DNA of 63,974 nucleotides, the filler included. It is 4 parts of 4 records of this genome, joined end to end, with 100 filler letters (N's around TTAATTAATTAA, not from the genome) between each part and the next. Parts side by side here need not be neighbours in the genome. Positions count along the whole stretch, not along the records: positions 40,185 to 58,927 come from SRR20825010_5175; 3 more parts are not named here. One strand, 5' to 3'. This document shows, in pieces, positions 1 to 63,974 of the stretch. The position numbers and the translations under genes are program-made. The stretch's first letter is position 1; every line of letters starts with the position of its first letter. The notes below the pieces were generated by a model. It saw only the letters and a program-made list of their open reading frames with translations, did no database searches and was not told where the DNA came from.

Positions 1-1
1 A

Positions 2-334
2 TATGCCGGCCGCTTCCCGCTCTGGCTGGCACCGGTTCAGGCGGTGGTTGCCACCATCACCAACGATGCGGACGATTACGCGGCCGAGGTGATGGCTGCA
101 GCGAAGGCCGCCGGATTGCGGGTTGCGATGGATCGCCGGAATGAGAAAATCAACTACAAGATCCGCGAGCACAGCGAGGCCAAGATCCCGGCAATCCTCG
201 TCGTCGGCCGTCGCGAAGCGGAAGAAGGCAAGGTCGCGGTGCGGCGACTCGGCGGAAAAGCGCAAGAAGTGCTTGCACTCGACGACGCCATTACTAGACT
301 TAAAGAAGAGGCTCTGGCTCCGGATCATATCTGA
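2..334 (+). CDS. thrS: Threonine--tRNA ligase, C-terminal anticodon-binding part (5'-truncated by window edge)
   Basis: Frame open from position 2: [16 protein letters not shown]...[22 protein letters not shown]; directly upstream of infC. Confidence 0.96.
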
Positions 335-387
335 TCCGGGCTGGCTCCTCCCCACATAACAGAAACAGATAACGAAGGAGGCGATAG

Positions 388-924
388 ATCGCCAGACCAC
401 CATTCAATCAGCCGCCGGCCAAGGATGGCCCGCGGGTGAACCGTGACATTCTCGTAGAACGAGTCCGCTGCATTGATCCCGATGGGGAAATGCTTGGCGT
501 GCTGACTGTTCGCGAAGGCATTCTAAAAGCCGAAGAGTTTGGCCTCGATCTGGTTGAAGTCTCTCCGAATGCAGACCCGCCCGTCTGCAAGATCCTCGAT
601 TACGGCAAGTTCAAGTACGAGGCTCAGAAGAAGAAGAACGAAGCCAAGAAGAAGCAGAAAATCATCGAGATCAAAGAGATCAAGCTGCGTCCGAATATCG
701 ACGAGCATGATTTCGAGGTGAAGATGAAGAATGTGCGCAAATTCATCGGCGAAGGCGACAAGGTGAAAGTCACCCTGCGTTTCCGCGGCCGTGAAATGGC
801 GCACCAGGATCTCGGCATGAACGTGCTGAACCGGGTCCGCGACGAAATGGAAGAAGCGGCCAAGGTCGAGTCCTATCCGAAGATGGAAGGCCGGCAGATG
901 ATCATGGTCATCGCGCCCCGCTAA
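388..924 (+). CDS. infC: Translation initiation factor IF-3, probable non-canonical ATC start
   Basis: [26 protein letters not shown] and [12 protein letters not shown] motifs; AAGGAGG (375-381) lies 6 nt before ATC at 388, with in-frame TAG at 385-387. Confidence 0.96.
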
Positions 925-1084
925 CCGCCCTGCTTCGCCGCGACATTCCGTCGCTCATATGGTCCGATGGCCCCGCTCAGGCGGGGCCTTGGCATTTTTG
1001 CGGACAGAGAGGGCTGGTTTCGGATGCGTTGCGTTCTATGTTGGAACCGTTCCAGATAGTACCCACGGCATTCGGACCCATTCC

Positions 1085-2122
1085 ATGGCCCTCGCTCCCA
1101 GACAGCTGCCCTCCGATCACCCTGCTCTCGCTGGCGAGAAGATCGGCGTCCTGCTGCTCAATCTCGGCACCCCGGACGCGACGGACACCAAGTCCATCCG
1201 GCGCTACCTGAGAGAATTTCTCTCGGACGAGCGCGTCATCGAGGTCAATCCGCTGTTGTGGCAGATCATCCTCAATCTGCTCATCCTGCCCACCCGCCCC
1301 GCCAAGACCGGGCACGCCTATGAGCAGATCTGGATCAAGGAAACGAACGAGTCTCCACTGCGCCTCTATACCCGTAACCAGTCAGAGAAGCTGGCAGCCA
1401 CGCTGGCTGACAAGCACCCGAACGTCATCGTCGATTGGGGCATGCGATATGGCAATCCCAGCACCGAGAGCAAAATCAACGAGTTGAAGGAGAAGGGCTG
1501 CGAGCGCATCCTGCTGGTCGCGCTCTATCCGCAATACGCCGCCAGCACCACGGCGACGGCCTATGACAAGGCCTTCGAGGCTCTGATGAAGCTACGCTGG
1601 CAGCCGGCTGTCCGGACCGCTCCTGCCTATCATGACGAACCGGTCTATATCGAGGGCCTCGCCAATTCCATCGAGGCGCATCTGAAAGGCCTCGACTGGA
1701 CGCCGGACCTGCTCATCACCTCCTATCACGGCCTGCCGGAACGCTATTTCCTGAATGGCGATCCCTATCATTGCCATTGCTTCAAGACCACGCGTCTGGT
1801 GCGCGAGAAGCTCGGCTGGGCCGACGACAGGATGATGGTCGCCTTCCAGTCCCGCTTCGGCAAGGAAGAGTGGTTGAAGCCATACCTCCAGGACACGGTC
1901 GAGGGGCTGCCCGCGAAAGGCGTGAAGAACCTTGCCATCATCTGCCCCGGCTTTTCTGCCGACTGCGTCGAGACGCTGGAAGAGATCAATATCGGCATCC
2001 GCGAGACGTTCGCGGAAGCAGGCGGCGAGAATTTCACCTACATCCCCTGCCTGAACGATAGCGACGACGGGATGAAGGCAATCGAGGCCGTGGTGGAGCG
2101 AGAGCTGCAGGGCTGGGTTTAA
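1085..2122 (+). CDS. hemH: Ferrochelatase
   Basis: GVLLLNLGTP, LYPQYA, SYHGLP, FQSRFG..EWL.PY, PGFSADCVETLEE motifs; start placed at ATG 1085. Confidence 0.96.
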   Translation: MALAPRQLPSDHPALAGEKIGVLLLNLGTPDATDTKSIRRYLREFLSDERVIEVNPLLWQIILNLLILPTRPAKTGHAYEQIWIKETNESPLRLYTRNQSEKLAATLADKHPNVIVDWGMRYGNPSTESKINELKEKGCERILLVALYPQYAASTTATAYDKAFEALMKLRWQPAVRTAPAYHDEPVYIEGLANSIEAHLKGLDWTPDLLITSYHGLPERYFLNGDPYHCHCFKTTRLVREKLGWADDRMMVAFQSRFGKEEWLKPYLQDTVEGLPAKGVKNLAIICPGFSADCVETLEEINIGIRETFAEAGGENFTYIPCLNDSDDGMKAIEAVVERELQGWV

Positions 2123-2198
2123 CCTCCTGAACGGTTCCCCGACGGGCTTTTACCGCCCGCCCAGGCCCGCGACCAAAATCCGGTGACGATCACTCGAA

Positions 2199-2234
2199 AC
2201 TGAAAGGCCGGACTCCACCGGCCTTTCAGTCTTT
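2199..2234 (+). terminator. Intrinsic terminator after hemH
   Basis: Perfect 13-bp stem ACTGAAAGGCCGG-actcca-CCGGCCTTTCAGT followed by CTTT. Confidence 0.7.
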
Positions 2235-2525
2235 AGAGCTCCTCAAGTACAGCAATAAGCGGCCAGCAGGAGGAGCATCAACCGGACGGCAAACCCTGAC
2301 GATAATTCTGCCTGATATCGGCAATTTCTCTACCGCGTTAAGCTCTTCAATAAACCAGAGAACAATTCAAAAAAAAACCATAAACAAAAACATCAAATCC
2401 AACGAAAAATATCGAAAAATACTGAATTAATAGTTTTCTTTTTTTGATGGATACTTCCAGCAATCACACTAATATGTATAAGGTTAAAATAAGTCACCTC
2501 CATAACGAGGGGATAGGAAACGTCC

Positions 2526-3095
2526 ATGTTCGGTTTAGGAAAAGAAAAAAGCGCCGAAGACGAAGCAAAGCAGCGGCAGATTGAAGCATTGAAAGCCTCT
2601 ATTGAGGCCGCGCTGATGCAGATGAAAAAGCAGGCCGAAGCAGGCCTGACGGACCGCTGCGAAGCCAGCGCGAAACGTCTGACGGAAATCCTCAAGAACC
2701 CGAAACTGCCAAACGACTTTGCCAAGCAGGCCCGGGGTGGCGTCGATGCGCTGATGCTGCACGTCTACATGAAGGCCACAGCCCTCGCCTCCAAGGCGGC
2801 TATTGATGCAGCCAGGGAAGATGATCTCGAAAAGCGATCGGCGAAGATCAAGGAAGCGCGGGAGAAACTTTCCGGCGCCATGAAGTACAAGGCCTCCCCG
2901 GATTTTAAACAACAATGCGAGCGTATGCTTGAAGTCGCCATGTTCTCTGGTGGCGTCAAGGCAAAGGGGCCGACGAAAGCCAAACCGCGCGATACGGCTC
3001 CGAAAGTCGAAAACCGGGCAAAACCGGGTGATACCGCACCGGAGCATAAAGCGGGCAACTTCCTGGAAAAACACACAAAACCGGTCGGCGTCTGA
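2526..3095 (+). CDS. Hypothetical alpha-helical protein, paralogue of 3317-3829
   Basis: ORF preceded by AGGA; strong similarity to next ORF (KQAE.G.T..CEASAK, KIKEAR..L.GA..YKA, CERMLE.A.FSGGV.AKGPT.AKP). Confidence 0.85.
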   Translation: MFGLGKEKSAEDEAKQRQIEALKASIEAALMQMKKQAEAGLTDRCEASAKRLTEILKNPKLPNDFAKQARGGVDALMLHVYMKATALASKAAIDAAREDDLEKRSAKIKEAREKLSGAMKYKASPDFKQQCERMLEVAMFSGGVKAKGPTKAKPRDTAPKVENRAKPGDTAPEHKAGNFLEKHTKPVGV

Positions 3096-3316
3096 CGACC
3101 TGCGGCTGATCACCGGTTCAGTCGCCGCCTTATGCGAACGGCCTCATCTGACCATGTGCTGCTTGCATAAGATGGCGTTCTACGGCCTGCGCTTCCGCAA
3201 CCTGCAATCGACAATTTTGGCCTGGCCTTCATTTTTATATAGCAATTAGATAAAAAGCATTTTAATCTTTACACATCATTAACCACGCACCATCAACAGA
3301 AAGTTGGAGGCTGCCG

Positions 3317-3829
3317 ATGTTTGGTCACATTGAAACCCGGACTGCCGAGGCTGACGAGGCACTCCGCCGGATTCACGAGTTGGCGCCCGCCGTCAACGGA
3401 GCTCTCTCCCAGATCAAGAAGCAGGCCGAAAGCGGCCGCACGGCCCACTGCGAAGCGTCGGCCAAGTGCCTGAAAGAAGCGATCAAAAGCGCCAAGCTGC
3501 CGAAGGATTATACCGACGAGGCAACAGGTGCCGTCGATACCATATTGCTGCACGCTTTCATGAAAGCCACCTCGATCGCCTCCAGGGCCGCCATCGAAGC
3601 CGCCATGAAAGACGAGATCGAACGGCGCGCGATGAAGATCAAGGAAGCCCGCGCACAGCTGGCCGGCGCCATTCGGTACAAAGCTCCCCAGGAATTCCGC
3701 CGCAAGTGCGAACGCATGCTTGAAACGGCACTATTCTCCGGCGGCGTCAGGGCAAAGGGTCCGACACGGGCAAAGCCGGGCGATATGATGCTGGAGGATG
3801 AAGGGTTCGTGGAAATGGCCAGGGCCTGA
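3317..3829 (+). CDS. Hypothetical alpha-helical protein, paralogue of 2526-3095
   Basis: GGAGG 6 nt before ATG; shared motifs with upstream ORF. Confidence 0.85.
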   Translation: MFGHIETRTAEADEALRRIHELAPAVNGALSQIKKQAESGRTAHCEASAKCLKEAIKSAKLPKDYTDEATGAVDTILLHAFMKATSIASRAAIEAAMKDEIERRAMKIKEARAQLAGAIRYKAPQEFRRKCERMLETALFSGGVRAKGPTRAKPGDMMLEDEGFVEMARA

Positions 3830-3859
3830 GATAGCACTACGGCTCGTCTGCGAACTCTC

Positions 3860-3944
3860 CTTATCCCAAACCTGATCGGGATCCATGGGGCCGGGCGCAC
3901 AGCCTTACGAGAAGATGGGTCCCAGCTCTCCGGCCGGGATGACG
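3860..3944. repeat. Degenerate CGTC-type REP-like dimer
   Basis: CTTATCCC...GGGATCCAT spacer ATGGGTCCC...GGGATGACG, same architecture as 17454, 22182 and 29511 copies. Confidence 0.6.
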
Positions 3945-3952
3945 ATGGAATG

Positions 3953-3982
3953 AAAAAGGCCGGGCACATGCCCGGCCTTTTT
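3953..3982. terminator. Bidirectional intrinsic terminator after pheT
   Basis: AAAAAGGCCGGGCA-ca-TGCCCGGCCTTTTT between convergent genes. Confidence 0.85.
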
Positions 3983-4000
3983 GCATTTTGATAAAATCAC

Positions 4001-6400
4001 TTAGCCCCGAATGCGGCCGCCTGTGACCTTTTCGACCTGGGCGACGATCTTGCGCGTGACGTCGCCGATCTGCTCGTCCGTCAGGGTGGCGTCGACCGGT
4101 TGCAGGGTGACCTGGAGGGCGATGGACTTTTCCGTCTCTTCCAGACCCTTGCCCTGATACTCGTCGAACAGATGCACGCCGGAGATCAGCGCCTTGTCGG
4201 CACCGGCTGCGGCCCGGATCAGCTTTTCCGCCGGCACGTCCTTCTCCACCACGAAGGCGAAATCGCGGGTCAGCGGCTGGAACGGGGACAGCTTCAGGAA
4301 CGGCTTTGCCGGGCCCTTGGCTTTCGGTGTCGGCACCTTGGCGAGGAAAATCTCGAAAGCCACAGCCGGGCCCTTCAGATCCATCGCCTTCAGCACCTTC
4401 GGATGCAGCTCACCGAAGGTCGCCAGCACGTTCGGCCCGAGGCGCAGCGCGCCAGAGCGGCCCGGATGGTACCAGGCAGGTGCATCGGTCGAGACCTGCA
4501 GGTTGCCCGCCGGTGCATCCAGTGCTTCCAGCAGTGCCATGACGTCCGCCTTGGCGTCGAAGGCATCGACGGCACGGGTCGAGCCCGCCCAGTCTTTCGG
4601 GCCGGTGCGGCCGGTGCGCAGTCCCGCCACAACCGTGGACTGCCCCTTCGGCGTCGCGTCCGCATATTGCGGGCCGACTTCGAACAGGGACGCATCGCCT
4701 GCGCCCATATTCGCGCCTCGGACAGCCGCCGCGATCAGATTCGGCAGGATCGAGGGACGCATCACATCCAGCTCGCTGGAGATCGGGTTGACCAGTTTCA
4801 GCTCGTCCGCGCCGCCACCAAAGAGTTCGGCCTCATCCTGCGACAGGAAGGAGAAGGTAACCGCCTCCATCATGCCCCGGGACGCCAGCAGGCGCTTGGA
4901 CGTGCCTTCTCGGACCTGCGCCTTGCTCAGCGCCGGCTCCGGCACCACATGCCCCGTCTGCATGGAGACAACCGGGATCTCGTCATAGCCGTTGATCCGG
5001 ATGATCTCCTCAACGAGACAGGCCTCGCCCTCGACATCGCGATAGCGCCAGGGCGGCATAACCGCGCTGATTGCCTCGCCACTGCCGGAGACCTCGAAGC
5101 CGAGCCGCGTCAGGATATCCTTGGCCCGCTCTTCCGGCACATCTATCCCTGCGAGGCCCTTGATCCGGGAATGGCGCAGCGTGATGGTTTGCTGCCAGTC
5201 TTCTTCCTGACCGTGCACCACCAGCTCGCTTGCCTCGCCGCCGCAGATCTCCTGCACCAGCTTGGTGGCAAGATGGACACCCCAGGTCGGCCCCGTCGGA
5301 TCGAGGCCGCGCTCGAACCGGTAGCGGGCATCGCTCAGCACGTTCAGCTTGCGGCCTGTCATGGCAACTGCGACCGGATCGAAGATCGCAACCTCGAGAT
5401 ACATGTTCACGGTCTCGTCGGAACAGCCGGTACGCTCGCCGCCCATGATCCCGGCCATGTCGTCGATGCCATGCTCGTCGCCAAGCACCAGCATGCCGTC
5501 CTCGAAGGTGTAGGTCTTCTCGTTCAGCGCCTCATATGTCTCGCCTGCCTTGGAGAGACGGATGCGGATCTTGCCGCCGGAAACCTTGTCCGCATCATAG
5601 GCATGCAGCGGACGGCCGACATCGAGCATCATGTAGTTGGTGATATCGACCAGCGCCGAGATCGGGCGCAGACCGACGGCAACCAGCCGGTCCTGCATCC
5701 ATTTCGGGCTCGGGCCGTTCTTCACGCCCTTGAAATAGCGGCCGACCACATAAGGCACCAGTGACGGCTCCGGCACATCCACATCCCAGGTGATCGGGCT
5801 TGCGAAGGTGCCTTTCACTTCCGGGATATCGAGCGGCTTCAGGGTCCCGAGACCGGCAGCGGCAAGATCGCGGGCAATGCCGCGCACGCCAAGGCAGTCC
5901 GCCCGGTCCGGCGTGATGGCAATATCGATCACAGGATCGTCCAGCCCGGCATATTCGGCGTAGGACATGCCCACCGGCGCATCTTCCGCCAGGTCGATGA
6001 TGCCGTCATGCTCGTCGGACAGGCCCAGCTCGCGCTCGGAGCAGAGCATGCCATTGCTCTCCTCGCCGCGGATGACGCCTTTCTTCAGATCGACGCCGGT
6101 GCCCGGAACGTGGCTGCCGGACGGGGCGAAGACGCCCTTCATGCCGGTGCGTGCATTCGGCGCACCGCAAACCACCTGGATGGTCTCCGTGCCGGTATCG
6201 ACCTTGCAGACGCGCAGCCGGTCCGCATTCGGATGCTGCACCGCCTCGATGACATGGGCGATGGTGAAGGGCGACAGCTTTTCAGCCGGATTGATCAGCT
6301 CTTCGACCTCAAGCCCGAGCATCGGCAGGGTGTCGCAGATCTGCTCGAGCGTGGCCTCGGTCTCGAGATGCTCTTTCAGCCAGGACAGCGAGAACTTCAT
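4001..6400 (-). CDS. pheT: Phenylalanine--tRNA ligase beta subunit
   Basis: [53 protein letters not shown]; 799 aa; 4-nt overlap with pheS. Confidence 0.98.
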
Positions 6401-7473
6401 CGGTTGAGCCCTCCGGCCAGATTGGGAACATCGAAGGGCATGAAGCCGTAATGTTTCAGCCAGCGCAGATCGCTGTCATAGAACGGGCGCAGATCGGGGA
6501 TGCCGTATTTCAGCATGGCGATCCGCTCGATCCCCATACCGAAGGCAAAGCCCTGATATTCGGTCGAGTCGATACCGCAATATTCCAGCACCTTCGGATG
6601 CACCATGCCGCAGCCGAGGATCTCCAGCCAGTCGTCGCCAGCGCCGATCTTGAACTCGCCGCCCTTGCGGGTGCAGCCGATATCGACCTCGGCCGACGGC
6701 TCCGTGAACGGGAAGTAGGACGGTCGGAAGCGCACCGGCAGATCGTCGACGCCGAAGAAAGCGCGGCAGAAGTCGATCAGGCAGCCTTTGAGGTGGCCCA
6801 TATGGGTACTCTTGTCGATCACCAGCCCCTCGACCTGATGGAACATCGGGGAGTGCGTGGCGTCATGGTCCGAGCGGAAGGTCCGGCCCGGGCAGATGAT
6901 CCGGATCGGCGGGGTCTTCTTCTCCATGGTGCGGATCTGCACCGGGGAGGTGTGCGTGCGCAGAACGCGCGGCGTGCCGCTCTCGTCCGGCGGCAGATAG
7001 AAGGTGTCGAGTTCCTGACGGGCCGGATGCTCGGGCGGGATATTGAGCGCGGTGAAGTTGTAGTAGTCGCTCTCGATATGCGGCCCTTCGGCGACGGAGA
7101 AGCCCATCTCGGCGAAGATCTGGGTCAGCTCTTCGATGGTCTGGGTGATCGGATGCACCCGGCCAGATGTCTCCGGGCGGGCCGGCAGGGAAACGTCTAT
7201 CCGCTCGGCCAGAAGCCGGGCGTCCAGCGCCGCATCCTCAAAGCCGGTCTTGCGCGCCTCGATGGCTGCCTGGATCTCGTCCTTCAGACGGTTCAGGGCT
7301 TGCCCGGCTTCCTTGCGCTGCTCCGGGTCGAGACCGCCGAGCTGTTTCATCAGGCCCGTGATACGGCCCTTCTTGCCAAGAGCGCCGACACGGAGCTCTT
7401 CCAGAGCGGCAAGGTCTCCCGCGCCATCAACGGCGGCGGCGAGTTCCGCTCTCAGTGTTTCAACGTCCTGCAT
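6397..7473 (-). CDS. pheS: Phenylalanine--tRNA ligase alpha subunit
   Basis: HPAR...[50 protein letters not shown]. Confidence 0.98.
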
Positions 7474-7526
7474 GATCCTCTTTCACCCCAAATCGGTGCC
7501 GGTTCCGGTCCAGCGCGGGTTCCTTA

Positions 7527-7562
7527 AAGCAAAAGGGGCCCGGCTAAGGCCAGACCCCTTTT
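7527..7562 (-). terminator. Intrinsic terminator between rplT and pheS
   Basis: Minus strand GGGGUCUGGC-cuua-GCCGGGCCCC (two G-U pairs) followed by UUUUGCUUU. Confidence 0.7.
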
Positions 7563-7608
7563 CAACTCTTTTACCGATAGACTGCCGGATAATCCGGCAT
7601 GCCTCGTA

Positions 7609-7974
7609 TTAGTCGGCGGTTCCGAGCGCGGCCTGGGCTTGATCGACCAGGCTTTTAAACGCCGCCGGCTCGTGGATCGCGAGATCCGAGAGCACCTTGC
7701 GGTCGAGCTCGATACCGGCCTTCTTCAGACCATTCATGAACTTCGAATAGGTCAGACCATAGCTGCGCGCACCGGCATTGATGCGCTGAATCCAGAGCGC
7801 GCGGAAGTCGCGCTTGCGGACCCGGCGATCACGATAGGCGTACTGAGCCGCCTTCTCCATCGCCTGTACGGCAACGCGGAAGACGTTCTTCCGGCGGCCG
7901 TAATAGCCTTTGGTCTTGTCCGTAACTTTCTTATGACGGGCGTGAGCCGTGACGCCCCGTTTTACACGTGCCAT
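7609..7974 (-). CDS. rplT: 50S ribosomal protein L20
   Basis: [45 protein letters not shown]. Confidence 0.98.
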
Positions 7975-7989
7975 CTCTGGTGCCCTTTC

Positions 7990-8187
7990 TTAAGCGTACG
8001 GAAGGAATTGTTTGACGATTTTCGCATCGGCATCGGACAGGATCATCGTCCCGCGGGCCTTGCGCTTCATCTTCTGGGATTTGTTCGACAGCTGATGGCG
8101 CTTGTAGGCGACGTTACCACGCACCTTGCCGCTGCCCGTGAGCCGGAACCGCTTCTTGGCGCCGCTCTTGGTCTTCATCTTGGGCAT
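7990..8187 (-). CDS. rpmI: 50S ribosomal protein L35
   Basis: [19 protein letters not shown]...LPYA; start moved to internal ATG 8187. Confidence 0.97.
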
Positions 8188-8344
8188 TTCGATCTCCGTT
8201 TTAGCGGTTACTACCTGCCGGTCTGGCATGCCCTACAAGCCATGACGCGGCGCTGCCCCAGGATCTCTCATGGGGAGGCGGGGTTATACAGAGCGAGCGT
8301 GGGAGAATCAAGCGGACTCTGTGGCCCGCATAGCTGCCCGTCAC

Positions 8345-9082
8345 CTACCGGGCATGTTCCGGCAGCAGGGACGTCTCCGCGTGCAGCCGCTCCGGATCGT
8401 TATAGAACGGATCGGTGCCTGCCGGTTGCAGGATCACCTCGCGGTCTTCAATGCCGCCGGGTGCGGTTGCAAGACGCCAGTATTCGGCAGCGATCAGATC
8501 CGGGTCGAACGGGCCGTCCGGCGCCACGATGCCGCAGATCGCAATCACCGAGACATGCACGCCTTGCGGCGCCAGCTCCTTATAAAGCGAGAGCGAGAGG
8601 CTTCGCAGGGCCGCCTTGCCGAGGGCGAGCGAAGTCCATTCCGGAAACGGCTCCAGCGCCAGGCCACCACCGGTAAAGAGGATCGCGCCCCTGCCCCGCT
8701 CGACCATGCCCGGGGCGACGCGCTTTGCCGCCCGGTGCGCGCCCAGCAGATTGACGGACAGCTCGGCCTCGATCCGGTCCGTCTCAAGTTCCAAAGCCGT
8801 CGCGGGTTTCAGAACGGCAGCGTTAAAGATCAGGGCATCGCACGGGCCGAGCGTGTCTGTCAGAGCCGTCAGCGCGCCTTCGAGGCCAACGGCATCTCCC
8901 GCATCCGCCGCGCGCCAGGCGACAGTGGCGCCCGCCCCGGACAATCTTTCCGCCATCGCCTCCAGCTTGCCCGCATCGCGCGCCATCAGGCCGATGGAAT
9001 ACCCGCCCAAGGCAAACCGTCTGGCAATGGCTTCGCCAACGCCGGGACCGACGCCGATAAGGAGACAAACAGGCATTCTCAT
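8345..9082 (-). CDS. Short-chain dehydrogenase/reductase (SDR)
   Basis: IGVGPGVGEA Rossmann motif, LIFNAA, VNLLGA, ILFTGG, GKAALRSL; exact start uncertain (9082 or 9076). Confidence 0.88.
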   Translation of the reverse strand: MRMPVCLLIGVGPGVGEAIARRFALGGYSIGLMARDAGKLEAMAERLSGAGATVAWRAADAGDAVGLEGALTALTDTLGPCDALIFNAAVLKPATALELETDRIEAELSVNLLGAHRAAKRVAPGMVERGRGAILFTGGGLALEPFPEWTSLALGKAALRSLSLSLYKELAPQGVHVSVIAICGIVAPDGPFDPDLIAAEYWRLATAPGGIEDREVILQPAGTDPFYNDPERLHAETSLLPEHAR

Positions 9083-9112
9083 TCCGTCCTTCCACACGCA
9101 GGAGCGTTTCGA

Positions 9113-10291
9113 TCAGAAACGCGTGCGGACAATCAGTGTGAGCACGAAGGAAGCACAGGCGCAAAGCGCGATAACGGCGACCATCGGGATTGCCGTTCCA
9201 TCAAAGAACGGCCCCGTGGCAACAATCATAAGGCCGCCCGTCAGCATTTGCAGGGTTCCGCCAAAGGAAGAGGCAAGCCCGGCAATCGCGCCATGCTCGT
9301 CCAGTGCCATGACCATCGTCGTCGGCAAGGCGAGGCCGAAGCCCGCATTCGCGCACAGCAGAAAACCGATCACCACGAACAGATGCACCTCCGTCGTCAG
9401 CAGGAGGGCAAGCAGGATCGTGGCGGATGCGGCGAAGAATGCCGTCCCAAGCCGGATCACGACGGTCAGGCCGAACCGCTCCGCCAGCGGCCCGGCAAGC
9501 TGACACGCGCCGAAAAAACCAACAGCATTCACGGCAAAGGCAAGGGCGAACTCAGTCGGACCCAGGCCATACTGGTCCCGGTAGACGAAAGCGGCCGAGG
9601 CGATGAAGACAAAGAAGCTCGCCATGCCAAAGGCGCCGACGAAGGTCAGTGACAGGAATTGCCGGTCGAGGATGAGTGTCCGCATCCCCTTGAAAAGGGC
9701 GCGCAGGTTAAACGGCACCCGATCGGACTTCGCCAGGGTCTCCGGCAGCATCGTCCCCGTGACCAGCAAGCTGAGAAGCGCGCCGCCACAGAGAATGAAG
9801 AAGATCGCCCGCCAGCCGAAGACCGGCACGACGAAACTGCCTGCCAGCGGCGCCAGCATCGGCGAGATGGAGATCACCAGCATGATCAGCGCCATCAGCT
9901 TCGTCGCCGCCGCGCCCGTATGCAAATCACGGATGATCGCGCGCGGCAGCACCATCAACGCCGCACCGCCCAAACCCTGAAGAAAGCGCCAGGCGGTCAG
10001 CTCCACCGCCGTTCCGGCCAGCGCGGCACCGACCGACCCGGCCAGAAACACCAGAAGCCCGACATAGATCGGCAGCTTCCGCCCGGCCTGATCCGCCCAC
10101 GGCCCATAGACCATCTGCGCCAGACCAAAGCCGATGAAATAGGCCGTGATCGTCGCCTGGATCGCCGTCTCGTCAACGCCGAGATCCGCGACGATCTCCG
10201 GCATCGCCGGCAAGTACATGTCGATCGCGAACGGCCCGACAAGCGAGAGCAATCCAAGCACCAGGGCGGACCGCCAAAGGCTCAGCGTCAT
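9113..10291 (-). CDS. Bcr/CflA family multidrug efflux MFS transporter
   Basis: GPFAIDMYLPA.P, YGP.AD..GRK, RFLQGLG, PRAIIRD, SP.LAPL.G, LPET; many hydrophobic segments. Confidence 0.93.
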   Translation of the reverse strand: MTLSLWRSALVLGLLSLVGPFAIDMYLPAMPEIVADLGVDETAIQATITAYFIGFGLAQMVYGPWADQAGRKLPIYVGLLVFLAGSVGAALAGTAVELTAWRFLQGLGGAALMVLPRAIIRDLHTGAAATKLMALIMLVISISPMLAPLAGSFVVPVFGWRAIFFILCGGALLSLLVTGTMLPETLAKSDRVPFNLRALFKGMRTLILDRQFLSLTFVGAFGMASFFVFIASAAFVYRDQYGLGPTEFALAFAVNAVGFFGACQLAGPLAERFGLTVVIRLGTAFFAASATILLALLLTTEVHLFVVIGFLLCANAGFGLALPTTMVMALDEHGAIAGLASSFGGTLQMLTGGLMIVATGPFFDGTAIPMVAVIALCACASFVLTLIVRTRF

Positions 10292-10405
10292 CTGAATATC
10301 CTGCTTCAAGAAAGTTCGCCCGCAGCGTCAGGCAGCGGGCCACGGTTTTATACATAATTGAAAGAGGTGTATCGACCGGTTTATCCGGCGCAAGCAGTCA
10401 CGATT

Positions 10406-10927
10406 TTAACAGTTCTTTGTCCCGTTGGCAGCCAGCCGCAGCTCCCGCAACTGGCCAGTCAGCTCCACCATGTGATTGGAGACAACAACCTGCTGCTTCT
10501 CCCCGTCCGCGACCGGACACACCACACGCTCCCAATCGCACGGCGCCCGTGAATGGACATAGGGGTTGCGGCAGAGGATCAACCGTTCCTCCCTCACGGC
10601 GCGCAGATATTGCTCCCTGAGGATGTCACCCACATCGGGGCCCAGATCGGCAACCCACTTTCCCGTCAGCTCGAACCCTGTGCGGCTCGCGATCTCGCTT
10701 CCATAAAGGCGATAACGGAAATCTTCGCGGTCCGGGTCAAATTCCAGGATCATGATATTGCCGAGCCAGGGCTTCAGGGTTTCAAGGGAGAAGTCGTTCC
10801 GGGACGCCATACCGTCGCGCGGCTTCACCTTCAGGCAATATTCAAGGAATGAAACCGAACGCTCATGCGACGGCTTGATGTCATCCGTTTCAGGATACCA
10901 AATCGAAAATTCTTTTGGATCGATCAA
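10406..10927 (-). CDS. Stand-alone PAS (PAS_5-like) domain protein
   Basis: LKPWLGNIMILE...FRYRLYG.EI....G.ELTGK pattern; TTG start preceded by GGAG. Confidence 0.75.
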   Translation of the reverse strand: MIDPKEFSIWYPETDDIKPSHERSVSFLEYCLKVKPRDGMASRNDFSLETLKPWLGNIMILEFDPDREDFRYRLYGSEIASRTGFELTGKWVADLGPDVGDILREQYLRAVREERLILCRNPYVHSRAPCDWERVVCPVADGEKQQVVVSNHMVELTGQLRELRLAANGTKNC

Positions 10928-11119
10928 GCTTAACTCCAGCTCTCCATCCCCAAGTCGATTAAACCATACAATGCCCCTTAAATGCTAAAATCAGTAAAAT
11001 ACTGCATTCGAGATGTCGTGAACGCTCGCAAAGCCCGGCCCCGCTACGCGCGAACCGTTGACCTTCGCCCCGCCGCGCCCTAGCTTCCCGCGCACTATTG
11101 CAAGCTCAAGGAAAAAAAC

Positions 11120-12724
11120 ATGGCCTCCCTTATCCCCACCGAGATCGCCGAGAACGCCCGCGCCTGGCCGTTCGAGGAAGCGCGAAAGATCGTTTCGCGG
11201 ATCGGGGGATCGAAACCGGAGAAAGGTCATGTCGTGCTGGAGACCGGCTACGGCCCGTCCGGCCTGCCCCATATCGGCACTTTCGGCGAGGTTTTCCGCA
11301 CCACCATGGTGCGCCGCGCCTTCGAGCAGCTCATGCCTGACGTGCCGACCAAGCTGATCGCCTTCTCGGACGATATGGACGGCTTCCGCAAGGTGCCGAC
11401 CAACTTGCCGAACCAGGAGATGCTGGCGGAGTATCTGAACAAGCCGCTGACCCAGGTGCCCGATCCCTTCGGCACGCACGAAAGCTTCGGCGCGCACAAC
11501 AACAACCGGCTGATGGAATTCCTCGACAGCTTCGGCTTCGAGTACGAGTTCATGTCCTCGACCGAATGCTACAAGAGCGGCATGTTCGACAAGGCGCTGC
11601 TGGAAACCCTGCAGCGCTATGACGAGATCATGGCCATCATGCTGCCGACCCTCGGCAAGGAGCGGCAGGCCACCTACTCTCCCTTCCTGCCGGTCTGCCC
11701 GACCACGGGCAACGTGCTGCAGGTTCCCATCATCGAGCGCAACACCGATGCCGGTACCGTGGTCTATGAGGACCCGAATGGCGGCGGCAAGGTCGAGGTG
11801 CCGGTCACGGGTGGACACTGCAAGCTGCAATGGAAGTGCGACTGGGCGATGCGCTGGCATGCGCTCGGCGTCGATTACGAGATGTCCGGCAAGGATCTGA
11901 TCGACAGCGTCAAGCAAAGCTCCAAGATCTGCCGCACCCTCGGCTCCAAGCCGCCGGAAAGCCTGAGCTACGAGCTGTTCCTCGACGAAGAGGGCGGCAA
12001 GATTTCCAAGTCCAAGGGCAACGGCCTCTCGGTCGAGGACTGGCTGCGCTACGGCTCACCGGAAAGCCTGTCGCTGTTCATGTACCAGCAGCCCAAAAGG
12101 GCCAAGCGGCTCTATTTCGACGTTATCCCGAAGAACACGGACGAGTATTTCCAGTTCCTCGACAAGCTGGAAGAAGAAACCGATGAGGCCAAAAAGGTCG
12201 AAAACCCGACCTGGCACATCACACAGGGACGCGGGCGCGGCAACGAAGAGAAAGTGCCGCTCAGCTTCGGCCTGCTGCTGAACCTGGCGTCGGTCTGCCA
12301 TGCCGAGGACACCTCCGTCCTCTGGGGCTATATCGCCCGCTACGCGCCCGGCGCGACGGCGGAAAGCCACCCGGTGCTGGACCGGATGGCTGGCTATGCG
12401 GTGAATTACTATCAGGACTTCGCCCGGCCGCAGAAGCAATACCGCGCCCCGACGGAGCAGGAACGCGCCGCATTTGAAGATCTGGTCGGTGAGCTGAAAG
12501 CCCTTGCGCCGGACGCCGATGCCGAAACCATCCAGACCCAGGTCTACGAGGTCGGAAAACGCCACGAGTTCGAGAATCTGCGCGACTGGTTCAAGGCGCT
12601 GTACCAGGTTCTGCTCGGCCAGGATCAGGGCCCGCGCTTCGGCAGTTTCATCGCGCTCTACGGACGGGATGAGACCGTGACGTTGATCGGGCGCGCTCTC
12701 GCAGGCGAGGATCTGGCGGCTTAA
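11120..12724 (+). CDS. lysS: Lysine--tRNA ligase, class I
   Basis: [43 protein letters not shown]. Confidence 0.97.
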
Positions 12725-12747
12725 ACAGCACGCCCTTCACGAATAAC

Positions 12748-12776
12748 AAAACGGCCCTGCATAGCAGGGCCGTTTT
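12748..12776. terminator. Bidirectional intrinsic terminator lysS/ompW
   Basis: AAAACGGCCCTGC-ata-GCAGGGCCGTTTT. Confidence 0.88.
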
Positions 12777-12799
12777 CGCATTAAGGAACTGTGTTCAGA

Positions 12800-13462
12800 T
12801 CAGAAACGGTACCCGACACCGATACCGAACACCCACGGATCGAGATCCGCATCCACATTAAGCGGGCCGCTGCCAAGATTCGCCGTGATCGTCGTGTCGA
12901 GAAACACCTTTTTGACGTCGACATTCAGCGACCACGGGCCGGAGATCGCATAGTCGAAACCGGCCTGGAGTGCGTAGCCGAAGCCATTGTCATAGGAGAT
13001 CGACTGCGCCGCGCCGGGCTTCTCGTCATAGAAGAAGGTATAGTTGATACCGGCACCGAGATACGGGCTGAAGCGCTCCTTCGGCATGAAGTGATATTGC
13101 AGCGTCAGGGTCGGTGGCAGCAGCATGACGGAACCGAGATCGACGTTCGGGTTCTCCCACTTCAGATCATGTTTGGTCGTTGCCGCGATCAGCTCCACCG
13201 CGATGTTATCGGTGATGAAGTAGGAAAAATCGACTTCCGGCACATAATCGTTGTTCAGCTTGCCCTCACCGGTGGTGAGGTCGCTCGAAGAAGTGCTTTC
13301 ATCCGGAATCATGGCGATGCCACGAGCGCGGATGACAAAGTCACCAGCCTGCTTGGGCTTGAATTCGTCAGACTGGGCCAGTGCCGGACCGCTTGCCGTC
13401 ATGAGTGAACCCAGTACGGCAAACGTCACTGCCGCTGCCATCAATTTCCCGGAGAATGTCAT
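12800..13462 (-). CDS. ompW: OmpW family outer-membrane protein
   Basis: Signal peptide, PEVDFSYFITDNIAVELI, LPPTLTLQYHF, PYLGAGINYT, DPWVFGIGVGYRF. Confidence 0.94.
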   Translation of the reverse strand: MTFSGKLMAAAVTFAVLGSLMTASGPALAQSDEFKPKQAGDFVIRARGIAMIPDESTSSSDLTTGEGKLNNDYVPEVDFSYFITDNIAVELIAATTKHDLKWENPNVDLGSVMLLPPTLTLQYHFMPKERFSPYLGAGINYTFFYDEKPGAAQSISYDNGFGYALQAGFDYAISGPWSLNVDVKKVFLDTTITANLGSGPLNVDADLDPWVFGIGVGYRF

Positions 13463-13524
13463 CCGTCCGTCCTCTTGTATCGGAATTGCTGACGGCAAAA
13501 TGCACACCACCACCGCCTCCGGCC

Positions 13525-13538
13525 TTGACACAGATCAA
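13525..13538. promoter_or_regulatory. FNR/FnrL/FixK-type box upstream of ompW
   Basis: TTGAC-ACAG-ATCAA, one mismatch to TTGAT-N4-ATCAA. Confidence 0.75.
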
Positions 13539-13577
13539 CGGCACAACAGGAAAAACGATTTTCTTTGAATAGGTTAA

Positions 13578-13591
13578 CTGATCCAGATCAA
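13578..13591. promoter_or_regulatory. Second FNR-type box upstream of ompW
   Basis: CTGAT-CCAG-ATCAA, one mismatch to consensus. Confidence 0.65.
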
Positions 13592-13693
13592 TTGGTGGTC
13601 CGATATTAAAATGCGTTCCCGACGCGCTCGCAAAGACTCCCGTTTCCTCACCACAAAAACCGGTCTTGCGTCGGTCATCTTAGATCTTCATAT

Positions 13694-13710
13694 ATGTTAT
13701 ATTATAACAT
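13694..13710. promoter_or_regulatory. Zur box
   Basis: Perfect palindrome ATGTTATA-T-TATAACAT 19 nt before the start of a COG0523 gene. Confidence 0.88.
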
Positions 13711-13729
13711 TACATATTGGAGAATCTTC

Positions 13730-14941
13730 ATGCCCGACAATCGCCTCCCCGTGACGGTGCTTTCAGGATTTCTCGGTGCCGGCAAGACCACGCTGCTGAA
13801 CCGCGTCCTCAACAATCGCGAGGGCCGCCGCGTCGCCGTGATCGTGAACGACATGTCGGAAGTGAATATCGACGCGGATCTGGTACGGGCCGGCGGTGCC
13901 GAGCTCAGCCAGACGGAAGAAACCCTGGTGGAAATGTCGAACGGCTGCATTTGCTGCACCCTGCGGGACGATCTGCTGCTGGAGGTCCGCAAACTCGCGG
14001 AAGAAGGCCGGTTCGATTATCTGCTGATCGAGTCCACCGGCATTTCCGAGCCACTGCCCGTGGCAACCACCTTCGATTTCCGCGACGAGACAGGCGCGAG
14101 CCTCTCCGACATCGCCCGGCTGGACACCATGGTCACGGTCGTCGATGCGGTGAACCTGCCACGGGATTTCGCCAGCCACGACGCACTTGCCGACCGGGGC
14201 GAGATGCTGGGCGAAGAGGACGAGCGCACTCTGGTCCACCTGCTGACGGACCAGATTGAATTCGCGGATGTGATCGTCATCAACAAGGTCAGCGACGCGG
14301 GGCCTGACGGGCTGCGTACCGCACGGCAGATCGTGCGAAGTCTCAATGCGGACGCCCGTCTGATCGAAACCGATTTTGCCGACGTGCAGGCCGGGGCCAT
14401 TCTCGATACCGGCCTGTTCGATTTCGAAAAAGCGCAAGACCATCCACTCTGGGCCAAGGAGCTATACGGTTTCGCCGAGCATGTTCCGGAATCCGAGGAA
14501 TACGGAATCGCCTCCTTTGTCTACCGGGCGCGGCGGCCATTCGATCCGGCCGAGATCCATGAATTTCTGACCGGCCCATTGCCCGGTGTGATCCGTGCCA
14601 AGGGGCATTTCTGGATCGCTACCCGGCCGGACTGGCTGGCCGAATTCTCCCTCGCCGGTGCCCTGTCCAGCAGCACCCCGCTCGGCACATGGTGGGCCTC
14701 GGTCCCCAAGGAACGCTGGCCGGACCATGCACCGTTCCGGAACTATATCCGGGAGAACTGGGCCGAACCCTTCGGCGATCGGCGTCAGGAGATCGTCTTT
14801 ATCGGCACCGGGATCGACGGGGCGATGCTGAAGGCTCAACTCGATGCCTGTCTGGTGCCGGAAGATGTCTGCAACGATCTCGCAGCGTTAAAGGGCCTGC
14901 CAGACCCGTTCCCGCACTGGGGGCAGACCGCAGCTGCATGA
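13730..14941 (+). CDS. zigA: COG0523/CobW-family zinc metallochaperone GTPase (ZigA/YciC-like)
   Basis: [50 protein letters not shown]; start reassigned to ATG 13730 after GGAGA. Confidence 0.9.
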
Positions 14942-14958
14942 GCCCCACAGCGCCTCAC

Positions 14959-16254
14959 TCAGAGACCAAGCTTGTCCGCCACACGGTGCCAGGCGAGCAT
15001 CGCCGGCATGAACCAGGGCGTGCCGTTATAGAGCGGGCGCCCGTTGAACGGCAGATCGTCGAACGGCGTCGCCCCCTCCTCGCTGCCCAGCATCTTCAGG
15101 CCGAGCTTGCGGCCGAAGAAGCTGGCGCGGGCAACGCCGGAGCCGCAATACCCCATGGCGTAATAGAGGCCGTCCATTTCGCCAAGATGCGGGACATGGT
15201 CGAAGGTATAGGCGACGAGGCCGGACCAGCTGTGACTGATCTTCACGCTTTCCAACTCGGGAAAGACTTCGACCAATTGCCGCCGCAACAGCTTTGCATT
15301 CACCAGCGGCTTGTCAGCGGTACTCGCGGCCCGTCCGCCGAAGAGCACGCGGGTGCCGTCCGGAGAACGGCGATAATAGGCGACGATACGGCGGCTGTCC
15401 CCGGTCACCCGGTCTTTCGGGAAAAGCCGGTCCATCACCTCGGCGGGCAGCGCTTCTGTCGCGATCATCGCCGTGCGGATCGGCAGAATGCGGCGGCGGA
15501 ATTGCGGCGTCAGGTCTCCCGTATATCCATTGGTGCAGATCGCGACCTGCTCGGCCCGCACGCTGCCGCGCGGGCAGGAGATATTGAAACCGCCCGTAAC
15601 CCGCTCCACACCCGTAACCGGTGTTTCGGCTGCGATCGTGACGCCCGCCGCACGGGCGCACGCCACCAGCCCGTCGAAATAGAGCCCCGGATGAAGACCG
15701 CCATCGGTGTTGTAAACGATCCCGCCATGGAACAGGTCGGAGCCGATCTCCTCGCGCTGGTCGGCCTTCGCCACCATGTGCCCCTCGACGCCGCAGGCCG
15801 CGCGCAATGTTTCAAGCTGCCGCGCCATGGTGTCGAAATGCTCGGGCCGGAGGGCGCCCCGGAAACGTCCGTTGCGCCGGAACTGGCACTCGATGCCCTC
15901 TTCCTTGAGGAAGCTGTCGAGGAATTCGACAAAGCCGAGGCTATGCCGCAGGATCGCGTTCGCCCGTTCCTCGCCATAGGCCTGCTTCATGCCAAGCACG
16001 CCGAGCTTATGGAAACTCGGGCCGACCATCCCGCCATTGCGCGTGCTGGCGCCATAACCGAGCGGCCCCGCCTCGAACAGCATGACCGACTTGCCGGCCC
16101 GCGCCTGCACAAGCGCCGCATGCAAACCGGAGAACCCGGCGCCGACGATAGCAACATCGACCCGGCGCGGAAGGTCGACTTCTTCTGAAACAGGCCTCGG
16201 CGCGGCGTCCCACCAATAGGGGGAGTGCGCCATATCCTTGAAAACGGACGTCAT
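14959..16254 (-). CDS. FAD-dependent oxidoreductase, DAO/PuuB-like family
   Basis: IVGAGFSGL, GASTRNGG, CTNGYT, GYCGSGV. Confidence 0.88.
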   Translation of the reverse strand: MTSVFKDMAHSPYWWDAAPRPVSEEVDLPRRVDVAIVGAGFSGLHAALVQARAGKSVMLFEAGPLGYGASTRNGGMVGPSFHKLGVLGMKQAYGEERANAILRHSLGFVEFLDSFLKEEGIECQFRRNGRFRGALRPEHFDTMARQLETLRAACGVEGHMVAKADQREEIGSDLFHGGIVYNTDGGLHPGLYFDGLVACARAAGVTIAAETPVTGVERVTGGFNISCPRGSVRAEQVAICTNGYTGDLTPQFRRRILPIRTAMIATEALPAEVMDRLFPKDRVTGDSRRIVAYYRRSPDGTRVLFGGRAASTADKPLVNAKLLRRQLVEVFPELESVKISHSWSGLVAYTFDHVPHLGEMDGLYYAMGYCGSGVARASFFGRKLGLKMLGSEEGATPFDDLPFNGRPLYNGTPWFMPAMLAWHRVADKLGL

Positions 16255-16314
16255 TGAAATCCTCGGGAGGGAGTGCGGAGCCGCGGATCCACTATACGCC
16301 CGTCCCGATGGAGC

Positions 16315-17424
16315 TCAAGATTGAAGCCGCCCCATCACCTCTTCAGCGATGGCGAGCGAGGACGTTACCCCCGGTGACTCGATGCCGTAGAGATTGACCA
16401 GTCCCGGCACGCCGTGCTCGTCCGGTCCCTGGATCATGAAGTCGGCGGCGGCTTCGCCTTCCGCCTGGATTTTCGGGCGGATGCCGGAATAGGCCGGGAT
16501 CAGGCTGTCGTCGGGCAGGCCCGGCCAGTATTTCCGGACAGCCGCGTAGAAACTGTCGGAGCGGCGCGGGTCGACATCGTAATTGATCTCGTCGATCCAC
16601 TCGACATCCGGGCCGAACCGGGCCTGGCCGCCGAGATCCAGCGTCAGATGGACGCCGAGACCAGCCGCTTCCGGGGCCGGGTAGATCAGGCTGCTGAACG
16701 GCGCCGCACAGCCGGTGAGCTGGTAGTAATTGCCCTTGCAGAAATGCTGCGCCGGAATCGCGTCCGCCGGAAAGCCCTCGATGGAGCGCATGATGCTTTG
16801 GCTGTGCAGTCCCGCCGCGACCACAACGGTTTTCGCCGTCAGTGTCATCCCATGCTCCCCGCCGACGCACAGCTCGATGCCATCTTCCGTAACCTTCCCG
16901 CCCTCGACGGGGGAGAGGAAAGCGATCATGCCGCCATGCTCTTCCAGATCGCCCTGCAGGGCCAGCATGTAGGAATGGCTGTCGATCACGCCGGTCGAGG
17001 GGGACCAGAGCGCGGTGACGCAACGCAGGTCCGGCTCGCGCGCGGTGACCTCGTTATGAGAGAGGAATTCGAGATCGTGGACGCCGTTCTTCTCTGCCCG
17101 TTCCTTGATCTGCTGCAGGGCTGCGACCTGGTCCTCGGAGGTGGCGACGATCAGCTTGCCGAGCTTCTTGTAGGGCACGCCGTGGCTCTCGACAAAATCG
17201 TAGAGCATCTCCTTGCCGCGCACGCAGACATTGGCCTTCAGGCTGCCTGGAGGATAATAGATGCCGGCATGGATGACTTCGGAATGACGCGAGCTGGTCT
17301 CGGAGCCGATCAGGTCATGCTGTTCCAGCACGATCACTTCCCGGCCAGCCATGGCCAGCGCCCGCGCTGCTGCTAGGCCAACCACGCCCGCTCCGATCAC
17401 CACTGCGTCGACTGTGTCCGACAC
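16315..17424 (-). CDS. L-2-hydroxyglutarate oxidase (LhgO)-family FAD oxidoreductase
   Basis: [57 protein letters not shown]. Confidence 0.9.
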
Positions 17425-17453
17425 GCGCTATTCCTCCACTCGATCTTCTTGTT

Positions 17454-17535
17454 CGTCATCCCCACGCATGTGGGGACCCAGGGAGGACAGGCACTAGTCT
17501 ACGATCTCTGGGTCCCCGCTTACGCGGGAATGACG
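17454..17535. repeat. CGTC-type REP-like dimer
   Basis: CGTCATCCCC...GGGGACCCAG spacer CTGGGTCCCC...GGGAATGACG; close match to 22182-22264. Confidence 0.8.
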
Positions 17536-17550
17536 GTTGTTACAGTCCGG

Positions 17551-20331
17551 TTAGAACGGCACCTCGTCCACGTCAACTGACACTGTTGGAACGGGTGCCG
17601 TCCCGAAAAAGGAACGGGTCTCCGCCACCGCCTCTGCCAGGCCGCAGCGCCGCACCTCGACACCGTCGGGAAAGGCGCCGAGCAGCCGGGTCGGCATCAT
17701 CGGGTCGAGAAGCACGAAGACGCCGCGATCATCCGCCCGGCGCACAAGACGCCCGAAGGCCTGCTTCAGTTTAAGCCGTGTCAGCATGTCCGTGTAGCTG
17801 CCACCGCCAAATGCCGAGCGGCGGGCGCGATAGAGGATATCCGGGCGCGGCCAGGGCACCCGGTCGAAGACAATCAGGCGGAGCGCGTTGCCGGGCACAT
17901 CGACCCCGTCCCGCACCGCGTCCGTGCCGAGCAGGCAGGCGTGCTCCTCAGCCCTGAAAATATCAATCAGGGTGGAGAGATCGAGCCCATCCACATGCTG
18001 GGCATAGAGCGGCAGGTCCGCTTCGTCGATGGCGCCGCCGATCCGCCGGTGCACCTCGCGCAAACGCTGGATCGCGGTGAACAGGCCGAGCGCTCCCCCG
18101 CCGGAGGCAAGGAACAGCTCCCGGTAGGCGGACGCGACCTGGGCCATATCGTCCTTGCGCACATCGTTGACGATAAAGACCCGGGTCCGGGACGGGTAAT
18201 CGAACGGCGAGGCAACGGCGGCATGCACCGCCGGCGCATCCAGCCAGACAGCCCCGGTCCGCTCTTCCGCCGCCTGCCAGTCGCGGAAATCATTGCCGGT
18301 GCCGTCCCTCAGGGTGGCCGAGGTCATAACCACGCCCTGGGCCGGTTTCACCACCGCTTCGGCGAAGGGGCGGCCCGGATCGATCCAGTGCCGGTGCAGG
18401 CCAAGATCCATGTCCCGCCCGTCACTCCGGTCGATCTCCAGCCAGTCGACATATTCCGCCGGGGTTTCGTGCGCCAGCGCCTTCAGCATGTCGCGCCAGG
18501 CACCAAGGGTCATCTCTCCGCGCCGTTGCAGGGAACGGGCGACGGCCTCAATGCGCAGGCGCATGGCGCTTTCCAGATCTTCCGCATCCTCGTCCAGCCG
18601 GTTTTCCAGCCGCTTCTTCAGCTCCTTCAGCGGGGTCAGGATTCGGGCCAGTGCGGCATCGAGCGCTTCGGCCGCTTCCAGCAACCCGTCCACCGGCGGA
18701 TGGGTATCCGTCTGCATCGAATAGGGGCTGTCCGGCTGCTCTGTCCGGGCATAGACCTGCGTGCGGACCAGTGCCAGGAAACGCTCCGTCTCCCCCTTTG
18801 TCTCGCCCTCGGCGATCCGGGTCAGCCAACCCTCGCCCGGTAGCACGCGGGCGGCATGCATGACGGCTTCCAGCGCTTCCTGCGCCGTCTCGTCATCGGC
18901 GATCAGATCCTCGACGCGCTTCTTCAGGCCCCGCGCCCGGCCGGACCGGCGGCCCTCGGCGCCGACCAGCCAGCGCCGCAGCTCCACCGTCTCGATCGCC
19001 GTCAGATGTGCGGAGAAGGCGCTGTCCGCCGCATCGAACACATGGTGCCCCTCGTCAAACACATAGCGGGTCGGCAGTGCGCCATCGTCGATCCCGCCAA
19101 GCGCCGCCTGGATCATCACCAGCGCATGGTTGGCGACGACAATTTCCGCCCGGCGCGCCCGGCGCACGGATTTCTCGATGTAGCATTTGGAATAATGCGG
19201 GCAGGCAGAATAGATGCATTCGCCACGCCGGTCCGCCAGACCGACGGTGCGGCCGCGCCCGAGCAGGTCGGCCAGCCAGGCCGGGAAATCACCTCCCTGC
19301 ACGTCCCCGTCCCGCGTCACCTCCGCCCAGCGCGCCATCAGGCCCAGCGCCGTGCCGAACTGCGGCATGGTCGGCAGGGTGTTCACCGCCTCTTCCAGAT
19401 TGAGCAGGCAGAGATAATTCTCCCGCCCCTTGCGCACCACCGCCTTGAGCGCCTTGCGCACCGGGTCGGGATAGAGCCGGTCCAGCTCGCCGTCGATCTG
19501 GTGCTGCAGGTTGCGGGTATAGGTGGAGACCCAGACCGCGCCCTCGTTCTTCTCCGCCCAGACGCTGGCGGGCGCGATATAGCCGAGGGTCTTGCCGACG
19601 CCGGTGCCCGCTTCCGCCAGCACCACGTTCGGGCGGCGCTCTTCCTCGCGCGGCATGAAGGCGGCGGAGACCGCGGAGGCATAGTCCGCCTGGCTTGGCC
19701 GGGCTTCCGCTCCACTCCCCAGCAATGCCGCCAGCCGCTCCCGCGCTTCGGTGTCGCCAACCGGCTTGTTCCCGGCGGGCGGCTCCGGCGCATGCTCGGA
19801 CCATTCCTCCAGCCGGCGCCAGACCTGCAGCCCGCTCGGCCGCACCGGGCCCGGCGGCGGCAGATCCGTCGCGCCGAGTGCATGCAGCACCGCATCGCCC
19901 CAGGCCCAGCCGCAATTGCGCATGGTCTCGGCAATCGGCCGAGCGCTCGGGTCCCGGTCCTTGTCGGCGAGCTCCGCCAGCAGAGCGGCGGCGGCGGATG
20001 ACAATATCAGCGCCTCGTCCTCATGATCCTGCGGCGGCGCCAGCATCAGCGCCTCGGCGAGACCGCGCGGGGTCGGCAGGCAGAACTGGGCGGGGCGGAC
20101 AAAGGCGAAGAGTTCGAGCACATCGACCGCCGCGATTCCGTCGAGCCGCAGCCGCCGGGCAATGGCGCGGGCATGGGCGACGATGCACGGCCCGGCGCGC
20201 AGCCGTCCGGCCGCTTCCTCGTGGCTGATCTGTTCCAGATCACCATCCGTCCCGAGCCAGACCGCGAAGCGCGGGGCGAGGACAAGGCTCGGCAAGGAGG
20301 GTATACGGATCTCGCGCTCGGAGGAGGTCAT
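17551..20331 (-). CDS. DinG/YoaA-family ATP-dependent DNA helicase
   Basis: EAGTGVGKT, KGRENYLC, Fe-S cysteines C.YSACPHYSKC, DEGHH, TSATL, GVDVPG, QAFGRLVR. Confidence 0.93.
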   Translation of the reverse strand: MTSSEREIRIPSLPSLVLAPRFAVWLGTDGDLEQISHEEAAGRLRAGPCIVAHARAIARRLRLDGIAAVDVLELFAFVRPAQFCLPTPRGLAEALMLAPPQDHEDEALILSSAAAALLAELADKDRDPSARPIAETMRNCGWAWGDAVLHALGATDLPPPGPVRPSGLQVWRRLEEWSEHAPEPPAGNKPVGDTEARERLAALLGSGAEARPSQADYASAVSAAFMPREEERRPNVVLAEAGTGVGKTLGYIAPASVWAEKNEGAVWVSTYTRNLQHQIDGELDRLYPDPVRKALKAVVRKGRENYLCLLNLEEAVNTLPTMPQFGTALGLMARWAEVTRDGDVQGGDFPAWLADLLGRGRTVGLADRRGECIYSACPHYSKCYIEKSVRRARRAEIVVANHALVMIQAALGGIDDGALPTRYVFDEGHHVFDAADSAFSAHLTAIETVELRRWLVGAEGRRSGRARGLKKRVEDLIADDETAQEALEAVMHAARVLPGEGWLTRIAEGETKGETERFLALVRTQVYARTEQPDSPYSMQTDTHPPVDGLLEAAEALDAALARILTPLKELKKRLENRLDEDAEDLESAMRLRIEAVARSLQRRGEMTLGAWRDMLKALAHETPAEYVDWLEIDRSDGRDMDLGLHRHWIDPGRPFAEAVVKPAQGVVMTSATLRDGTGNDFRDWQAAEERTGAVWLDAPAVHAAVASPFDYPSRTRVFIVNDVRKDDMAQVASAYRELFLASGGGALGLFTAIQRLREVHRRIGGAIDEADLPLYAQHVDGLDLSTLIDIFRAEEHACLLGTDAVRDGVDVPGNALRLIVFDRVPWPRPDILYRARRSAFGGGSYTDMLTRLKLKQAFGRLVRRADDRGVFVLLDPMMPTRLLGAFPDGVEVRRCGLAEAVAETRSFFGTAPVPTVSVDVDEVPF

Positions 20332-20418
20332 CCACACCCTTTATCAAGGCCGCGCCGGGTTTGCCAGAAGTGCTTGGAGCCTGCATTCTGTGGCCGCCCG
20401 AGGCGAGGAAAGAAGATC

Positions 20419-21672
20419 ATGTTCGCAAGCCCTGCGATCCCGGACGAAAAAGCAACGGCACTGATCCAGTGGCTGATCTATCAGGCATGGGAAAAAGCCC
20501 CGAACGAGGCTCTGGTCGCGGCGACTGCCGAGCGGATCGTCGCCGCCGGCCTGCCGCTCGACCGCTGCCGGGTGGCGATGTACACGCTGCACCCCGAAAC
20601 CGGCTCGCTGATGTTCGACTGGGACCGCGCGGAGAACGCGCCCCAATCCGGCCACCGGCACGAGATCGCCTATAGCGACGGCAATTCTGAAGAATGGAAG
20701 GCAAGCCCGCTGCATCACATGATGGCGACCGGCACGATGCGTTTCCGCAGGCGGCTTGCGGGACCCGGCGCGGAGCTGGATTTCCCCGCACTCACGGATT
20801 TTCATGCGGAAGGCTTCACCGATTATTACGCCTGCATGTTCGGCGGCAAGGAAGCGCTGCGCCTTATCCGCGACGGGGAGCGCAGTTGCGGCGCGATGCT
20901 CCGATGGCTGACGCGCCACCCGGACGGCTTCTCCGACCATCACATCGCCTTCATCGACAGTATTGTCCCGGCCCTGACCTCGGCCATTCAGGCTCATCTC
21001 GATCAGGAAATCGCGGCCAACCTGCTGGATGCCTATGTCGGCCCGCTGGTCGGCGAACGCATCCTGAAGGGCGAGATCCGGCGCGGCATGGCGGAAAGCC
21101 TCAACGCTGTGCTGATGATCGCCGACCTGTCCGATTTCACCAGCGTCAGCGATATCGTCTCGAAAGAGGAAATGGTCTCGGCGCTGAACCGCTATTTCGA
21201 CGCCATGCTGGCGCCGGTCGACGCGGCCGGCGGGCAGGTGCTGAAATTCCTCGGCGACGGCTTCCTCGCCATCTTCCCGTTCGAGCCGGGCATGCAGCGC
21301 GAGGTCGCGCAGAAAGCCCTGGAGGCCGCGACAGAGGCTCTGGCCGCCGTCGATGCGCTGGCCGAAACCGAGGCGGATCTGGAGCGTCCGGCCATGGGCC
21401 TCAACGTGGCGCTGCATCTGGGCGAGGTGATGTTCGGCAATGTCGGCTCCCGCGACCGGCTCGACTTCACCGTCATCGGCCCCGCCGTGAACGAGGCCAG
21501 CCGGATGGAAAGCCTCTGCCGTTCGCTCGGCACCGACATCATCCTGTCGGAAAGCATCGCCACCCTTCTGCCGGACCAGACCCGGCTGCTGACCCGGATG
21601 GAGTTGCGCGGCGTGAAGGGCGAGCGCGCGCTCTATGCTCCGCTCCCCGCGGCCACGGGAGCCATGCGATGA
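20419..21672 (+). CDS. Class III adenylate/guanylate cyclase domain protein
   Basis: ADLSDFT, LKFLGDGFLAIF, GNVGS.DRLDFTVIGPAVNEASR. Confidence 0.92.
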   Translation: MFASPAIPDEKATALIQWLIYQAWEKAPNEALVAATAERIVAAGLPLDRCRVAMYTLHPETGSLMFDWDRAENAPQSGHRHEIAYSDGNSEEWKASPLHHMMATGTMRFRRRLAGPGAELDFPALTDFHAEGFTDYYACMFGGKEALRLIRDGERSCGAMLRWLTRHPDGFSDHHIAFIDSIVPALTSAIQAHLDQEIAANLLDAYVGPLVGERILKGEIRRGMAESLNAVLMIADLSDFTSVSDIVSKEEMVSALNRYFDAMLAPVDAAGGQVLKFLGDGFLAIFPFEPGMQREVAQKALEAATEALAAVDALAETEADLERPAMGLNVALHLGEVMFGNVGSRDRLDFTVIGPAVNEASRMESLCRSLGTDIILSESIATLLPDQTRLLTRMELRGVKGERALYAPLPAATGAMR

Positions 21673-22130
21673 GCGAGCCGAAATTCGACGCCATAGACCG
21701 CGCCATCCTGACCTTCATCCAGAACAACGGCCGCGCCGCCTATGCCGATATCGGCGCCCATGCGGGTCTCTCCGTCTCCGCCGTGAACGAACGGCTGAAG
21801 AAGCTGCAAAATGCAGGCGCCATCCGGGGTTACGGCGCCATCCTGGAGCCTGCGGCCATTGGCCTTGAAGTCCTTGCATACGTCTCCGTGCTGATCGACT
21901 GGAGCGTCCATAACGACGCCTTCCTGGAAGCCGTCATGGACATGCCCGAAGTGCTCGAATGCCACCACGTCACCGGCGACTGGTCCTACCTGCTGAAAAT
22001 CCGCACCCGCTCCAACGACGCGCTGGAAGACGTCATCTCCAACCGCATCAAACTGCTGCCGGGCGTGACGAGGAGCCAGACCGTGATCGCGCTGAAATCC
22101 CCGAAGGAAAGCGCGGTGCTACCGGTGTGA
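21669..22130 (+). CDS. Lrp/AsnC family transcriptional regulator
   Basis: D.IDRAIL..Q.NGR, GLS.SAV.ERLKKL, ECHHVTG.WSYLLK; ATGA overlap with cyclase stop. Confidence 0.93.
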   Translation: MSEPKFDAIDRAILTFIQNNGRAAYADIGAHAGLSVSAVNERLKKLQNAGAIRGYGAILEPAAIGLEVLAYVSVLIDWSVHNDAFLEAVMDMPEVLECHHVTGDWSYLLKIRTRSNDALEDVISNRIKLLPGVTRSQTVIALKSPKESAVLPV

Positions 22131-22181
22131 GACGGAATGCCGTCCGCCCTCCATCACCCCACCCACCCACCAAACAAATGC

Positions 22182-22264
22182 CGTCATTCCCGCGCACACG
22201 GGAACCCAGGGAAGCCGGACACTGCCCTACGATCTCTGGGTCCCGGATCAGGTCCAGAATGACG
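22182..22264. repeat. CGTC-type REP-like dimer
   Basis: CGTCATTCCCG...GGGAACCCAG spacer CTACGATCTCTGGGTCCC...GAATGACG. Confidence 0.8.
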
Positions 22265-22426
22265 AATTGGGCCGACCAATTACATGTGACACGACGCTTA
22301 GTCCGGAATTGTCCGCAAAGAAAATTTAAAAACCGCTCTATTGATGAGCATCACAAAAATACCTAAACACAATTTTTCTACCCTAAAGGGTGTCACATTA
22401 AGTTTAGCTATACAGGAGAATGCGGA

Positions 22427-22894
22427 ATGCAATTTTCTCACTGCTTCATTGCGCTATGTACAAGCGCAATAATTTATGGCGGCGGAATGTCGTCATCAGC
22501 AAAGGCAACTGACTCCTGGACAATGACTGTCGGGCCGAATCTCACGCTCACACAGGACGGGGTGCACAAAGATTGTTACTTCACGGGGCCGAAGCAAGGG
22601 ACAGTGATAACTGGATATTGCAATTGCGGGCCAATCGACGACGATTGCAGCGCCACAATGAAGGCTACTTATACGAGCCCCATCAATCCAGAGATGACCT
22701 TCGACTGCATGGTTTGGGTAGATGATCCCTCGATCGGCGATATGGGAGCTGCGGCTTCGAGCTTCGATGACAGCACCCTCGTCAATAACGCGCAGTGCAT
22801 TCTTCTCGATGTACAATCCACGAGTGGAGCCTCGGATTACAATTGGACCGCCACAATGATCCCCACCGCCCTTGTCGACGGCATCGCAGATTAA
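22427..22894 (+). CDS. Secreted cysteine-containing hypothetical protein (paralogue 1)
   Basis: AGGAG RBS, signal peptide ending AKA; motifs shared with next ORF. Confidence 0.8.
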   Translation: MQFSHCFIALCTSAIIYGGGMSSSAKATDSWTMTVGPNLTLTQDGVHKDCYFTGPKQGTVITGYCNCGPIDDDCSATMKATYTSPINPEMTFDCMVWVDDPSIGDMGAAASSFDDSTLVNNAQCILLDVQSTSGASDYNWTATMIPTALVDGIAD

Positions 22895-22904
22895 GGAGAT
22901 GGAG

Positions 22905-23426
22905 ATGAAATACATTCTTGGGTTAACGTGCGCACGGTCTTGGCGGCATAGCTTGGCTTTAAAAGCCGGTATTCTAGTATTTGTGGTGGCCTTTTCGCTC
23001 TCCATCTCGACTGAAGCACAGGCCCGCGATTCTTGGATTGTCACATCGGACAGTCCGATCACCCTAACCTATTCATCCAGTGACTCCGGATGCGGGACCG
23101 ACAGCATATCGAATAACAGCGTGACCGGTCATTGCAAGGCGGGAGTGCTCGAGAGTCAGGGGCTGACCCTGAAAGCCACCTATACAAACCCGGATCACAC
23201 GGAAGTGAGCTTTTTCTGCGAGGTTTACGTCTCGGACCCCTCCATTGGCGACATGAGTGCGGCGGTCGGAGACTTTGAGATCTCCGATCACAAGCAGTAC
23301 CTATTGGAACAGGCATACTGCATGCTCATGAAGGTGACGCAAACCAGCGCCCCTGGCAAAGATTACGCCTGGAACGTCAGTGTGATTAAGTCGCCAGCCA
23401 CCGGCAATGGAACCTCTGAACAGTAG
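22905..23426 (+). CDS. Secreted cysteine-containing hypothetical protein (paralogue 2)
   Basis: AAGGAG 6 nt before ATG 22905; signal peptide ending AQA; DSW, KATYT.P, DPSIGDM.AA, DY.W shared with previous ORF. Confidence 0.8.
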   Translation: MKYILGLTCARSWRHSLALKAGILVFVVAFSLSISTEAQARDSWIVTSDSPITLTYSSSDSGCGTDSISNNSVTGHCKAGVLESQGLTLKATYTNPDHTEVSFFCEVYVSDPSIGDMSAAVGDFEISDHKQYLLEQAYCMLMKVTQTSAPGKDYAWNVSVIKSPATGNGTSEQ

Positions 23427-23684
23427 CGAACGATTGAGTAAGGCTCTGGAAGAAGAACACAAGCCCCAGAGCCTTGCTCTCCGACATTCTCATCTAAAAT
23501 AGACTTAAGAGAATACACTCCTTAATTCCCTGAACGAGCTGGCAACGACAAAGCGCACTCCATCCGCCCTACTCCCCCCAATTCACGCCACCATTCATTC
23601 CCGGCACACCGTTTACCAACACGCGATCACCCCCCAGAATACACTCAAAAGAAAAACGTCCGCGCCCCGGGGAGGCCCACCAAT

Positions 23685-24293
23685 ATGACGCCGACATTGG
23701 ACAGTATCCTCGCCCTGCTCGCCATGGCGCTGCCGCTAATGGGGAGTCCCGGTCCCGCCATCGTCGCAGTCACAGCGAATGGCGCTGCCTTTGGTGTCCG
23801 CGCCAGTCTGCCGTTTCTGTTCGGCATCTATGCCGGGGTGTTCACCGTGCTGTGCCTGACCGCGTCGGGCGTCACCGGGTTGCTGCTCGCCCTGCCCGGT
23901 GCCGGGCCGGTTCTTGTCGGTGCCGCCATCCTCTACATGCTCTATCTCGCCTACAAGATCGCCACCGCGCCCTTGCCCGGCATGGATGCCGATGCGGGGG
24001 CCGCCGCGCCGGGTTTTATCCCGGGCTATGGTGTGTCGCTGGTCAATGTAAAAGCCTACACGGTGTTCACGGCGCTCTATGCCGGAAACGTTCTGATCGA
24101 GACGGACCCGATTGCGGATATGCTGTTCAAGCTTGGCGTGCTGACCTGCGTCATGCTGGTCGTGAACGGCACCTGGCTGGTGTTCGGCGGTGTGTTCGCC
24201 AGCTTTATCCGGTCGCCGAAAATCGGACGGGCGTTCAATATCATCATGGCGATATTGCTGCTGGTGTCCGTCGCGCTTGCGGTGAAGCCGTGA
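23685..24293 (+). CDS. LysE/RhtB family translocator
   Basis: SPGPA, G.RASLPF..G, Y.LYLAYKIA, N.KAY; hydrophobic. Confidence 0.9.
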   Translation: MTPTLDSILALLAMALPLMGSPGPAIVAVTANGAAFGVRASLPFLFGIYAGVFTVLCLTASGVTGLLLALPGAGPVLVGAAILYMLYLAYKIATAPLPGMDADAGAAAPGFIPGYGVSLVNVKAYTVFTALYAGNVLIETDPIADMLFKLGVLTCVMLVVNGTWLVFGGVFASFIRSPKIGRAFNIIMAILLLVSVALAVKP

Positions 24294-24349
24294 GTGCGGG
24301 CTAACTGGGTACGGCTTACGGCTCTTACCACCGCACGACTGGATCCTGC

Positions 24350-25213
24350 GTGTCTCTGTTCCTCTTTGTCAGCACGGCCCTGATCTGGGCAACGGGCGCG
24401 TTTGTCACGACCCTGCAGGCCGGTATCGTGCCGATTCCGGTTTCGGTCGGCTATCGCATGCTGCTGATGACCGTCGCCATGCTTGCCGTGATCTTCGTGA
24501 CACGCACCCCGCTCCGGGTGCGCCGCACGGATGTGCCCTGGCTGATGATGCACGCAGCGACGTTTTTCGCGTTCAATTTCATCTGCTTCTATAACGCCAC
24601 GACCTATATCCCGAGCGGCGTGGCGACGCTGGCCCTGTCAACCTCGCCGATCTTCGCCACCATCATCGGCTTTCTGGTGCTTGGGGAGACCGTGCGCGCC
24701 CGAGCCATCCTTGGCATGGTGATCGGTATCGGCGGGCTCGGCCTGATCGTCGCACCGGACCTTGGCGATCTCTCTGGCGGCTCGACATTGCTATTCGGCA
24801 TGCTCTGGGCGCTCGGGGCCTCGTTCGGCACAGCCGTCGGCACCGTGATCGGGGCCCGCAACCAGCGCGCGGGCGTACCGCCCTTCGCGACGAACTTCTG
24901 GGGCGCGCTCGGCGGCGCGGGAATCGGCTTCGGGTTGGCGCTGGCGGGCGGCCTGCCCATCGTCATCGACTGGTCGCTGCGCTATATCGGCTCCCTGCTC
25001 TATCTCGGGATCGCGGCGTCCTGCGTGGCCTTTCTGATGTTCTTCAGCCTGGTCACCCGGATCGGCCCTGGCCGGGCAGCCTATATCTTCACCGTCGTAC
25101 CGGTTATCGCGCTGCTGATTTCGACCGTCCTGGAAGGCGTAGAGCTGACCACGATCATCATCGGCGGCACGGCCATGATCCTGACCGGCAATGTGCTGGT
25201 TCTGAAACGCTAA
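24350..25213 (+). CDS. DMT/EamA family transporter
   Basis: About 10 TM segments, LIW, LLYLGI.AS..AF, RIGPGRAAY, P.IAL..S...EG. Confidence 0.9.
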   Translation: MSLFLFVSTALIWATGAFVTTLQAGIVPIPVSVGYRMLLMTVAMLAVIFVTRTPLRVRRTDVPWLMMHAATFFAFNFICFYNATTYIPSGVATLALSTSPIFATIIGFLVLGETVRARAILGMVIGIGGLGLIVAPDLGDLSGGSTLLFGMLWALGASFGTAVGTVIGARNQRAGVPPFATNFWGALGGAGIGFGLALAGGLPIVIDWSLRYIGSLLYLGIAASCVAFLMFFSLVTRIGPGRAAYIFTVVPVIALLISTVLEGVELTTIIIGGTAMILTGNVLVLKR

Positions 25214-25227
25214 CCGATACCGGCACG

Positions 25228-26004
25228 TTAGCTGGCGCGGCGGCTCTCCTCTTCCTGGGCCTTCTCGTCCCAGACCTGGATGAAGCGCATCTGGCTCGAA
25301 TTGATCTCCAGCGCTGTCAGCACACCGGTATTCACCGCCCCACTATCAATACCGATACGGTGGTCATGCACCTCAGGCTCACCATGGTTCCACTCGACGG
25401 TGTGGCCATGCACGACGGTCAGCTCGAACGGCCAGACTTCCGGATTGAGGAACGGGTCCCGTATCCAGCAGAGCGTTTTCAGGGTCTGCGCGGTAAGCGG
25501 CTGGCGCGGATCGATCCCGGCATGGACGAACATGTAATCGTCCACCCGGTAGGTGACCGACATGGATTTGATGAAATCCTGTACAGGCTGCGGCAAACGG
25601 CGCCGGGTCTGCATGACCATGTCGCGGGCGCCGACCAGCCGGCTGATGCCAAGGCTGCGCCAGGTTTCTTCGCCACCATTGGCGCCCCAGAACCGAAGAT
25701 CGTCATCCTCAAGCGTGCCGTCCACCGCCTGCCGCAGCCAGTAATCATGATTGCCGACGAGGCAGATATCCTCGACCGGCCTCTTCGTGAAGGCGCTCAG
25801 GCCGCCCAGCGCAAGGCCGAGCACTTCCAGGCTGTCCGGACCCCGGTCGATCAGATCGCCGAGCAGGATGGCCGTCACCCGCTCCGGTTTCAGCCGGGCG
25901 ATATCCTCGGCCAGCGCCTCGTAGAGTGCGGTCAGCAGATCGGCCCGGCCATGCACGTCGCCGATCGCCACCACCATATGCCCGTTACTGATTTGCCTCG
26001 GCAC
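25228..26004 (-). CDS. Metallophosphoesterase (PphA/ApaH-like Ser/Thr phosphatase)
   Basis: GDVHG, GDLIDRGPDS, GNHD, FVHAGI, VHGHT, IDSGA. Confidence 0.92.
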   Translation of the reverse strand: MPRQISNGHMVVAIGDVHGRADLLTALYEALAEDIARLKPERVTAILLGDLIDRGPDSLEVLGLALGGLSAFTKRPVEDICLVGNHDYWLRQAVDGTLEDDDLRFWGANGGEETWRSLGISRLVGARDMVMQTRRRLPQPVQDFIKSMSVTYRVDDYMFVHAGIDPRQPLTAQTLKTLCWIRDPFLNPEVWPFELTVVHGHTVEWNHGEPEVHDHRIGIDSGAVNTGVLTALEINSSQMRFIQVWDEKAQEEESRRAS

Positions 26005-26215
26005 TTCGCGCCACTCATAGCGGCGTATTTCAAGTTGCGGGTCCAGTTGGCTCTCCGGTCAAGACGCAACGCGGCAGAGCCGCGCCAATGCCCCATCATA
26101 TGGCGGCATGAGGCCGGGGAGCAAATCGTCTCCGACCAAATTTTGCTGCAGGTTCTTGAATCAAAACGGCGCGGCCAAATGCATGGCCGCGCCGCAGAAA
26201 CCTATAAGCCCGGGC

Positions 26216-27895
26216 TTAGATCCGGTTGACCGCGCTCATCACAGCCCGGATCGGGGCCATGGTGATCGAGGTGTCGATGCCGACACCGAAGACGCTGCGG
26301 CCATTCGCATCCGGCACGTTCAGCTCGATATAGGCCGCCGCCTCGGCCCGGGAGCCGACGGAACGGGTATGCTCGGTATAGTCTTTTAGCCGGAAATTCA
26401 GGCCGAACGTATTGCGGAGGCCGTTCACGAAGGCCGAGATCGGGCCATTGCCCTCGGCTTCGACCACATGATCCTTGCCCTCATGCTTCACCACCGCCGT
26501 GATGTGCTCGCGCTCGTTCGATCCCTCGATCGATTTCGACGAGAAGGAGACCAGCTCGAACGGTGCATCCGGCTGCTCGATGAATTCCGATTGGAAGGTC
26601 GACCAGATGGTTTCGCTGTTGATCTCCTTGCCAGTGGCATCGGTGATCTTCTGGATCGCCTGACTGAAATGGGCCTGCGCCGGCTTTGGCAGTTTGATCG
26701 CATGATCGGTTTCGAGCAGATAGGCAACGCCGCCTTTGCCGGACTGGCTGTTGACCCGGATGATGGCCTCGTAATCGCGACCGATATCCTGCGGGTCGAT
26801 CGGCAGATAAGGGACTTCCCAATGCGGCTCGTTCGCCTTGCGGATCGCCTGCATACCCTTGTTGATGGCATCCTGGTGCGAGCCGGAAAAGGCCGTATGC
26901 ACCAGCTCGCCCGCATAGGGATGACGGGGATGGATCGGCAGCTGGTTGCAATATTCCGCCGTCTCCATCAGGCCGTTGATATTGGAAAAATCCAGCTCCG
27001 GATCGACGCCCTGGGTGAACAGGTTCAAGCCCAGAGTGACCAGATCGACATTGCCGGTCCGCTCGCCATTGCCGAACAGGGTGCCTTCGACCCGGTCCGC
27101 ACCGGCCATGACCGCCATTTCCGTCGCCGCGATGCCGGTGCCCCGGTCATTATGCGGATGGACACAGAGGATGATCGAGTCGCGGCGGGTGAAATTCCGG
27201 TGCATCCACTCGATCTGATCGGCATAGATGTTCGGGGTCGACATCTCGACCGTGGACGGCAGGTTGATGATCACCGGGTTTTCCGGCGTCGGCTGCCAGA
27301 CATCCATCACCGCTTCGCAAACTTCCAGCGCGTAATCCAGCTCGGTACCGGTGAAACTTTCCGGTGAATATTGCAGCCGTACCTTCGTGCCGGCCTCTTC
27401 CAGACGGGCGAGCCGGTCCTTCACCATGATCGCGCCTTCAACGGCGATCTTCTTGACGCCAGCCTGGTCCTCATTGAACACAACCCGGCGCTGCAGCTCC
27501 GAGGTCGAGTTATAGAGATGGACGATGGCGCTCTTGGCGCCCATCAGGCTTTCGATGGTCCGCTCGATCAGATGCTCGCGGGCCTGGGTCAGCACCTGGA
27601 TGGTCACGTCATCGGGGATCAGCCCCCCCTCGATGATCTCACGGACAAAATTGAAATCGGTGTCGGACGCGCTCGGGAAACCAACCTCGATTTCCTTGAA
27701 GCCCATCTCGACCAGCGTCTTGAACATCCGGTGCTTGCGCGCGCTGTCCATCGGATCGACCAGTGCCTGGTTACCGTCCCGCAGATCGACGCTGCACCAG
27801 ATCGGTGCCTTGTCGATGATCTTCGAGGGCCATGTCCGGTCCGGCAGATCGACCCGGGCATAGGCGCGGTATTTTTCGATCGGCATATGGTTCAT
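26216..27895 (-). CDS. leuA: 2-isopropylmalate synthase
   Basis: [61 protein letters not shown]; start placed after GGAG. Confidence 0.96.
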
Positions 27896-28109
27896 CACTT
27901 CAACTCCCATGGGCGGCGCATTTTCCTGTGGGCGCCTGCCCGTTTTTTTACATTCAAATTCTGTTCCTGAATGCGCGCGTCCTTCGAACCGTGCCTGCAA
28001 AAAGGCCGACGGAGAAGAGTCTCTGTTCGATTGTGTGAAGCGGGATGGTGATCCATCGGTAGCGCATCAGCACGGCTCAAGCATAGACGAGCGACGTGAC
28101 CCGGACTCT

Positions 28110-28166
28110 CTAAAGAGCCGGGATCCTAAGTCGTAGCGCCAAGCCGAGGTGTGTGTGCGTCAACAT
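28110..28166 (-). CDS. Putative leucine-sensing leader peptide of leuA (MLTHTHLGLALRLRIPAL)
   Basis: 18 codons, 6 Leu (TTG, CTC, TTG, CTA, CTT, CTT); stop codon lies in the loop of a hairpin; same strand and upstream of leuA. Confidence 0.7.
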   Translation of the reverse strand: MLTHTHLGLALRLRIPAL

Positions 28167-28221
28167 ATCACGCGAAAAGTAGCCAGAATCCGGTATATCA
28201 GTCAAGCCATGAGCATGCGTT

Positions 28222-28235
28222 TTGACCTGGATCAT
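28222..28235. promoter_or_regulatory. FNR/FnrL-type box upstream of hemA
   Basis: TTGAC-CTGG-ATCAT, two mismatches to TTGAT-N4-ATCAA. Confidence 0.55.
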
Positions 28236-28291
28236 TAATCCCGGTCGAAAAACGCGAGAGAATGAAGCCGTATAAAACCGGGAGAGAGGCT

Positions 28292-29503
28292 GTGAACCTC
28301 TTCGATATCTGCCGCGACGAGCTGGACCGGATCAAGGCCGAGGACCGCTATCGCGTGTTCGCCGATCTGGAAAAGCAGGCGGACAAATTCCCCTACTACA
28401 AGCATCACCGGGACGGCCGCGTGGAGCAGGTCCTGGTCTGGTGCTCGAACGATTATCTGGCGATGGGGCAGAGCGACGTGCTGCGCGGCGCCGTGCATGA
28501 AGCCGTTGAGCAGACCGGCGTCGGTGCCGGCGGCACCCGGAATATATCCGGCACCAGCCACTACCATGTCGCGCTTGAGGACGAGTTGGCCGACTGGCAC
28601 CAGAAGGAAGCGGCCCTGATTTTCACATCGGGCTACATTGCCAACGAAGCGAGCCTTTCGACCCTGCTCAGCGCGTCGCCGAACATGGATGTGTTCTCCG
28701 ACCAGAAGAACCATGCCTCGATGATTCAGGGCATCCGCAAGGGCAAGGCCCGCAAGCATATCTTCCGGCATAACGATCTCGCGCATCTGCGCGCGCTGCT
28801 GGAAACGGCCGATCCCGAGAGCCACAAGATGGTCGCCTTCGAAAGCGTCTATTCAATGGACGGCGATATTGGCCTGATCGAGGAAATCTGCGATCTCGCC
28901 CATGAATTCAACGCGATAACCTATCTCGACGAAGTGCACGCGGTCGGCATGTACGGCCCGCGTGGCGCTGGCATCGCCGAACGGGACGGCGTGCTGGACA
29001 AGGTCGATCTGATCGAGGGCACGCTCGGCAAGGCCATCGGTGTGCATGGCGGCTACCTCGCCGGCCCGGCCCATGTGCTGGACTATATCCGCAGCGTCGC
29101 GCCCGGCTTCATCTTCACTACATCCCTGCCTCCGATGGTCGCCGCCGCCGCAACCGCGAGCATCCGGCACCTGAAGGAAAGCAGCCAGGAACGGGCCATG
29201 CAGCAGCAGCAGGCTGCCCGCCTGAAGGAAGCCTTCGCCAATGCGGGCCTGCCAGTGATGCCGTCGGAAAGCCACATCGTGCCGCTGCTGGTCGGCGACG
29301 CGGCCAAGGCCCGGGAATTCTCCGACCGGCTGCTCTACGATCACAATATCTACGTGACGGCAATCAACTATCCGACCGTGGACACGGGAACGGAGCGCCT
29401 GCGCTTCACGCCGACGCCGCGCCACACGGATGCGATGATCTCGGAGCTGGTGAATATTCTGGTGCCGATGTTCCAGGAAGCGGGGATCCGGAAGAGCGCG
29501 TAA
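28292..29503 (+). CDS. hemA: 5-aminolevulinate synthase
   Basis: [58 protein letters not shown] start after GAGAGG (ATG 28262 alternative). Confidence 0.96.
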
Positions 29504-29510
29504 ACAAAAC

Positions 29511-29594
29511 CGTTTTCCCGGACTTGATCCAGGACCTTTGTGATCACAAGGCGCGCCCTACACTGAAAGGCCCCGGATCAAGTCCGGGGAAACG
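29511..29594. repeat. REP-like inverted-repeat dimer between convergent genes
   Basis: CGTTTTCCCGGACTTGATCC..ACCTTT spacer AAAGG..CCGGATCAAGTCCGGGGAAACG. Confidence 0.75.
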
Positions 29595-29608
29595 ATTAAA
29601 GAGATTGC

Positions 29609-30208
29609 TTAAACCCCAAGCTTTTCCTGGATCAACGCCGCGTTTTCGTCGAGCTCGGCCGTCGTCCCCGTCCAGACGACCTGGCCTTTTTCGACCACAT
29701 AATGCCGGTCTGCGATCCGTTTCAGATCGTCGATATTCTTGTCGATGACAAGGATCGCCTGCCCGGCCTTCTTCAAGCGTTCCAGACAGTTCCAGATCTC
29801 GTGACGGATCAGCGGGGCCAATCCCTCGGTCGCCTCGTCGAGGATCAGCAGCTTCGGATTGGTCATCAGCGCCCGGCCGATGGCGAGCATCTGCTGCTCA
29901 CCGCCGGACAGCAGATTGGCCATCGACGTCATCCGGACTTCCAGCTCCGGGAACATCGCCAGCACGCTCTCGACGGTCCAGGGATCACGGGAATTGAACC
30001 GGTTCGCCGCAGTCGCGATGAGATTTTCGCGCACGCTGAGGTTCGGGAAGACCTGGCGGCCTTCCGGCACCAGCCCGATGCCGTAGCGGGCGATCCGGTA
30101 TGCGGGTGCCCTGGTGATGTCGTCCGCCTCGAAGACGATGCGGCCCGAAGCAGGCCGCACGATGCCCATGATCGAGTTCACGGTGGTGGTCTTGCCCATG
30201 CCGTTGCG
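29609..30208 (-). CDS. Branched-chain amino acid-type ABC transporter ATP-binding protein (LivF-like), 5'-truncated at contig end
   Basis: RNGMGKTT, LVPEGRQVFPNL.V.ENL, LSGGEQQMLAIGRAL, LILDEATEGLAP. Confidence 0.92.
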   Translation of the reverse strand, partial: RNGMGKTTTVNSIMGIVRPASGRIVFEADDITRAPAYRIARYGIGLVPEGRQVFPNLSVRENLIATAANRFNSRDPWTVESVLAMFPELEVRMTSMANLLSGGEQQMLAIGRALMTNPKLLILDEATEGLAPLIRHEIWNCLERLKKAGQAILVIDKNIDDLKRIADRHYVVEKGQVVWTGTTAELDENAALIQEKLGV

Positions 30209-30308
30209 NNNNNNNNNNNNNNNNNNNNNNNNNNNNNNNNNNNNNNNNNNNNTTAATTAATTAANNNNNNNNNNNNNNNNNNNNNNNNNNNNNNNNNNNN
30301 NNNNNNNN
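30209..30308. other. Artificial contig linker
   Basis: N44-TTAATTAATTAA-N44 (stops in all six frames). Confidence 0.99.
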
Positions 30309-30810
30309 GGTTCAGAGCGGGGAAACCCTGATGATCGATTCAGGGTCTACAACGATCCAGATGGCGCGATCGCTGGCCTATCTGGGCACGTCGTGTACGG
30401 TGATCACCAATTCGATCCCGGTTGCCATGACGCTGGGACATGGTGCAGCCGAAGTCCTGTTGTGCCCGGGCGAATACATGGCTGCTGAATCCGCGCTGGT
30501 CGGAACCGAAACACTGGAATTTCTGCGACGATTTCATGTTGATCATTGCATGATCGGTGCGTCAGGGTTGTCCGAGGAGGGGCCATCCGAAACCGTCCGT
30601 GGATTCGCAGCCGTCAAGCGCGTGATGCTGCGTCAGGGCGCAAGACGACATTTGCTGATCGACGAACAGAAATTCGGCCGAAAGGGTCTCGCCTTGGTTG
30701 GATCGCTTGACGCGTTGGATACCATCATCACCGACAACAAGCCCAAGGGGGATTTGCTGTCAGCGTTGGATCTGGCCGACGTTCACATTTCGGTCGCAGA
30801 CCATGACTAA
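30309..30810 (+). CDS. DeoR/GlpR family regulator, C-terminal sensor domain (5'-truncated)
   Basis: IDSGSTT, VITNS, IGASG, KFG, IITD. Confidence 0.88.
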
Positions 30811-30862
30811 GAAGACAAAAACAAGAGCGGCCCCAACGGTCGCATGTCAGGAAGGGAAAAAA

Positions 30863-31837
30863 ATGTCACTTAACATCAATCACCTGCTGGGCGCTTCTGC
30901 CATTGCACTTATGGCGATGGGCACAACCGCATCTGCTCAGGATTGTCCGCGCGGCGATCTGGACGAACGCTATTGCGATGTGGACGGCGACCTGATCGCC
31001 GACATTCCGACCGACGCAGCGGACCAGATCGACCCGGACACACTGATTTTTGCCTATACCCCGGTTGAAGATCCTGCCGTCTACAAAACCGCATGGGCGG
31101 ATTTCCTGGAACATCTTGAGGCCGAAACCGGCAAGGACGTCATGTTCTTCCCGGTTCAGAACAACGCTGCCCAGATCGAAGCGATGCGTTCGGGCCGTCT
31201 GCATATCGCGGGCTTCAACACGGGCTCCAACCCGCTGGCCGTCAACTGCGCCGGTTTCCGTCCGTTTACCATCATGGCAGCGCCGGACGGCAGCTTTGGC
31301 TACGAGATGGAAATCATCACCTATCCCGATTCAGGTATCGAAAAGGTCGAGGACCTCAAGGGCAAGCAGTTGGCGTTTACTGCGCCCACGTCCAACTCCG
31401 GATTCAAGGCCCCTTCGGCAATCCTCAAGGCGGACTACGGTCTGGAGCCTGAAACAGACTTTGAACCGGTTTTCTCGGGCAAGCACGACAACTCTGTTCT
31501 GGGCGTTGCCAACAAGGACTATCAGGCCGCGGCAGTCGCCAATTCGGTCATGGGCCGGATGATCGAGCGGGACGTTGTCAGCGCCGACCAGATCAAATCG
31601 ATCTACAAGTCGCAGACCTTCCCGACGACCGGCTATGGCGTGGTGTACAACCTCAAGCCCGAGCTTCAGGAGAAGATCAAGAACGCGTTCTTCAACTTTG
31701 AATGGGAAGGCTCCAGCCTGAAGGAAGAGTTCGAAAAGAACGGCGAAGGCCAGTTCCTTGAGATGAACTATCAGGAGTTCTGGGACGTTATCCGCAAGAT
31801 CGACGCGGCAAACAACGTGTCCTACGCCTGCCAGTAA
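30863..31837 (+). CDS. phnD: PhnD-like phosphate/phosphite/phosphonate ABC substrate-binding protein
   Basis: Signal peptide, FAYTPVEDP, AQIEAMRSG, AFT.PTSNSGFKAP, SGKHDNS. Confidence 0.85.
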   Translation: MSLNINHLLGASAIALMAMGTTASAQDCPRGDLDERYCDVDGDLIADIPTDAADQIDPDTLIFAYTPVEDPAVYKTAWADFLEHLEAETGKDVMFFPVQNNAAQIEAMRSGRLHIAGFNTGSNPLAVNCAGFRPFTIMAAPDGSFGYEMEIITYPDSGIEKVEDLKGKQLAFTAPTSNSGFKAPSAILKADYGLEPETDFEPVFSGKHDNSVLGVANKDYQAAAVANSVMGRMIERDVVSADQIKSIYKSQTFPTTGYGVVYNLKPELQEKIKNAFFNFEWEGSSLKEEFEKNGEGQFLEMNYQEFWDVIRKIDAANNVSYACQ

Positions 31838-31901
31838 ACCAAACCTTGATATGGCAGGTCCCTGACGGGGCCTGTCATGAACCCCTACAAAGGGTCGATG
31901 A

Positions 31902-32699
31902 ATGCTGCGCCTTCAAAAGCTGACGAAAACATACAAGACAGGTGATCAGGCGCTGAAGGCGATTGATCTAGAGGTGCCGGCGGGCCAGGTTTTGGCGCTG
32001 ATCGGACCATCGGGTGCCGGCAAGTCGACGATGATCCGCTGCATCAACCGGTTGGTGGAACCCACCAGCGGCGAGGTGATGCTGGAAGACACCGATCTTG
32101 CCAAGCTGGGCACTTTGGCGTTGCGCAAGGCGCGCCGGTCCATGGGCATGATCTTTCAGGAATATGCGCTGGTCGAACGCCTGACAGTGATGGAAAATGT
32201 GCTGTCGGGCCGTCTTGGCTATGTCGGTTTTTGGCGCAGTTTCCTGCGCCGTTTCCCGCAGTCGGATGTTGATGAGGCGTTTCGCCTGCTCGACCGGGTG
32301 GGGCTGTTGCATATGGCCGACAAGCGCGCCGATGAATTGTCAGGTGGCCAACGCCAGCGCGTCGGCATCTGCCGCGCCCTGATCCAGAACCCCAAGCTGC
32401 TGCTGGTGGATGAACCCACCGCCTCGCTTGATCCCAAGACAAGCCGCCAGATCATGCGGCTGATCACCGAACTTTGTCAGGAACGGGGGTTGGCCGCGAT
32501 CATCAACATCCATGACGTGGCGCTGGCACAGATGTTCGTGCCGCGCATCGTCGGCCTGCGGTTCGGGGAAATCGTCTTTGACGGCCCGCCGACCGGTTTG
32601 ACCAGCGACAAACTGACAGAAATCTACGGCGAGGAAGACTGGGAAGCGACCATCGAAAAGGTCGAGGACGAAGACGAAGACATCGAGGCCGCGGAATGA
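31902..32699 (+). CDS. phnC: PhnC-like ABC transporter ATP-binding protein
   Basis: [43 protein letters not shown]. Confidence 0.9.
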
Positions 32700-33511
32700 G
32701 CCATCGAGAGTTGGACGACATGCTGGGCAAGGGCTGGCGCAAGCCGCCCTTTATTACCAACACAAAGTTGCGGTGGGCGCTGCTGGCGGGTTTCGTCGCC
32801 TACCTGATCGCCGCATTCCTGACCATCGAGGTGGATTGGGCACGCGTCTATGCGGGTCTTGACCGGGGCGCGCAGTTTGTCCTGTCCTTCACCCGGCCAG
32901 ATTTTGTCTCCCGCGCCGGGGACATCTGGGAAGGGTTGCTGGAAAGTATCGTGATGACCGTGGCCGCGTCTGTTGTCGGCATCGCCATCTCCATTCCCAT
33001 TGGTCTGGGCGCCGCCCGAAACATCGCGCCGATGCCGGTCTATCTGGTCTGTCGCGGCATTGTGGCGGTCAGCCGGGCCCTACAGGAAATCATCGTTGCG
33101 ATCTTGCTTGTGGCCATCTTCGGCTTTGGTCCGCTGGCGGGGTTCCTGACGCTGTCCTTTGCCACCATCGGGTTCTTGTCCAAGCTGCTGGCCGAAGACA
33201 TCGAGTCGATGGACCGCGTGCAGGCCGAGGCCGTCAAGGCCAGCGGCGCGCGCTGGATGCAGTATATCAACTATGGTGTCCAACCCCAGATCCTGCCCCG
33301 GCTTGTCGGCCTGTCCATGTACCGGATCGACATCAACTTCCGCGAAAGCGCAATTCTTGGCCTTGTTGGCGCAGGCGGCATCGGTGCGACGCTGAACACT
33401 GCCTTTGACCGCTATGAATACGACACGGCGGCGGCAATTCTGATCCTGATCATCGTGATCGTCATGGGCCTCGAATACCTGTCGGGCGTCATTCGGGCGA
33501 GGGTACAGTAA
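32696..33511 (+). CDS. phnE: PhnE-like ABC permease
   Basis: [36 protein letters not shown]. Confidence 0.9.
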
Positions 33512-34326
33512 TGCCGGTCATCGAACAGGACGGAACACAGATCTGGAAACGCCGCTCCAGACGCGACAGCCTGCTGCGTTGGTTTGGCTGGCTCTTGGGT
33601 GTCGCGGTCTTCATGATCTGCTGGCAGCGCATCTCTGATGCCACCACATGGTTTTTCGTCTGGGATGCGCCGCGCATCGCAAACGACATCTGGACCCGCG
33701 CTACGCCGCCTCGCTGGGAATACATCACCCAGCTTGGCCGCCCGATCTGGGACACGTTGAACATCGCCACCCTTGGCACGATCATTGCACTGTTCCTGTC
33801 GGTTCCGGTGGCCTTTCTGGCGGCGCGCAACACAACCCCGTCGCGGGTGTTTGTCCGCCCCATCGCCCTGCTGATCATCGTCTCGACCCGGTCGATCAAT
33901 TCGCTGATCTGGGCGCTATTGCTGATCGCCATAATCGGTCCCGGCGTGTTTGCCGGTGTCGTGGCTATCGCGATCCGATCCATCGGGTTCTGCGCAAAGC
34001 TGCTGTATGAGGCGATCGAAGAGATCGACCATGGACAGGTCGAGGCGATCACCGCCACGGGTGCGTCGCGCTGGCAGGTCATGGCCTATGGGATCGTGCC
34101 ACAGATTATGCCCGCCTTTGCCGGTGTGGCGGTCTTTCGGTGGGACATCAACATCCGGGAATCGACGGTTCTGGGGCTGGTCGGCGCGGGCGGCATCGGG
34201 CTGCAACTGTCGTCGTCGCTGAACGTGCTCGCCTGGCCGCAGGTCAGCCTGATCCTACTTGTGATCCTTGCAGCCGTTGTCATCAGTGAATGGGTATCGG
34301 CCAAGGTCCGGGGCGCCATCATATGA
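33511..34326 (+). CDS. phnE: PhnE-like ABC permease
   Basis: [37 protein letters not shown]. Confidence 0.9.
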   Translation: MPVIEQDGTQIWKRRSRRDSLLRWFGWLLGVAVFMICWQRISDATTWFFVWDAPRIANDIWTRATPPRWEYITQLGRPIWDTLNIATLGTIIALFLSVPVAFLAARNTTPSRVFVRPIALLIIVSTRSINSLIWALLLIAIIGPGVFAGVVAIAIRSIGFCAKLLYEAIEEIDHGQVEAITATGASRWQVMAYGIVPQIMPAFAGVAVFRWDINIRESTVLGLVGAGGIGLQLSSSLNVLAWPQVSLILLVILAAVVISEWVSAKVRGAII

Positions 34327-35228
34327 TCAGCCTGACCGCGGACGAGGCCTTTGCGGCTTATGAGGCGGTCAGGCATCGTCTCCCAAAGGCGGTGGTGCCA
34401 CACAGCCCTCCCCGGCATGTGGCGACACTGGCCGAGATCGCGGATGCGTTTGACGTCTTTCTGTTGGATGCCTTCGGCGTTCTGAATATCGGCGAAACGG
34501 CAATTCCCGGCACCGCCGGGCGTATCGCGGATCTGCGGGCGGCGGGCAAAACCGTCTCTGTTGTCTCGAACGCCGCCAGCCTGCCTGCACCGAAACTGTT
34601 GAAGAAATACCGGCAACTGGGATTTCAATTCGACCTGACCGACATCGTGACAAGCCGCATGGCGCTGGCCGTCGCAATATCCGAACATCATGACCTGCGG
34701 TGGGGCGTCATGGCCCCGGACGGGTCGCTCTTTGACGATCTTGGCGCAATGGACCTTGTCCTGCTGGGGGATGACCCGCGCACCTTCGATGAGGTTGAGG
34801 GCTTTGTGCTGATGGGCAGCGGTGCGTGGACCCCGCTTCGACAGTCGCTGCTTGAAAACGCGCTGCGCGCACAGCCACGGACAGTTCTGGTTGCAAACCC
34901 GGATATCGTTGCACCGCGCGAACACGGTTTTTCGCAGGAACCCGGCTTTTTCGCACATCAGTTGGCAGACCGCGTCGGAATCGATCCGGTGTTTTTCGGC
35001 AAACCCTTTCCCAGCGTGTTTGATCTGGCCCTTTCCCGTTTGGGCACGGTCGACAAGTCGCGGGTCATTATGGTTGGCGACAGTCTGCACACCGATATTC
35101 TGGGCGCACAGACCAGCGGCATCAGCTCTGCCTTGATCTCTGACTACGGATTCTTTGCCGGAATGGACGTCGAAAACGCCATGCGACGCGCTGACATCTA
35201 TCCCGACTTCGTTGTGTCCCGGCCCTGA
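34323..35228 (+). CDS. HAD-superfamily subfamily IIA hydrolase
   Basis: FLLDAFGVL, VVSN, ANPD, GKP, MVGDSLHTDILGA; ATGA overlap with permease. Confidence 0.9.
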   Translation: MISLTADEAFAAYEAVRHRLPKAVVPHSPPRHVATLAEIADAFDVFLLDAFGVLNIGETAIPGTAGRIADLRAAGKTVSVVSNAASLPAPKLLKKYRQLGFQFDLTDIVTSRMALAVAISEHHDLRWGVMAPDGSLFDDLGAMDLVLLGDDPRTFDEVEGFVLMGSGAWTPLRQSLLENALRAQPRTVLVANPDIVAPREHGFSQEPGFFAHQLADRVGIDPVFFGKPFPSVFDLALSRLGTVDKSRVIMVGDSLHTDILGAQTSGISSALISDYGFFAGMDVENAMRRADIYPDFVVSRP

Positions 35229-35296
35229 CCGTTCAAAAGATGTGACGCATTTCGGGGGCAGGTGTCACATTTTGATGGTCGCTGTAGTCCCTGAAT

Positions 35297-35902
35297 CTAC
35301 CCTCGTTTGCGCAGCAGGTGTTTCCAGGCCTTTAGATCAATGATCACCTTTGCTGTTGCCACAATAGCCAATAGGCACAGCACCGTTTTTGAAACCGTGC
35401 CCATCGTTCCCTGAATCAGGATCGCATGCACCGCACTGGTCGCGACGACAATGCCGACAACACTTGTGTGCGCAATGCGCCAGACCCGCAGGCCCAACCG
35501 GCGACGGACCAGCGACAGGAACGCCGCCGCGAAAACGCCCCACATTGCGATCACTCCCCAAAGCGAAAAGGGCGTTGGCGATCTGACCAACAGGACGTCA
35601 ATCACGTCAGGCGGGCTGGTGATCCACAGGCCCGCCACATGGACAATCACCGCAAGGACCAGTCCCGCGCCAACGATGCGGTGAACACGACGCCCCCGCC
35701 GGGCAGGCAGGCCGGGAAGGTAGCCACCGGCAAGCAGCGGTTGGACCAGCAGCAACGCCATCGCAAACACCCCGGCGAACCCCGCTGCGATATAGACAGG
35801 CTCACGCCATGCCAACAGCGGACTGCGGACTGCGACAGCAATCGGCACGATCACGGCAAGCGTGAGCGCCAGCCAGATCAGCGTCGACGTTGCAGGCTTC
35901 AC
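35297..35902 (-). CDS. Ferric-reductase-like transmembrane domain protein
   Basis: About 6 TM segments with two His pairs (H.IVG..L.L.V.VH; WRIAH......V..S.VH). Confidence 0.75.
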   Translation of the reverse strand: MKPATSTLIWLALTLAVIVPIAVAVRSPLLAWREPVYIAAGFAGVFAMALLLVQPLLAGGYLPGLPARRGRRVHRIVGAGLVLAVIVHVAGLWITSPPDVIDVLLVRSPTPFSLWGVIAMWGVFAAAFLSLVRRRLGLRVWRIAHTSVVGIVVATSAVHAILIQGTMGTVSKTVLCLLAIVATAKVIIDLKAWKHLLRKRG

Positions 35903-35907
35903 TGCCT

Positions 35908-36396
35908 TCAGACGGGTTTAAGGACGAAATCCGCGCTCAGGGATGTGTCCCCGGCGCGCCGCATCACCGGACGCAGAAAGACGGATTCAAAGTCATCTCC
36001 GTCATAGGCAACGTGGCCATGCGGTTGACCAAAGGCCGGGATGATCTGCGGCATCTCAAGGCGGAAAACGCCGTTGGCATCGGTCAAGGTCGCACCATGG
36101 CTGTGCGGATCGCGCTCATGCCCCTCAGTCGTATGCGCCCAGATCTGGATACGCTGGCCTGCCAGAGGCGCACCATCCCCCGCGCGCCGTACCGTCCCTG
36201 ACATCAAAAAGCCCCCGCCGCCAATACGCTCGACGATCGGCGCGCCGGGAAGATAGTTATTGGCACCGGCACGCATCGAAGGGGTCGGCGCAATGCCCTG
36301 CGCCAGAGCGGGCGCAAAGAGGCCAGACGCCCCCGTGGCCACCAGCGATGCTGTGGCGGTCAGGACTGTGCGGCGGTTCAGCAAGGACAAGCTCAT
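35908..36396 (-). CDS. Tat-exported intradiol-dioxygenase-fold protein
   Basis: NRRTVL Tat motif; GTV....G.PL.G..IQIW, TDANG.F, PHGH. Confidence 0.75.
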   Translation of the reverse strand: MSLSLLNRRTVLTATASLVATGASGLFAPALAQGIAPTPSMRAGANNYLPGAPIVERIGGGGFLMSGTVRRAGDGAPLAGQRIQIWAHTTEGHERDPHSHGATLTDANGVFRLEMPQIIPAFGQPHGHVAYDGDDFESVFLRPVMRRAGDTSLSADFVLKPV

Positions 36397-36643
36397 GTCG
36401 GTTTCTCCTGCGAGGCAAGGATCATTCAGGTGACATGCAGGGCCGGACCGGTCGATCCAATAAGCCTGACCTCTGCACGCATGAGCTTAAGATAGTGGTT
36501 TCCGGCGGCGGGGCGAAGCAGCCCCACAGCTTCGTGAACGCGTCCCACGTCGGATCCCCGTGGTGCCGATCCTTATCAATTCGGTGATATAGTCGCTGAC
36601 CCGCCCCGAGCAAACAAACCTTGTTAGCCCGGGGCAAGCTGTA

Positions 36644-38485
36644 TCAGACGATCAAGAAATCGTCGGCCCCGATGGTAGGCAAAGACGACAACTGGGCAAA
36701 GGCCACGGCTTCGGCATCGCCGCTGCCATCGCTGTCGTAGTAGACCTTACCGGTACCGGTCTCATAGATGATGCGCTGGTCTGCGGTGGTGGCAACGCCG
36801 TCGACGTTCGCGACAAACATGCCAGCATCCAGCGCGCCGCTGGTCAGCCCGGTGAACACCGCGCTGTCCAGAACCATCACGTCCTCGCCAGCGACAAAAT
36901 CAAGGATCCGGTCCTCGTTTGCGGGATCAAGCGGCGAATTGAAGACAAAGCTATCCGCATCGTCGCCACCGCGCAGGACGTCCTTGCCCTCGCCGCCATT
37001 GATCGTGTCCATCCCGTCATATCCGTACAGGATGTTCCGGCCAGCGTTGCCGATCAGCATGTCATCGTGGTTCGAGGCGTAGACATGCTCGAAACCTGAA
37101 ATCACATCGCCTTCGGCGTCACCGCCAGAGGCCTGTTGCTTACCAAAGGCATCCGCGTTGAGGTCCACCGTAACGCCACCGGAAGAATCCGTGTATTGCA
37201 GGACGTCGGACCCGCTGCCGCCCTCCATGGTATCGGCACCTTCGCCGCCCCGGATCGTGTCATTGCTCGCCCCGCCGTCGATCACATCATCGCCGTCAAA
37301 GCCAAGGATGTAGTTCTTGCCTGCATCGCCGGTCAGGTCATCGCCGAAATCAGATCCTTGGATGTTCTCGAAACCGGACAGAACGTCGCCTTCGCCGTCG
37401 CCACCAGAGGCCGACTGAAAACCGTCCAGGCCAACCGTCAGGTTGACCGTGACGCCAGCCGCAGAGCCAAGGTATCTGACCCAGTCGTTCCCGTTGCCAC
37501 CGTCCAGTGTATCGGCACCCATTCCGCCGCGCAGAACGTCGTCTCCATCCATGCCGTTGATGATGTCATCGCCGTCATAGCCGAACAGAATGTTGCGCCC
37601 AGCGTTGCCGGTGATCACGTCAGCATGATCCGACGCATAGACATTCTCAAAGTTGGAGATGACGTCGCCCTCTGCATCGCCACCCGATGCCTGCTGGAAT
37701 CCGGCTCTGTCCTCATTCAGGTCGACCGTGACGCCGGCGGTTGAGCCGACGTAATACAGGACGTCCTCATCCGCGCCGCCGTCCAGAGTATCCGCGCCCG
37801 CGCCGCCAGAGATGGTGTCATCGCCCGCGTCGCCGCTGATCACATCGTTGCCACCCTGACCGTCAAGGCTGTCGTCGCCAGCCAGCCCCAAAATCAGGTT
37901 CATTCCCCGGTCACCGACAAGGGTATCGTCCTGTGGAGTTCCTGTAACATTGTCGATCACGTCCGCGATATCGACATTCATCGACCCAAGGTCGATCAGG
38001 TCACCATCGACAGCGGCGCGCAGCGAAATCACCGCCACATCATCACCAAAGACGTCCTGAGCACCCGTGTATGTCACCGCGTCGCCGTCGCTTAGGAAAT
38101 CCGTGATGTCATCGCGTGTACCTGTCAGGTATAGCGTGCCGGACCCGCCGCCAGTCACCGTGACATCCTGCGTTGCAGTGGCATCAAGCGTCCCGTCCGC
38201 GACCTTGAATTCCAGCGTCATGATTTCGGACTTCTTGGCGATGCTGTTGAACTTGATGTCCGAGATATCGACGTTCCCGGCGGAATCTTCGTCAAACAAC
38301 AAGTCTGTTGGCAGCTTCTTGGATATGGATTTCTTCGTCTTGTCCGTCGTTTCCTGCTGAAAGATCTGCAACCATTGGCCGCCAGGGCTTGCCTGTTGGC
38401 AGTCAGCCCAGTCGAAACCGAGGCCGAAGTTCAAATTGGTATGGTTGCCTGACAAACAATTGGCAAAGTAAGAGAACGAAAACAT
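36644..38485 (-). CDS. RTX/hemolysin-type Ca-binding repeat protein (probable T1SS substrate)
   Basis: Many GGxGxD nonapeptides, three ~95-aa internal repeats, C-terminal YDSDGSG...DFLIV; start after AGGAAAGG. Confidence 0.9.
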   Translation of the reverse strand: MFSFSYFANCLSGNHTNLNFGLGFDWADCQQASPGGQWLQIFQQETTDKTKKSISKKLPTDLLFDEDSAGNVDISDIKFNSIAKKSEIMTLEFKVADGTLDATATQDVTVTGGGSGTLYLTGTRDDITDFLSDGDAVTYTGAQDVFGDDVAVISLRAAVDGDLIDLGSMNVDIADVIDNVTGTPQDDTLVGDRGMNLILGLAGDDSLDGQGGNDVISGDAGDDTISGGAGADTLDGGADEDVLYYVGSTAGVTVDLNEDRAGFQQASGGDAEGDVISNFENVYASDHADVITGNAGRNILFGYDGDDIINGMDGDDVLRGGMGADTLDGGNGNDWVRYLGSAAGVTVNLTVGLDGFQSASGGDGEGDVLSGFENIQGSDFGDDLTGDAGKNYILGFDGDDVIDGGASNDTIRGGEGADTMEGGSGSDVLQYTDSSGGVTVDLNADAFGKQQASGGDAEGDVISGFEHVYASNHDDMLIGNAGRNILYGYDGMDTINGGEGKDVLRGGDDADSFVFNSPLDPANEDRILDFVAGEDVMVLDSAVFTGLTSGALDAGMFVANVDGVATTADQRIIYETGTGKVYYDSDGSGDAEAVAFAQLSSLPTIGADDFLIV

Positions 38486-38621
38486 GACGTGCCTTTCCTG
38501 ATTGTGGACCCACGGGTGGCCGGCGATGGTCGGACAGGGGTGGGAGATGGTGCAGAAAGAGCACACAAACCCCGATCTGACCGGCCGGATCAAGCGGCGT
38601 GTCCGAACGTCGGATTCCTTA

Positions 38622-38637
38622 TTAAGCTTTCATTAAC
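38622..38637. promoter_or_regulatory. CtrA-type binding site
   Basis: TTAA-GCTTTCA-TTAAC, exact TTAA-N7-TTAAC. Confidence 0.7.
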
Positions 38638-38850
38638 CTTGAGATTGTGTTTGGCTTATGGAGCGATTTGGGAATATGTGGGGCTGTTGCGTGGCCCTGC
38701 CCCTAGACGTTGAGGTGTCCAGCCGGCCATCGGCGGCCCAAACACCGTCAAATCCCGCACACTGTCCCATCACTGGAAACATTTCCGCATTGATGCCTTC
38801 AATGTTTCTACGGTGGCCCCAATTTTCGCCACATTTGCTGTTCATCTTCA

Positions 38851-38865
38851 TTAACAGAACGTTAA
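38851..38865. promoter_or_regulatory. CtrA-type binding site
   Basis: TTAA-CAGAACG-TTAA, 13 nt before ATG 38879. Confidence 0.65.
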
Positions 38866-38878
38866 GGGATGAAGTCTC

Positions 38879-40084
38879 ATGGTCTCCACAACACTGCAGA
38901 ACGCCCGCCTTGACCGGCGCGCACGGGTTACACGGATCGAACCGGCGATCCATCTTGTGGCGGACAATACCCCGTCAAAGGCCGCTTTCGAAAACATCGC
39001 CATCATCGGGCTGGGCTATGTCGGCCTGCCGCTGGCGGTGCGATTGGCTGGAAAGTTCGAACGGGTTCAGGGTCTTGATATCTCCACGCGCCGCGTGGAT
39101 GAAATCAGACGCGGCTTTGACGCATCCAACGAAGTCGATGAAGTCCTGCTGCGCCACTGCGGCCTGCGTGCAAGCACGCACGGTGCAGAGATCGCCGACG
39201 CGTCCTTTTACATCGTCACCGTCCCGACACCGATCAACGACGCCCGCCAACCCGATCTGACGCCGCTGATTTCCGCATGCCAGACCGTCGGTCAGCACCT
39301 GAAAAAAGGCGATGTGGTGGTCTTTGAATCGACCGTCTATCCCGGCGCCACCGAAGAAATCTGCGCCCCGATCCTCGAAGATCTGTCCGGCCTCAAGATG
39401 GGAGACGGTTTTGGCCTGGCCTACAGCCCCGAGCGGATCAATCCTGGCGACAAGGTCAACACTGTCACGAATGTGGTCAAGGTCATCTCTGGCGATTCAG
39501 AGGCAACGCTGAATCGGGTCCGCGCCGTCTATGAGACCGTAATTGACGCGGGCCTGCACGCCGCGCCGACCATCAAGGTCGCCGAGGCGTCAAAGGTTCT
39601 TGAGAACACCCAGCGCGACATCAACATCGCGTTAATGAACGAAATGTCGATGATCTGTGACAAGATCGGCGTCAACACCCATGACGTGATCGAGGCCGCC
39701 GCAACCAAGTGGAACTTTGTCCGCATGACCCCCGGCCTTGTGGGCGGGCACTGCATCGGGGTCGATCCCTACTATCTGGCGACACTGGCGGAAAAAGTCG
39801 GCCACACGCCACAGCTGATCATGGCCGGGCGGCGCACAAATGAGGCGATGGTGCGCCACACAGCAGATGCGGCGCTGCGCTTTTTGCTCAAACAGGGTGG
39901 GGCAATCGCGGGCAAACGTGTTGCCATCTGCGGCGTCACCTTCAAGGAGGACGTGCCGGACATGCGCAACTCCAAGGCGCTGGACCTGATCACGATGCTG
40001 CGCGGCTACGGGATCGAAATGCTGGTGCATGATCCGCACTGCGATCAGGACGAAGCCGAGGCTTATGGCCTGACGCTGTGTGAC
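38879..40084 (+). CDS. Nucleotide-sugar dehydrogenase (WecC/TviB-like), 3'-truncated at contig end
   Basis: IGLGYVGLP, VPTP, ESTVYPG.TE, YSPERINPG, K.LEN.QRD.NIA, PGLVGGHCIGVDPYY, FKED.PD.RNS. Confidence 0.94.
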
Positions 40085-40184
40085 NNNNNNNNNNNNNNNN
40101 NNNNNNNNNNNNNNNNNNNNNNNNNNNNTTAATTAATTAANNNNNNNNNNNNNNNNNNNNNNNNNNNNNNNNNNNNNNNNNNNN
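40085..40184. other. Artificial contig linker
   Basis: N44-TTAATTAATTAA-N44. Confidence 0.99.
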
Positions 40185-40187
40185 AAA

Positions 40188-40269
40188 CGGCCCTGACCTG
40201 CCGTTCGCCTCGTGGCCGAGCGCTGCGGTGCAGCTTCACCAGACCGGCCATTCGTCCATCTTGCAGCAT
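40188..40269 (+). repeat. Cassette-boundary repeat, copy A
   Basis: 61/82 identical, ungapped, to 46816-46897 (hand alignment). Confidence 0.8.
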
Positions 40270-40565
40270 ATTCGGCGGGTGGGCGGGTGAAGGTGGGCTG
40301 TACGGGGCATTGTAAGCTTCCGCTGCGCGACGCATGAAGGTCCGTTCCCTTTGGAGCAGTTTGCCCGCAGTATGCATTCGACGGGCCTGCAAAGCGCCTG
40401 CCCCACGAACTGGAGGGCTCACGATGGGTGACTCTGGTCAAAATCAGTTGCCAGTGAGCGATCAGCACAGCAGAGTGCTCACCAGCTACACTCGCTTGGG
40501 AAAGACCGTTAGAGAACTTCTCTGCGCATTGTCGCCTGACGGAGAAACGCTAGAGGTTTGCTTAG

Positions 40566-42395
40566 ATGGCAAGTTTGATTTCCGCCTTGCGCATGTGGAT
40601 CGCCATGGTGGCGATATTGATTATCTGTGTTTCCGCAGGCGCCGCGCAGGGCAATCTCACGGATACTGATTTCAATTTCTCGGTTGTAATGAACAGCAAG
40701 TTCAGCCGAACAAAAAAGGATTCTTACAGGGTCCGAAGTCTCAATGGAGATGTATTCGTGGAGCGCCCGGATAAGGGCTGCACGACAAAAGCAGACGTCG
40801 TCCAAGAAACCGATAGATCCCTGAGCCTTAAGGTAAAGTTCGACAACGGTGCCTGCGGAGACGGTTTTATTACTATTTATCATCGCGAGCGAAACCAGTG
40901 GAGAATGTCATGGGCGGTCCAGAAAGGCGGGACCACTACTTATAGTGCGGAATTTACCTATGACCACGATCCGGAGGCAGTGCGCGTTGCCAATCCGACC
41001 AAGACCTTTTCAGATGGTGTGCTTGGACTCACCCTTGCGGAAGGCCCCCTGCGCCAAGGCATCGGCCCCACCTCTCTGGTTGTCTCAGTTGAAAGTGGCG
41101 GTGTTTCAGACCAAGCAGGAATCCAGGTCGGTGATCTCATCCTGACCGCTCGGATTGCAGGGCCGCCCGATAGTCATATCCGTCATATCAAAGAGTGGCT
41201 AGAGATAGACAGGCCGGTCAACGTTTTGATCGAGCAACCCGATGGTAGCCGCCACAATCGGCGGATCATGCCACCTCCAAAGGAAGTGAACAAGGTGCTC
41301 GTCACCGACGTCAGCGCGATCAACAGGATTTTTTCCGGCGACGGCAAGTCTTTCCTTCGAGACCGGTCTGCGCTCCAGCAGCTCATCGAGCTTGGCGAGG
41401 CACTCGGGATCGATCAGGATGAAATTTCCCAGGCAATAGCCGATGGGCGCCTCAATCCGAGCCTTTCTGATCTCATCCGGGCGTATCTCGAGCTTGACAC
41501 CACGACATGCTCGGATCTCGCTAAGCGCATACGGGCGCGTGAGAAAGTCGGATCGCCGCTGTACAACCGAGCGAATGACTGCGAGTGGATTGCGCTCAAC
41601 GTGGACGAAGTACGTTTTAATGCTTGGAATGCGCGCTTCGGACCGCGCCCGGCTGAGCTCCAAACCCTGCGCATCGACCCCACCGTCGTTGCATACTTCA
41701 ACGCTAACGACGTTCTCGGCAAGCGCTTTCACCAGCTCAGGTGTGACTTCACAACGGCTCTGAGCGAGGTCGCCACTATCCTAGTTGATTGCGTTGGCGT
41801 GCGTCCGACAAATAAACGTAACTTGGTTTACGCACAGGCAAGTGACGCCAGACGCGACGATGTTTTCGGGAGCGCCGACGACCCGACGAGTTACCGCATC
41901 AGATTGATCTCGGATGGCGCATTCGAAACCCTTGAAACTCTGGCCATCGAAGATATGAAATCGCGCCGCCCGCCCGCTGAGCATCTCGTTTCCTATATAG
42001 GTGCTTACCGACCGAACGGTCCGGAACCGCGCTACACGCCCTTGATTGCCAGTTATATCCTGGCGCGGGTGTACCAATATGGTCCCTGCGGCGACCGATT
42101 GGTGCGCCTGACCAAAAGCGTGGAAGACCGGCGGAAGCTGGGCACGCTTTCCGGGTATACCATTAGAGACGATGATTTTTCCTACTCGTTGGATGTCAAT
42201 GTGCCAGCCGCCTTCGCACCAACGGTTGAAAAGATGGCACACCTGCCGATGCCCGGCGAGCCGGGGTGGGGCCGCATCAGGGCAGGACTCGGTGAGGTTC
42301 TGCGTGGGCTTTCCTGTGATAGCGAGGAGCGCCGACGGCTCGAGGCGAACATGCTGGCTTATATCGACAAGAACCCGCCTGAATTTCGTCGCTGA
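40566..42395 (+). CDS. Secreted hypothetical protein with central PDZ-like domain
   Basis: Signal peptide; LGLTL...LVVSVESGG.SDQAGIQVGDLIL; 609-aa open frame. Confidence 0.72.
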   Translation: MASLISALRMWIAMVAILIICVSAGAAQGNLTDTDFNFSVVMNSKFSRTKKDSYRVRSLNGDVFVERPDKGCTTKADVVQETDRSLSLKVKFDNGACGDGFITIYHRERNQWRMSWAVQKGGTTTYSAEFTYDHDPEAVRVANPTKTFSDGVLGLTLAEGPLRQGIGPTSLVVSVESGGVSDQAGIQVGDLILTARIAGPPDSHIRHIKEWLEIDRPVNVLIEQPDGSRHNRRIMPPPKEVNKVLVTDVSAINRIFSGDGKSFLRDRSALQQLIELGEALGIDQDEISQAIADGRLNPSLSDLIRAYLELDTTTCSDLAKRIRAREKVGSPLYNRANDCEWIALNVDEVRFNAWNARFGPRPAELQTLRIDPTVVAYFNANDVLGKRFHQLRCDFTTALSEVATILVDCVGVRPTNKRNLVYAQASDARRDDVFGSADDPTSYRIRLISDGAFETLETLAIEDMKSRRPPAEHLVSYIGAYRPNGPEPRYTPLIASYILARVYQYGPCGDRLVRLTKSVEDRRKLGTLSGYTIRDDDFSYSLDVNVPAAFAPTVEKMAHLPMPGEPGWGRIRAGLGEVLRGLSCDSEERRRLEANMLAYIDKNPPEFRR

Positions 42396-42612
42396 AGGAT
42401 CTATGTCAGAGCAAAAACAAGCGTTCTGTGAAGAAATCCCACCATAACAAGTTGATCCAATTCAGGAATAATCCTCTAGTGGACGTTCGGCCATCCATCC
42501 TATTCCTCTCGTCTATTCGGTTAATGCTTCTTGGAGGTTTTCGCTCTATGCAACTCTTCTTCGCTCCACATCGTGCCGATCATACTCCTTAGCAATAGCT
42601 AGACGACACAAC

Positions 42613-42680
42613 CCGCCCACAGCCGACTTTCGTCGATTGCTCAAGATGCTGCGACTGCATTCCGCTTTGCGGATATTGGC
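42613..42680 (+). repeat. Cassette-boundary repeat, copy B
   Basis: Aligns ungapped with 43002-43069; same two cores 47 nt apart as copies A and D. Confidence 0.7.
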
Positions 42681-42730
42681 TTCCGTTAACATTGCTTCTA
42701 CCATTCACTTGGAATCAAAGAGGTATTCAG

Positions 42731-42996
42731 ATGGAACGCGAACCAAACCTTGTCATTTCCAGCGCCTCGCAACGCATCGTTGAGGATGGGTGCCATTCAA
42801 GGTAGACATCTACAAACTCGAAGGCGGGGACGGTTGGTCACTGGAAGTTGTGACCGAAGACGGGACGTCCATTGTCTGGGACGATCTCTTTGAAGACGAC
42901 CGAGCCGCATTCGAAGAGGCAAAAAGTACCATTCGCAGCGAGGGAGCAGTAGCTTTTGCCATCGGTGGTTCAAACGTCGTCCCCTTCAAACAGTAG
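42731..42996 (+). pseudogene. Small acidic hypothetical protein with apparent 1-nt frameshift near 42790
   Basis: AGAGGT RBS then MEREPNLVISSASQRIVEDG; continues in -1 frame as VPFKVDIYKLE...WSLEVV..DGTSIVWDDLF. Confidence 0.65.
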
Positions 42997-43001
42997 GCGA
43001 A

Positions 43002-43069
43002 CGGCCCATAGCGGGCACTCGGAACTTAATTCAAGTGCCGCAGTTGCAGCCCGCTTTGCCGACTTTCGC
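43002..43069 (+). repeat. Cassette-boundary repeat, copy C
   Basis: Begins 5 nt after stop codon at 42996; aligns with copy B. Confidence 0.7.
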
Positions 43070-43419
43070 TGCCAGTGCTGCGTCTCGACTTGGCACGCTC
43101 CGGTACGACGAGGGAGCGAAAATCGGCGTGCAGCATCCCGGCTTGCGACTTGCGTTCACTGGGTTTGTTCGGCTTTCAGCGCCCGCATTGTTTCTTCTCA
43201 CGCCTGACAAAAAGCAAGGTTTGCTCGTTTGTTCGGAGACGAAGCAGATTTTTGGAAAGCTATTCCGTCGATTTTGAGAAGCCTGCAATTTCGCAATTCA
43301 CGAGAAGGTCGGATCGCCCCTTGCGCTTCGACATCCGTCGGGTCACTAATCACGAGTTCGCACGGCAAGTCTGCGGGATTACTCAGTTTTCCGCCGTAGA
43401 AATTCAACGGTGGCCCCAT

Positions 43420-46400
43420 ATGGCAACATCTCTCTCCAACGTTCTGCGGTACTGGCGGACATCCTTGGCAGATGGTGCTCTTGGCGAAGGGACATTCCGG
43501 GCAGCTGATCGAAAGCGGTTCATGGCGCTCCCGAATGAAGTGCTCAAAACAGGCAGCGTGCCAAAGCCGTTGGTTCAGGCGTTGTTCCGGGGGAAGGATG
43601 GTGTGGGCTCCGTCTCTGTGCGCTTTTGGCCCTTGGTGACAGCCCGTAAAGCGTCCCATGGCGCGTCGCGGGCGGATGGCATGCCAGAGATCGTTGCTCC
43701 AGTCGTCACCGAAGGGTTCGTGGACCTGTCAGGAAGAATCGTGCCGACGCGCAATGCTATTGCGCGTGACCTTTTGGCACCGTTGCCACGAGGCGCCTTT
43801 GCGCTTGGATCGGTGGAAGATCTCGACGCCTTCCTGACGACAACGCCTCTGCCGGAAATGACCACCGCCGACGCCTGGCAGGACTATCGCACTCATTGCC
43901 GCCAAATGCTGGATGCCCTGTCGCCGGGCTGGCCCTCGGACGAGACGGAGTATCTGCCGACGGGGAGCGGGTTTATCGAGGTGTCGGAAGGTGCCGATGC
44001 AACGGTTCGCGGTATGCTGGACCTGTACGACAGCCTGTTGGCCAATGAGCCAGATACGCCGCTTCTGCGTCAGATTGCCTTGCCGCGGCTGGAGAAGGCG
44101 GCAGATCACAGCATTGAAAAGGAATTTTCCCGCCGCCTTGGGCATTCGAACCCGCACTTTCCGCTGGCCGAACATCAACGGCAGGTCCTCGCATGGCTCG
44201 ACGCCGCGCAACCCGGCGAGGTGATCGCGGTGAACGGTCCGCCCGGGACTGGCAAGACGACCTTGTTGCTTTCGGCCGTGGCTGGGATCTGGGTCAAGGC
44301 GGCGCTCAACGGAGGCGACCCGCCGGTGATCGTTGCGGCTTCGTCAAACAATCAGGCGGTCACCAATATCATCGACGCTTTCGGCAAGGATTTCGCGCAA
44401 GGCGAAGGTGTGTTTGCCGGGCGCTGGTTGCCGGACATCAAGAGCTTCGGGATGTTTCTTCCGTCGCATTCCCGCCGCATGGAGGCTGCGCAGCGCTATC
44501 AGACCGAGGCTTTTCAGGCGGAATGTGAGTCGGTCGCCTATGTCGAACGAGCGCGGATGGCCTGGCTGGACGCCGCAGGAAAGGCGTTCCCAGGTTCCGA
44601 GGGCACGGATGTTGCCGGGTTTGTTGCTAAACTTCGGGATCGGATGACCGAAGAGGCCAATACGCTCCGTAACCTTGATGCGGCGCTGAACCGCCGCAAC
44701 GCGTGTGCTGCCGCCCTCTTGTCGGAACTCGGCGAAGAAGCGGAGGTCGAGCACACACGGCGCGCCGATGCGCTTCGGGTCAGCCAGGACGGGGCAGATC
44801 GACTGGCCGCTGCACGCGCAGCATTGGATCACTATTTGGCCTCAGAGGCTTGGCTCACTGGGGTTTTCGGTTTCCTTCCTTCGGTCAAGCGGCAACGTGC
44901 CCTGAAGGCGCGCTTGGCCATTGGGGATCGGCTGGACGGACTGCGGGATTTCGCCCGCGTCGAAGATATCGAGGCGCGGATTTCGGAAGAGGTCAGACGG
45001 GGGCAGAAAAGCTTGACCGTGGCCAAGGATCTCCTGGCGCGCGCTGAAAACCTCAGCCAGCAGGCCAAAGACAGCGAATTGGCTTGGCATCAAGCGGCTG
45101 AGGCTTTCGGTGGATCGGATAACCTGGCCGACCTTGAGGTGCGAGCGGATCTCGGCACACGGTTCAACCTGTTCCTGCTTGCGATCCACTATTGGGAAGG
45201 ACGATGGTTGAAGGCAATGGAGGCCGACCTCGCCGACATCACCGCCTCGCATGAAAAAACCGGCCGGAAGGCGGTCGAGCCTCGCTGGAAGCGCCGGATG
45301 ATGCTGACGCCTTGCGCCGTTGCCACCTTTGCCAGCCTGCCTGGGAAACTGTCCTGTAGCCGCTATCAGAGCGGAAAATTCGCGAGCGAAAGCCTCTACA
45401 ACTTCATCGACTTGCTCATCGTCGACGAAGCCGGGCAGGTGCTGCCTGAGGTTGCCGGCGCCTCCTTCGCCTTGGCCAAACGCGCGTTGGTGATCGGAGA
45501 CACCCAGCAGATCGAACCGATCTCGTCCCTTCCGCGCCCCGTCGATATCGGCAATCTCAAGGACAGTGGGCTGATCGATGGTGAAGAGGTGCCCGAGCAA
45601 ATCACGGTCAGCGGTATCCAGTCAACGAGCGGCAGCGCTATGCGCCTTGCGCAACAGGCCTGTCAGGTTTCCCCGTGGCCCGAGCTGGACCGCGGGCTGT
45701 ATTTGTTCGAGCATCGCCGCTGCCATGATGAAATCATCGGGTTCAGCAATGCGCTGTGCTACAAGGGCAAGCTGCGTCCGATGCGTGGTCCCGCGCCAGC
45801 GGACGCGCCCATGCCTGCGCTTGGATACCTGCATGTCGAGGGACGGGCATTCACCAGCGGCGGCAGCCGCGCCAACCCTGTCGAGGCCCGTACCGTCGCC
45901 GCATGGTTGGCGGATAACCGCACCCTGCTGGAAGGCCGATATGGTCGTCCGCTGGAGCAGGTCGTCGGTGTCGTTACACCATTTGGCCAGCAAGTGCGCG
46001 CCATCAGGGACGCGTGCGCGGCGCGCGGTATCACAGTGTCGGGGCGTGACGGCATGACCATTGGCACCGTGCATGCGCTGCAGGGCGCCGAACGGCCCAT
46101 TGTGATTTTCTCACCAGTCTATTCCAAGCACGCTGATGGCGGCTTTATCGACGCTTCGCCCAGTATGCTGAACGTGACTGTCTCGCGGGCCAAGGACAGT
46201 TGCCTCGTTTTCGGCGACATGGATGTCCTCGCCACGGCCCGCAGCGGGTCTCCGCGTGCCTTGTTGTCCGAATTCCTGTCGACCAACGGAGCCGCGTTGG
46301 ATTTCGCCATGGAACCGCGTGAGGACTTGACCCGTCGCGATGCCCAGATTGAGCTGCTTCAGCACGCCGCCGAGCATGACGCGTTCCTGATTGAGGCACT

Positions 46401-46812
46401 CAAGGGGGAGGGGCGGAAATACATGATCGTCAGCCCCTGGGTCGTCGCTGGAACGATTAAGCGGACAGGTCTCTTTGATGCCATGGCGACCGCTCGCCAA
46501 CGAGGGGCAGAGATCGACGTCTTTGCCGATCCGTTGCTGAACACCGGCCAGGCCGCGGGGGGCCTGAGCCAGATGGAAGCCGTTGAGCGCAGGTTCTCGG
46601 AGATCGGCGTCGCGGTACATCGGGTCCCGAAGCTTCACAGTAAGATTGTGACTGTCGACAAAGACCTTCTTTGCGCTGGCTCTTTCAATTGGCTTAGCGC
46701 AGATCGAAAGGGCCAATACGCTAGGCACGAAACATCTTTTGTCTATCGTGGTGGGCACCTCGAGGACGAAATCAAAATCATCCGCGATGGCCTCGCGAAA
46801 CGCGCAAAGTAG
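43420..46812 (+). CDS. Superfamily 1 (Upf1/DNA2-like) helicase fused to C-terminal PLD nuclease; Mokosh type II-like architecture
   Basis: NGPPGTGKT, SSNNQAV, VDEAGQ, IGDTQQIEP, EHRRC, VVTPF..Q, GTVHALQGAE, NVTVSRAK; HSKIVTVD....GSFNW. Confidence 0.88.
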   Translation: MATSLSNVLRYWRTSLADGALGEGTFRAADRKRFMALPNEVLKTGSVPKPLVQALFRGKDGVGSVSVRFWPLVTARKASHGASRADGMPEIVAPVVTEGFVDLSGRIVPTRNAIARDLLAPLPRGAFALGSVEDLDAFLTTTPLPEMTTADAWQDYRTHCRQMLDALSPGWPSDETEYLPTGSGFIEVSEGADATVRGMLDLYDSLLANEPDTPLLRQIALPRLEKAADHSIEKEFSRRLGHSNPHFPLAEHQRQVLAWLDAAQPGEVIAVNGPPGTGKTTLLLSAVAGIWVKAALNGGDPPVIVAASSNNQAVTNIIDAFGKDFAQGEGVFAGRWLPDIKSFGMFLPSHSRRMEAAQRYQTEAFQAECESVAYVERARMAWLDAAGKAFPGSEGTDVAGFVAKLRDRMTEEANTLRNLDAALNRRNACAAALLSELGEEAEVEHTRRADALRVSQDGADRLAAARAALDHYLASEAWLTGVFGFLPSVKRQRALKARLAIGDRLDGLRDFARVEDIEARISEEVRRGQKSLTVAKDLLARAENLSQQAKDSELAWHQAAEAFGGSDNLADLEVRADLGTRFNLFLLAIHYWEGRWLKAMEADLADITASHEKTGRKAVEPRWKRRMMLTPCAVATFASLPGKLSCSRYQSGKFASESLYNFIDLLIVDEAGQVLPEVAGASFALAKRALVIGDTQQIEPISSLPRPVDIGNLKDSGLIDGEEVPEQITVSGIQSTSGSAMRLAQQACQVSPWPELDRGLYLFEHRRCHDEIIGFSNALCYKGKLRPMRGPAPADAPMPALGYLHVEGRAFTSGGSRANPVEARTVAAWLADNRTLLEGRYGRPLEQVVGVVTPFGQQVRAIRDACAARGITVSGRDGMTIGTVHALQGAERPIVIFSPVYSKHADGGFIDASPSMLNVTVSRAKDSCLVFGDMDVLATARSGSPRALLSEFLSTNGAALDFAMEPREDLTRRDAQIELLQHAAEHDAFLIEALKGEGRKYMIVSPWVVAGTIKRTGLFDAMATARQRGAEIDVFADPLLNTGQAAGGLSQMEAVERRFSEIGVAVHRVPKLHSKIVTVDKDLLCAGSFNWLSADRKGQYARHETSFVYRGGHLEDEIKIIRDGLAKRAK

Positions 46813-46815
46813 TTC

Positions 46816-46897
46816 CGGCCCTTTCCTGCCGTTGGCCATGTTGCCTGCCGCTGCAGCGCAGCTTTCGCATTGCTGCCATTCGTCCATGACGCAGCAT
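46816..46897 (+). repeat. Cassette-boundary repeat, copy D (related motifs extend to ~46970)
   Basis: Begins 3 nt after helicase stop; 74% identical to copy A. Confidence 0.8.
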
Positions 46898-47106
46898 TCT
46901 TCATCGTTGGATGACTGCAAAGCCGGACCTTTCCGACCTTCGCCATCTCCGAACCAACGGTCGGATTCGGCGCGTCGCATTGGTAGCGGATCGTAAATAG
47001 TTAGTGCAGAAGATGCCGAAAATGCATTGATCTAACGCAAGAAACGCTCACGCAGAGAATAGTAAAGTAGACGAATTCCGATTCGTTCAAACCCGGGGCG
47101 ATTCCA

Positions 47107-47940
47107 ATGCCGATCTCTATCAAAATTCCTACTCAAAAACTGCCGTTCACTGCGCTCTTTTTCTTCTTAGGGACCACCTTTTTGATCACTTGGGGCGTCA
47201 TCGGCGGCTACATCTTCTCGCCCGACGCTATGATCAAGGCTTTCGGCGCAATCAGCGGATCGCATCCGCTTTTCTTCCTCGCGACGTGGGCCCCTGCCAT
47301 CGCGGCATTCACCGTGGTAATGTTGTATGGTGGCTCGGCCGGGCTAAAAGGATTCCTGTCGCGGCTCTTCCTTTGGCGCTGCCCCGCTTCGTGGTGGCTA
47401 TTCATCCTGATCTTGATACCCTTGGTTTTTATGGCAGGCTCGCTCATCAAAGGTGGGCAGCTCCTCGCACCGCTTCCACCTGAAGGCATGGTCCCAGTCT
47501 TCGGCCTGATGTTCAGGATGCTATTGCTGGGGCCTATTGAAGAATTCGGCTGGCGTGGCCTCGCACAGCCACTTCTCCAGCGGTACATGGCACCGATCTG
47601 GGCCGGTGCCTTGATTGGCACGGTCTGGGGCATCTGGCACCTGCCCGCTTTCTTTCTTTCCGGCGTTGTCTTCGCAGAATGGAGCTTCCTGCCCTTCTTC
47701 ATCGGGAATATCACTCTAGCGATCCTTGTGACCCCAATCTTCAACGCATCGCACGGCAGCCTAGCACTACCTGTGCTGTTCCACTGGCAACTGATCAACC
47801 CTTTCTGGCCCGATGCACAGCCCTGGGATACCTGGCTTCTTGTTTTCGTCGCCGCAGTCGTTGTCTGGTGGAAGCGCTACACAATGTTCTCGCGCGAGGG
47901 TGCGGTTACAGAAGTGATCCCCCAAGAGGCCCAGCTATGA
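47107..47940 (+). CDS. CPBP (CAAX protease/Abi) intramembrane glutamic endopeptidase
   Basis: EEFGWRG, WGIWHLP, LFH motifs; multiple TM segments. Confidence 0.92.
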   Translation: MPISIKIPTQKLPFTALFFFLGTTFLITWGVIGGYIFSPDAMIKAFGAISGSHPLFFLATWAPAIAAFTVVMLYGGSAGLKGFLSRLFLWRCPASWWLFILILIPLVFMAGSLIKGGQLLAPLPPEGMVPVFGLMFRMLLLGPIEEFGWRGLAQPLLQRYMAPIWAGALIGTVWGIWHLPAFFLSGVVFAEWSFLPFFIGNITLAILVTPIFNASHGSLALPVLFHWQLINPFWPDAQPWDTWLLVFVAAVVVWWKRYTMFSREGAVTEVIPQEAQL

Positions 47941-48122
47941 AACAGTATCTGGTCGGCGCTGTGCTTACAGCATTTACGACATTCACGGGTCCGGCACGAG
48001 CCGAGACGATGGAGCGTCAGATGTAGGCTCTGTTGGATGGTTTTCACACGGACTACAACTTTCCAGATGCGACGGCGTTGGAAGTAACTCTTGCAGGTTT
48101 GGCGATAGGCGCAGTGCAATGA
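47937..48122 (+). pseudogene. N-terminal remnant of a secreted protein, possibly serine hydrolase/beta-lactamase family
   Basis: ATGA overlap, signal peptide MKQYLVGAVL...ARA, premature TAG at 48024, then ALLDGFHTDYNFPDATA. Confidence 0.45.
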
Positions 48123-48159
48123 CACCCGCCCACGAAGGGTAATCGCACGACTTTGGGGT

Positions 48160-48996
48160 TCAATGCGGAAAGTTGATGTCGGAAACATCGACAACGAAAA
48201 ATGGGAAATACTCATCGGTGTCAAAGAAGTTTCCGGCCTCAATATGTGTTGGAAGCATGAAACCTTCGAACTCCCGAAACTCAGAGAGAAAGCCGCCAAA
48301 GGGCTGCAACTGATGGGTCTTTTGGGGGTTGGCGTCGCTCCAACGCATGAACATCACATGGAGCGGCTGGCCGTCCTCGCCCACAGTGATATCAACCGCC
48401 TGTTCAAGATCGCCGTGGCGCATCGTCATACGCGCAACGTTTTCAGAAACAGGCTCCCAAGTGACGTTGGGGCTTGGCAGAACGGCTGCAGGCGTCCAGA
48501 AAACAGCTTCGGCCACATATCGCCCGAAAGCAGAGCGGGTGTGGTCCGGGGTGCCACCGAACCGCGCCACTGGGGCAAGACCGGCAAGCCAGAACCGGGT
48601 CCACGATCTGCTATCGGAGCCTGCCATGCGCATCGCGCCCTCGCCGCCAGACATCGCCCAAACGAACCCATGAGGAGCAGCGAGCAGTTGCGTCGCGCGC
48701 ATGGGCATGTAACTCGGCTTTGTCTTGTCACCCATGCTAAACTGCCCCTCCATCTCCAACCGGGCCACTGTATAAAGCGGTGTGTCCTCAGCGATGGCGA
48801 ATGCGAAAAAGCGACGTGCAGGGGCGGGCAGATCTGCGACCATCTTTGGCGCGAACCTACCCGGATTGGTAGGCTGGAATCCGATCAGGCGATCCATTTC
48901 CGCGCGGTCGGCACGATGATCCAACTGCCGCCACGCCAAAAGACCGGTCAAACCGAATCCGACGACCACCAGTATCGCGATAACGATCATACGCAT
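48160..48996 (-). CDS. DUF6544/DUF6920-like membrane-anchored protein
   Basis: N-terminal TM; LPAPARRFF.FAI, GFVW, RY.AE..W.PAA.LP, V.WE, G..LPT..E. Confidence 0.72.
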   Translation of the reverse strand: MRMIVIAILVVVGFGLTGLLAWRQLDHRADRAEMDRLIGFQPTNPGRFAPKMVADLPAPARRFFAFAIAEDTPLYTVARLEMEGQFSMGDKTKPSYMPMRATQLLAAPHGFVWAMSGGEGAMRMAGSDSRSWTRFWLAGLAPVARFGGTPDHTRSAFGRYVAEAVFWTPAAVLPSPNVTWEPVSENVARMTMRHGDLEQAVDITVGEDGQPLHVMFMRWSDANPQKTHQLQPFGGFLSEFREFEGFMLPTHIEAGNFFDTDEYFPFFVVDVSDINFPH

Positions 48997-49137
48997 TTTC
49001 CGTCCAATCTCAGCTTCACTCCTCAGGCACGTCACCCCTTATCGGTTTGGTGCCGTCTCAAGCCGATCAAGAGGTGCAAGCTGCATAGCAATCGACCGAA
49101 TCCGATGTTAGAATATATGATTTGGCAGGCGTTTTTG

Positions 49138-49151
49138 TTGACCCAAATCAA
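49138..49151. promoter_or_regulatory. FNR-type box in divergent intergenic region
   Basis: TTGAC-CCAA-ATCAA, one mismatch to consensus. Confidence 0.65.
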
Positions 49152-49186
49152 ATCCGTATTGATATCCACTATGAGATGATTTGCGA

Positions 49187-49978
49187 ATGGATATCTTCGA
49201 TCGGCAAAATCAGGTCGGGCGCTTTCTTGCTCTGGCCTTCGGGATTTCGTGGACATCTTGGCTATTGGCAGCGATCATGCCAAGCCTTGAGGCTCCTCTA
49301 AAGATTGCAGGCACTTTCGGGCCAAGCTCGGCTGCCCTAATTCTAGTATGGCCACATCTGCAAGAACGTCGCGAGTTGCTAAGCCGCCTCGTTCGTTGGC
49401 GCATACCGATCAACGTCTTGTTATACGCCAGCGCACTGCCCGTAGCGGGCATCCTCCTCGCGCTTCTAACGGTGCGTGCGATAACGGGAAATGGGGCGGT
49501 ATGGCCTGAACCGATGCTGATCTGGCTCCCGGTGGTCGTCTTCGCCTACATTATGGTGTTTAGCGTCGTGGGCGAGGAACTAGGGTGGCGTGGCCTAGCG
49601 CTTCCGCCGCTCATTGCTCGGCATGGTCCCATTAAGGCTAGCCTCGGCCTTGGGCTGGTATGGGCGATATGGCATGCACCGCTCTTTCTGCTGCCTGGAG
49701 ATTTTCATAATGCCATCCCGCCATTTCTGTTTGCCATACAAATCGTCGCGTCCAGTGTCATCTATACGCACCTGCATCTCGCCAGCGGCGGATCGCTCGT
49801 CCCGGCACATCTGTTTCATGCCTCGTTCAATGCCTCTGCCGGGCTGTTTCCAGTATTGCCGCAGACCCGTAGCGGCGATCTTACCGCGCTTTGGTTCGCC
49901 GTGGGCACACTCTGCGTAATTGCGGTGGCGACGGTTTTCGTCATTCGAAGGCGCGTGCGATTAAGCGCCAGTCAGTAA
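49187..49978 (+). CDS. CPBP (CAAX protease/Abi) intramembrane glutamic endopeptidase
   Basis: GEELGWRG.ALP, WAIWHAPLF, FHASFN. Confidence 0.92.
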   Translation: MDIFDRQNQVGRFLALAFGISWTSWLLAAIMPSLEAPLKIAGTFGPSSAALILVWPHLQERRELLSRLVRWRIPINVLLYASALPVAGILLALLTVRAITGNGAVWPEPMLIWLPVVVFAYIMVFSVVGEELGWRGLALPPLIARHGPIKASLGLGLVWAIWHAPLFLLPGDFHNAIPPFLFAIQIVASSVIYTHLHLASGGSLVPAHLFHASFNASAGLFPVLPQTRSGDLTALWFAVGTLCVIAVATVFVIRRRVRLSASQ

Positions 49979-50122
49979 TCGTGAAGGCGCATTTTTGCGA
50001 ATACACTCCGCACCACTTACTTTTGACACGGCAACTCAGAGGGCTAACGTCGAGGCGAGTTATCGCAGGAAGATAACTGTAAGACCCTTCTAGCGGCTGC
50101 ATTTAATGAAACTCTGAGACCG

Positions 50123-50180
50123 TAGCAGACGTTGGTGCAATCCGCAGCATCGGTAAAATGGGCTCTCACCCGACCTTCTC
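50123..50180 (+). repeat. Partial cassette-boundary repeat (copy F) upstream of the recombinase
   Basis: TAGCAGACGTTGG-N7-CGCAGCAT...CCGACCTTC matches the second half of copy D. Confidence 0.55.
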
Positions 50181-50264
50181 CGGAAGCGCACATTTCCATG
50201 CTAAGCTGAGTTGCCAACGTCTGGTTGGCGCTGTGGTGGATCGTGGCGGATGGGAGGAACCATC

Positions 50265-50715
50265 ATGACCATAGCAAACTTACCAGCCATTCGCGCTTGT
50301 CGCCCTGCCTGGAACAAGGGGCGAGTCATAGGGCAGAAGCGCCCTTTGATGCCAAAACACGTGTGGGCTATCCGTGTGCGTCTCGAAATAGCTGAGAACC
50401 ATCGTGATCTGGCGCTATTCAACCTCGCAATCGACAGCAAGCTTCGCGGTTGCGACTTGGTGAAGTTGAAGGTCGCGGACATCTACGCCTCAGGTCAGGT
50501 AAAGGAACGGGCCTCAATCATCCAAAGTAAAACCAAGCGACCGGTGAGGTTCGAAATCACCGAGGGCACACGCAAATCAATCTTGAGATGGATGGAGGAG
50601 CCTTTGATGGTCGGTTCCGAACACCTATGGCCGGGGCGTTTTCATGAACGTCTGCACATTTCGACCCGTCAATACGCTCGCTTGGTTCGCGAATGGGTCA
50701 AATCCATCGGATTTT
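50265..50715 (+). pseudogene. Tyrosine recombinase/integrase, C-terminally truncated
   Basis: GGAGG RBS; WNKG..IGQKRPL, RDLALFNLAIDSKLRGCDLV, QSKT.RPV.FEI, STRQYAR.V..W; lacks the HxxR...Y catalytic C-terminus. Confidence 0.88.
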
Positions 50716-50763
50716 GCTGCGGCGCAGCTTCAGCGAAACGGCCATTCATACGATGCGCGGCAT
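50716..50763 (+). repeat. Cassette-boundary repeat, copy E (5'-truncated)
   Basis: 35/48 identical, ungapped, to the second half of copy A. Confidence 0.75.
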
Positions 50764-50840
50764 TTTGGAGCGGCCAATTGCTGCGGTTTGGACCTTTTCG
50801 GGATTGGCAATGGTTGTTCAGTCGCCGCCGCGGCAGTGAA

Positions 50841-52180
50841 GAGAGGTGGTCCTGCTTTTTTGGCCAGTTTGCAGCCCTGCTAAGATGGATCAGGGTTTCA
50901 CATCAGGCTGCCATTCTCATTGGTTCGGTTTTGCTGGCATGGACCTCGTCAGGGGTCAAGATGCCGTGGGTCGAGTGCGGCCGCTCAGCGCTGTAGTACG
51001 CCAGCCATTTTCGGATACCGGCCTTCGCCTCTGTGCCCGTTTCAAAGGCGTGCAGATAAACGCATTCGTACTTCAGAGTCCGCAACAGGCGCTCGATCAT
51101 CCTGTTGTCGATCCAGTGTCCTTTGCCGTCCATGCTGATCTTGATCTTTGCGTCGCTCAGGACCTTGATCCAGTCTGCGCTGGTGAACTGGCTGCCCTGG
51201 TCGGTATAGAAGATTTCCGGCTTGAGGTGTTTGGCTAACGCTTCCTTAAAGGCATCCACAAAAGGTCCGCCTCCAGCGTGTTTGACAGCGACCACGCCAA
51301 CACCTTGCGGCTGTACCCGTCCATGATCGCCACCAAATACAGGAAGCCTCGGCGCATCGGAATGTAGGCAATGTCGGCACACCAGACTTGGTTTGGCCGG
51401 TCGATCACCATTCCCCTCAGCAGATACGGCCAGATCTTGTCCTGAGGGTGTTTCTTACTGGTGTTGGGTTCGTGGTAGATCGGCACCAGCCGCATGAGGC
51501 GCATCAACCGCCGCACCCGATGCCGCCCGTACTTGTGACCTTGGCACTGCATATACCGGGCCATTCACTGACCGACAGGGTATTTCCGCAGCAAATGTCC
51601 CGAAAGGTTTCCGGGATCCGTACCACGGCGTTTCCAGGAACTGTCGATCAAAAATTGCCATGAACTGCAAGTTCTCGGTGCTCTCGCCCTTCGGCTGATA
51701 ATACAGGTTAGACCGCGTCAACGTCAGCAACGCACACAGATGTCGAACGCTCAGATTGTGATCCGTGCTCACCATTTTTTGCCTCGCGTCCCGAGCAGTT
51801 GAACCGAGGCATCCATTGCCCGGCAATGCATGCTAGCATGCATGAGAGGGGGCCAAAAATTCCGCTCGACAACAAGCTGCCCGATCTTAGAGTGCACTTT
51901 CTCGATTTCGACCGTATTGGCAGGAGCCGGATCGGCCCCTCGCCGTTTAAACGCAGACACCATGTTTTGAATCGCCGCTCGTTTTCACGTGCTGATCTGG
52001 GTCGCGTGTACGCCGTATTTCTTCGAGAGCTCCGCCAGCATCATCTCGTCGTGGATCGCCTCAAGCGCAACCTTGGCCTCGAACTCGGGCGAATAGTTCT
52101 TTCTCTTCGTCATCTTGGATCGTGTCTCTCGTCAGGCGATCCATCTTAACAACTGGTCCGAAATCCTGCGACCACCTCTA
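50841..52180 (-). mobile_element. Degenerate IS3-family insertion sequence
   Basis: Terminal inverted repeats AGAGGTGGTC...CCAGTT; orfA from 52113 with in-frame TGA; orfB (W.ADI.YI, TDQGSQFTS, DN..IER..RTLKYE) split over three frames. Confidence 0.92.
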
Positions 52181-52660
52181 AGGGCTCGGCGGGACGGCGG
52201 TGACTTGCCGTTCGCTTTGGACAGCGGAAAAACCGAAAAATGAACATTTCTGGATCGGACGACTTGAGGTGGAAATCTGCATAATCTCCTGACGAATAGC
52301 GCATTCGACAATAGGAATGATCGCGTCGTCTGGCTCTTCGCTGCGGGGTGCAAATGCGTCTATTACATACGCCTGCGCTCTGACCTGAAACACCACCGCA
52401 TCGCGGGATGCCCAAGTGTCGTTCAACACACTAGCGACTTCCAAACGGACAAGATGGCCGTCACGCTTACGCAAATGGTCTGCGGCCATCACCCCGCCCA
52501 TGTATCACTCGTTCATCGTCGTCGCCACGAGGCACATGGGCTTGTTGCCCGGGCTCAAATAAATTGGGTGCACGTCGGTAGGCACAATTTCTGCTTGATT
52601 GCCCACCGTCAGCTTCCTTGTAGGGGCCATCAGATCGTTGGCGCACACGTCTTCGCAAGG

Positions 52661-54262
52661 TCAAACGATGGCAGTCACGCGACTGCACTCGATTAGGTTG
52701 GTGCGATGCACAAGCGAGGCGGGATAGGTCTTGTCCTCGAACATGCGTAGGGGCGAAAAATCAGGTTCGAGACTTTTCAGGCGGTCGGAGAAATGAACAG
52801 CAGAGTCTTCTCTGCCCTCCGTGGCGTTGAGGGCCAGGAGGTATCGCAGTGGCGGGCGGAAACTTGGCCGCACGAGTGTCACCGTCTCGAGGAGCGATTG
52901 CGCCTCTTCTTTTCTTCCGAGAACCATGGCTGTCGCGGCCAGTTGAAGATCCCAGAAAAACTGGCGTTTTGAGTGCATGACAATCCGACGGCCACGCGTG
53001 GCATTGCGATAGGCGCCGACGGCATCACCGTTATAAAGGCGCGCTGAACTGGCCGCCCAGACGGCCATTGCATTCGCTGAATTGCGCTCAAGACTGCTTT
53101 GCGCGAAATGTAGGCTGGCCGCGGGATCATTAAACAGAAACAGGCTGGCATTCCCCAAGAGAGCAAGGATCATCGAGTTTTCACCGCCCGTTTCCACCGC
53201 ATATGCGGCAAAGGCTTTTCCTTCGTCGCGTAGTCTTTTTTCATCCGAGACATGGCGTTCCAGCCGCTGGATCGTGCGGATCTGAAGCCGCCATGCCAAA
53301 TACAAAGGCGATGGACGCATCTCATAGGCGGAGGCAAGAAGGGCGTCCGCATCGGCGATTTCGACGGCATCCATGGAAAATATCTTGTCGATTGCAAGAC
53401 GCATCAGAGCATCGGCTCTGTCCGTACTGCTTTCGGGGCGGGTTCGGTCTACCGCGACGGCATCGACAGCCCTGCTGACCAAGCGCAGGACTTCAAGCTC
53501 GTCCACCGGAGGTCCGCCATGCACGCTGGCGCGGCAGCGCCCGGACCAAATCTGTCGGCGCGACAGTCCGTCGATTGCTGCCAAGCGAATACCGATACTA
53601 TCGGGACTGATATGCAGGCAGTCGAGTTCGAGGGCGATCTGTCCAACTTCGACTGAGGGCGTTTGTCCCGGGTTATGGCGGAACACATCGATGTGGGCGC
53701 ATTCGGACAGGCTCTGAAACAAGCGGTCCGAGAGGACCTGGGCGGTCCAGTCCGCCATGTCCGTCCCGTCTCCGTGACACGTCAAAATGACCCCATCGCG
53801 ACCGAGGGGCGCCTGTCTCGCGCCGTTATTAATGAATACTTCGGACACCGATGCACGGGGGGTCCGATTGCGCCGAACACGCTGTTCGGCCAGCCATAGG
53901 TCGAACTCGGGATCACGAATATCGAGGCCTTCGGCAAATTCTAGAGACGTATCTTCCTCGAGAATGATCCTGCTGGTATCGAGCGAGACATTCCTGTGAT
54001 TGGACTTCAGGATGTCCTTGTGTTGTCCGAGACTTTTGCGGATGACCGAAAGAGTTTGCCGGAGGCTGGCCGATCCCTGTCGAGCGGAACGGTCACTCCA
54101 GAGACGATCCTGAAGCCATGAACGTCCGCGTGATCCATCGGGGCCTGATAGAAGAAGTAAAAGAAGCCCCTGTGCCTTGGAAAGAGGCGGTGTCAAATCT
54201 TCTCCGCTTTCCGTCAAGATGCGGAACGATCCGTGAATCCTAATATTCAATTCAGGTGTCAC
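52661..54262 (-). CDS. SARP/winged-helix transcriptional regulator with TPR-like C-terminus
   Basis: G.F.I....GEDLTP...KAQGLL.LL, R..LQD.LWSDR....G.ASLRQ.LS.IRK, F.EGLDI.DPEF..WL. Confidence 0.78.
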   Translation of the reverse strand: MTPELNIRIHGSFRILTESGEDLTPPLSKAQGLLLLLLSGPDGSRGRSWLQDRLWSDRSARQGSASLRQTLSVIRKSLGQHKDILKSNHRNVSLDTSRIILEEDTSLEFAEGLDIRDPEFDLWLAEQRVRRNRTPRASVSEVFINNGARQAPLGRDGVILTCHGDGTDMADWTAQVLSDRLFQSLSECAHIDVFRHNPGQTPSVEVGQIALELDCLHISPDSIGIRLAAIDGLSRRQIWSGRCRASVHGGPPVDELEVLRLVSRAVDAVAVDRTRPESSTDRADALMRLAIDKIFSMDAVEIADADALLASAYEMRPSPLYLAWRLQIRTIQRLERHVSDEKRLRDEGKAFAAYAVETGGENSMILALLGNASLFLFNDPAASLHFAQSSLERNSANAMAVWAASSARLYNGDAVGAYRNATRGRRIVMHSKRQFFWDLQLAATAMVLGRKEEAQSLLETVTLVRPSFRPPLRYLLALNATEGREDSAVHFSDRLKSLEPDFSPLRMFEDKTYPASLVHRTNLIECSRVTAIV

Positions 54263-54454
54263 AGAGATGCCTCTTGGGTCGATTAAGTCGCCAGTGAAAT
54301 GTCCTTACCCGCGGGTGGCATTGGCCCCCATCTGCCTATTTTCCACAAATTATGGTAACTTAATCGTAATTTATGAGTCGTTTCGACGCAAGCTTGTTGT
54401 CAGATCTTTCGCGACGGCACTTAGCTAACGCAAATGCTTTGTTAGGAGAAAGCT

Positions 54455-55681
54455 ATGACGTCCTATGGTGGTGCAGGCGGCGGAGCGGGAGGCGGTGCTG
54501 GCGGAGGGGCCGGAGGTGGCGCAGGTGGAGGAGCCGGGGGCGGTGCCGGAGGAACGGGGTCCGATGTTGGACTCTATGGGGCCGAAACGTTTCTCAAAAG
54601 TCACGCCGGCAGCCCGCCCTCACCGCTGCTCAGCAGCGCGCTGATCCTGTCGCAAGATGCGACCGTGTCGTATTGGGACGGAGAGTCCACGCTGACACCC
54701 ACGGAGCATTCCGAAAGCCTAACGGCTTATCTCAAAGAGGTTCGGATGCCGACGCAGGCCCTGATCCTCGACTGCCATGTCCGCAACCTGATTGGTGTCG
54801 AATGGAGCATCGCGGAGACGATTTCCGACGATGGTAACGGCGACGACGAAGAAGCGGCTGCAGAGGACGATGTCGACGGCAAATGCGAATTCATTGTATC
54901 TCCCGTCATAAAAATGACCGTCAGAAAACCGAAAGATTCGGTATCCGGACAAGCGGACATCCTGACCGTCGCGACGGTCACCAAGCCGGATCCCGATTAC
55001 TTCGAGAAAGACCTGCATTGGCTGCGGAACTATAGCGACCTGCGCAGCGACAGACTTGCCGAGATCTACCACCAGACCGGGGACATCATTTCCTTCTTCG
55101 GGGCCTTGGGCTTTCTGGACAATGGTCGCCGGAAGTATACGCTTTTGTTGCTGGAAGCCGTGCGGTCAGTGGCGGTTCATGTGGAAACGCTCGCCAAGTT
55201 TATCGGGCGCCAAAAACGCCCCATCGATTACGCCATGGAGGTACAGCCGATGATCCAGACGCCGGATCATTCGTCCTTCCCCTCCGGTCACGCGCTGGAG
55301 GCCTTTGCCATTGCGACAGTGCTACATCGTCTGTCCGACACGGGCAGTGCAGTCGACGGCATCCGTGACAACGCGCGACCCTTTCTCCTCGCGCATCGGA
55401 TTTCCACGAACCGCACGGTGGCCGGGGTGCATTTCCCGGTGGATTCGCTTGCCGGAGCGTTCCTTGGCCTGCATTTGGGCGAGCTGATCCACTCAATAGC
55501 GACGGGGACGAGCATCCAACTCGGGGAACTGGGCAAGCCGACTACGCCGGTCGACGAGGAGAAGACGGAAGACTTCCTGCTGTCGAGTTTCTTAACCCAT
55601 CTGGGAAACCCGGTCGACGGCGGCACCCAATCTGACGAACTGGTGGCTTGGTTCTGGGACAAGGCCCGACAGGAATGGTGA
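54455..55681 (+). CDS. PAP2/vanadium-haloperoxidase superfamily protein with N-terminal (GGGA)n tract
   Basis: K......RP, HSSFPSGHA, NRTVAGVHFPVD motifs; AGGAG RBS. Confidence 0.87.
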   Translation: MTSYGGAGGGAGGGAGGGAGGGAGGGAGGGAGGTGSDVGLYGAETFLKSHAGSPPSPLLSSALILSQDATVSYWDGESTLTPTEHSESLTAYLKEVRMPTQALILDCHVRNLIGVEWSIAETISDDGNGDDEEAAAEDDVDGKCEFIVSPVIKMTVRKPKDSVSGQADILTVATVTKPDPDYFEKDLHWLRNYSDLRSDRLAEIYHQTGDIISFFGALGFLDNGRRKYTLLLLEAVRSVAVHVETLAKFIGRQKRPIDYAMEVQPMIQTPDHSSFPSGHALEAFAIATVLHRLSDTGSAVDGIRDNARPFLLAHRISTNRTVAGVHFPVDSLAGAFLGLHLGELIHSIATGTSIQLGELGKPTTPVDEEKTEDFLLSSFLTHLGNPVDGGTQSDELVAWFWDKARQEW

Positions 55682-55732
55682 TCGCCAACACTTCGTTTGG
55701 GGATGGCCGGGTCGAAAGCAAAGGATGCAAGC

Positions 55733-57829
55733 ATGTCTGAATTCAAGAAGGATAATGGTTGGAATGCCACGCGGGAGACGCCCTATGTCAACTGGTGGGG
55801 TATCGTGGACGGACAGCTTCCGGCGAATTTCAGGGATTTCGACGATGCGGGCGAGGGAATCTTCTTCGACCCCGGCAGGCTGGTCGACCGGATCGAGAGG
55901 CTGCGCTCGCCGGATCGCGAAACCTTCAGGTTCTCAAAAGAAATGAAACAGATACTTGAGAAATTCGGCCGAGGTTCTCTGGTGCCACTGCCCAAGGACA
56001 GCAAGAATCCCCACTGGCCCAAAGATCCTGACAAACTTCCCGACTGGATCACACGAGAGGTGATGGACCGCCTGCCGGACGACGTGCCAAACGATGCCGT
56101 CATCGTCGGCGTGATCGATACCGGAGTGGCACTCGGGCATCGGGCCTTTCGTCTGGGCAATGGCGAAACCCGCGTCATATCCGCGTGGCAGCAGACCGCT
56201 GAATTCCATCACCAGTCGGCGGACTACCTGCCGTTCGGCGACGAATGGTTCGCCGGCGATATCAATGGAAAGCTGCGTGACCACTCCCTCAATCGCAACC
56301 TTAACGACAGGCTGGACGAAGACGCATTCAATCGCGCCTTGCGGCTGGTCGAACCGCAACGCATCCGGGGACACCGCGATCTGGATCATCGCGCCGCCCA
56401 TGGCACCCACATCATGGACATTGCCGCCGGAGGCGATCCAGCCAGCTTTGCGGATGCCGAAAGGCTACGCATGATCGTGGTCAACCTGCCCACACAGTAT
56501 CTGCACGGCTATGCTGGAAATTTTCTTGAATTTTTCGCAAGTTACGCCGTCGTGCGCGTATTTCACCTCGCCGAGGCGCTTTGGAGAAAGAACAATCCCG
56601 AACGTTCGGGCGGCTACCCGGTGGCGCTGAACTTCGCCTATGGAATGATGGGGGGGCCCAAGGACGGATCGCGGATGCTTGAGAAGCTGATGGACCTCTT
56701 TGTGACCAAGCGGAAGGAATCTGGTCTGCCGACCAGCATCTGCATGCCCGCCGGGAATGAGAACCTTGCAAAGTCGGTTGCGCGCGTCCAAACCCGGCCA
56801 GACCGTTGGTCCGATCCGATCCCCTGGCGCATCCTGCCCTCTGACCGAACGTCGAACCATCTGGAGTTCTGGTCCACCGTAACGACAAACTCTCTAAAGG
56901 ACGATTTTGACCAATACGCGTTCAAGATCACGACACCTACGGGCGACCATTCCGAAATCTCCGCGCCCCGGCATGGTGCCTATGCCGACCTGCCCGGGGG
57001 ATTTGCGCGGCTCTACTGCCTTCTTCATCCAACTGAAGATGATGCCACCCATGTCCATTTCATGCTTGCGATATCACCGACGCTGATCATCGAACGCGAT
57101 GCAGAGCGCGGCGCACAGGTCGTGGCGGCACCTGCGGGCATCTGGACGATCGAGGTCCGCTCGCCGCGCCCGTCAGAGCTGACCGTGTATGTCCAGTCCG
57201 ATCAATCGGCAAAGGTCCAGAGCAATGCCGGATTGCGATCCTACCTGGATCACTCATGCTACAAGCCTTACCTTCCCAATGGACGCATTCGCGATACATA
57301 TTCCTACCAACTTGGGTCTTCCGAAATGCCAGTGGATCAGGAAGAGCCTGACGCCTTTGTGACCCGGAAAGGCTCGCACAACGCTCTGGCGACGACCACG
57401 TCGATTAGCGCGCTTGCAGGTTTTCGGCGCAGCGATGGAAGGCCTGCGGCGTATTCGGCCACATCGTTTCCGCCGCGCTGTCCGTGTGTCCACGAAATAC
57501 AGGCGGCTTATCCGACGGATGACAGCCCGGCGCTGTACGGGGTACTGGCCGCCGGCGCGCGAGACGGTTCTTCGGTTGCCTTTCGCGGAACCAGCATGGC
57601 GGCCGCCATGGCGACAAGGGCAGCCGCAAACGCAATGCTGGATTGGACGCAGGCGGGAAATTGCGCTCACTTGGGAAACAGCGACTGGCACGACCGGGAA
57701 GGGGCTGCCGGGGAACTCGACATTGCAAGAACACATCCATATTTCGGCATGACGATGGCCGACAAGACCGGCAGAGGCCGGGTCCTTTCACAGGAACATC
57801 ATCGCCTCTGGCGCAAGGCGCCGCGCTGA
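55733..57829 (+). CDS. Subtilase (peptidase S8)-like protease without signal peptide
   Basis: Catalytic motifs VGVIDTG, HGTHI, PAGN, RGTSMAA. Confidence 0.85.
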   Translation: MSEFKKDNGWNATRETPYVNWWGIVDGQLPANFRDFDDAGEGIFFDPGRLVDRIERLRSPDRETFRFSKEMKQILEKFGRGSLVPLPKDSKNPHWPKDPDKLPDWITREVMDRLPDDVPNDAVIVGVIDTGVALGHRAFRLGNGETRVISAWQQTAEFHHQSADYLPFGDEWFAGDINGKLRDHSLNRNLNDRLDEDAFNRALRLVEPQRIRGHRDLDHRAAHGTHIMDIAAGGDPASFADAERLRMIVVNLPTQYLHGYAGNFLEFFASYAVVRVFHLAEALWRKNNPERSGGYPVALNFAYGMMGGPKDGSRMLEKLMDLFVTKRKESGLPTSICMPAGNENLAKSVARVQTRPDRWSDPIPWRILPSDRTSNHLEFWSTVTTNSLKDDFDQYAFKITTPTGDHSEISAPRHGAYADLPGGFARLYCLLHPTEDDATHVHFMLAISPTLIIERDAERGAQVVAAPAGIWTIEVRSPRPSELTVYVQSDQSAKVQSNAGLRSYLDHSCYKPYLPNGRIRDTYSYQLGSSEMPVDQEEPDAFVTRKGSHNALATTTSISALAGFRRSDGRPAAYSATSFPPRCPCVHEIQAAYPTDDSPALYGVLAAGARDGSSVAFRGTSMAAAMATRAAANAMLDWTQAGNCAHLGNSDWHDREGAAGELDIARTHPYFGMTMADKTGRGRVLSQEHHRLWRKAPR

Positions 57830-57905
57830 ACGCAATCCGGCCTCATAAGGCCCATGTCGAAGGGGGCCGTGCGGCCCCCTTCCGTGATCATGCCATTTCG
57901 AACGG

Positions 57906-58175
57906 TCACTGACTCGACTTGGTTACGGTGTCGAGCGTGCCCAAGCGACGCGCCTCTGTCTGTATTTTCCGCCAGAAATCTGCTTTCTGGCGATCAATCA
58001 GTTCGATGCGAACCGCGGCGTCGTCCCCAGCATGCTGGATTTGAACGAGTTCGCCCAGCGTATAGACACCCGGCTCGACCTTAAGCTCTTTCTCCATGAA
58101 CTCGATGGTCGGGTTTGCGCTTGCCGGAATGGCCATCCAGGTTACTAATGTGAAAATTGCAGCAGTCTTTAACAT
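57906..58175 (-). CDS. Small secreted hypothetical protein
   Basis: GGAGGA RBS, signal peptide MLKTAAIFTLVTWMAIPASA, then L.VEPGVYTL.EL. Confidence 0.7.
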   Translation of the reverse strand: MLKTAAIFTLVTWMAIPASANPTIEFMEKELKVEPGVYTLGELVQIQHAGDDAAVRIELIDRQKADFWRKIQTEARRLGTLDTVTKSSQ

Positions 58176-58927
58176 CTTGCATCCTCCAAAATTATCGATG
58201 TCCCGGAACAGCCCGGGATGAATCCAAACTACTGCCATGTCGCAATCGAACCGTGATGCACGAGCAATTTTATTGTAACTTCTGGGTCTTGGAGGAACTA
58301 TTGGTAAACATTGGCAGGTGCCCAACACTGGAGTGGAGACCGCACCCCTTGGCCCGCTCGCACCCAGACAACATTGGTGTCGAATGCCCGAACCGCCGAA
58401 CGTGGTTGTGAACTGACAAATGTGCCGCAATGGACAGCCAAGCAACACCCGCTTTTTGCGACGGTCAGCTTTCAGAACGTTCGAGCGCGGGCCTGACTGT
58501 TCAGTTTGCAGGGCTTGGGTCGCGCAGCTGTCTCGAACTGCGCAGTGCTAAAGTGATTGTCATGTTGCGGGACAGCGACATCCGCTGAATCATCTCCGAC
58601 CGGGGAAGCATGATGTAAAAACGACGCCAACGAGTATCTCGGCTACGCGCCCTCCATTGGGATGAACTCTGCCCAACTGCTTGTCAGCTTCCAACTATTT
58701 CGTTCGATTACTTCGCATCCACAGCGAGCGACCGTTTTCCGAACGGATTTTCGATGCGGGCCGTAGCGCACTTGTGGCGATCCTGCGGTGGCGGTCACAG
58801 ATTGAGCTCTTTGTTGCCGTTCGCTGCCGTTTAAAGTGTCACGTGCTGCCGGACGTCCGCTTTCTCATACGGTGAATCTAAACTTCGCGCCCGCAGTGAA
58901 TGACTGCCTCCCGCCGATGCTGTTGAA

Positions 58928-59027
58928 NNNNNNNNNNNNNNNNNNNNNNNNNNNNNNNNNNNNNNNNNNNNTTAATTAATTAANNNNNNNNNNNNNNNNN
59001 NNNNNNNNNNNNNNNNNNNNNNNNNNN
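58928..59027. other. Artificial contig linker
   Basis: N44-TTAATTAATTAA-N44. Confidence 0.99.
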
Positions 59028-59029
59028 CG

Positions 59030-59737
59030 ACCGCCGTCTGGCTGGTCGAAAACACAGCACTCACTTTTGACCAGATCGCGGATTTCTGCGGTCTGCACGT
59101 CCTTGAGGTGAAGGGCATTGCCGATGGCGACGTGGCAACCGGCATCAAAGGCATGGACCCCATCGTCTCCGGTCAGCTCTCGCGCAGCGAAATCGAACGT
59201 TGCCAGGGCAATCCGGCAACCCGCCTGATGCGCGCTGAAAGCAAATACAAAGTGCCGCCGGTGCAGCCCCGCAAAGGCCCGCGCTACACACCCGTGTCGC
59301 GCCGTCAGGACCGTCCCGACGCCATTGCATGGCTGCTGCGCAACCATCCGGAGCTGACACACGCCCAGATCGCCAAACTTGTCGGCACAACCAAGCCGAC
59401 CATTGAATCGATCGACAATCGTACGCATTGGAACTCCGCCAATATCAAGCCGGTCGATCCCGTGACGCTCGGCCTTGCGACCCAGATTGAGCTTGATGCC
59501 GCCGTGCAGAAAGCCGGTCGCAAGCTCGAACGCGAACGCAAGAAGGCCGCCAAGGCAGCAGGTGGAACCGATACCCTGCTCTCCGCAGCCGAAACAACAG
59601 CGCCCGCCGAACAGCACGCCACAATCGCCGCGCCGGAAACCAAGCCGGAAGAGGACGAAAGCCGCAAGAGCTACGACGCCGACAGCGTTTTCGCGAGCCT
59701 CAAAGATGTGAAGATCGAGGAAGACGACGAGGACTGA
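59030..59737 (+). CDS. DUF1013 family protein (TrcR-like cell-cycle regulator), 5'-truncated
   Basis: TAVWLVENT.LTF.QIADFCGLH.LEV, RYTPVSRRQDRPDAI.WL..NHPEL, QI.KLVGTTK.TI, THWNSANIKP.DPV.LGL. Confidence 0.9.
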   Translation, partial: TAVWLVENTALTFDQIADFCGLHVLEVKGIADGDVATGIKGMDPIVSGQLSRSEIERCQGNPATRLMRAESKYKVPPVQPRKGPRYTPVSRRQDRPDAIAWLLRNHPELTHAQIAKLVGTTKPTIESIDNRTHWNSANIKPVDPVTLGLATQIELDAAVQKAGRKLERERKKAAKAAGGTDTLLSAAETTAPAEQHATIAAPETKPEEDESRKSYDADSVFASLKDVKIEEDDED

Positions 59738-59782
59738 GATCCTCAGGTTTTGTCGTAAAAACCTCGGAATTCCGCCCCGAAC

Positions 59783-59817
59783 AAAAGCCTCTCGCATAAC
59801 CAGCGAGGGGCTTTTTT
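59783..59817 (+). terminator. Intrinsic terminator
   Basis: AAAAGCCTCTCGC-ataacca-GCGAGGGGCTTTTTT. Confidence 0.82.
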
Positions 59818-60019
59818 GTTTTCCCGATAGGACAGTAATGCAGTCCGAATATTTGTCTAACCTTGACGAGCAGCCAAATATTTCTTCTCTAAAAGCCACC
59901 ATAACTAGTATAAGTATTAATACGTATTACAGACTCATAAATCGAAAAGCCAAGCCCGCCTCAGATAAATCGCTTCCAAACATTGCACGACCACTGAGTA
60001 AACAAGCGGAGCCTGAATT

Positions 60020-61939
60020 TTGTTCAACGAGGAAGCAAAGCTTCGCGCTGTCGTTGAAACGGCAGTCGATGGCGTCATCCTGATCGATGCGAAAGGCACG
60101 ATCCTGATGTTCAATCCCGCGTGCGAAAAGCTCTTCGGCTACAAAAGCGGCGAAGTCATTGGCAAGAACGTCAAACTCCTCATGCCTCAGCCTTACCAGA
60201 GCGAGCATGACCTCTATCTCGACAATTACAATCGCACGAACGCCCGCAAGATCATCGGCATTGGCCGCGAAGTAAAAGGTCTTCGCAAAGATGGGTCCGT
60301 CTTCCCCATGGACCTGTCAGTGGGAGAGGCCAAGAAAGAAGATTCCTCCATCTTCGTCGGCATCATCCGTGATTTGACAGAGCGCGAGCGAAACGAGAAA
60401 GAAATCCGAGAGACTGCGGCACGCCTGCAAGCCGTTGTTGAAACTGCCGTGGACGGCGTCATCCTGATTAATTCCAGCGGCAATGTCATGATGTTCAATC
60501 CGGCTTGCGAACGTCTCTTTGGCTATGACCGCACGGAAGTGATCGGCCATAACGTCAAGATGCTGATGCCTGATCCTTATCAGCGCGAACACGACAATTA
60601 CCTCGAGAATTATACAAGGACCGGAGAAAAAAAGATCATCGGCATCGGCCGTGAAGTGCTGGGCATGCGCAAAGACGGCGCGACCTTCCCCATGGATCTC
60701 TCTGTCGGCGAAGCTCAGCAGGAAGACTCCCCGATTTTTGTTGGCATCATCCACGATCTGACCGATCGGAAACATTCCGAAGCACAGCTTGTACAAGCGC
60801 AGAAAATGGAAGCCGTGGGTCAGCTGTCAGGCGGGATTGCGCACGACTTCAATAATCTCCTGACCGTCATCATCGGCAATGCCGAGTCTATTTCGGAAGA
60901 GCTTTCCGACAGGCCGCACCTACAAAGCCTGCTCCACATGATCATCTCTGCCGGCGAGCGCGGTGCCGAGCTCACCCAGCGCCTTCTCGCATTCAGCCGT
61001 CGCCAAACGTTGCAGCCGGTCAAAGTCGACTGCAACCAGTTGATCCATCACATGCAGCAAATGTTGCAACGGACACTGCGCGAAGACATTGAAATCAAGA
61101 TCGACCTCGAACCCGAACTCTGGTCAGCCTTTGCCGATGCCGGCCAGCTTGAAGCCGCTATCCTCAATCTGGCAATCAATGCACAGGACGCAATGCCAGA
61201 TGGCGGCAAACTGTCTATAACGACCGCCAATGTGCCGCTGGACGAAAATTATCAGTTTAAGAATCCGGAAGTTCCGCCGGGATTTTACGTGATGATCGCC
61301 ATGACAGATAATGGCGAAGGCATGCCCGAAAGCGTTCTGAAAAGAGTTTTCGAACCCTTCTTTACAACAAAGGATGTCGGCAAGGGTACAGGCCTCGGCC
61401 TCTCCATGGTCTACGGCTTTGTCAAACAGTCAAACGGCCATGTCTCGATCTATAGCGACCCTGGGCTGGGCACCACAGTGCGTATTTACCTGCCATCCAG
61501 CGTCACCATGGCCGATCCAAAAGTCATCCAGTTTGATAAGGATGAGCAAAATGCTACAGGCGGTGGCGAGAAAGTTCTGATCGCCGAGGACGATGCATTC
61601 GTGCGGAGCTTCGCTGTGAGTTGCCTCAAAAGCCTTGGCTATAATGTCGTCGAGGCATCCGACGGGCGCGAAGCACTGGCCATACTGCACATAACAAATG
61701 ACATCGACATCCTCTTCACCGATATCGTGATGCCGGGCGGCATGACCGGACTTGAACTGGTCGCAAAGGCCCGCCATTTGCGCCCCGACATGAAAGTTTT
61801 GCTTACATCAGGCTATGCGCTGGACACTCTGACCGCGCGGGGCCGCCTCGATGTCGGAACTTTCGTTCTCAACAAGCCCTATCGCAAAGCCGCATTGGCG
61901 GAGCATATGAGACGGGTCATCGAAGAAGAAAACGCCTGA
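60020..61939 (+). CDS. Hybrid sensor histidine kinase with two FixL-type PAS domains and receiver
   Basis: Two LMP.PYQ.EHD.YL.NY.RT...[17 protein letters not shown] units; [44 protein letters not shown] start uncertain. Confidence 0.93.
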
Positions 61940-61945
61940 ACGCGC

Positions 61946-63973
61946 CTACTTCAAACCGTTGGGAAAATTCCCCTTGGTTGTGAAGGTCTGACCCTTATGC
62001 TTCTTGCCCAGCCGCTTGCCCTCGCCGCCGCTTTTGCCGGTGCCCGCAGGCTGCCAGTTCGGGATCAGGTGTTTTTTGCCCGGCCCGATAAGGTCAGCGC
62101 GCCCCATATTTTTCAGGGCCTCGCGCAGCAGCGGCCAGTTTTCAGCATCGTGATAGCGCAAAAATGCCTTATGCAACCGGCGTTGCTTCAGCCCCTTGAT
62201 GGTGGGCACGTCTTCCGACACACCGCGCCGCACGGCCTTGAGCGGGTTCTTGCCCGAATGATACATGGCGGTCGCCAGCGCCATCGGCGACGGCAGAAAG
62301 GTCTGCACCTGATCGGCGCGATAGCCGTTGCGCTTCAGCCAGATCGCGAGGTTCATCATGTCCTCGTCCTCAGTGCCAGGATGCGCCGCGATGAAATAAG
62401 GAATAAGGAAATATTTTTTGCCCGCCTTCTTCGTGGCGTCATCGAACATTTTCTTGAAGCGGTCGTAAGTCCCGATGCCCGGCTTCATCATCTTGGTCAG
62501 CGGACCATGCTCGGTATGCTCCGGCGCGATCTTCAGATAACCGCCAACGTGATGGGTCACAAGCTCCTTCACATAGGTGGGACTTTCCACCGCGAGGTCA
62601 TAGCGCACGCCTGAGGCCACCATGACCTTCTTGATGCCGGGAATTTCGCGCGCCTTGCGATAAAGCCCGATCAGCGCCTCATGGCTCGTATTGAGGTTCG
62701 GACAAATGCCGGGATAGACGCATGACGGACGGCGGCACAGGGCTTCCGTGCGCTCATCCTTGCAGGCCATGCGATACATATTCGCCGTCGGCCCGCCAAT
62801 ATCAGAAATGATACCGGTAAAGCCCTCAACCTTGTCACGCACAGTCTCGATCTCTTTCAAAATCGATTCTTCCGAACGGTTCTGGATGATGCGGCCTTCA
62901 TGCTCGGTAATCGAGCAGAAGGAGCAACCACCAAAACAGCCGCGCATAATCGTGACGGAGGTTTTGATCATATCCCATGCAGGTATCTTCGCGCCGTCAT
63001 AAGCGGGATGGGGCGAACGCGCATAAGGCAGATCATAAACCGCATCCATTTCCGGCGTCGTCAGCGGAATAGGCGGCGGCGTCAACCAAAGCTCCTGATT
63101 GCCATGGCGCTGCACAAGCCCGCGCGCATTGCCCGGATTGCTTTCCCGATGCAGCACGCGTGACGCGCGCGCATATGTTTCCGGATCGCTGGAAACCTGT
63201 TCATAAGACGGCAGACGGATCACAGTCTGTTTATTGCTGGCGCGTGCGCCTTCGTCGGCTGCCTCAATATCGTCGGCAGGCGCTTCCGCCCAGCCATCCG
63301 GCACAGATGATTTGATCACAGCCACACCGCGCAGATCGTCGATCTCGGAGGGTTTCTCGCCCTTGGCAATACGATGCGTCACTTCCACAACAGCGCGTTC
63401 GGCATTGCCGTAAAGCAGAATGTCGGCTTTCGCATCCACAAGGATCGAGCGGCGCACCTTGTCGGACCAGTAATCGTAATGCGCGATCCGGCGCAGCGAG
63501 CTTTCAATGCCGCCAAGCACAATCGGCACGTCTTTATAAGCTTCACGGCAGCGTTGCGCATAAACGATGGTCGAGCGGTCAGGCCGCTTGCCGCCCTCGC
63601 CGCCGGGCGTATAGCTGTCATTATGGCGCAACCGGCGATCCGACGTATATCGGTTCACCATCGAATCCATATTGCCGCCCGTCACACCGAAATAAAGCGC
63701 CGGCTTGCCCAGCACCTTGAACGGCTCCGCGCTCTGCCAGTCAGGCTGCGAGATAATGCCGACACGAAACCCCTGCGCTTCCAGCAAACGACCAATAATC
63801 GCCATGCCAAAGCTCGGGTGATCCACATAGGCGTCCCCCGTCACCAGAATGACGTCGCACTGGTCCCAGCCCAGCAAATCCATTTCATCCCGCGACATGG
63901 GAAGAAAAGGAGCTGTGCCAAATTTATGCGCCCAGTGTTTGCGCCAGGAAAAGAGGGGTTTTGCGGCTTCCAT
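61946..63973 (-). CDS. ygiQ: YgiQ family (UPF0313) radical SAM protein
   Basis: [63 protein letters not shown]. Confidence 0.93.
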
Positions 63974-63974
63974 G

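Follow-up and report, generated by a model that had tools for sequence, protein, structure and literature searches.

Integrons are the textbook route by which bacteria collect and reshuffle single genes through site-specific recombination, and what defines them is a single integrase clade with a single folded site. The locus described here raises the question of whether an array of same-oriented repeats, set between unrelated genes and around a tyrosine recombinase gene, belongs to an analogous but separate system. The window (63,974 nucleotides) comprises four contigs joined by N-linkers, and the locus is the entire third contig, 40185–58927. An earlier sequence-only reading had proposed a recombinase-driven, integron-like system, distinct from IntI and attC, that moves accessory and defense genes. 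The linkage of the repeat to a recombinase gene, the position of the module boundaries and the presence of a candidate defense gene between two repeats support that proposal, and we judge it likely that the 81-base repeat is the swap point of a recombinase-driven exchange of gene modules. No published description of this site/recombinase system was found in the literature searched (subscription journals and supplementary files lay outside its scope); in the parts available, PMC5737381 deals with an unrelated motif, and the available text of PMC13386836 gives no match for "integron", "cassette" or "recombination site".

To collect copies of the repeat, we used an iterated nhmmer profile and an unfiltered covariance model. 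All recovered copies lie on the plus strand of 40185–58927, and the unfiltered covariance model found nothing comparable in the other three contigs of the window. The unit is about 81 nt long, starts with a near-invariant CGGCCC hexamer and contains two direct C.G.C.TT cores at model positions 11–18 and 58–65, i.e., with the 47-nt spacing that had been noted from the sequence alone. Chance is excluded for the repeat by motif counts far above expectation: CGGCCC-N4-C.G.C.TT was observed twice (0.10 expected) and TGCCGTTCGC four times (0.32 expected). The similarities first reported between copies were reproduced, with 61 of 82 ungapped nucleotides shared by sites A and D (74%) and 73% identity over 51 nt between E and A. 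Mean column identity among 75 sites is only 63%, which makes homologous recombination a poor alternative.

In the window, these sites divide the left part of the contig into successive blocks. Site A (about 40188–40268, or to 40269; nhmmer E 4e-16, covariance model E 5.4e-23) is a full 81-nt copy that starts with CGGCCC 3 nt from the contig start; its positions 12–67 are 100% identical to C1:4023208–4023263 of the nearest genome, G001, while the flanks differ on both sides. Module 1 carries a 609-aa ORF (40566–42395, plus strand) with a weak PDZ-like stretch. The divergent site B (42615–42680; nhmmer E 5e-4 over model positions 3–68, covariance model E 1.8e-4) and site C (43002–43080; E 4.1e-7 and 2.4e-6, respectively) bracket a single 68-aa acidic ORF, module 2 (42790–42996, plus strand), the stop codon of which lies 5 nt before site C. 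Module 3 consists of a gene for an SF1 helicase-PLD nuclease fusion (43420–46812, plus strand), which stops 3 nt before site D (about 46816–46896, or to 46897), another full copy (nhmmer E 1.8e-13, covariance model E 2.5e-19). Both stop-to-site distances and the bracketing of one small ORF by B and C are as originally described. Module 4 (47107–49978, mixed strands) encodes two CPBP protease-like proteins on the plus strand and, between them, a DUF6544/DUF6920 protein on the minus strand. Site F (50120–50151), represented by its 3' part only (second core plus GCAGC; covariance model E 0.002, model positions 55–86), ends approximately 10 nt before the recombinase module, a layout that recurs upstream of the recombinase in other loci.

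The recombinase module of the window opens with a variant left site, GGGCTC-N4-C.GACCTTC (50160–50181, plus strand), 105 nt before the start codon of the tyrosine recombinase gene (50265–50714, plus strand). This gene encodes residues 1–150 of a 210-aa protein, to which it is 90% identical over that stretch, and ends without the H-x-x-R, H and Y catalytic residues; it is a truncated pseudogene, and G001 has the same truncation. A deletion fused the broken gene to site E (about 50708–50767), the 3' two-thirds of a site (nhmmer E 1.5e-8, model positions 27–81; covariance model E 4.6e-12). A frameshifted IS3-family transposase remnant follows (50903–52150, minus strand; Pfam rve, rve_3 and HTH_21 on two overlapping ORFs), which lies outside the system but disrupts it. 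An IS3/IS407-type end, suggested by TGAC.TGCC at the start of site A and at 52194, was rejected as the origin of the repeat, given that its orientation does not fit the IS3 remnant and that the profile places the stretch inside the site.

The profile and covariance model recovered copies A, B, C, D and E and part of F, but not the isolated cores that had been read at 52201–52215, 58805–58830 and 58897–58907, none of which gave a covariance model match at E ≤ 5. At 52194–52215, the similarity is limited to 22 nt that match the beginning of A. The block at 52661–58927 is not bracketed by repeats, and this right third of the contig is not shown as part of the array. The contig had also been thought to end in a related motif; in G001, a 1317-bp multicopy insertion sequence begins 6 nt before the position matching the contig end, which is the edge of that element and not a site.

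What kind of sequence the repeat represents can be approached through its structure. Its location (intergenic, often just past a stop codon and 100–340 nt before the next start) would suit an expression signal, such as a terminator, 5' leader or small RNA, with no role in recombination. Single copies, apart from C (z −2.9), fold no better than shuffled sequences. The consensus fold of 6 copies has 12 pairs, all of them invariant, RNAalifold on 75 copies predicts no pairs and no consensus structure, and the central palindrome shows no covariation. Rfam returned nothing at E ≤ 1, the gene that follows the repeat lies on the opposite strand just as often, and regulation leaves unexplained why boundaries fall at the hexamer; we therefore consider an expression signal very unlikely. 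A small ORF or gene fragment was likewise discarded: short peptides can be read on both strands, but column conservation has no codon periodicity.

The same structural data bear on an ordinary integron or a CALIN (an attC cluster without an integrase). The likeness in organization is real: in both cases, a tyrosine recombinase accompanies a series of sites in one orientation, with unrelated accessory genes between them and a common gene-plus-site logic, the same module occurs at different array positions and on different replicons, defense genes are among the cargo, and arrays often persist without a working recombinase. The components are different. attC sites are imperfect inverted repeats that form single-strand hairpins with GTTRRRY-type ends, whereas the cores here are direct and no attC-like fold is conserved, in agreement with the initial view that these are not attC sites. 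Integron integrases belong to the IntI family and carry an extra IntI-specific segment; the intact recombinase here has 210 aa and consists of the catalytic domain only, and the integron-integrase model TIGR02249 scores it at 18.7 bits against a cut-off of 265, so the claim that it is not IntI holds. Moreover, in an integron cassette the site trails the gene and crossover takes place at the 3' end of that site, and intI lies outside the cassettes, next to attI. In the present system, each module begins with its site and is bounded at the 5' hexamer, a module may hold several genes in either orientation, and the recombinase gene has sites on both sides and points the same way as the array. The probability that this is an integron or a CALIN is accordingly minute.

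The intact recombinase matches Xer models over residues 43–200, as well as the XerA chain 5hxy_A. Across 30 intact homologues, there is little or no variation at R, K, H-x-x-R, H and Y (the catalytic tyrosine being Y193), in keeping with the R, K, H-x-x-R, H/W and Y set that marks the tyrosine recombinase superfamily within a Phage_integrase fold. Intact genes are present, for example, on p2 of Paracoccus sediminicola and on pP92_a of Phaeobacter inhibens. FimB/FimE invertases resemble it in size (~200 aa) and in having no N-terminal core-binding domain; however, the FimB/FimE-type model NF007371 gives 20.6 bits against a cut-off of 222, and the invertases flip a single segment that lies between inverted sites, in contrast to the direct and numerous sites here. 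Relatives of the intact recombinase occur in at least 523 public genome stretches, of which 80 loci were kept for analysis. At least one site is present in 66 of the 80, a co-localization of the kind that the earlier reading had proposed to test for, and 136 of 151 sites share the strand of the recombinase gene. Among the 77 loci with enough sequence, all from other genera, the site starts 26–56 nt after the last codon in 49, and 26–29 nt after it in 47. Upstream, an SGGCYC hexamer lies at about −105 in 60 of 78 loci (GGGCTC in 54 of these), followed by a core in 44 of the 60. Inter-locus homology around the gene spans only −105 to +31 and begins at the GGGCTC variant left site. From these alignments, the recombinase gene appears to be a site-flanked module in its own right, which would move as a unit of ~770 bp.

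An adjoining site is also typical of plasmid multimer-resolution systems, for which Cre/loxP and ResD/rfsF serve as examples. Multimer resolution uses one site per replicon, whereas the present loci contain up to 9 sites within 20 kb (~1 per 8 kb across the 80 recombinase loci), on chromosomes as well as plasmids, with several recombinase copies per genome. The recombinase and site are often found on conjugative plasmids, next to a T4SS operon.

The genome-level picture is less tight. Of 145 genomes sampled from one Rhodobacterales family, 127 (~88%) contain sites and 73 contain the recombinase, the latter scored at E ≤ 1e-30: 69 genomes have both, 58 the site only, 4 the recombinase only and 14 neither. 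The site system is common in marine Rhodobacterales, and the loose link between site and recombinase at this level counts against the recombinase-driven reading. The sites may instead be real recombination sites served by another enzyme, either host XerC/XerD, as at Acinetobacter pdif, or some other protein, with the small recombinase as a frequent passenger; the 58 of 127 site-bearing genomes without a recombinase match, together with the arrays that persist in G001 with only a truncated recombinase copy, favor this reading. The fixed spacing of 26–29 nt in 47 of 77 loci and the variant site at about −105 are difficult to reconcile with a passenger, and because homology between loci is confined to −105 to +31, no other gene is conserved beside the sites. 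The comparison with pdif is also instructive. In Acinetobacter plasmids, pdif sites are 28-bp dyads in alternating orientation, acted upon by host Xer proteins. pdif modules are likewise discrete, contain one or several genes in either orientation, have short site borders and are exchanged among plasmids; as pdif sites are generally described, they are set apart from the present sites, which are ~81 nt long, mostly direct rather than alternating and accompanied by a dedicated recombinase gene. Weighing these points, we think it unlikely that another enzyme is responsible. The recombinase thus remains the favored, if putative, catalyst, with one further observation against it: an Agrobacterium plasmid homologue (64% identity) has no such site beside it.

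The boundaries of the exchanged segments indicate where such a recombinase might act. Of 345 internal ends of inter-locus homology, 102 fall in or beside a site; 78 of these lie at model positions 2–21 and 42 at positions 6–7. In two other genomes, modules duplicated within a single locus show this directly: a 1.7-kb module with a DUF6880 gene (locus L029, 99% identical) and a 1.0-kb module with an M24 peptidase gene (locus L062, 98% identical) each run precisely from one CGGCCC to the next. Similarly, three Phaeobacter plasmids of two replicon types have 1.8-kb and 8.4-kb segments in common at >99% identity, which start at CGGCCC right after the stop of a T4SS gene and end at another CGGCCC, beyond which the cargo differs. 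One Phaeobacter junction (L100 23690/L101 30862) lies off the hexamer, 17 nt after a CGGCCC, and counts against the proposed swap point. It had been suggested that cargo is exchanged precisely at the cores; the comparisons place the apparent swap point at the CGGCCC hexamer on the 5' edge of the site and not at the two cores. By the same comparisons, the site belongs to the 5' end of the following module rather than to the 3' end of the preceding gene, and modules can hold several genes in either orientation. Genes downstream of sites show no orientation preference (59 co-oriented versus 76 opposed, by a crude ORF call); hence, the modules are not classical promoterless cassettes.

A selfish or structural intergenic repeat of the REP or MITE type, spreading by itself and providing patches of similarity for general recombination, could also leave mosaic boundaries, and the occurrence of the repeat in 127 of 145 family genomes, often in many copies, some partial or head to head (e.g., L013, 6774–6845 on the minus strand with 6887–6967 on the plus strand), is what such an element would produce. 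MITEs and insertion-sequence ends are marked by terminal inverted repeats and target-site duplications; the consensus here has no terminal inverted repeats, and junction comparisons gave no regular target duplication, with 5–7-nt duplications at two junctions. In addition, copies are only ~63% alike, yet breakpoints hit one 6-nt motif, and the copies concentrate by the recombinase at the density given above, compared with 30 in the 5.3 Mb of G001 (a count made with a different tool and cut-off). Even in G001, sites cluster in arrays, with 7 on one strand within 7 kb. On balance, a REP- or MITE-type repeat is decidedly unlikely.

We therefore return to exchange by the dedicated recombinase, for which the following scheme may be envisaged. 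The repeats would be double-stranded recombination sites of ~81 bp, each with a CGGCCC hexamer and, behind it, two direct C.G.C.TT cores at a 47-bp spacing, on which the catalytic-domain-only 210-aa tyrosine recombinase probably acts. Sites in the same orientation would partition islands on plasmids and chromosomes into ~0.4- to 8-kb modules, each beginning with its own site and extending to the next CGGCCC. If two direct sites recombined at the hexamer or inside it, where we infer the exact cleavage points to lie, a module would be released as a circle with one site, and this circular intermediate could insert into any other site, whatever the replicon. The recombinase module would follow the same rule, flanked on the left by the GGGCTC variant site and on the right by a CGGCCC site. 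Two points count against the scheme: neither an excised circle nor an empty site was observed, and the sequence left of the hexamer is not conserved, so that a second recombinase-binding arm is not evident, which would be unusual for a tyrosine recombinase.

Applied to the window, the scheme would give four successive modules (PDZ-like, small acidic, mkoC and CPBP/DUF6544), followed by a recombinase gene cut at codon 150 by deletion. Owing to this truncation, the array is probably frozen, or inactive in cis, unless an intact recombinase copy acts in trans. A read search found 40185–50184 in 19 runs from 10 studies, and contigs of four of these compared with the window show an uninterrupted array in which no joint falls at a site; because contigs drop rare variants, they carry no information on excision. 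One contig of run X10 shares sequence with the window from 46816, the start of site D, but not before it. G001 diverges from the window at 46958, 62 nt past site D, where an IS256-like transposase remnant is located; this sole available strain difference for the window is off-site and counts against the preferred reading.

Whether the system amounts to a second gene-cassette platform independent of integrons, in which a self-mobile 210-aa recombinase exchanges metabolic, regulatory and anti-phage modules at CGGCCC between chromosomes and conjugative plasmids, we regard as evenly balanced on the present comparative data. If so, the strategy of collecting and reshuffling genes would have arisen more than once, here with a minimal recombinase and sites of unrelated design. 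The platform would then account for much of the mosaicism of roseobacter plasmids and islands, among it the variable region that follows their T4SS operons, and the site would offer a simple sequence marker for mobile accessory and defense genes in abundant marine bacteria. As a compact genetic tool, the 210-aa recombinase with its 81-bp site could be of interest too. More distant homologues of the enzyme (≤60% identity), found on plasmids of Rhizobiaceae, of enterobacteria (Pantoea, Escherichia and Klebsiella) and of Vibrio, may serve sister systems that use different sites.

The cargo of the window agrees in large part with its first description. The helicase-PLD fusion, two CPBP proteins (Pfam Rce1-like, twice), DUF6544, PAP2 and S8 were all identified, whereas the supposed SARP protein has no Pfam match and the PDZ assignment of the 609-aa protein (PDZ_6, E 5e-4, 20.2 bits) falls under the Pfam cut-off of 27. 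PADLOC gave no match for this protein or for the 68-aa ORF of module 2. The module 3 protein, by contrast, is matched by the PADLOC MkoC profile at 1210 bits over positions 3–1135 of 1136 and contains AAA_11, AAA_12 and PLDc_2 domains; the gene is predicted to be the Mokosh type II defense gene mkoC. MkoC relatives occur in 15 of 401 genera sampled. Among the 12 MkoC loci listed, the nine more distant (≤67% identity) have no sites, and the three closest (81–83% amino acid identity, from three other genera) have sites on both sides, with a stop codon 4–5 nt before the hexamer and unrelated surroundings. In a DNA-level search for the window cargo in other plasmids, only site A itself matched, in 7 records. 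Beyond the window, the cargo is diverse and includes genes for GNAT, VWA, methyltransferase, LysR, Crp and NYN proteins and hydrolases.

The repeat on the third contig (40185-58927, whose full length is the extent of the finding) is real. Copies A and D share 74% identity over 82 nt, and the second half of both is matched by copy E. A profile seeded with copies from the window, from G001 (the nearest compared genome) and from two plasmids, and iterated over all fetched DNA, converged at 81 positions and recovered window copies A, B, C, D, and E. A covariance model of 75 copies, run without filters, returned the same five (E-values of 5.4e-23 for A, 2.5e-19 for D, 4.6e-12 for E, 2.4e-6 for C, and 1.8e-4 for B) and recovered copy F in part only (0.002), placing all six on the + strand of the third contig. 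The best match on the other three contigs reached an E-value of 0.011; it lies at 27093-27146 in the first contig, spans model positions 4-58, and may be due to chance. Two elements of the sequence-only reading did not hold: the separate cores placed near 52.2 kb and 58.8 kb were not recovered by the site models, and the contig end, taken for a related motif, matches in G001 the boundary of a multicopy IS of 1317 bp.

Nearly all copies carry CGGCCC at positions 1-6. C.G.C.TT cores follow at positions 11-18 and 58-65, that is, 47 nt apart as originally described, with a palindrome (GC.GC / GC.GC) between them at 35-47 and GCAGC for a third time at 76-80. Left of the hexamer, no second binding arm is conserved, a weakness of the recombination-site reading. 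An attC-like folded element was rejected, as RNAalifold gave no consensus structure across the 75 copies and the variable positions of the palindrome change independently of one another; most individual copies fold no more stably than their shuffled versions. An RNA was also rejected, Rfam giving no match, and a coding fragment was dismissed because column conservation lacks codon periodicity. Given the lack of a consensus fold, an Rfam match, and codon periodicity, we read the repeat as a putative double-stranded protein-binding site.

The boundaries of duplicated and shared segments locate the exchange point. For example, a 1.7-kb stretch (site and DUF6880 gene) is duplicated at 99% identity in locus L029, as is a 1.0-kb stretch (site and M24 peptidase gene) at 98% in locus L062, and in both cases identity runs exactly from one CGGCCC to the next. 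The P. inhibens T4SS plasmid pP92_a has 1.8 kb and 8.4 kb in common, at >99% identity, with two plasmids of another replicon type; these segments begin at a CGGCCC directly adjoining the stop codon of the terminal T4SS gene, and each stops at a hexamer, either the one that follows the recombinase gene or one farther on, beyond which the cargo differs. The same plasmids show two more junctions on degenerate hexamers and one off the hexamer. Taking all loci together, sites contain or adjoin 102 of the 345 places where homology ends internally, and 78 of these 102 map to positions 2-21. These boundaries place the predicted exchange point at or within the hexamer, with the site belonging to the module after it. 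A weak point is that genes downstream of sites are unbiased in orientation. Site A is identical to a G001 copy over 56 nt, spanning core 1 through core 2, while the flanks differ on both sides, and since identity is limited to this interval, the cores may also serve as exchange points. At two junctions a short sequence directly ahead of the hexamer is present twice in tandem (TAACG in L029, ~14441-14450; TCCCGCA in locus L101, ~18426-18439), which may be a footprint of staggered exchange. On conjugative plasmids, arrays (L016, L098, L099, and L114) repeatedly begin directly after the last gene of a virB-type T4SS operon, whose stop codon abuts or overlaps CGGCCC in the first three; the 3′ end of the operon looks like a conserved entry point.

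The window recombinase (ORF at 50265) shares 90% identity with the first 150 residues of a 210-aa protein that is intact on Paracoccus sediminicola plasmid p2, where the last T4SS gene and the recombinase gene are each followed by a site. Alignment of the protein to Xer-type models is confined to their catalytic half, with scores far under every curated cut-off (integron integrase, 18.7 bits vs 265); the catalytic residues are all kept in 30 intact homologues, and the last four are missing from the window copy. Scanning one genome from each species gave at least 523 relatives; of the best 80 loci (82-100% identity, many genera), 66 have at least one site, and 136 of 151 sites lie on the recombinase's strand. 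Of the 77 loci that extend far enough downstream, 49 have a site beginning 26-56 nt past the last codon (26-29 nt in 47). Homology between loci begins on the left ~105 nt upstream of the gene, at GGGCTC-N4-C.GACCTTC, a variant of the site head, and on the right runs into the downstream site as far as positions 6-7; these limits define the recombinase gene as a predicted site-bounded module of ~770 bp.

In a plasmid collection, relatives (E≤1e-40) occur in 376 records, mostly at <60% identity, including Pantoea (33), Sinorhizobium (26), Escherichia (25), Vibrio (18), and Klebsiella (15). On Agrobacterium pusense pAtCFBP5496 (L114, 4255-9290), the recombinase found downstream of the virB operon is 64% identical and sits between two copies of an Lrp-AzlC-AzlD block; this interval contains no Rhodobacterales-type site, and L114 may be a sister system using another site.

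In an even sample of the order (site E≤1e-4, recombinase E≤1e-30), one family contributed 145 genomes, of which 127 contain sites and 73 the recombinase, with both in 69, sites only in 58, the recombinase only in four, and neither in 14; another family had neither sites (0/6) nor recombinase (0/6). Many recombinase copies are fragments or contain stop codons. Every copy is broken or partial in three of the four recombinase-only genomes; in the fourth, G112, there is in addition a copy of nearly full length that is free of stops. G001 has 30 clustered sites (e.g., seven on one strand within 7 kb) and a truncated recombinase only. Two of its arrays, L115 (C1:2679000-2693000) and L013 (C1:1750000-1764000), lack a recombinase and carry metabolic genes and large helicase fusions (RNase_H_2 with SF1 helicase, 1141 aa; DEAD with UvrD, 1817 aa); L013 also has two head-to-head sites, 6774-6845(-) and 6887-6967(+).

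The window system follows the same logic as integrons and Acinetobacter pdif modules yet, judging by its sequence, differs from both: each defining integron feature tested is absent, and pdif modules are not matched in orientation or in recombinase. Full-text searches, with most subscription journals and all supplements outside their scope, found no published description of the site system, so an earlier one may exist; the available part of a 2026 survey of Sulfitobacter mobile elements makes no mention of cassettes or recombination sites.

Among the window cargo, the 1130-aa helicase-PLD protein is a predicted full-length MkoC, a Mokosh type II defence protein. Of 401 genera sampled, 15 contain relatives. 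The closest three, 81-83% identical, each lie between two sites; their genes stop 4-5 nt short of the hexamer, and their neighbours are unrelated. None of nine less similar relatives has a site. The remaining modules hold a PDZ-like protein, a 68-aa acidic protein, and a CPBP/DUF6544/CPBP block, and the right-hand block (533-aa protein, PAP2, S8) has no detectable bounding sites.

Window positions 46958-58927 are present in G001 at 99% identity, and 40185-46957 are absent, with an IS256-like transposase remnant in the same place; this sole available strain difference is IS-associated, not site-associated. The array is unchanged in contigs of four runs, which are uninformative on rare events. 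Neither excised circles nor empty sites were observed anywhere in the analysis. One low-depth contig of run X14 jumps 165 nt (51205-51371) inside a frameshifted IS3-family transposase (50903-52150) directly after the broken recombinase gene. Beside the window-shared region, G001 carries identical inverted 1317-bp IS copies (C1:4011886-4013202 and 4026466-4027782) around 13 kb with two sites on the opposite strand, an arrangement that makes IS-mediated inversion possible. Adjacency across the linkers at 30209-30308, 40085-40184, and 58928-59027 (N's with a TTAATTAATTA spacer) has no meaning, as they separate the four joined contigs of the 63,974-base window. In the fourth contig, direct repeats of 182 and 137 nt (384 nt spacing, 74% identity) at 60047-60768 fall within a 639-aa ORF (60020-61939), which points to an internally repeated protein.
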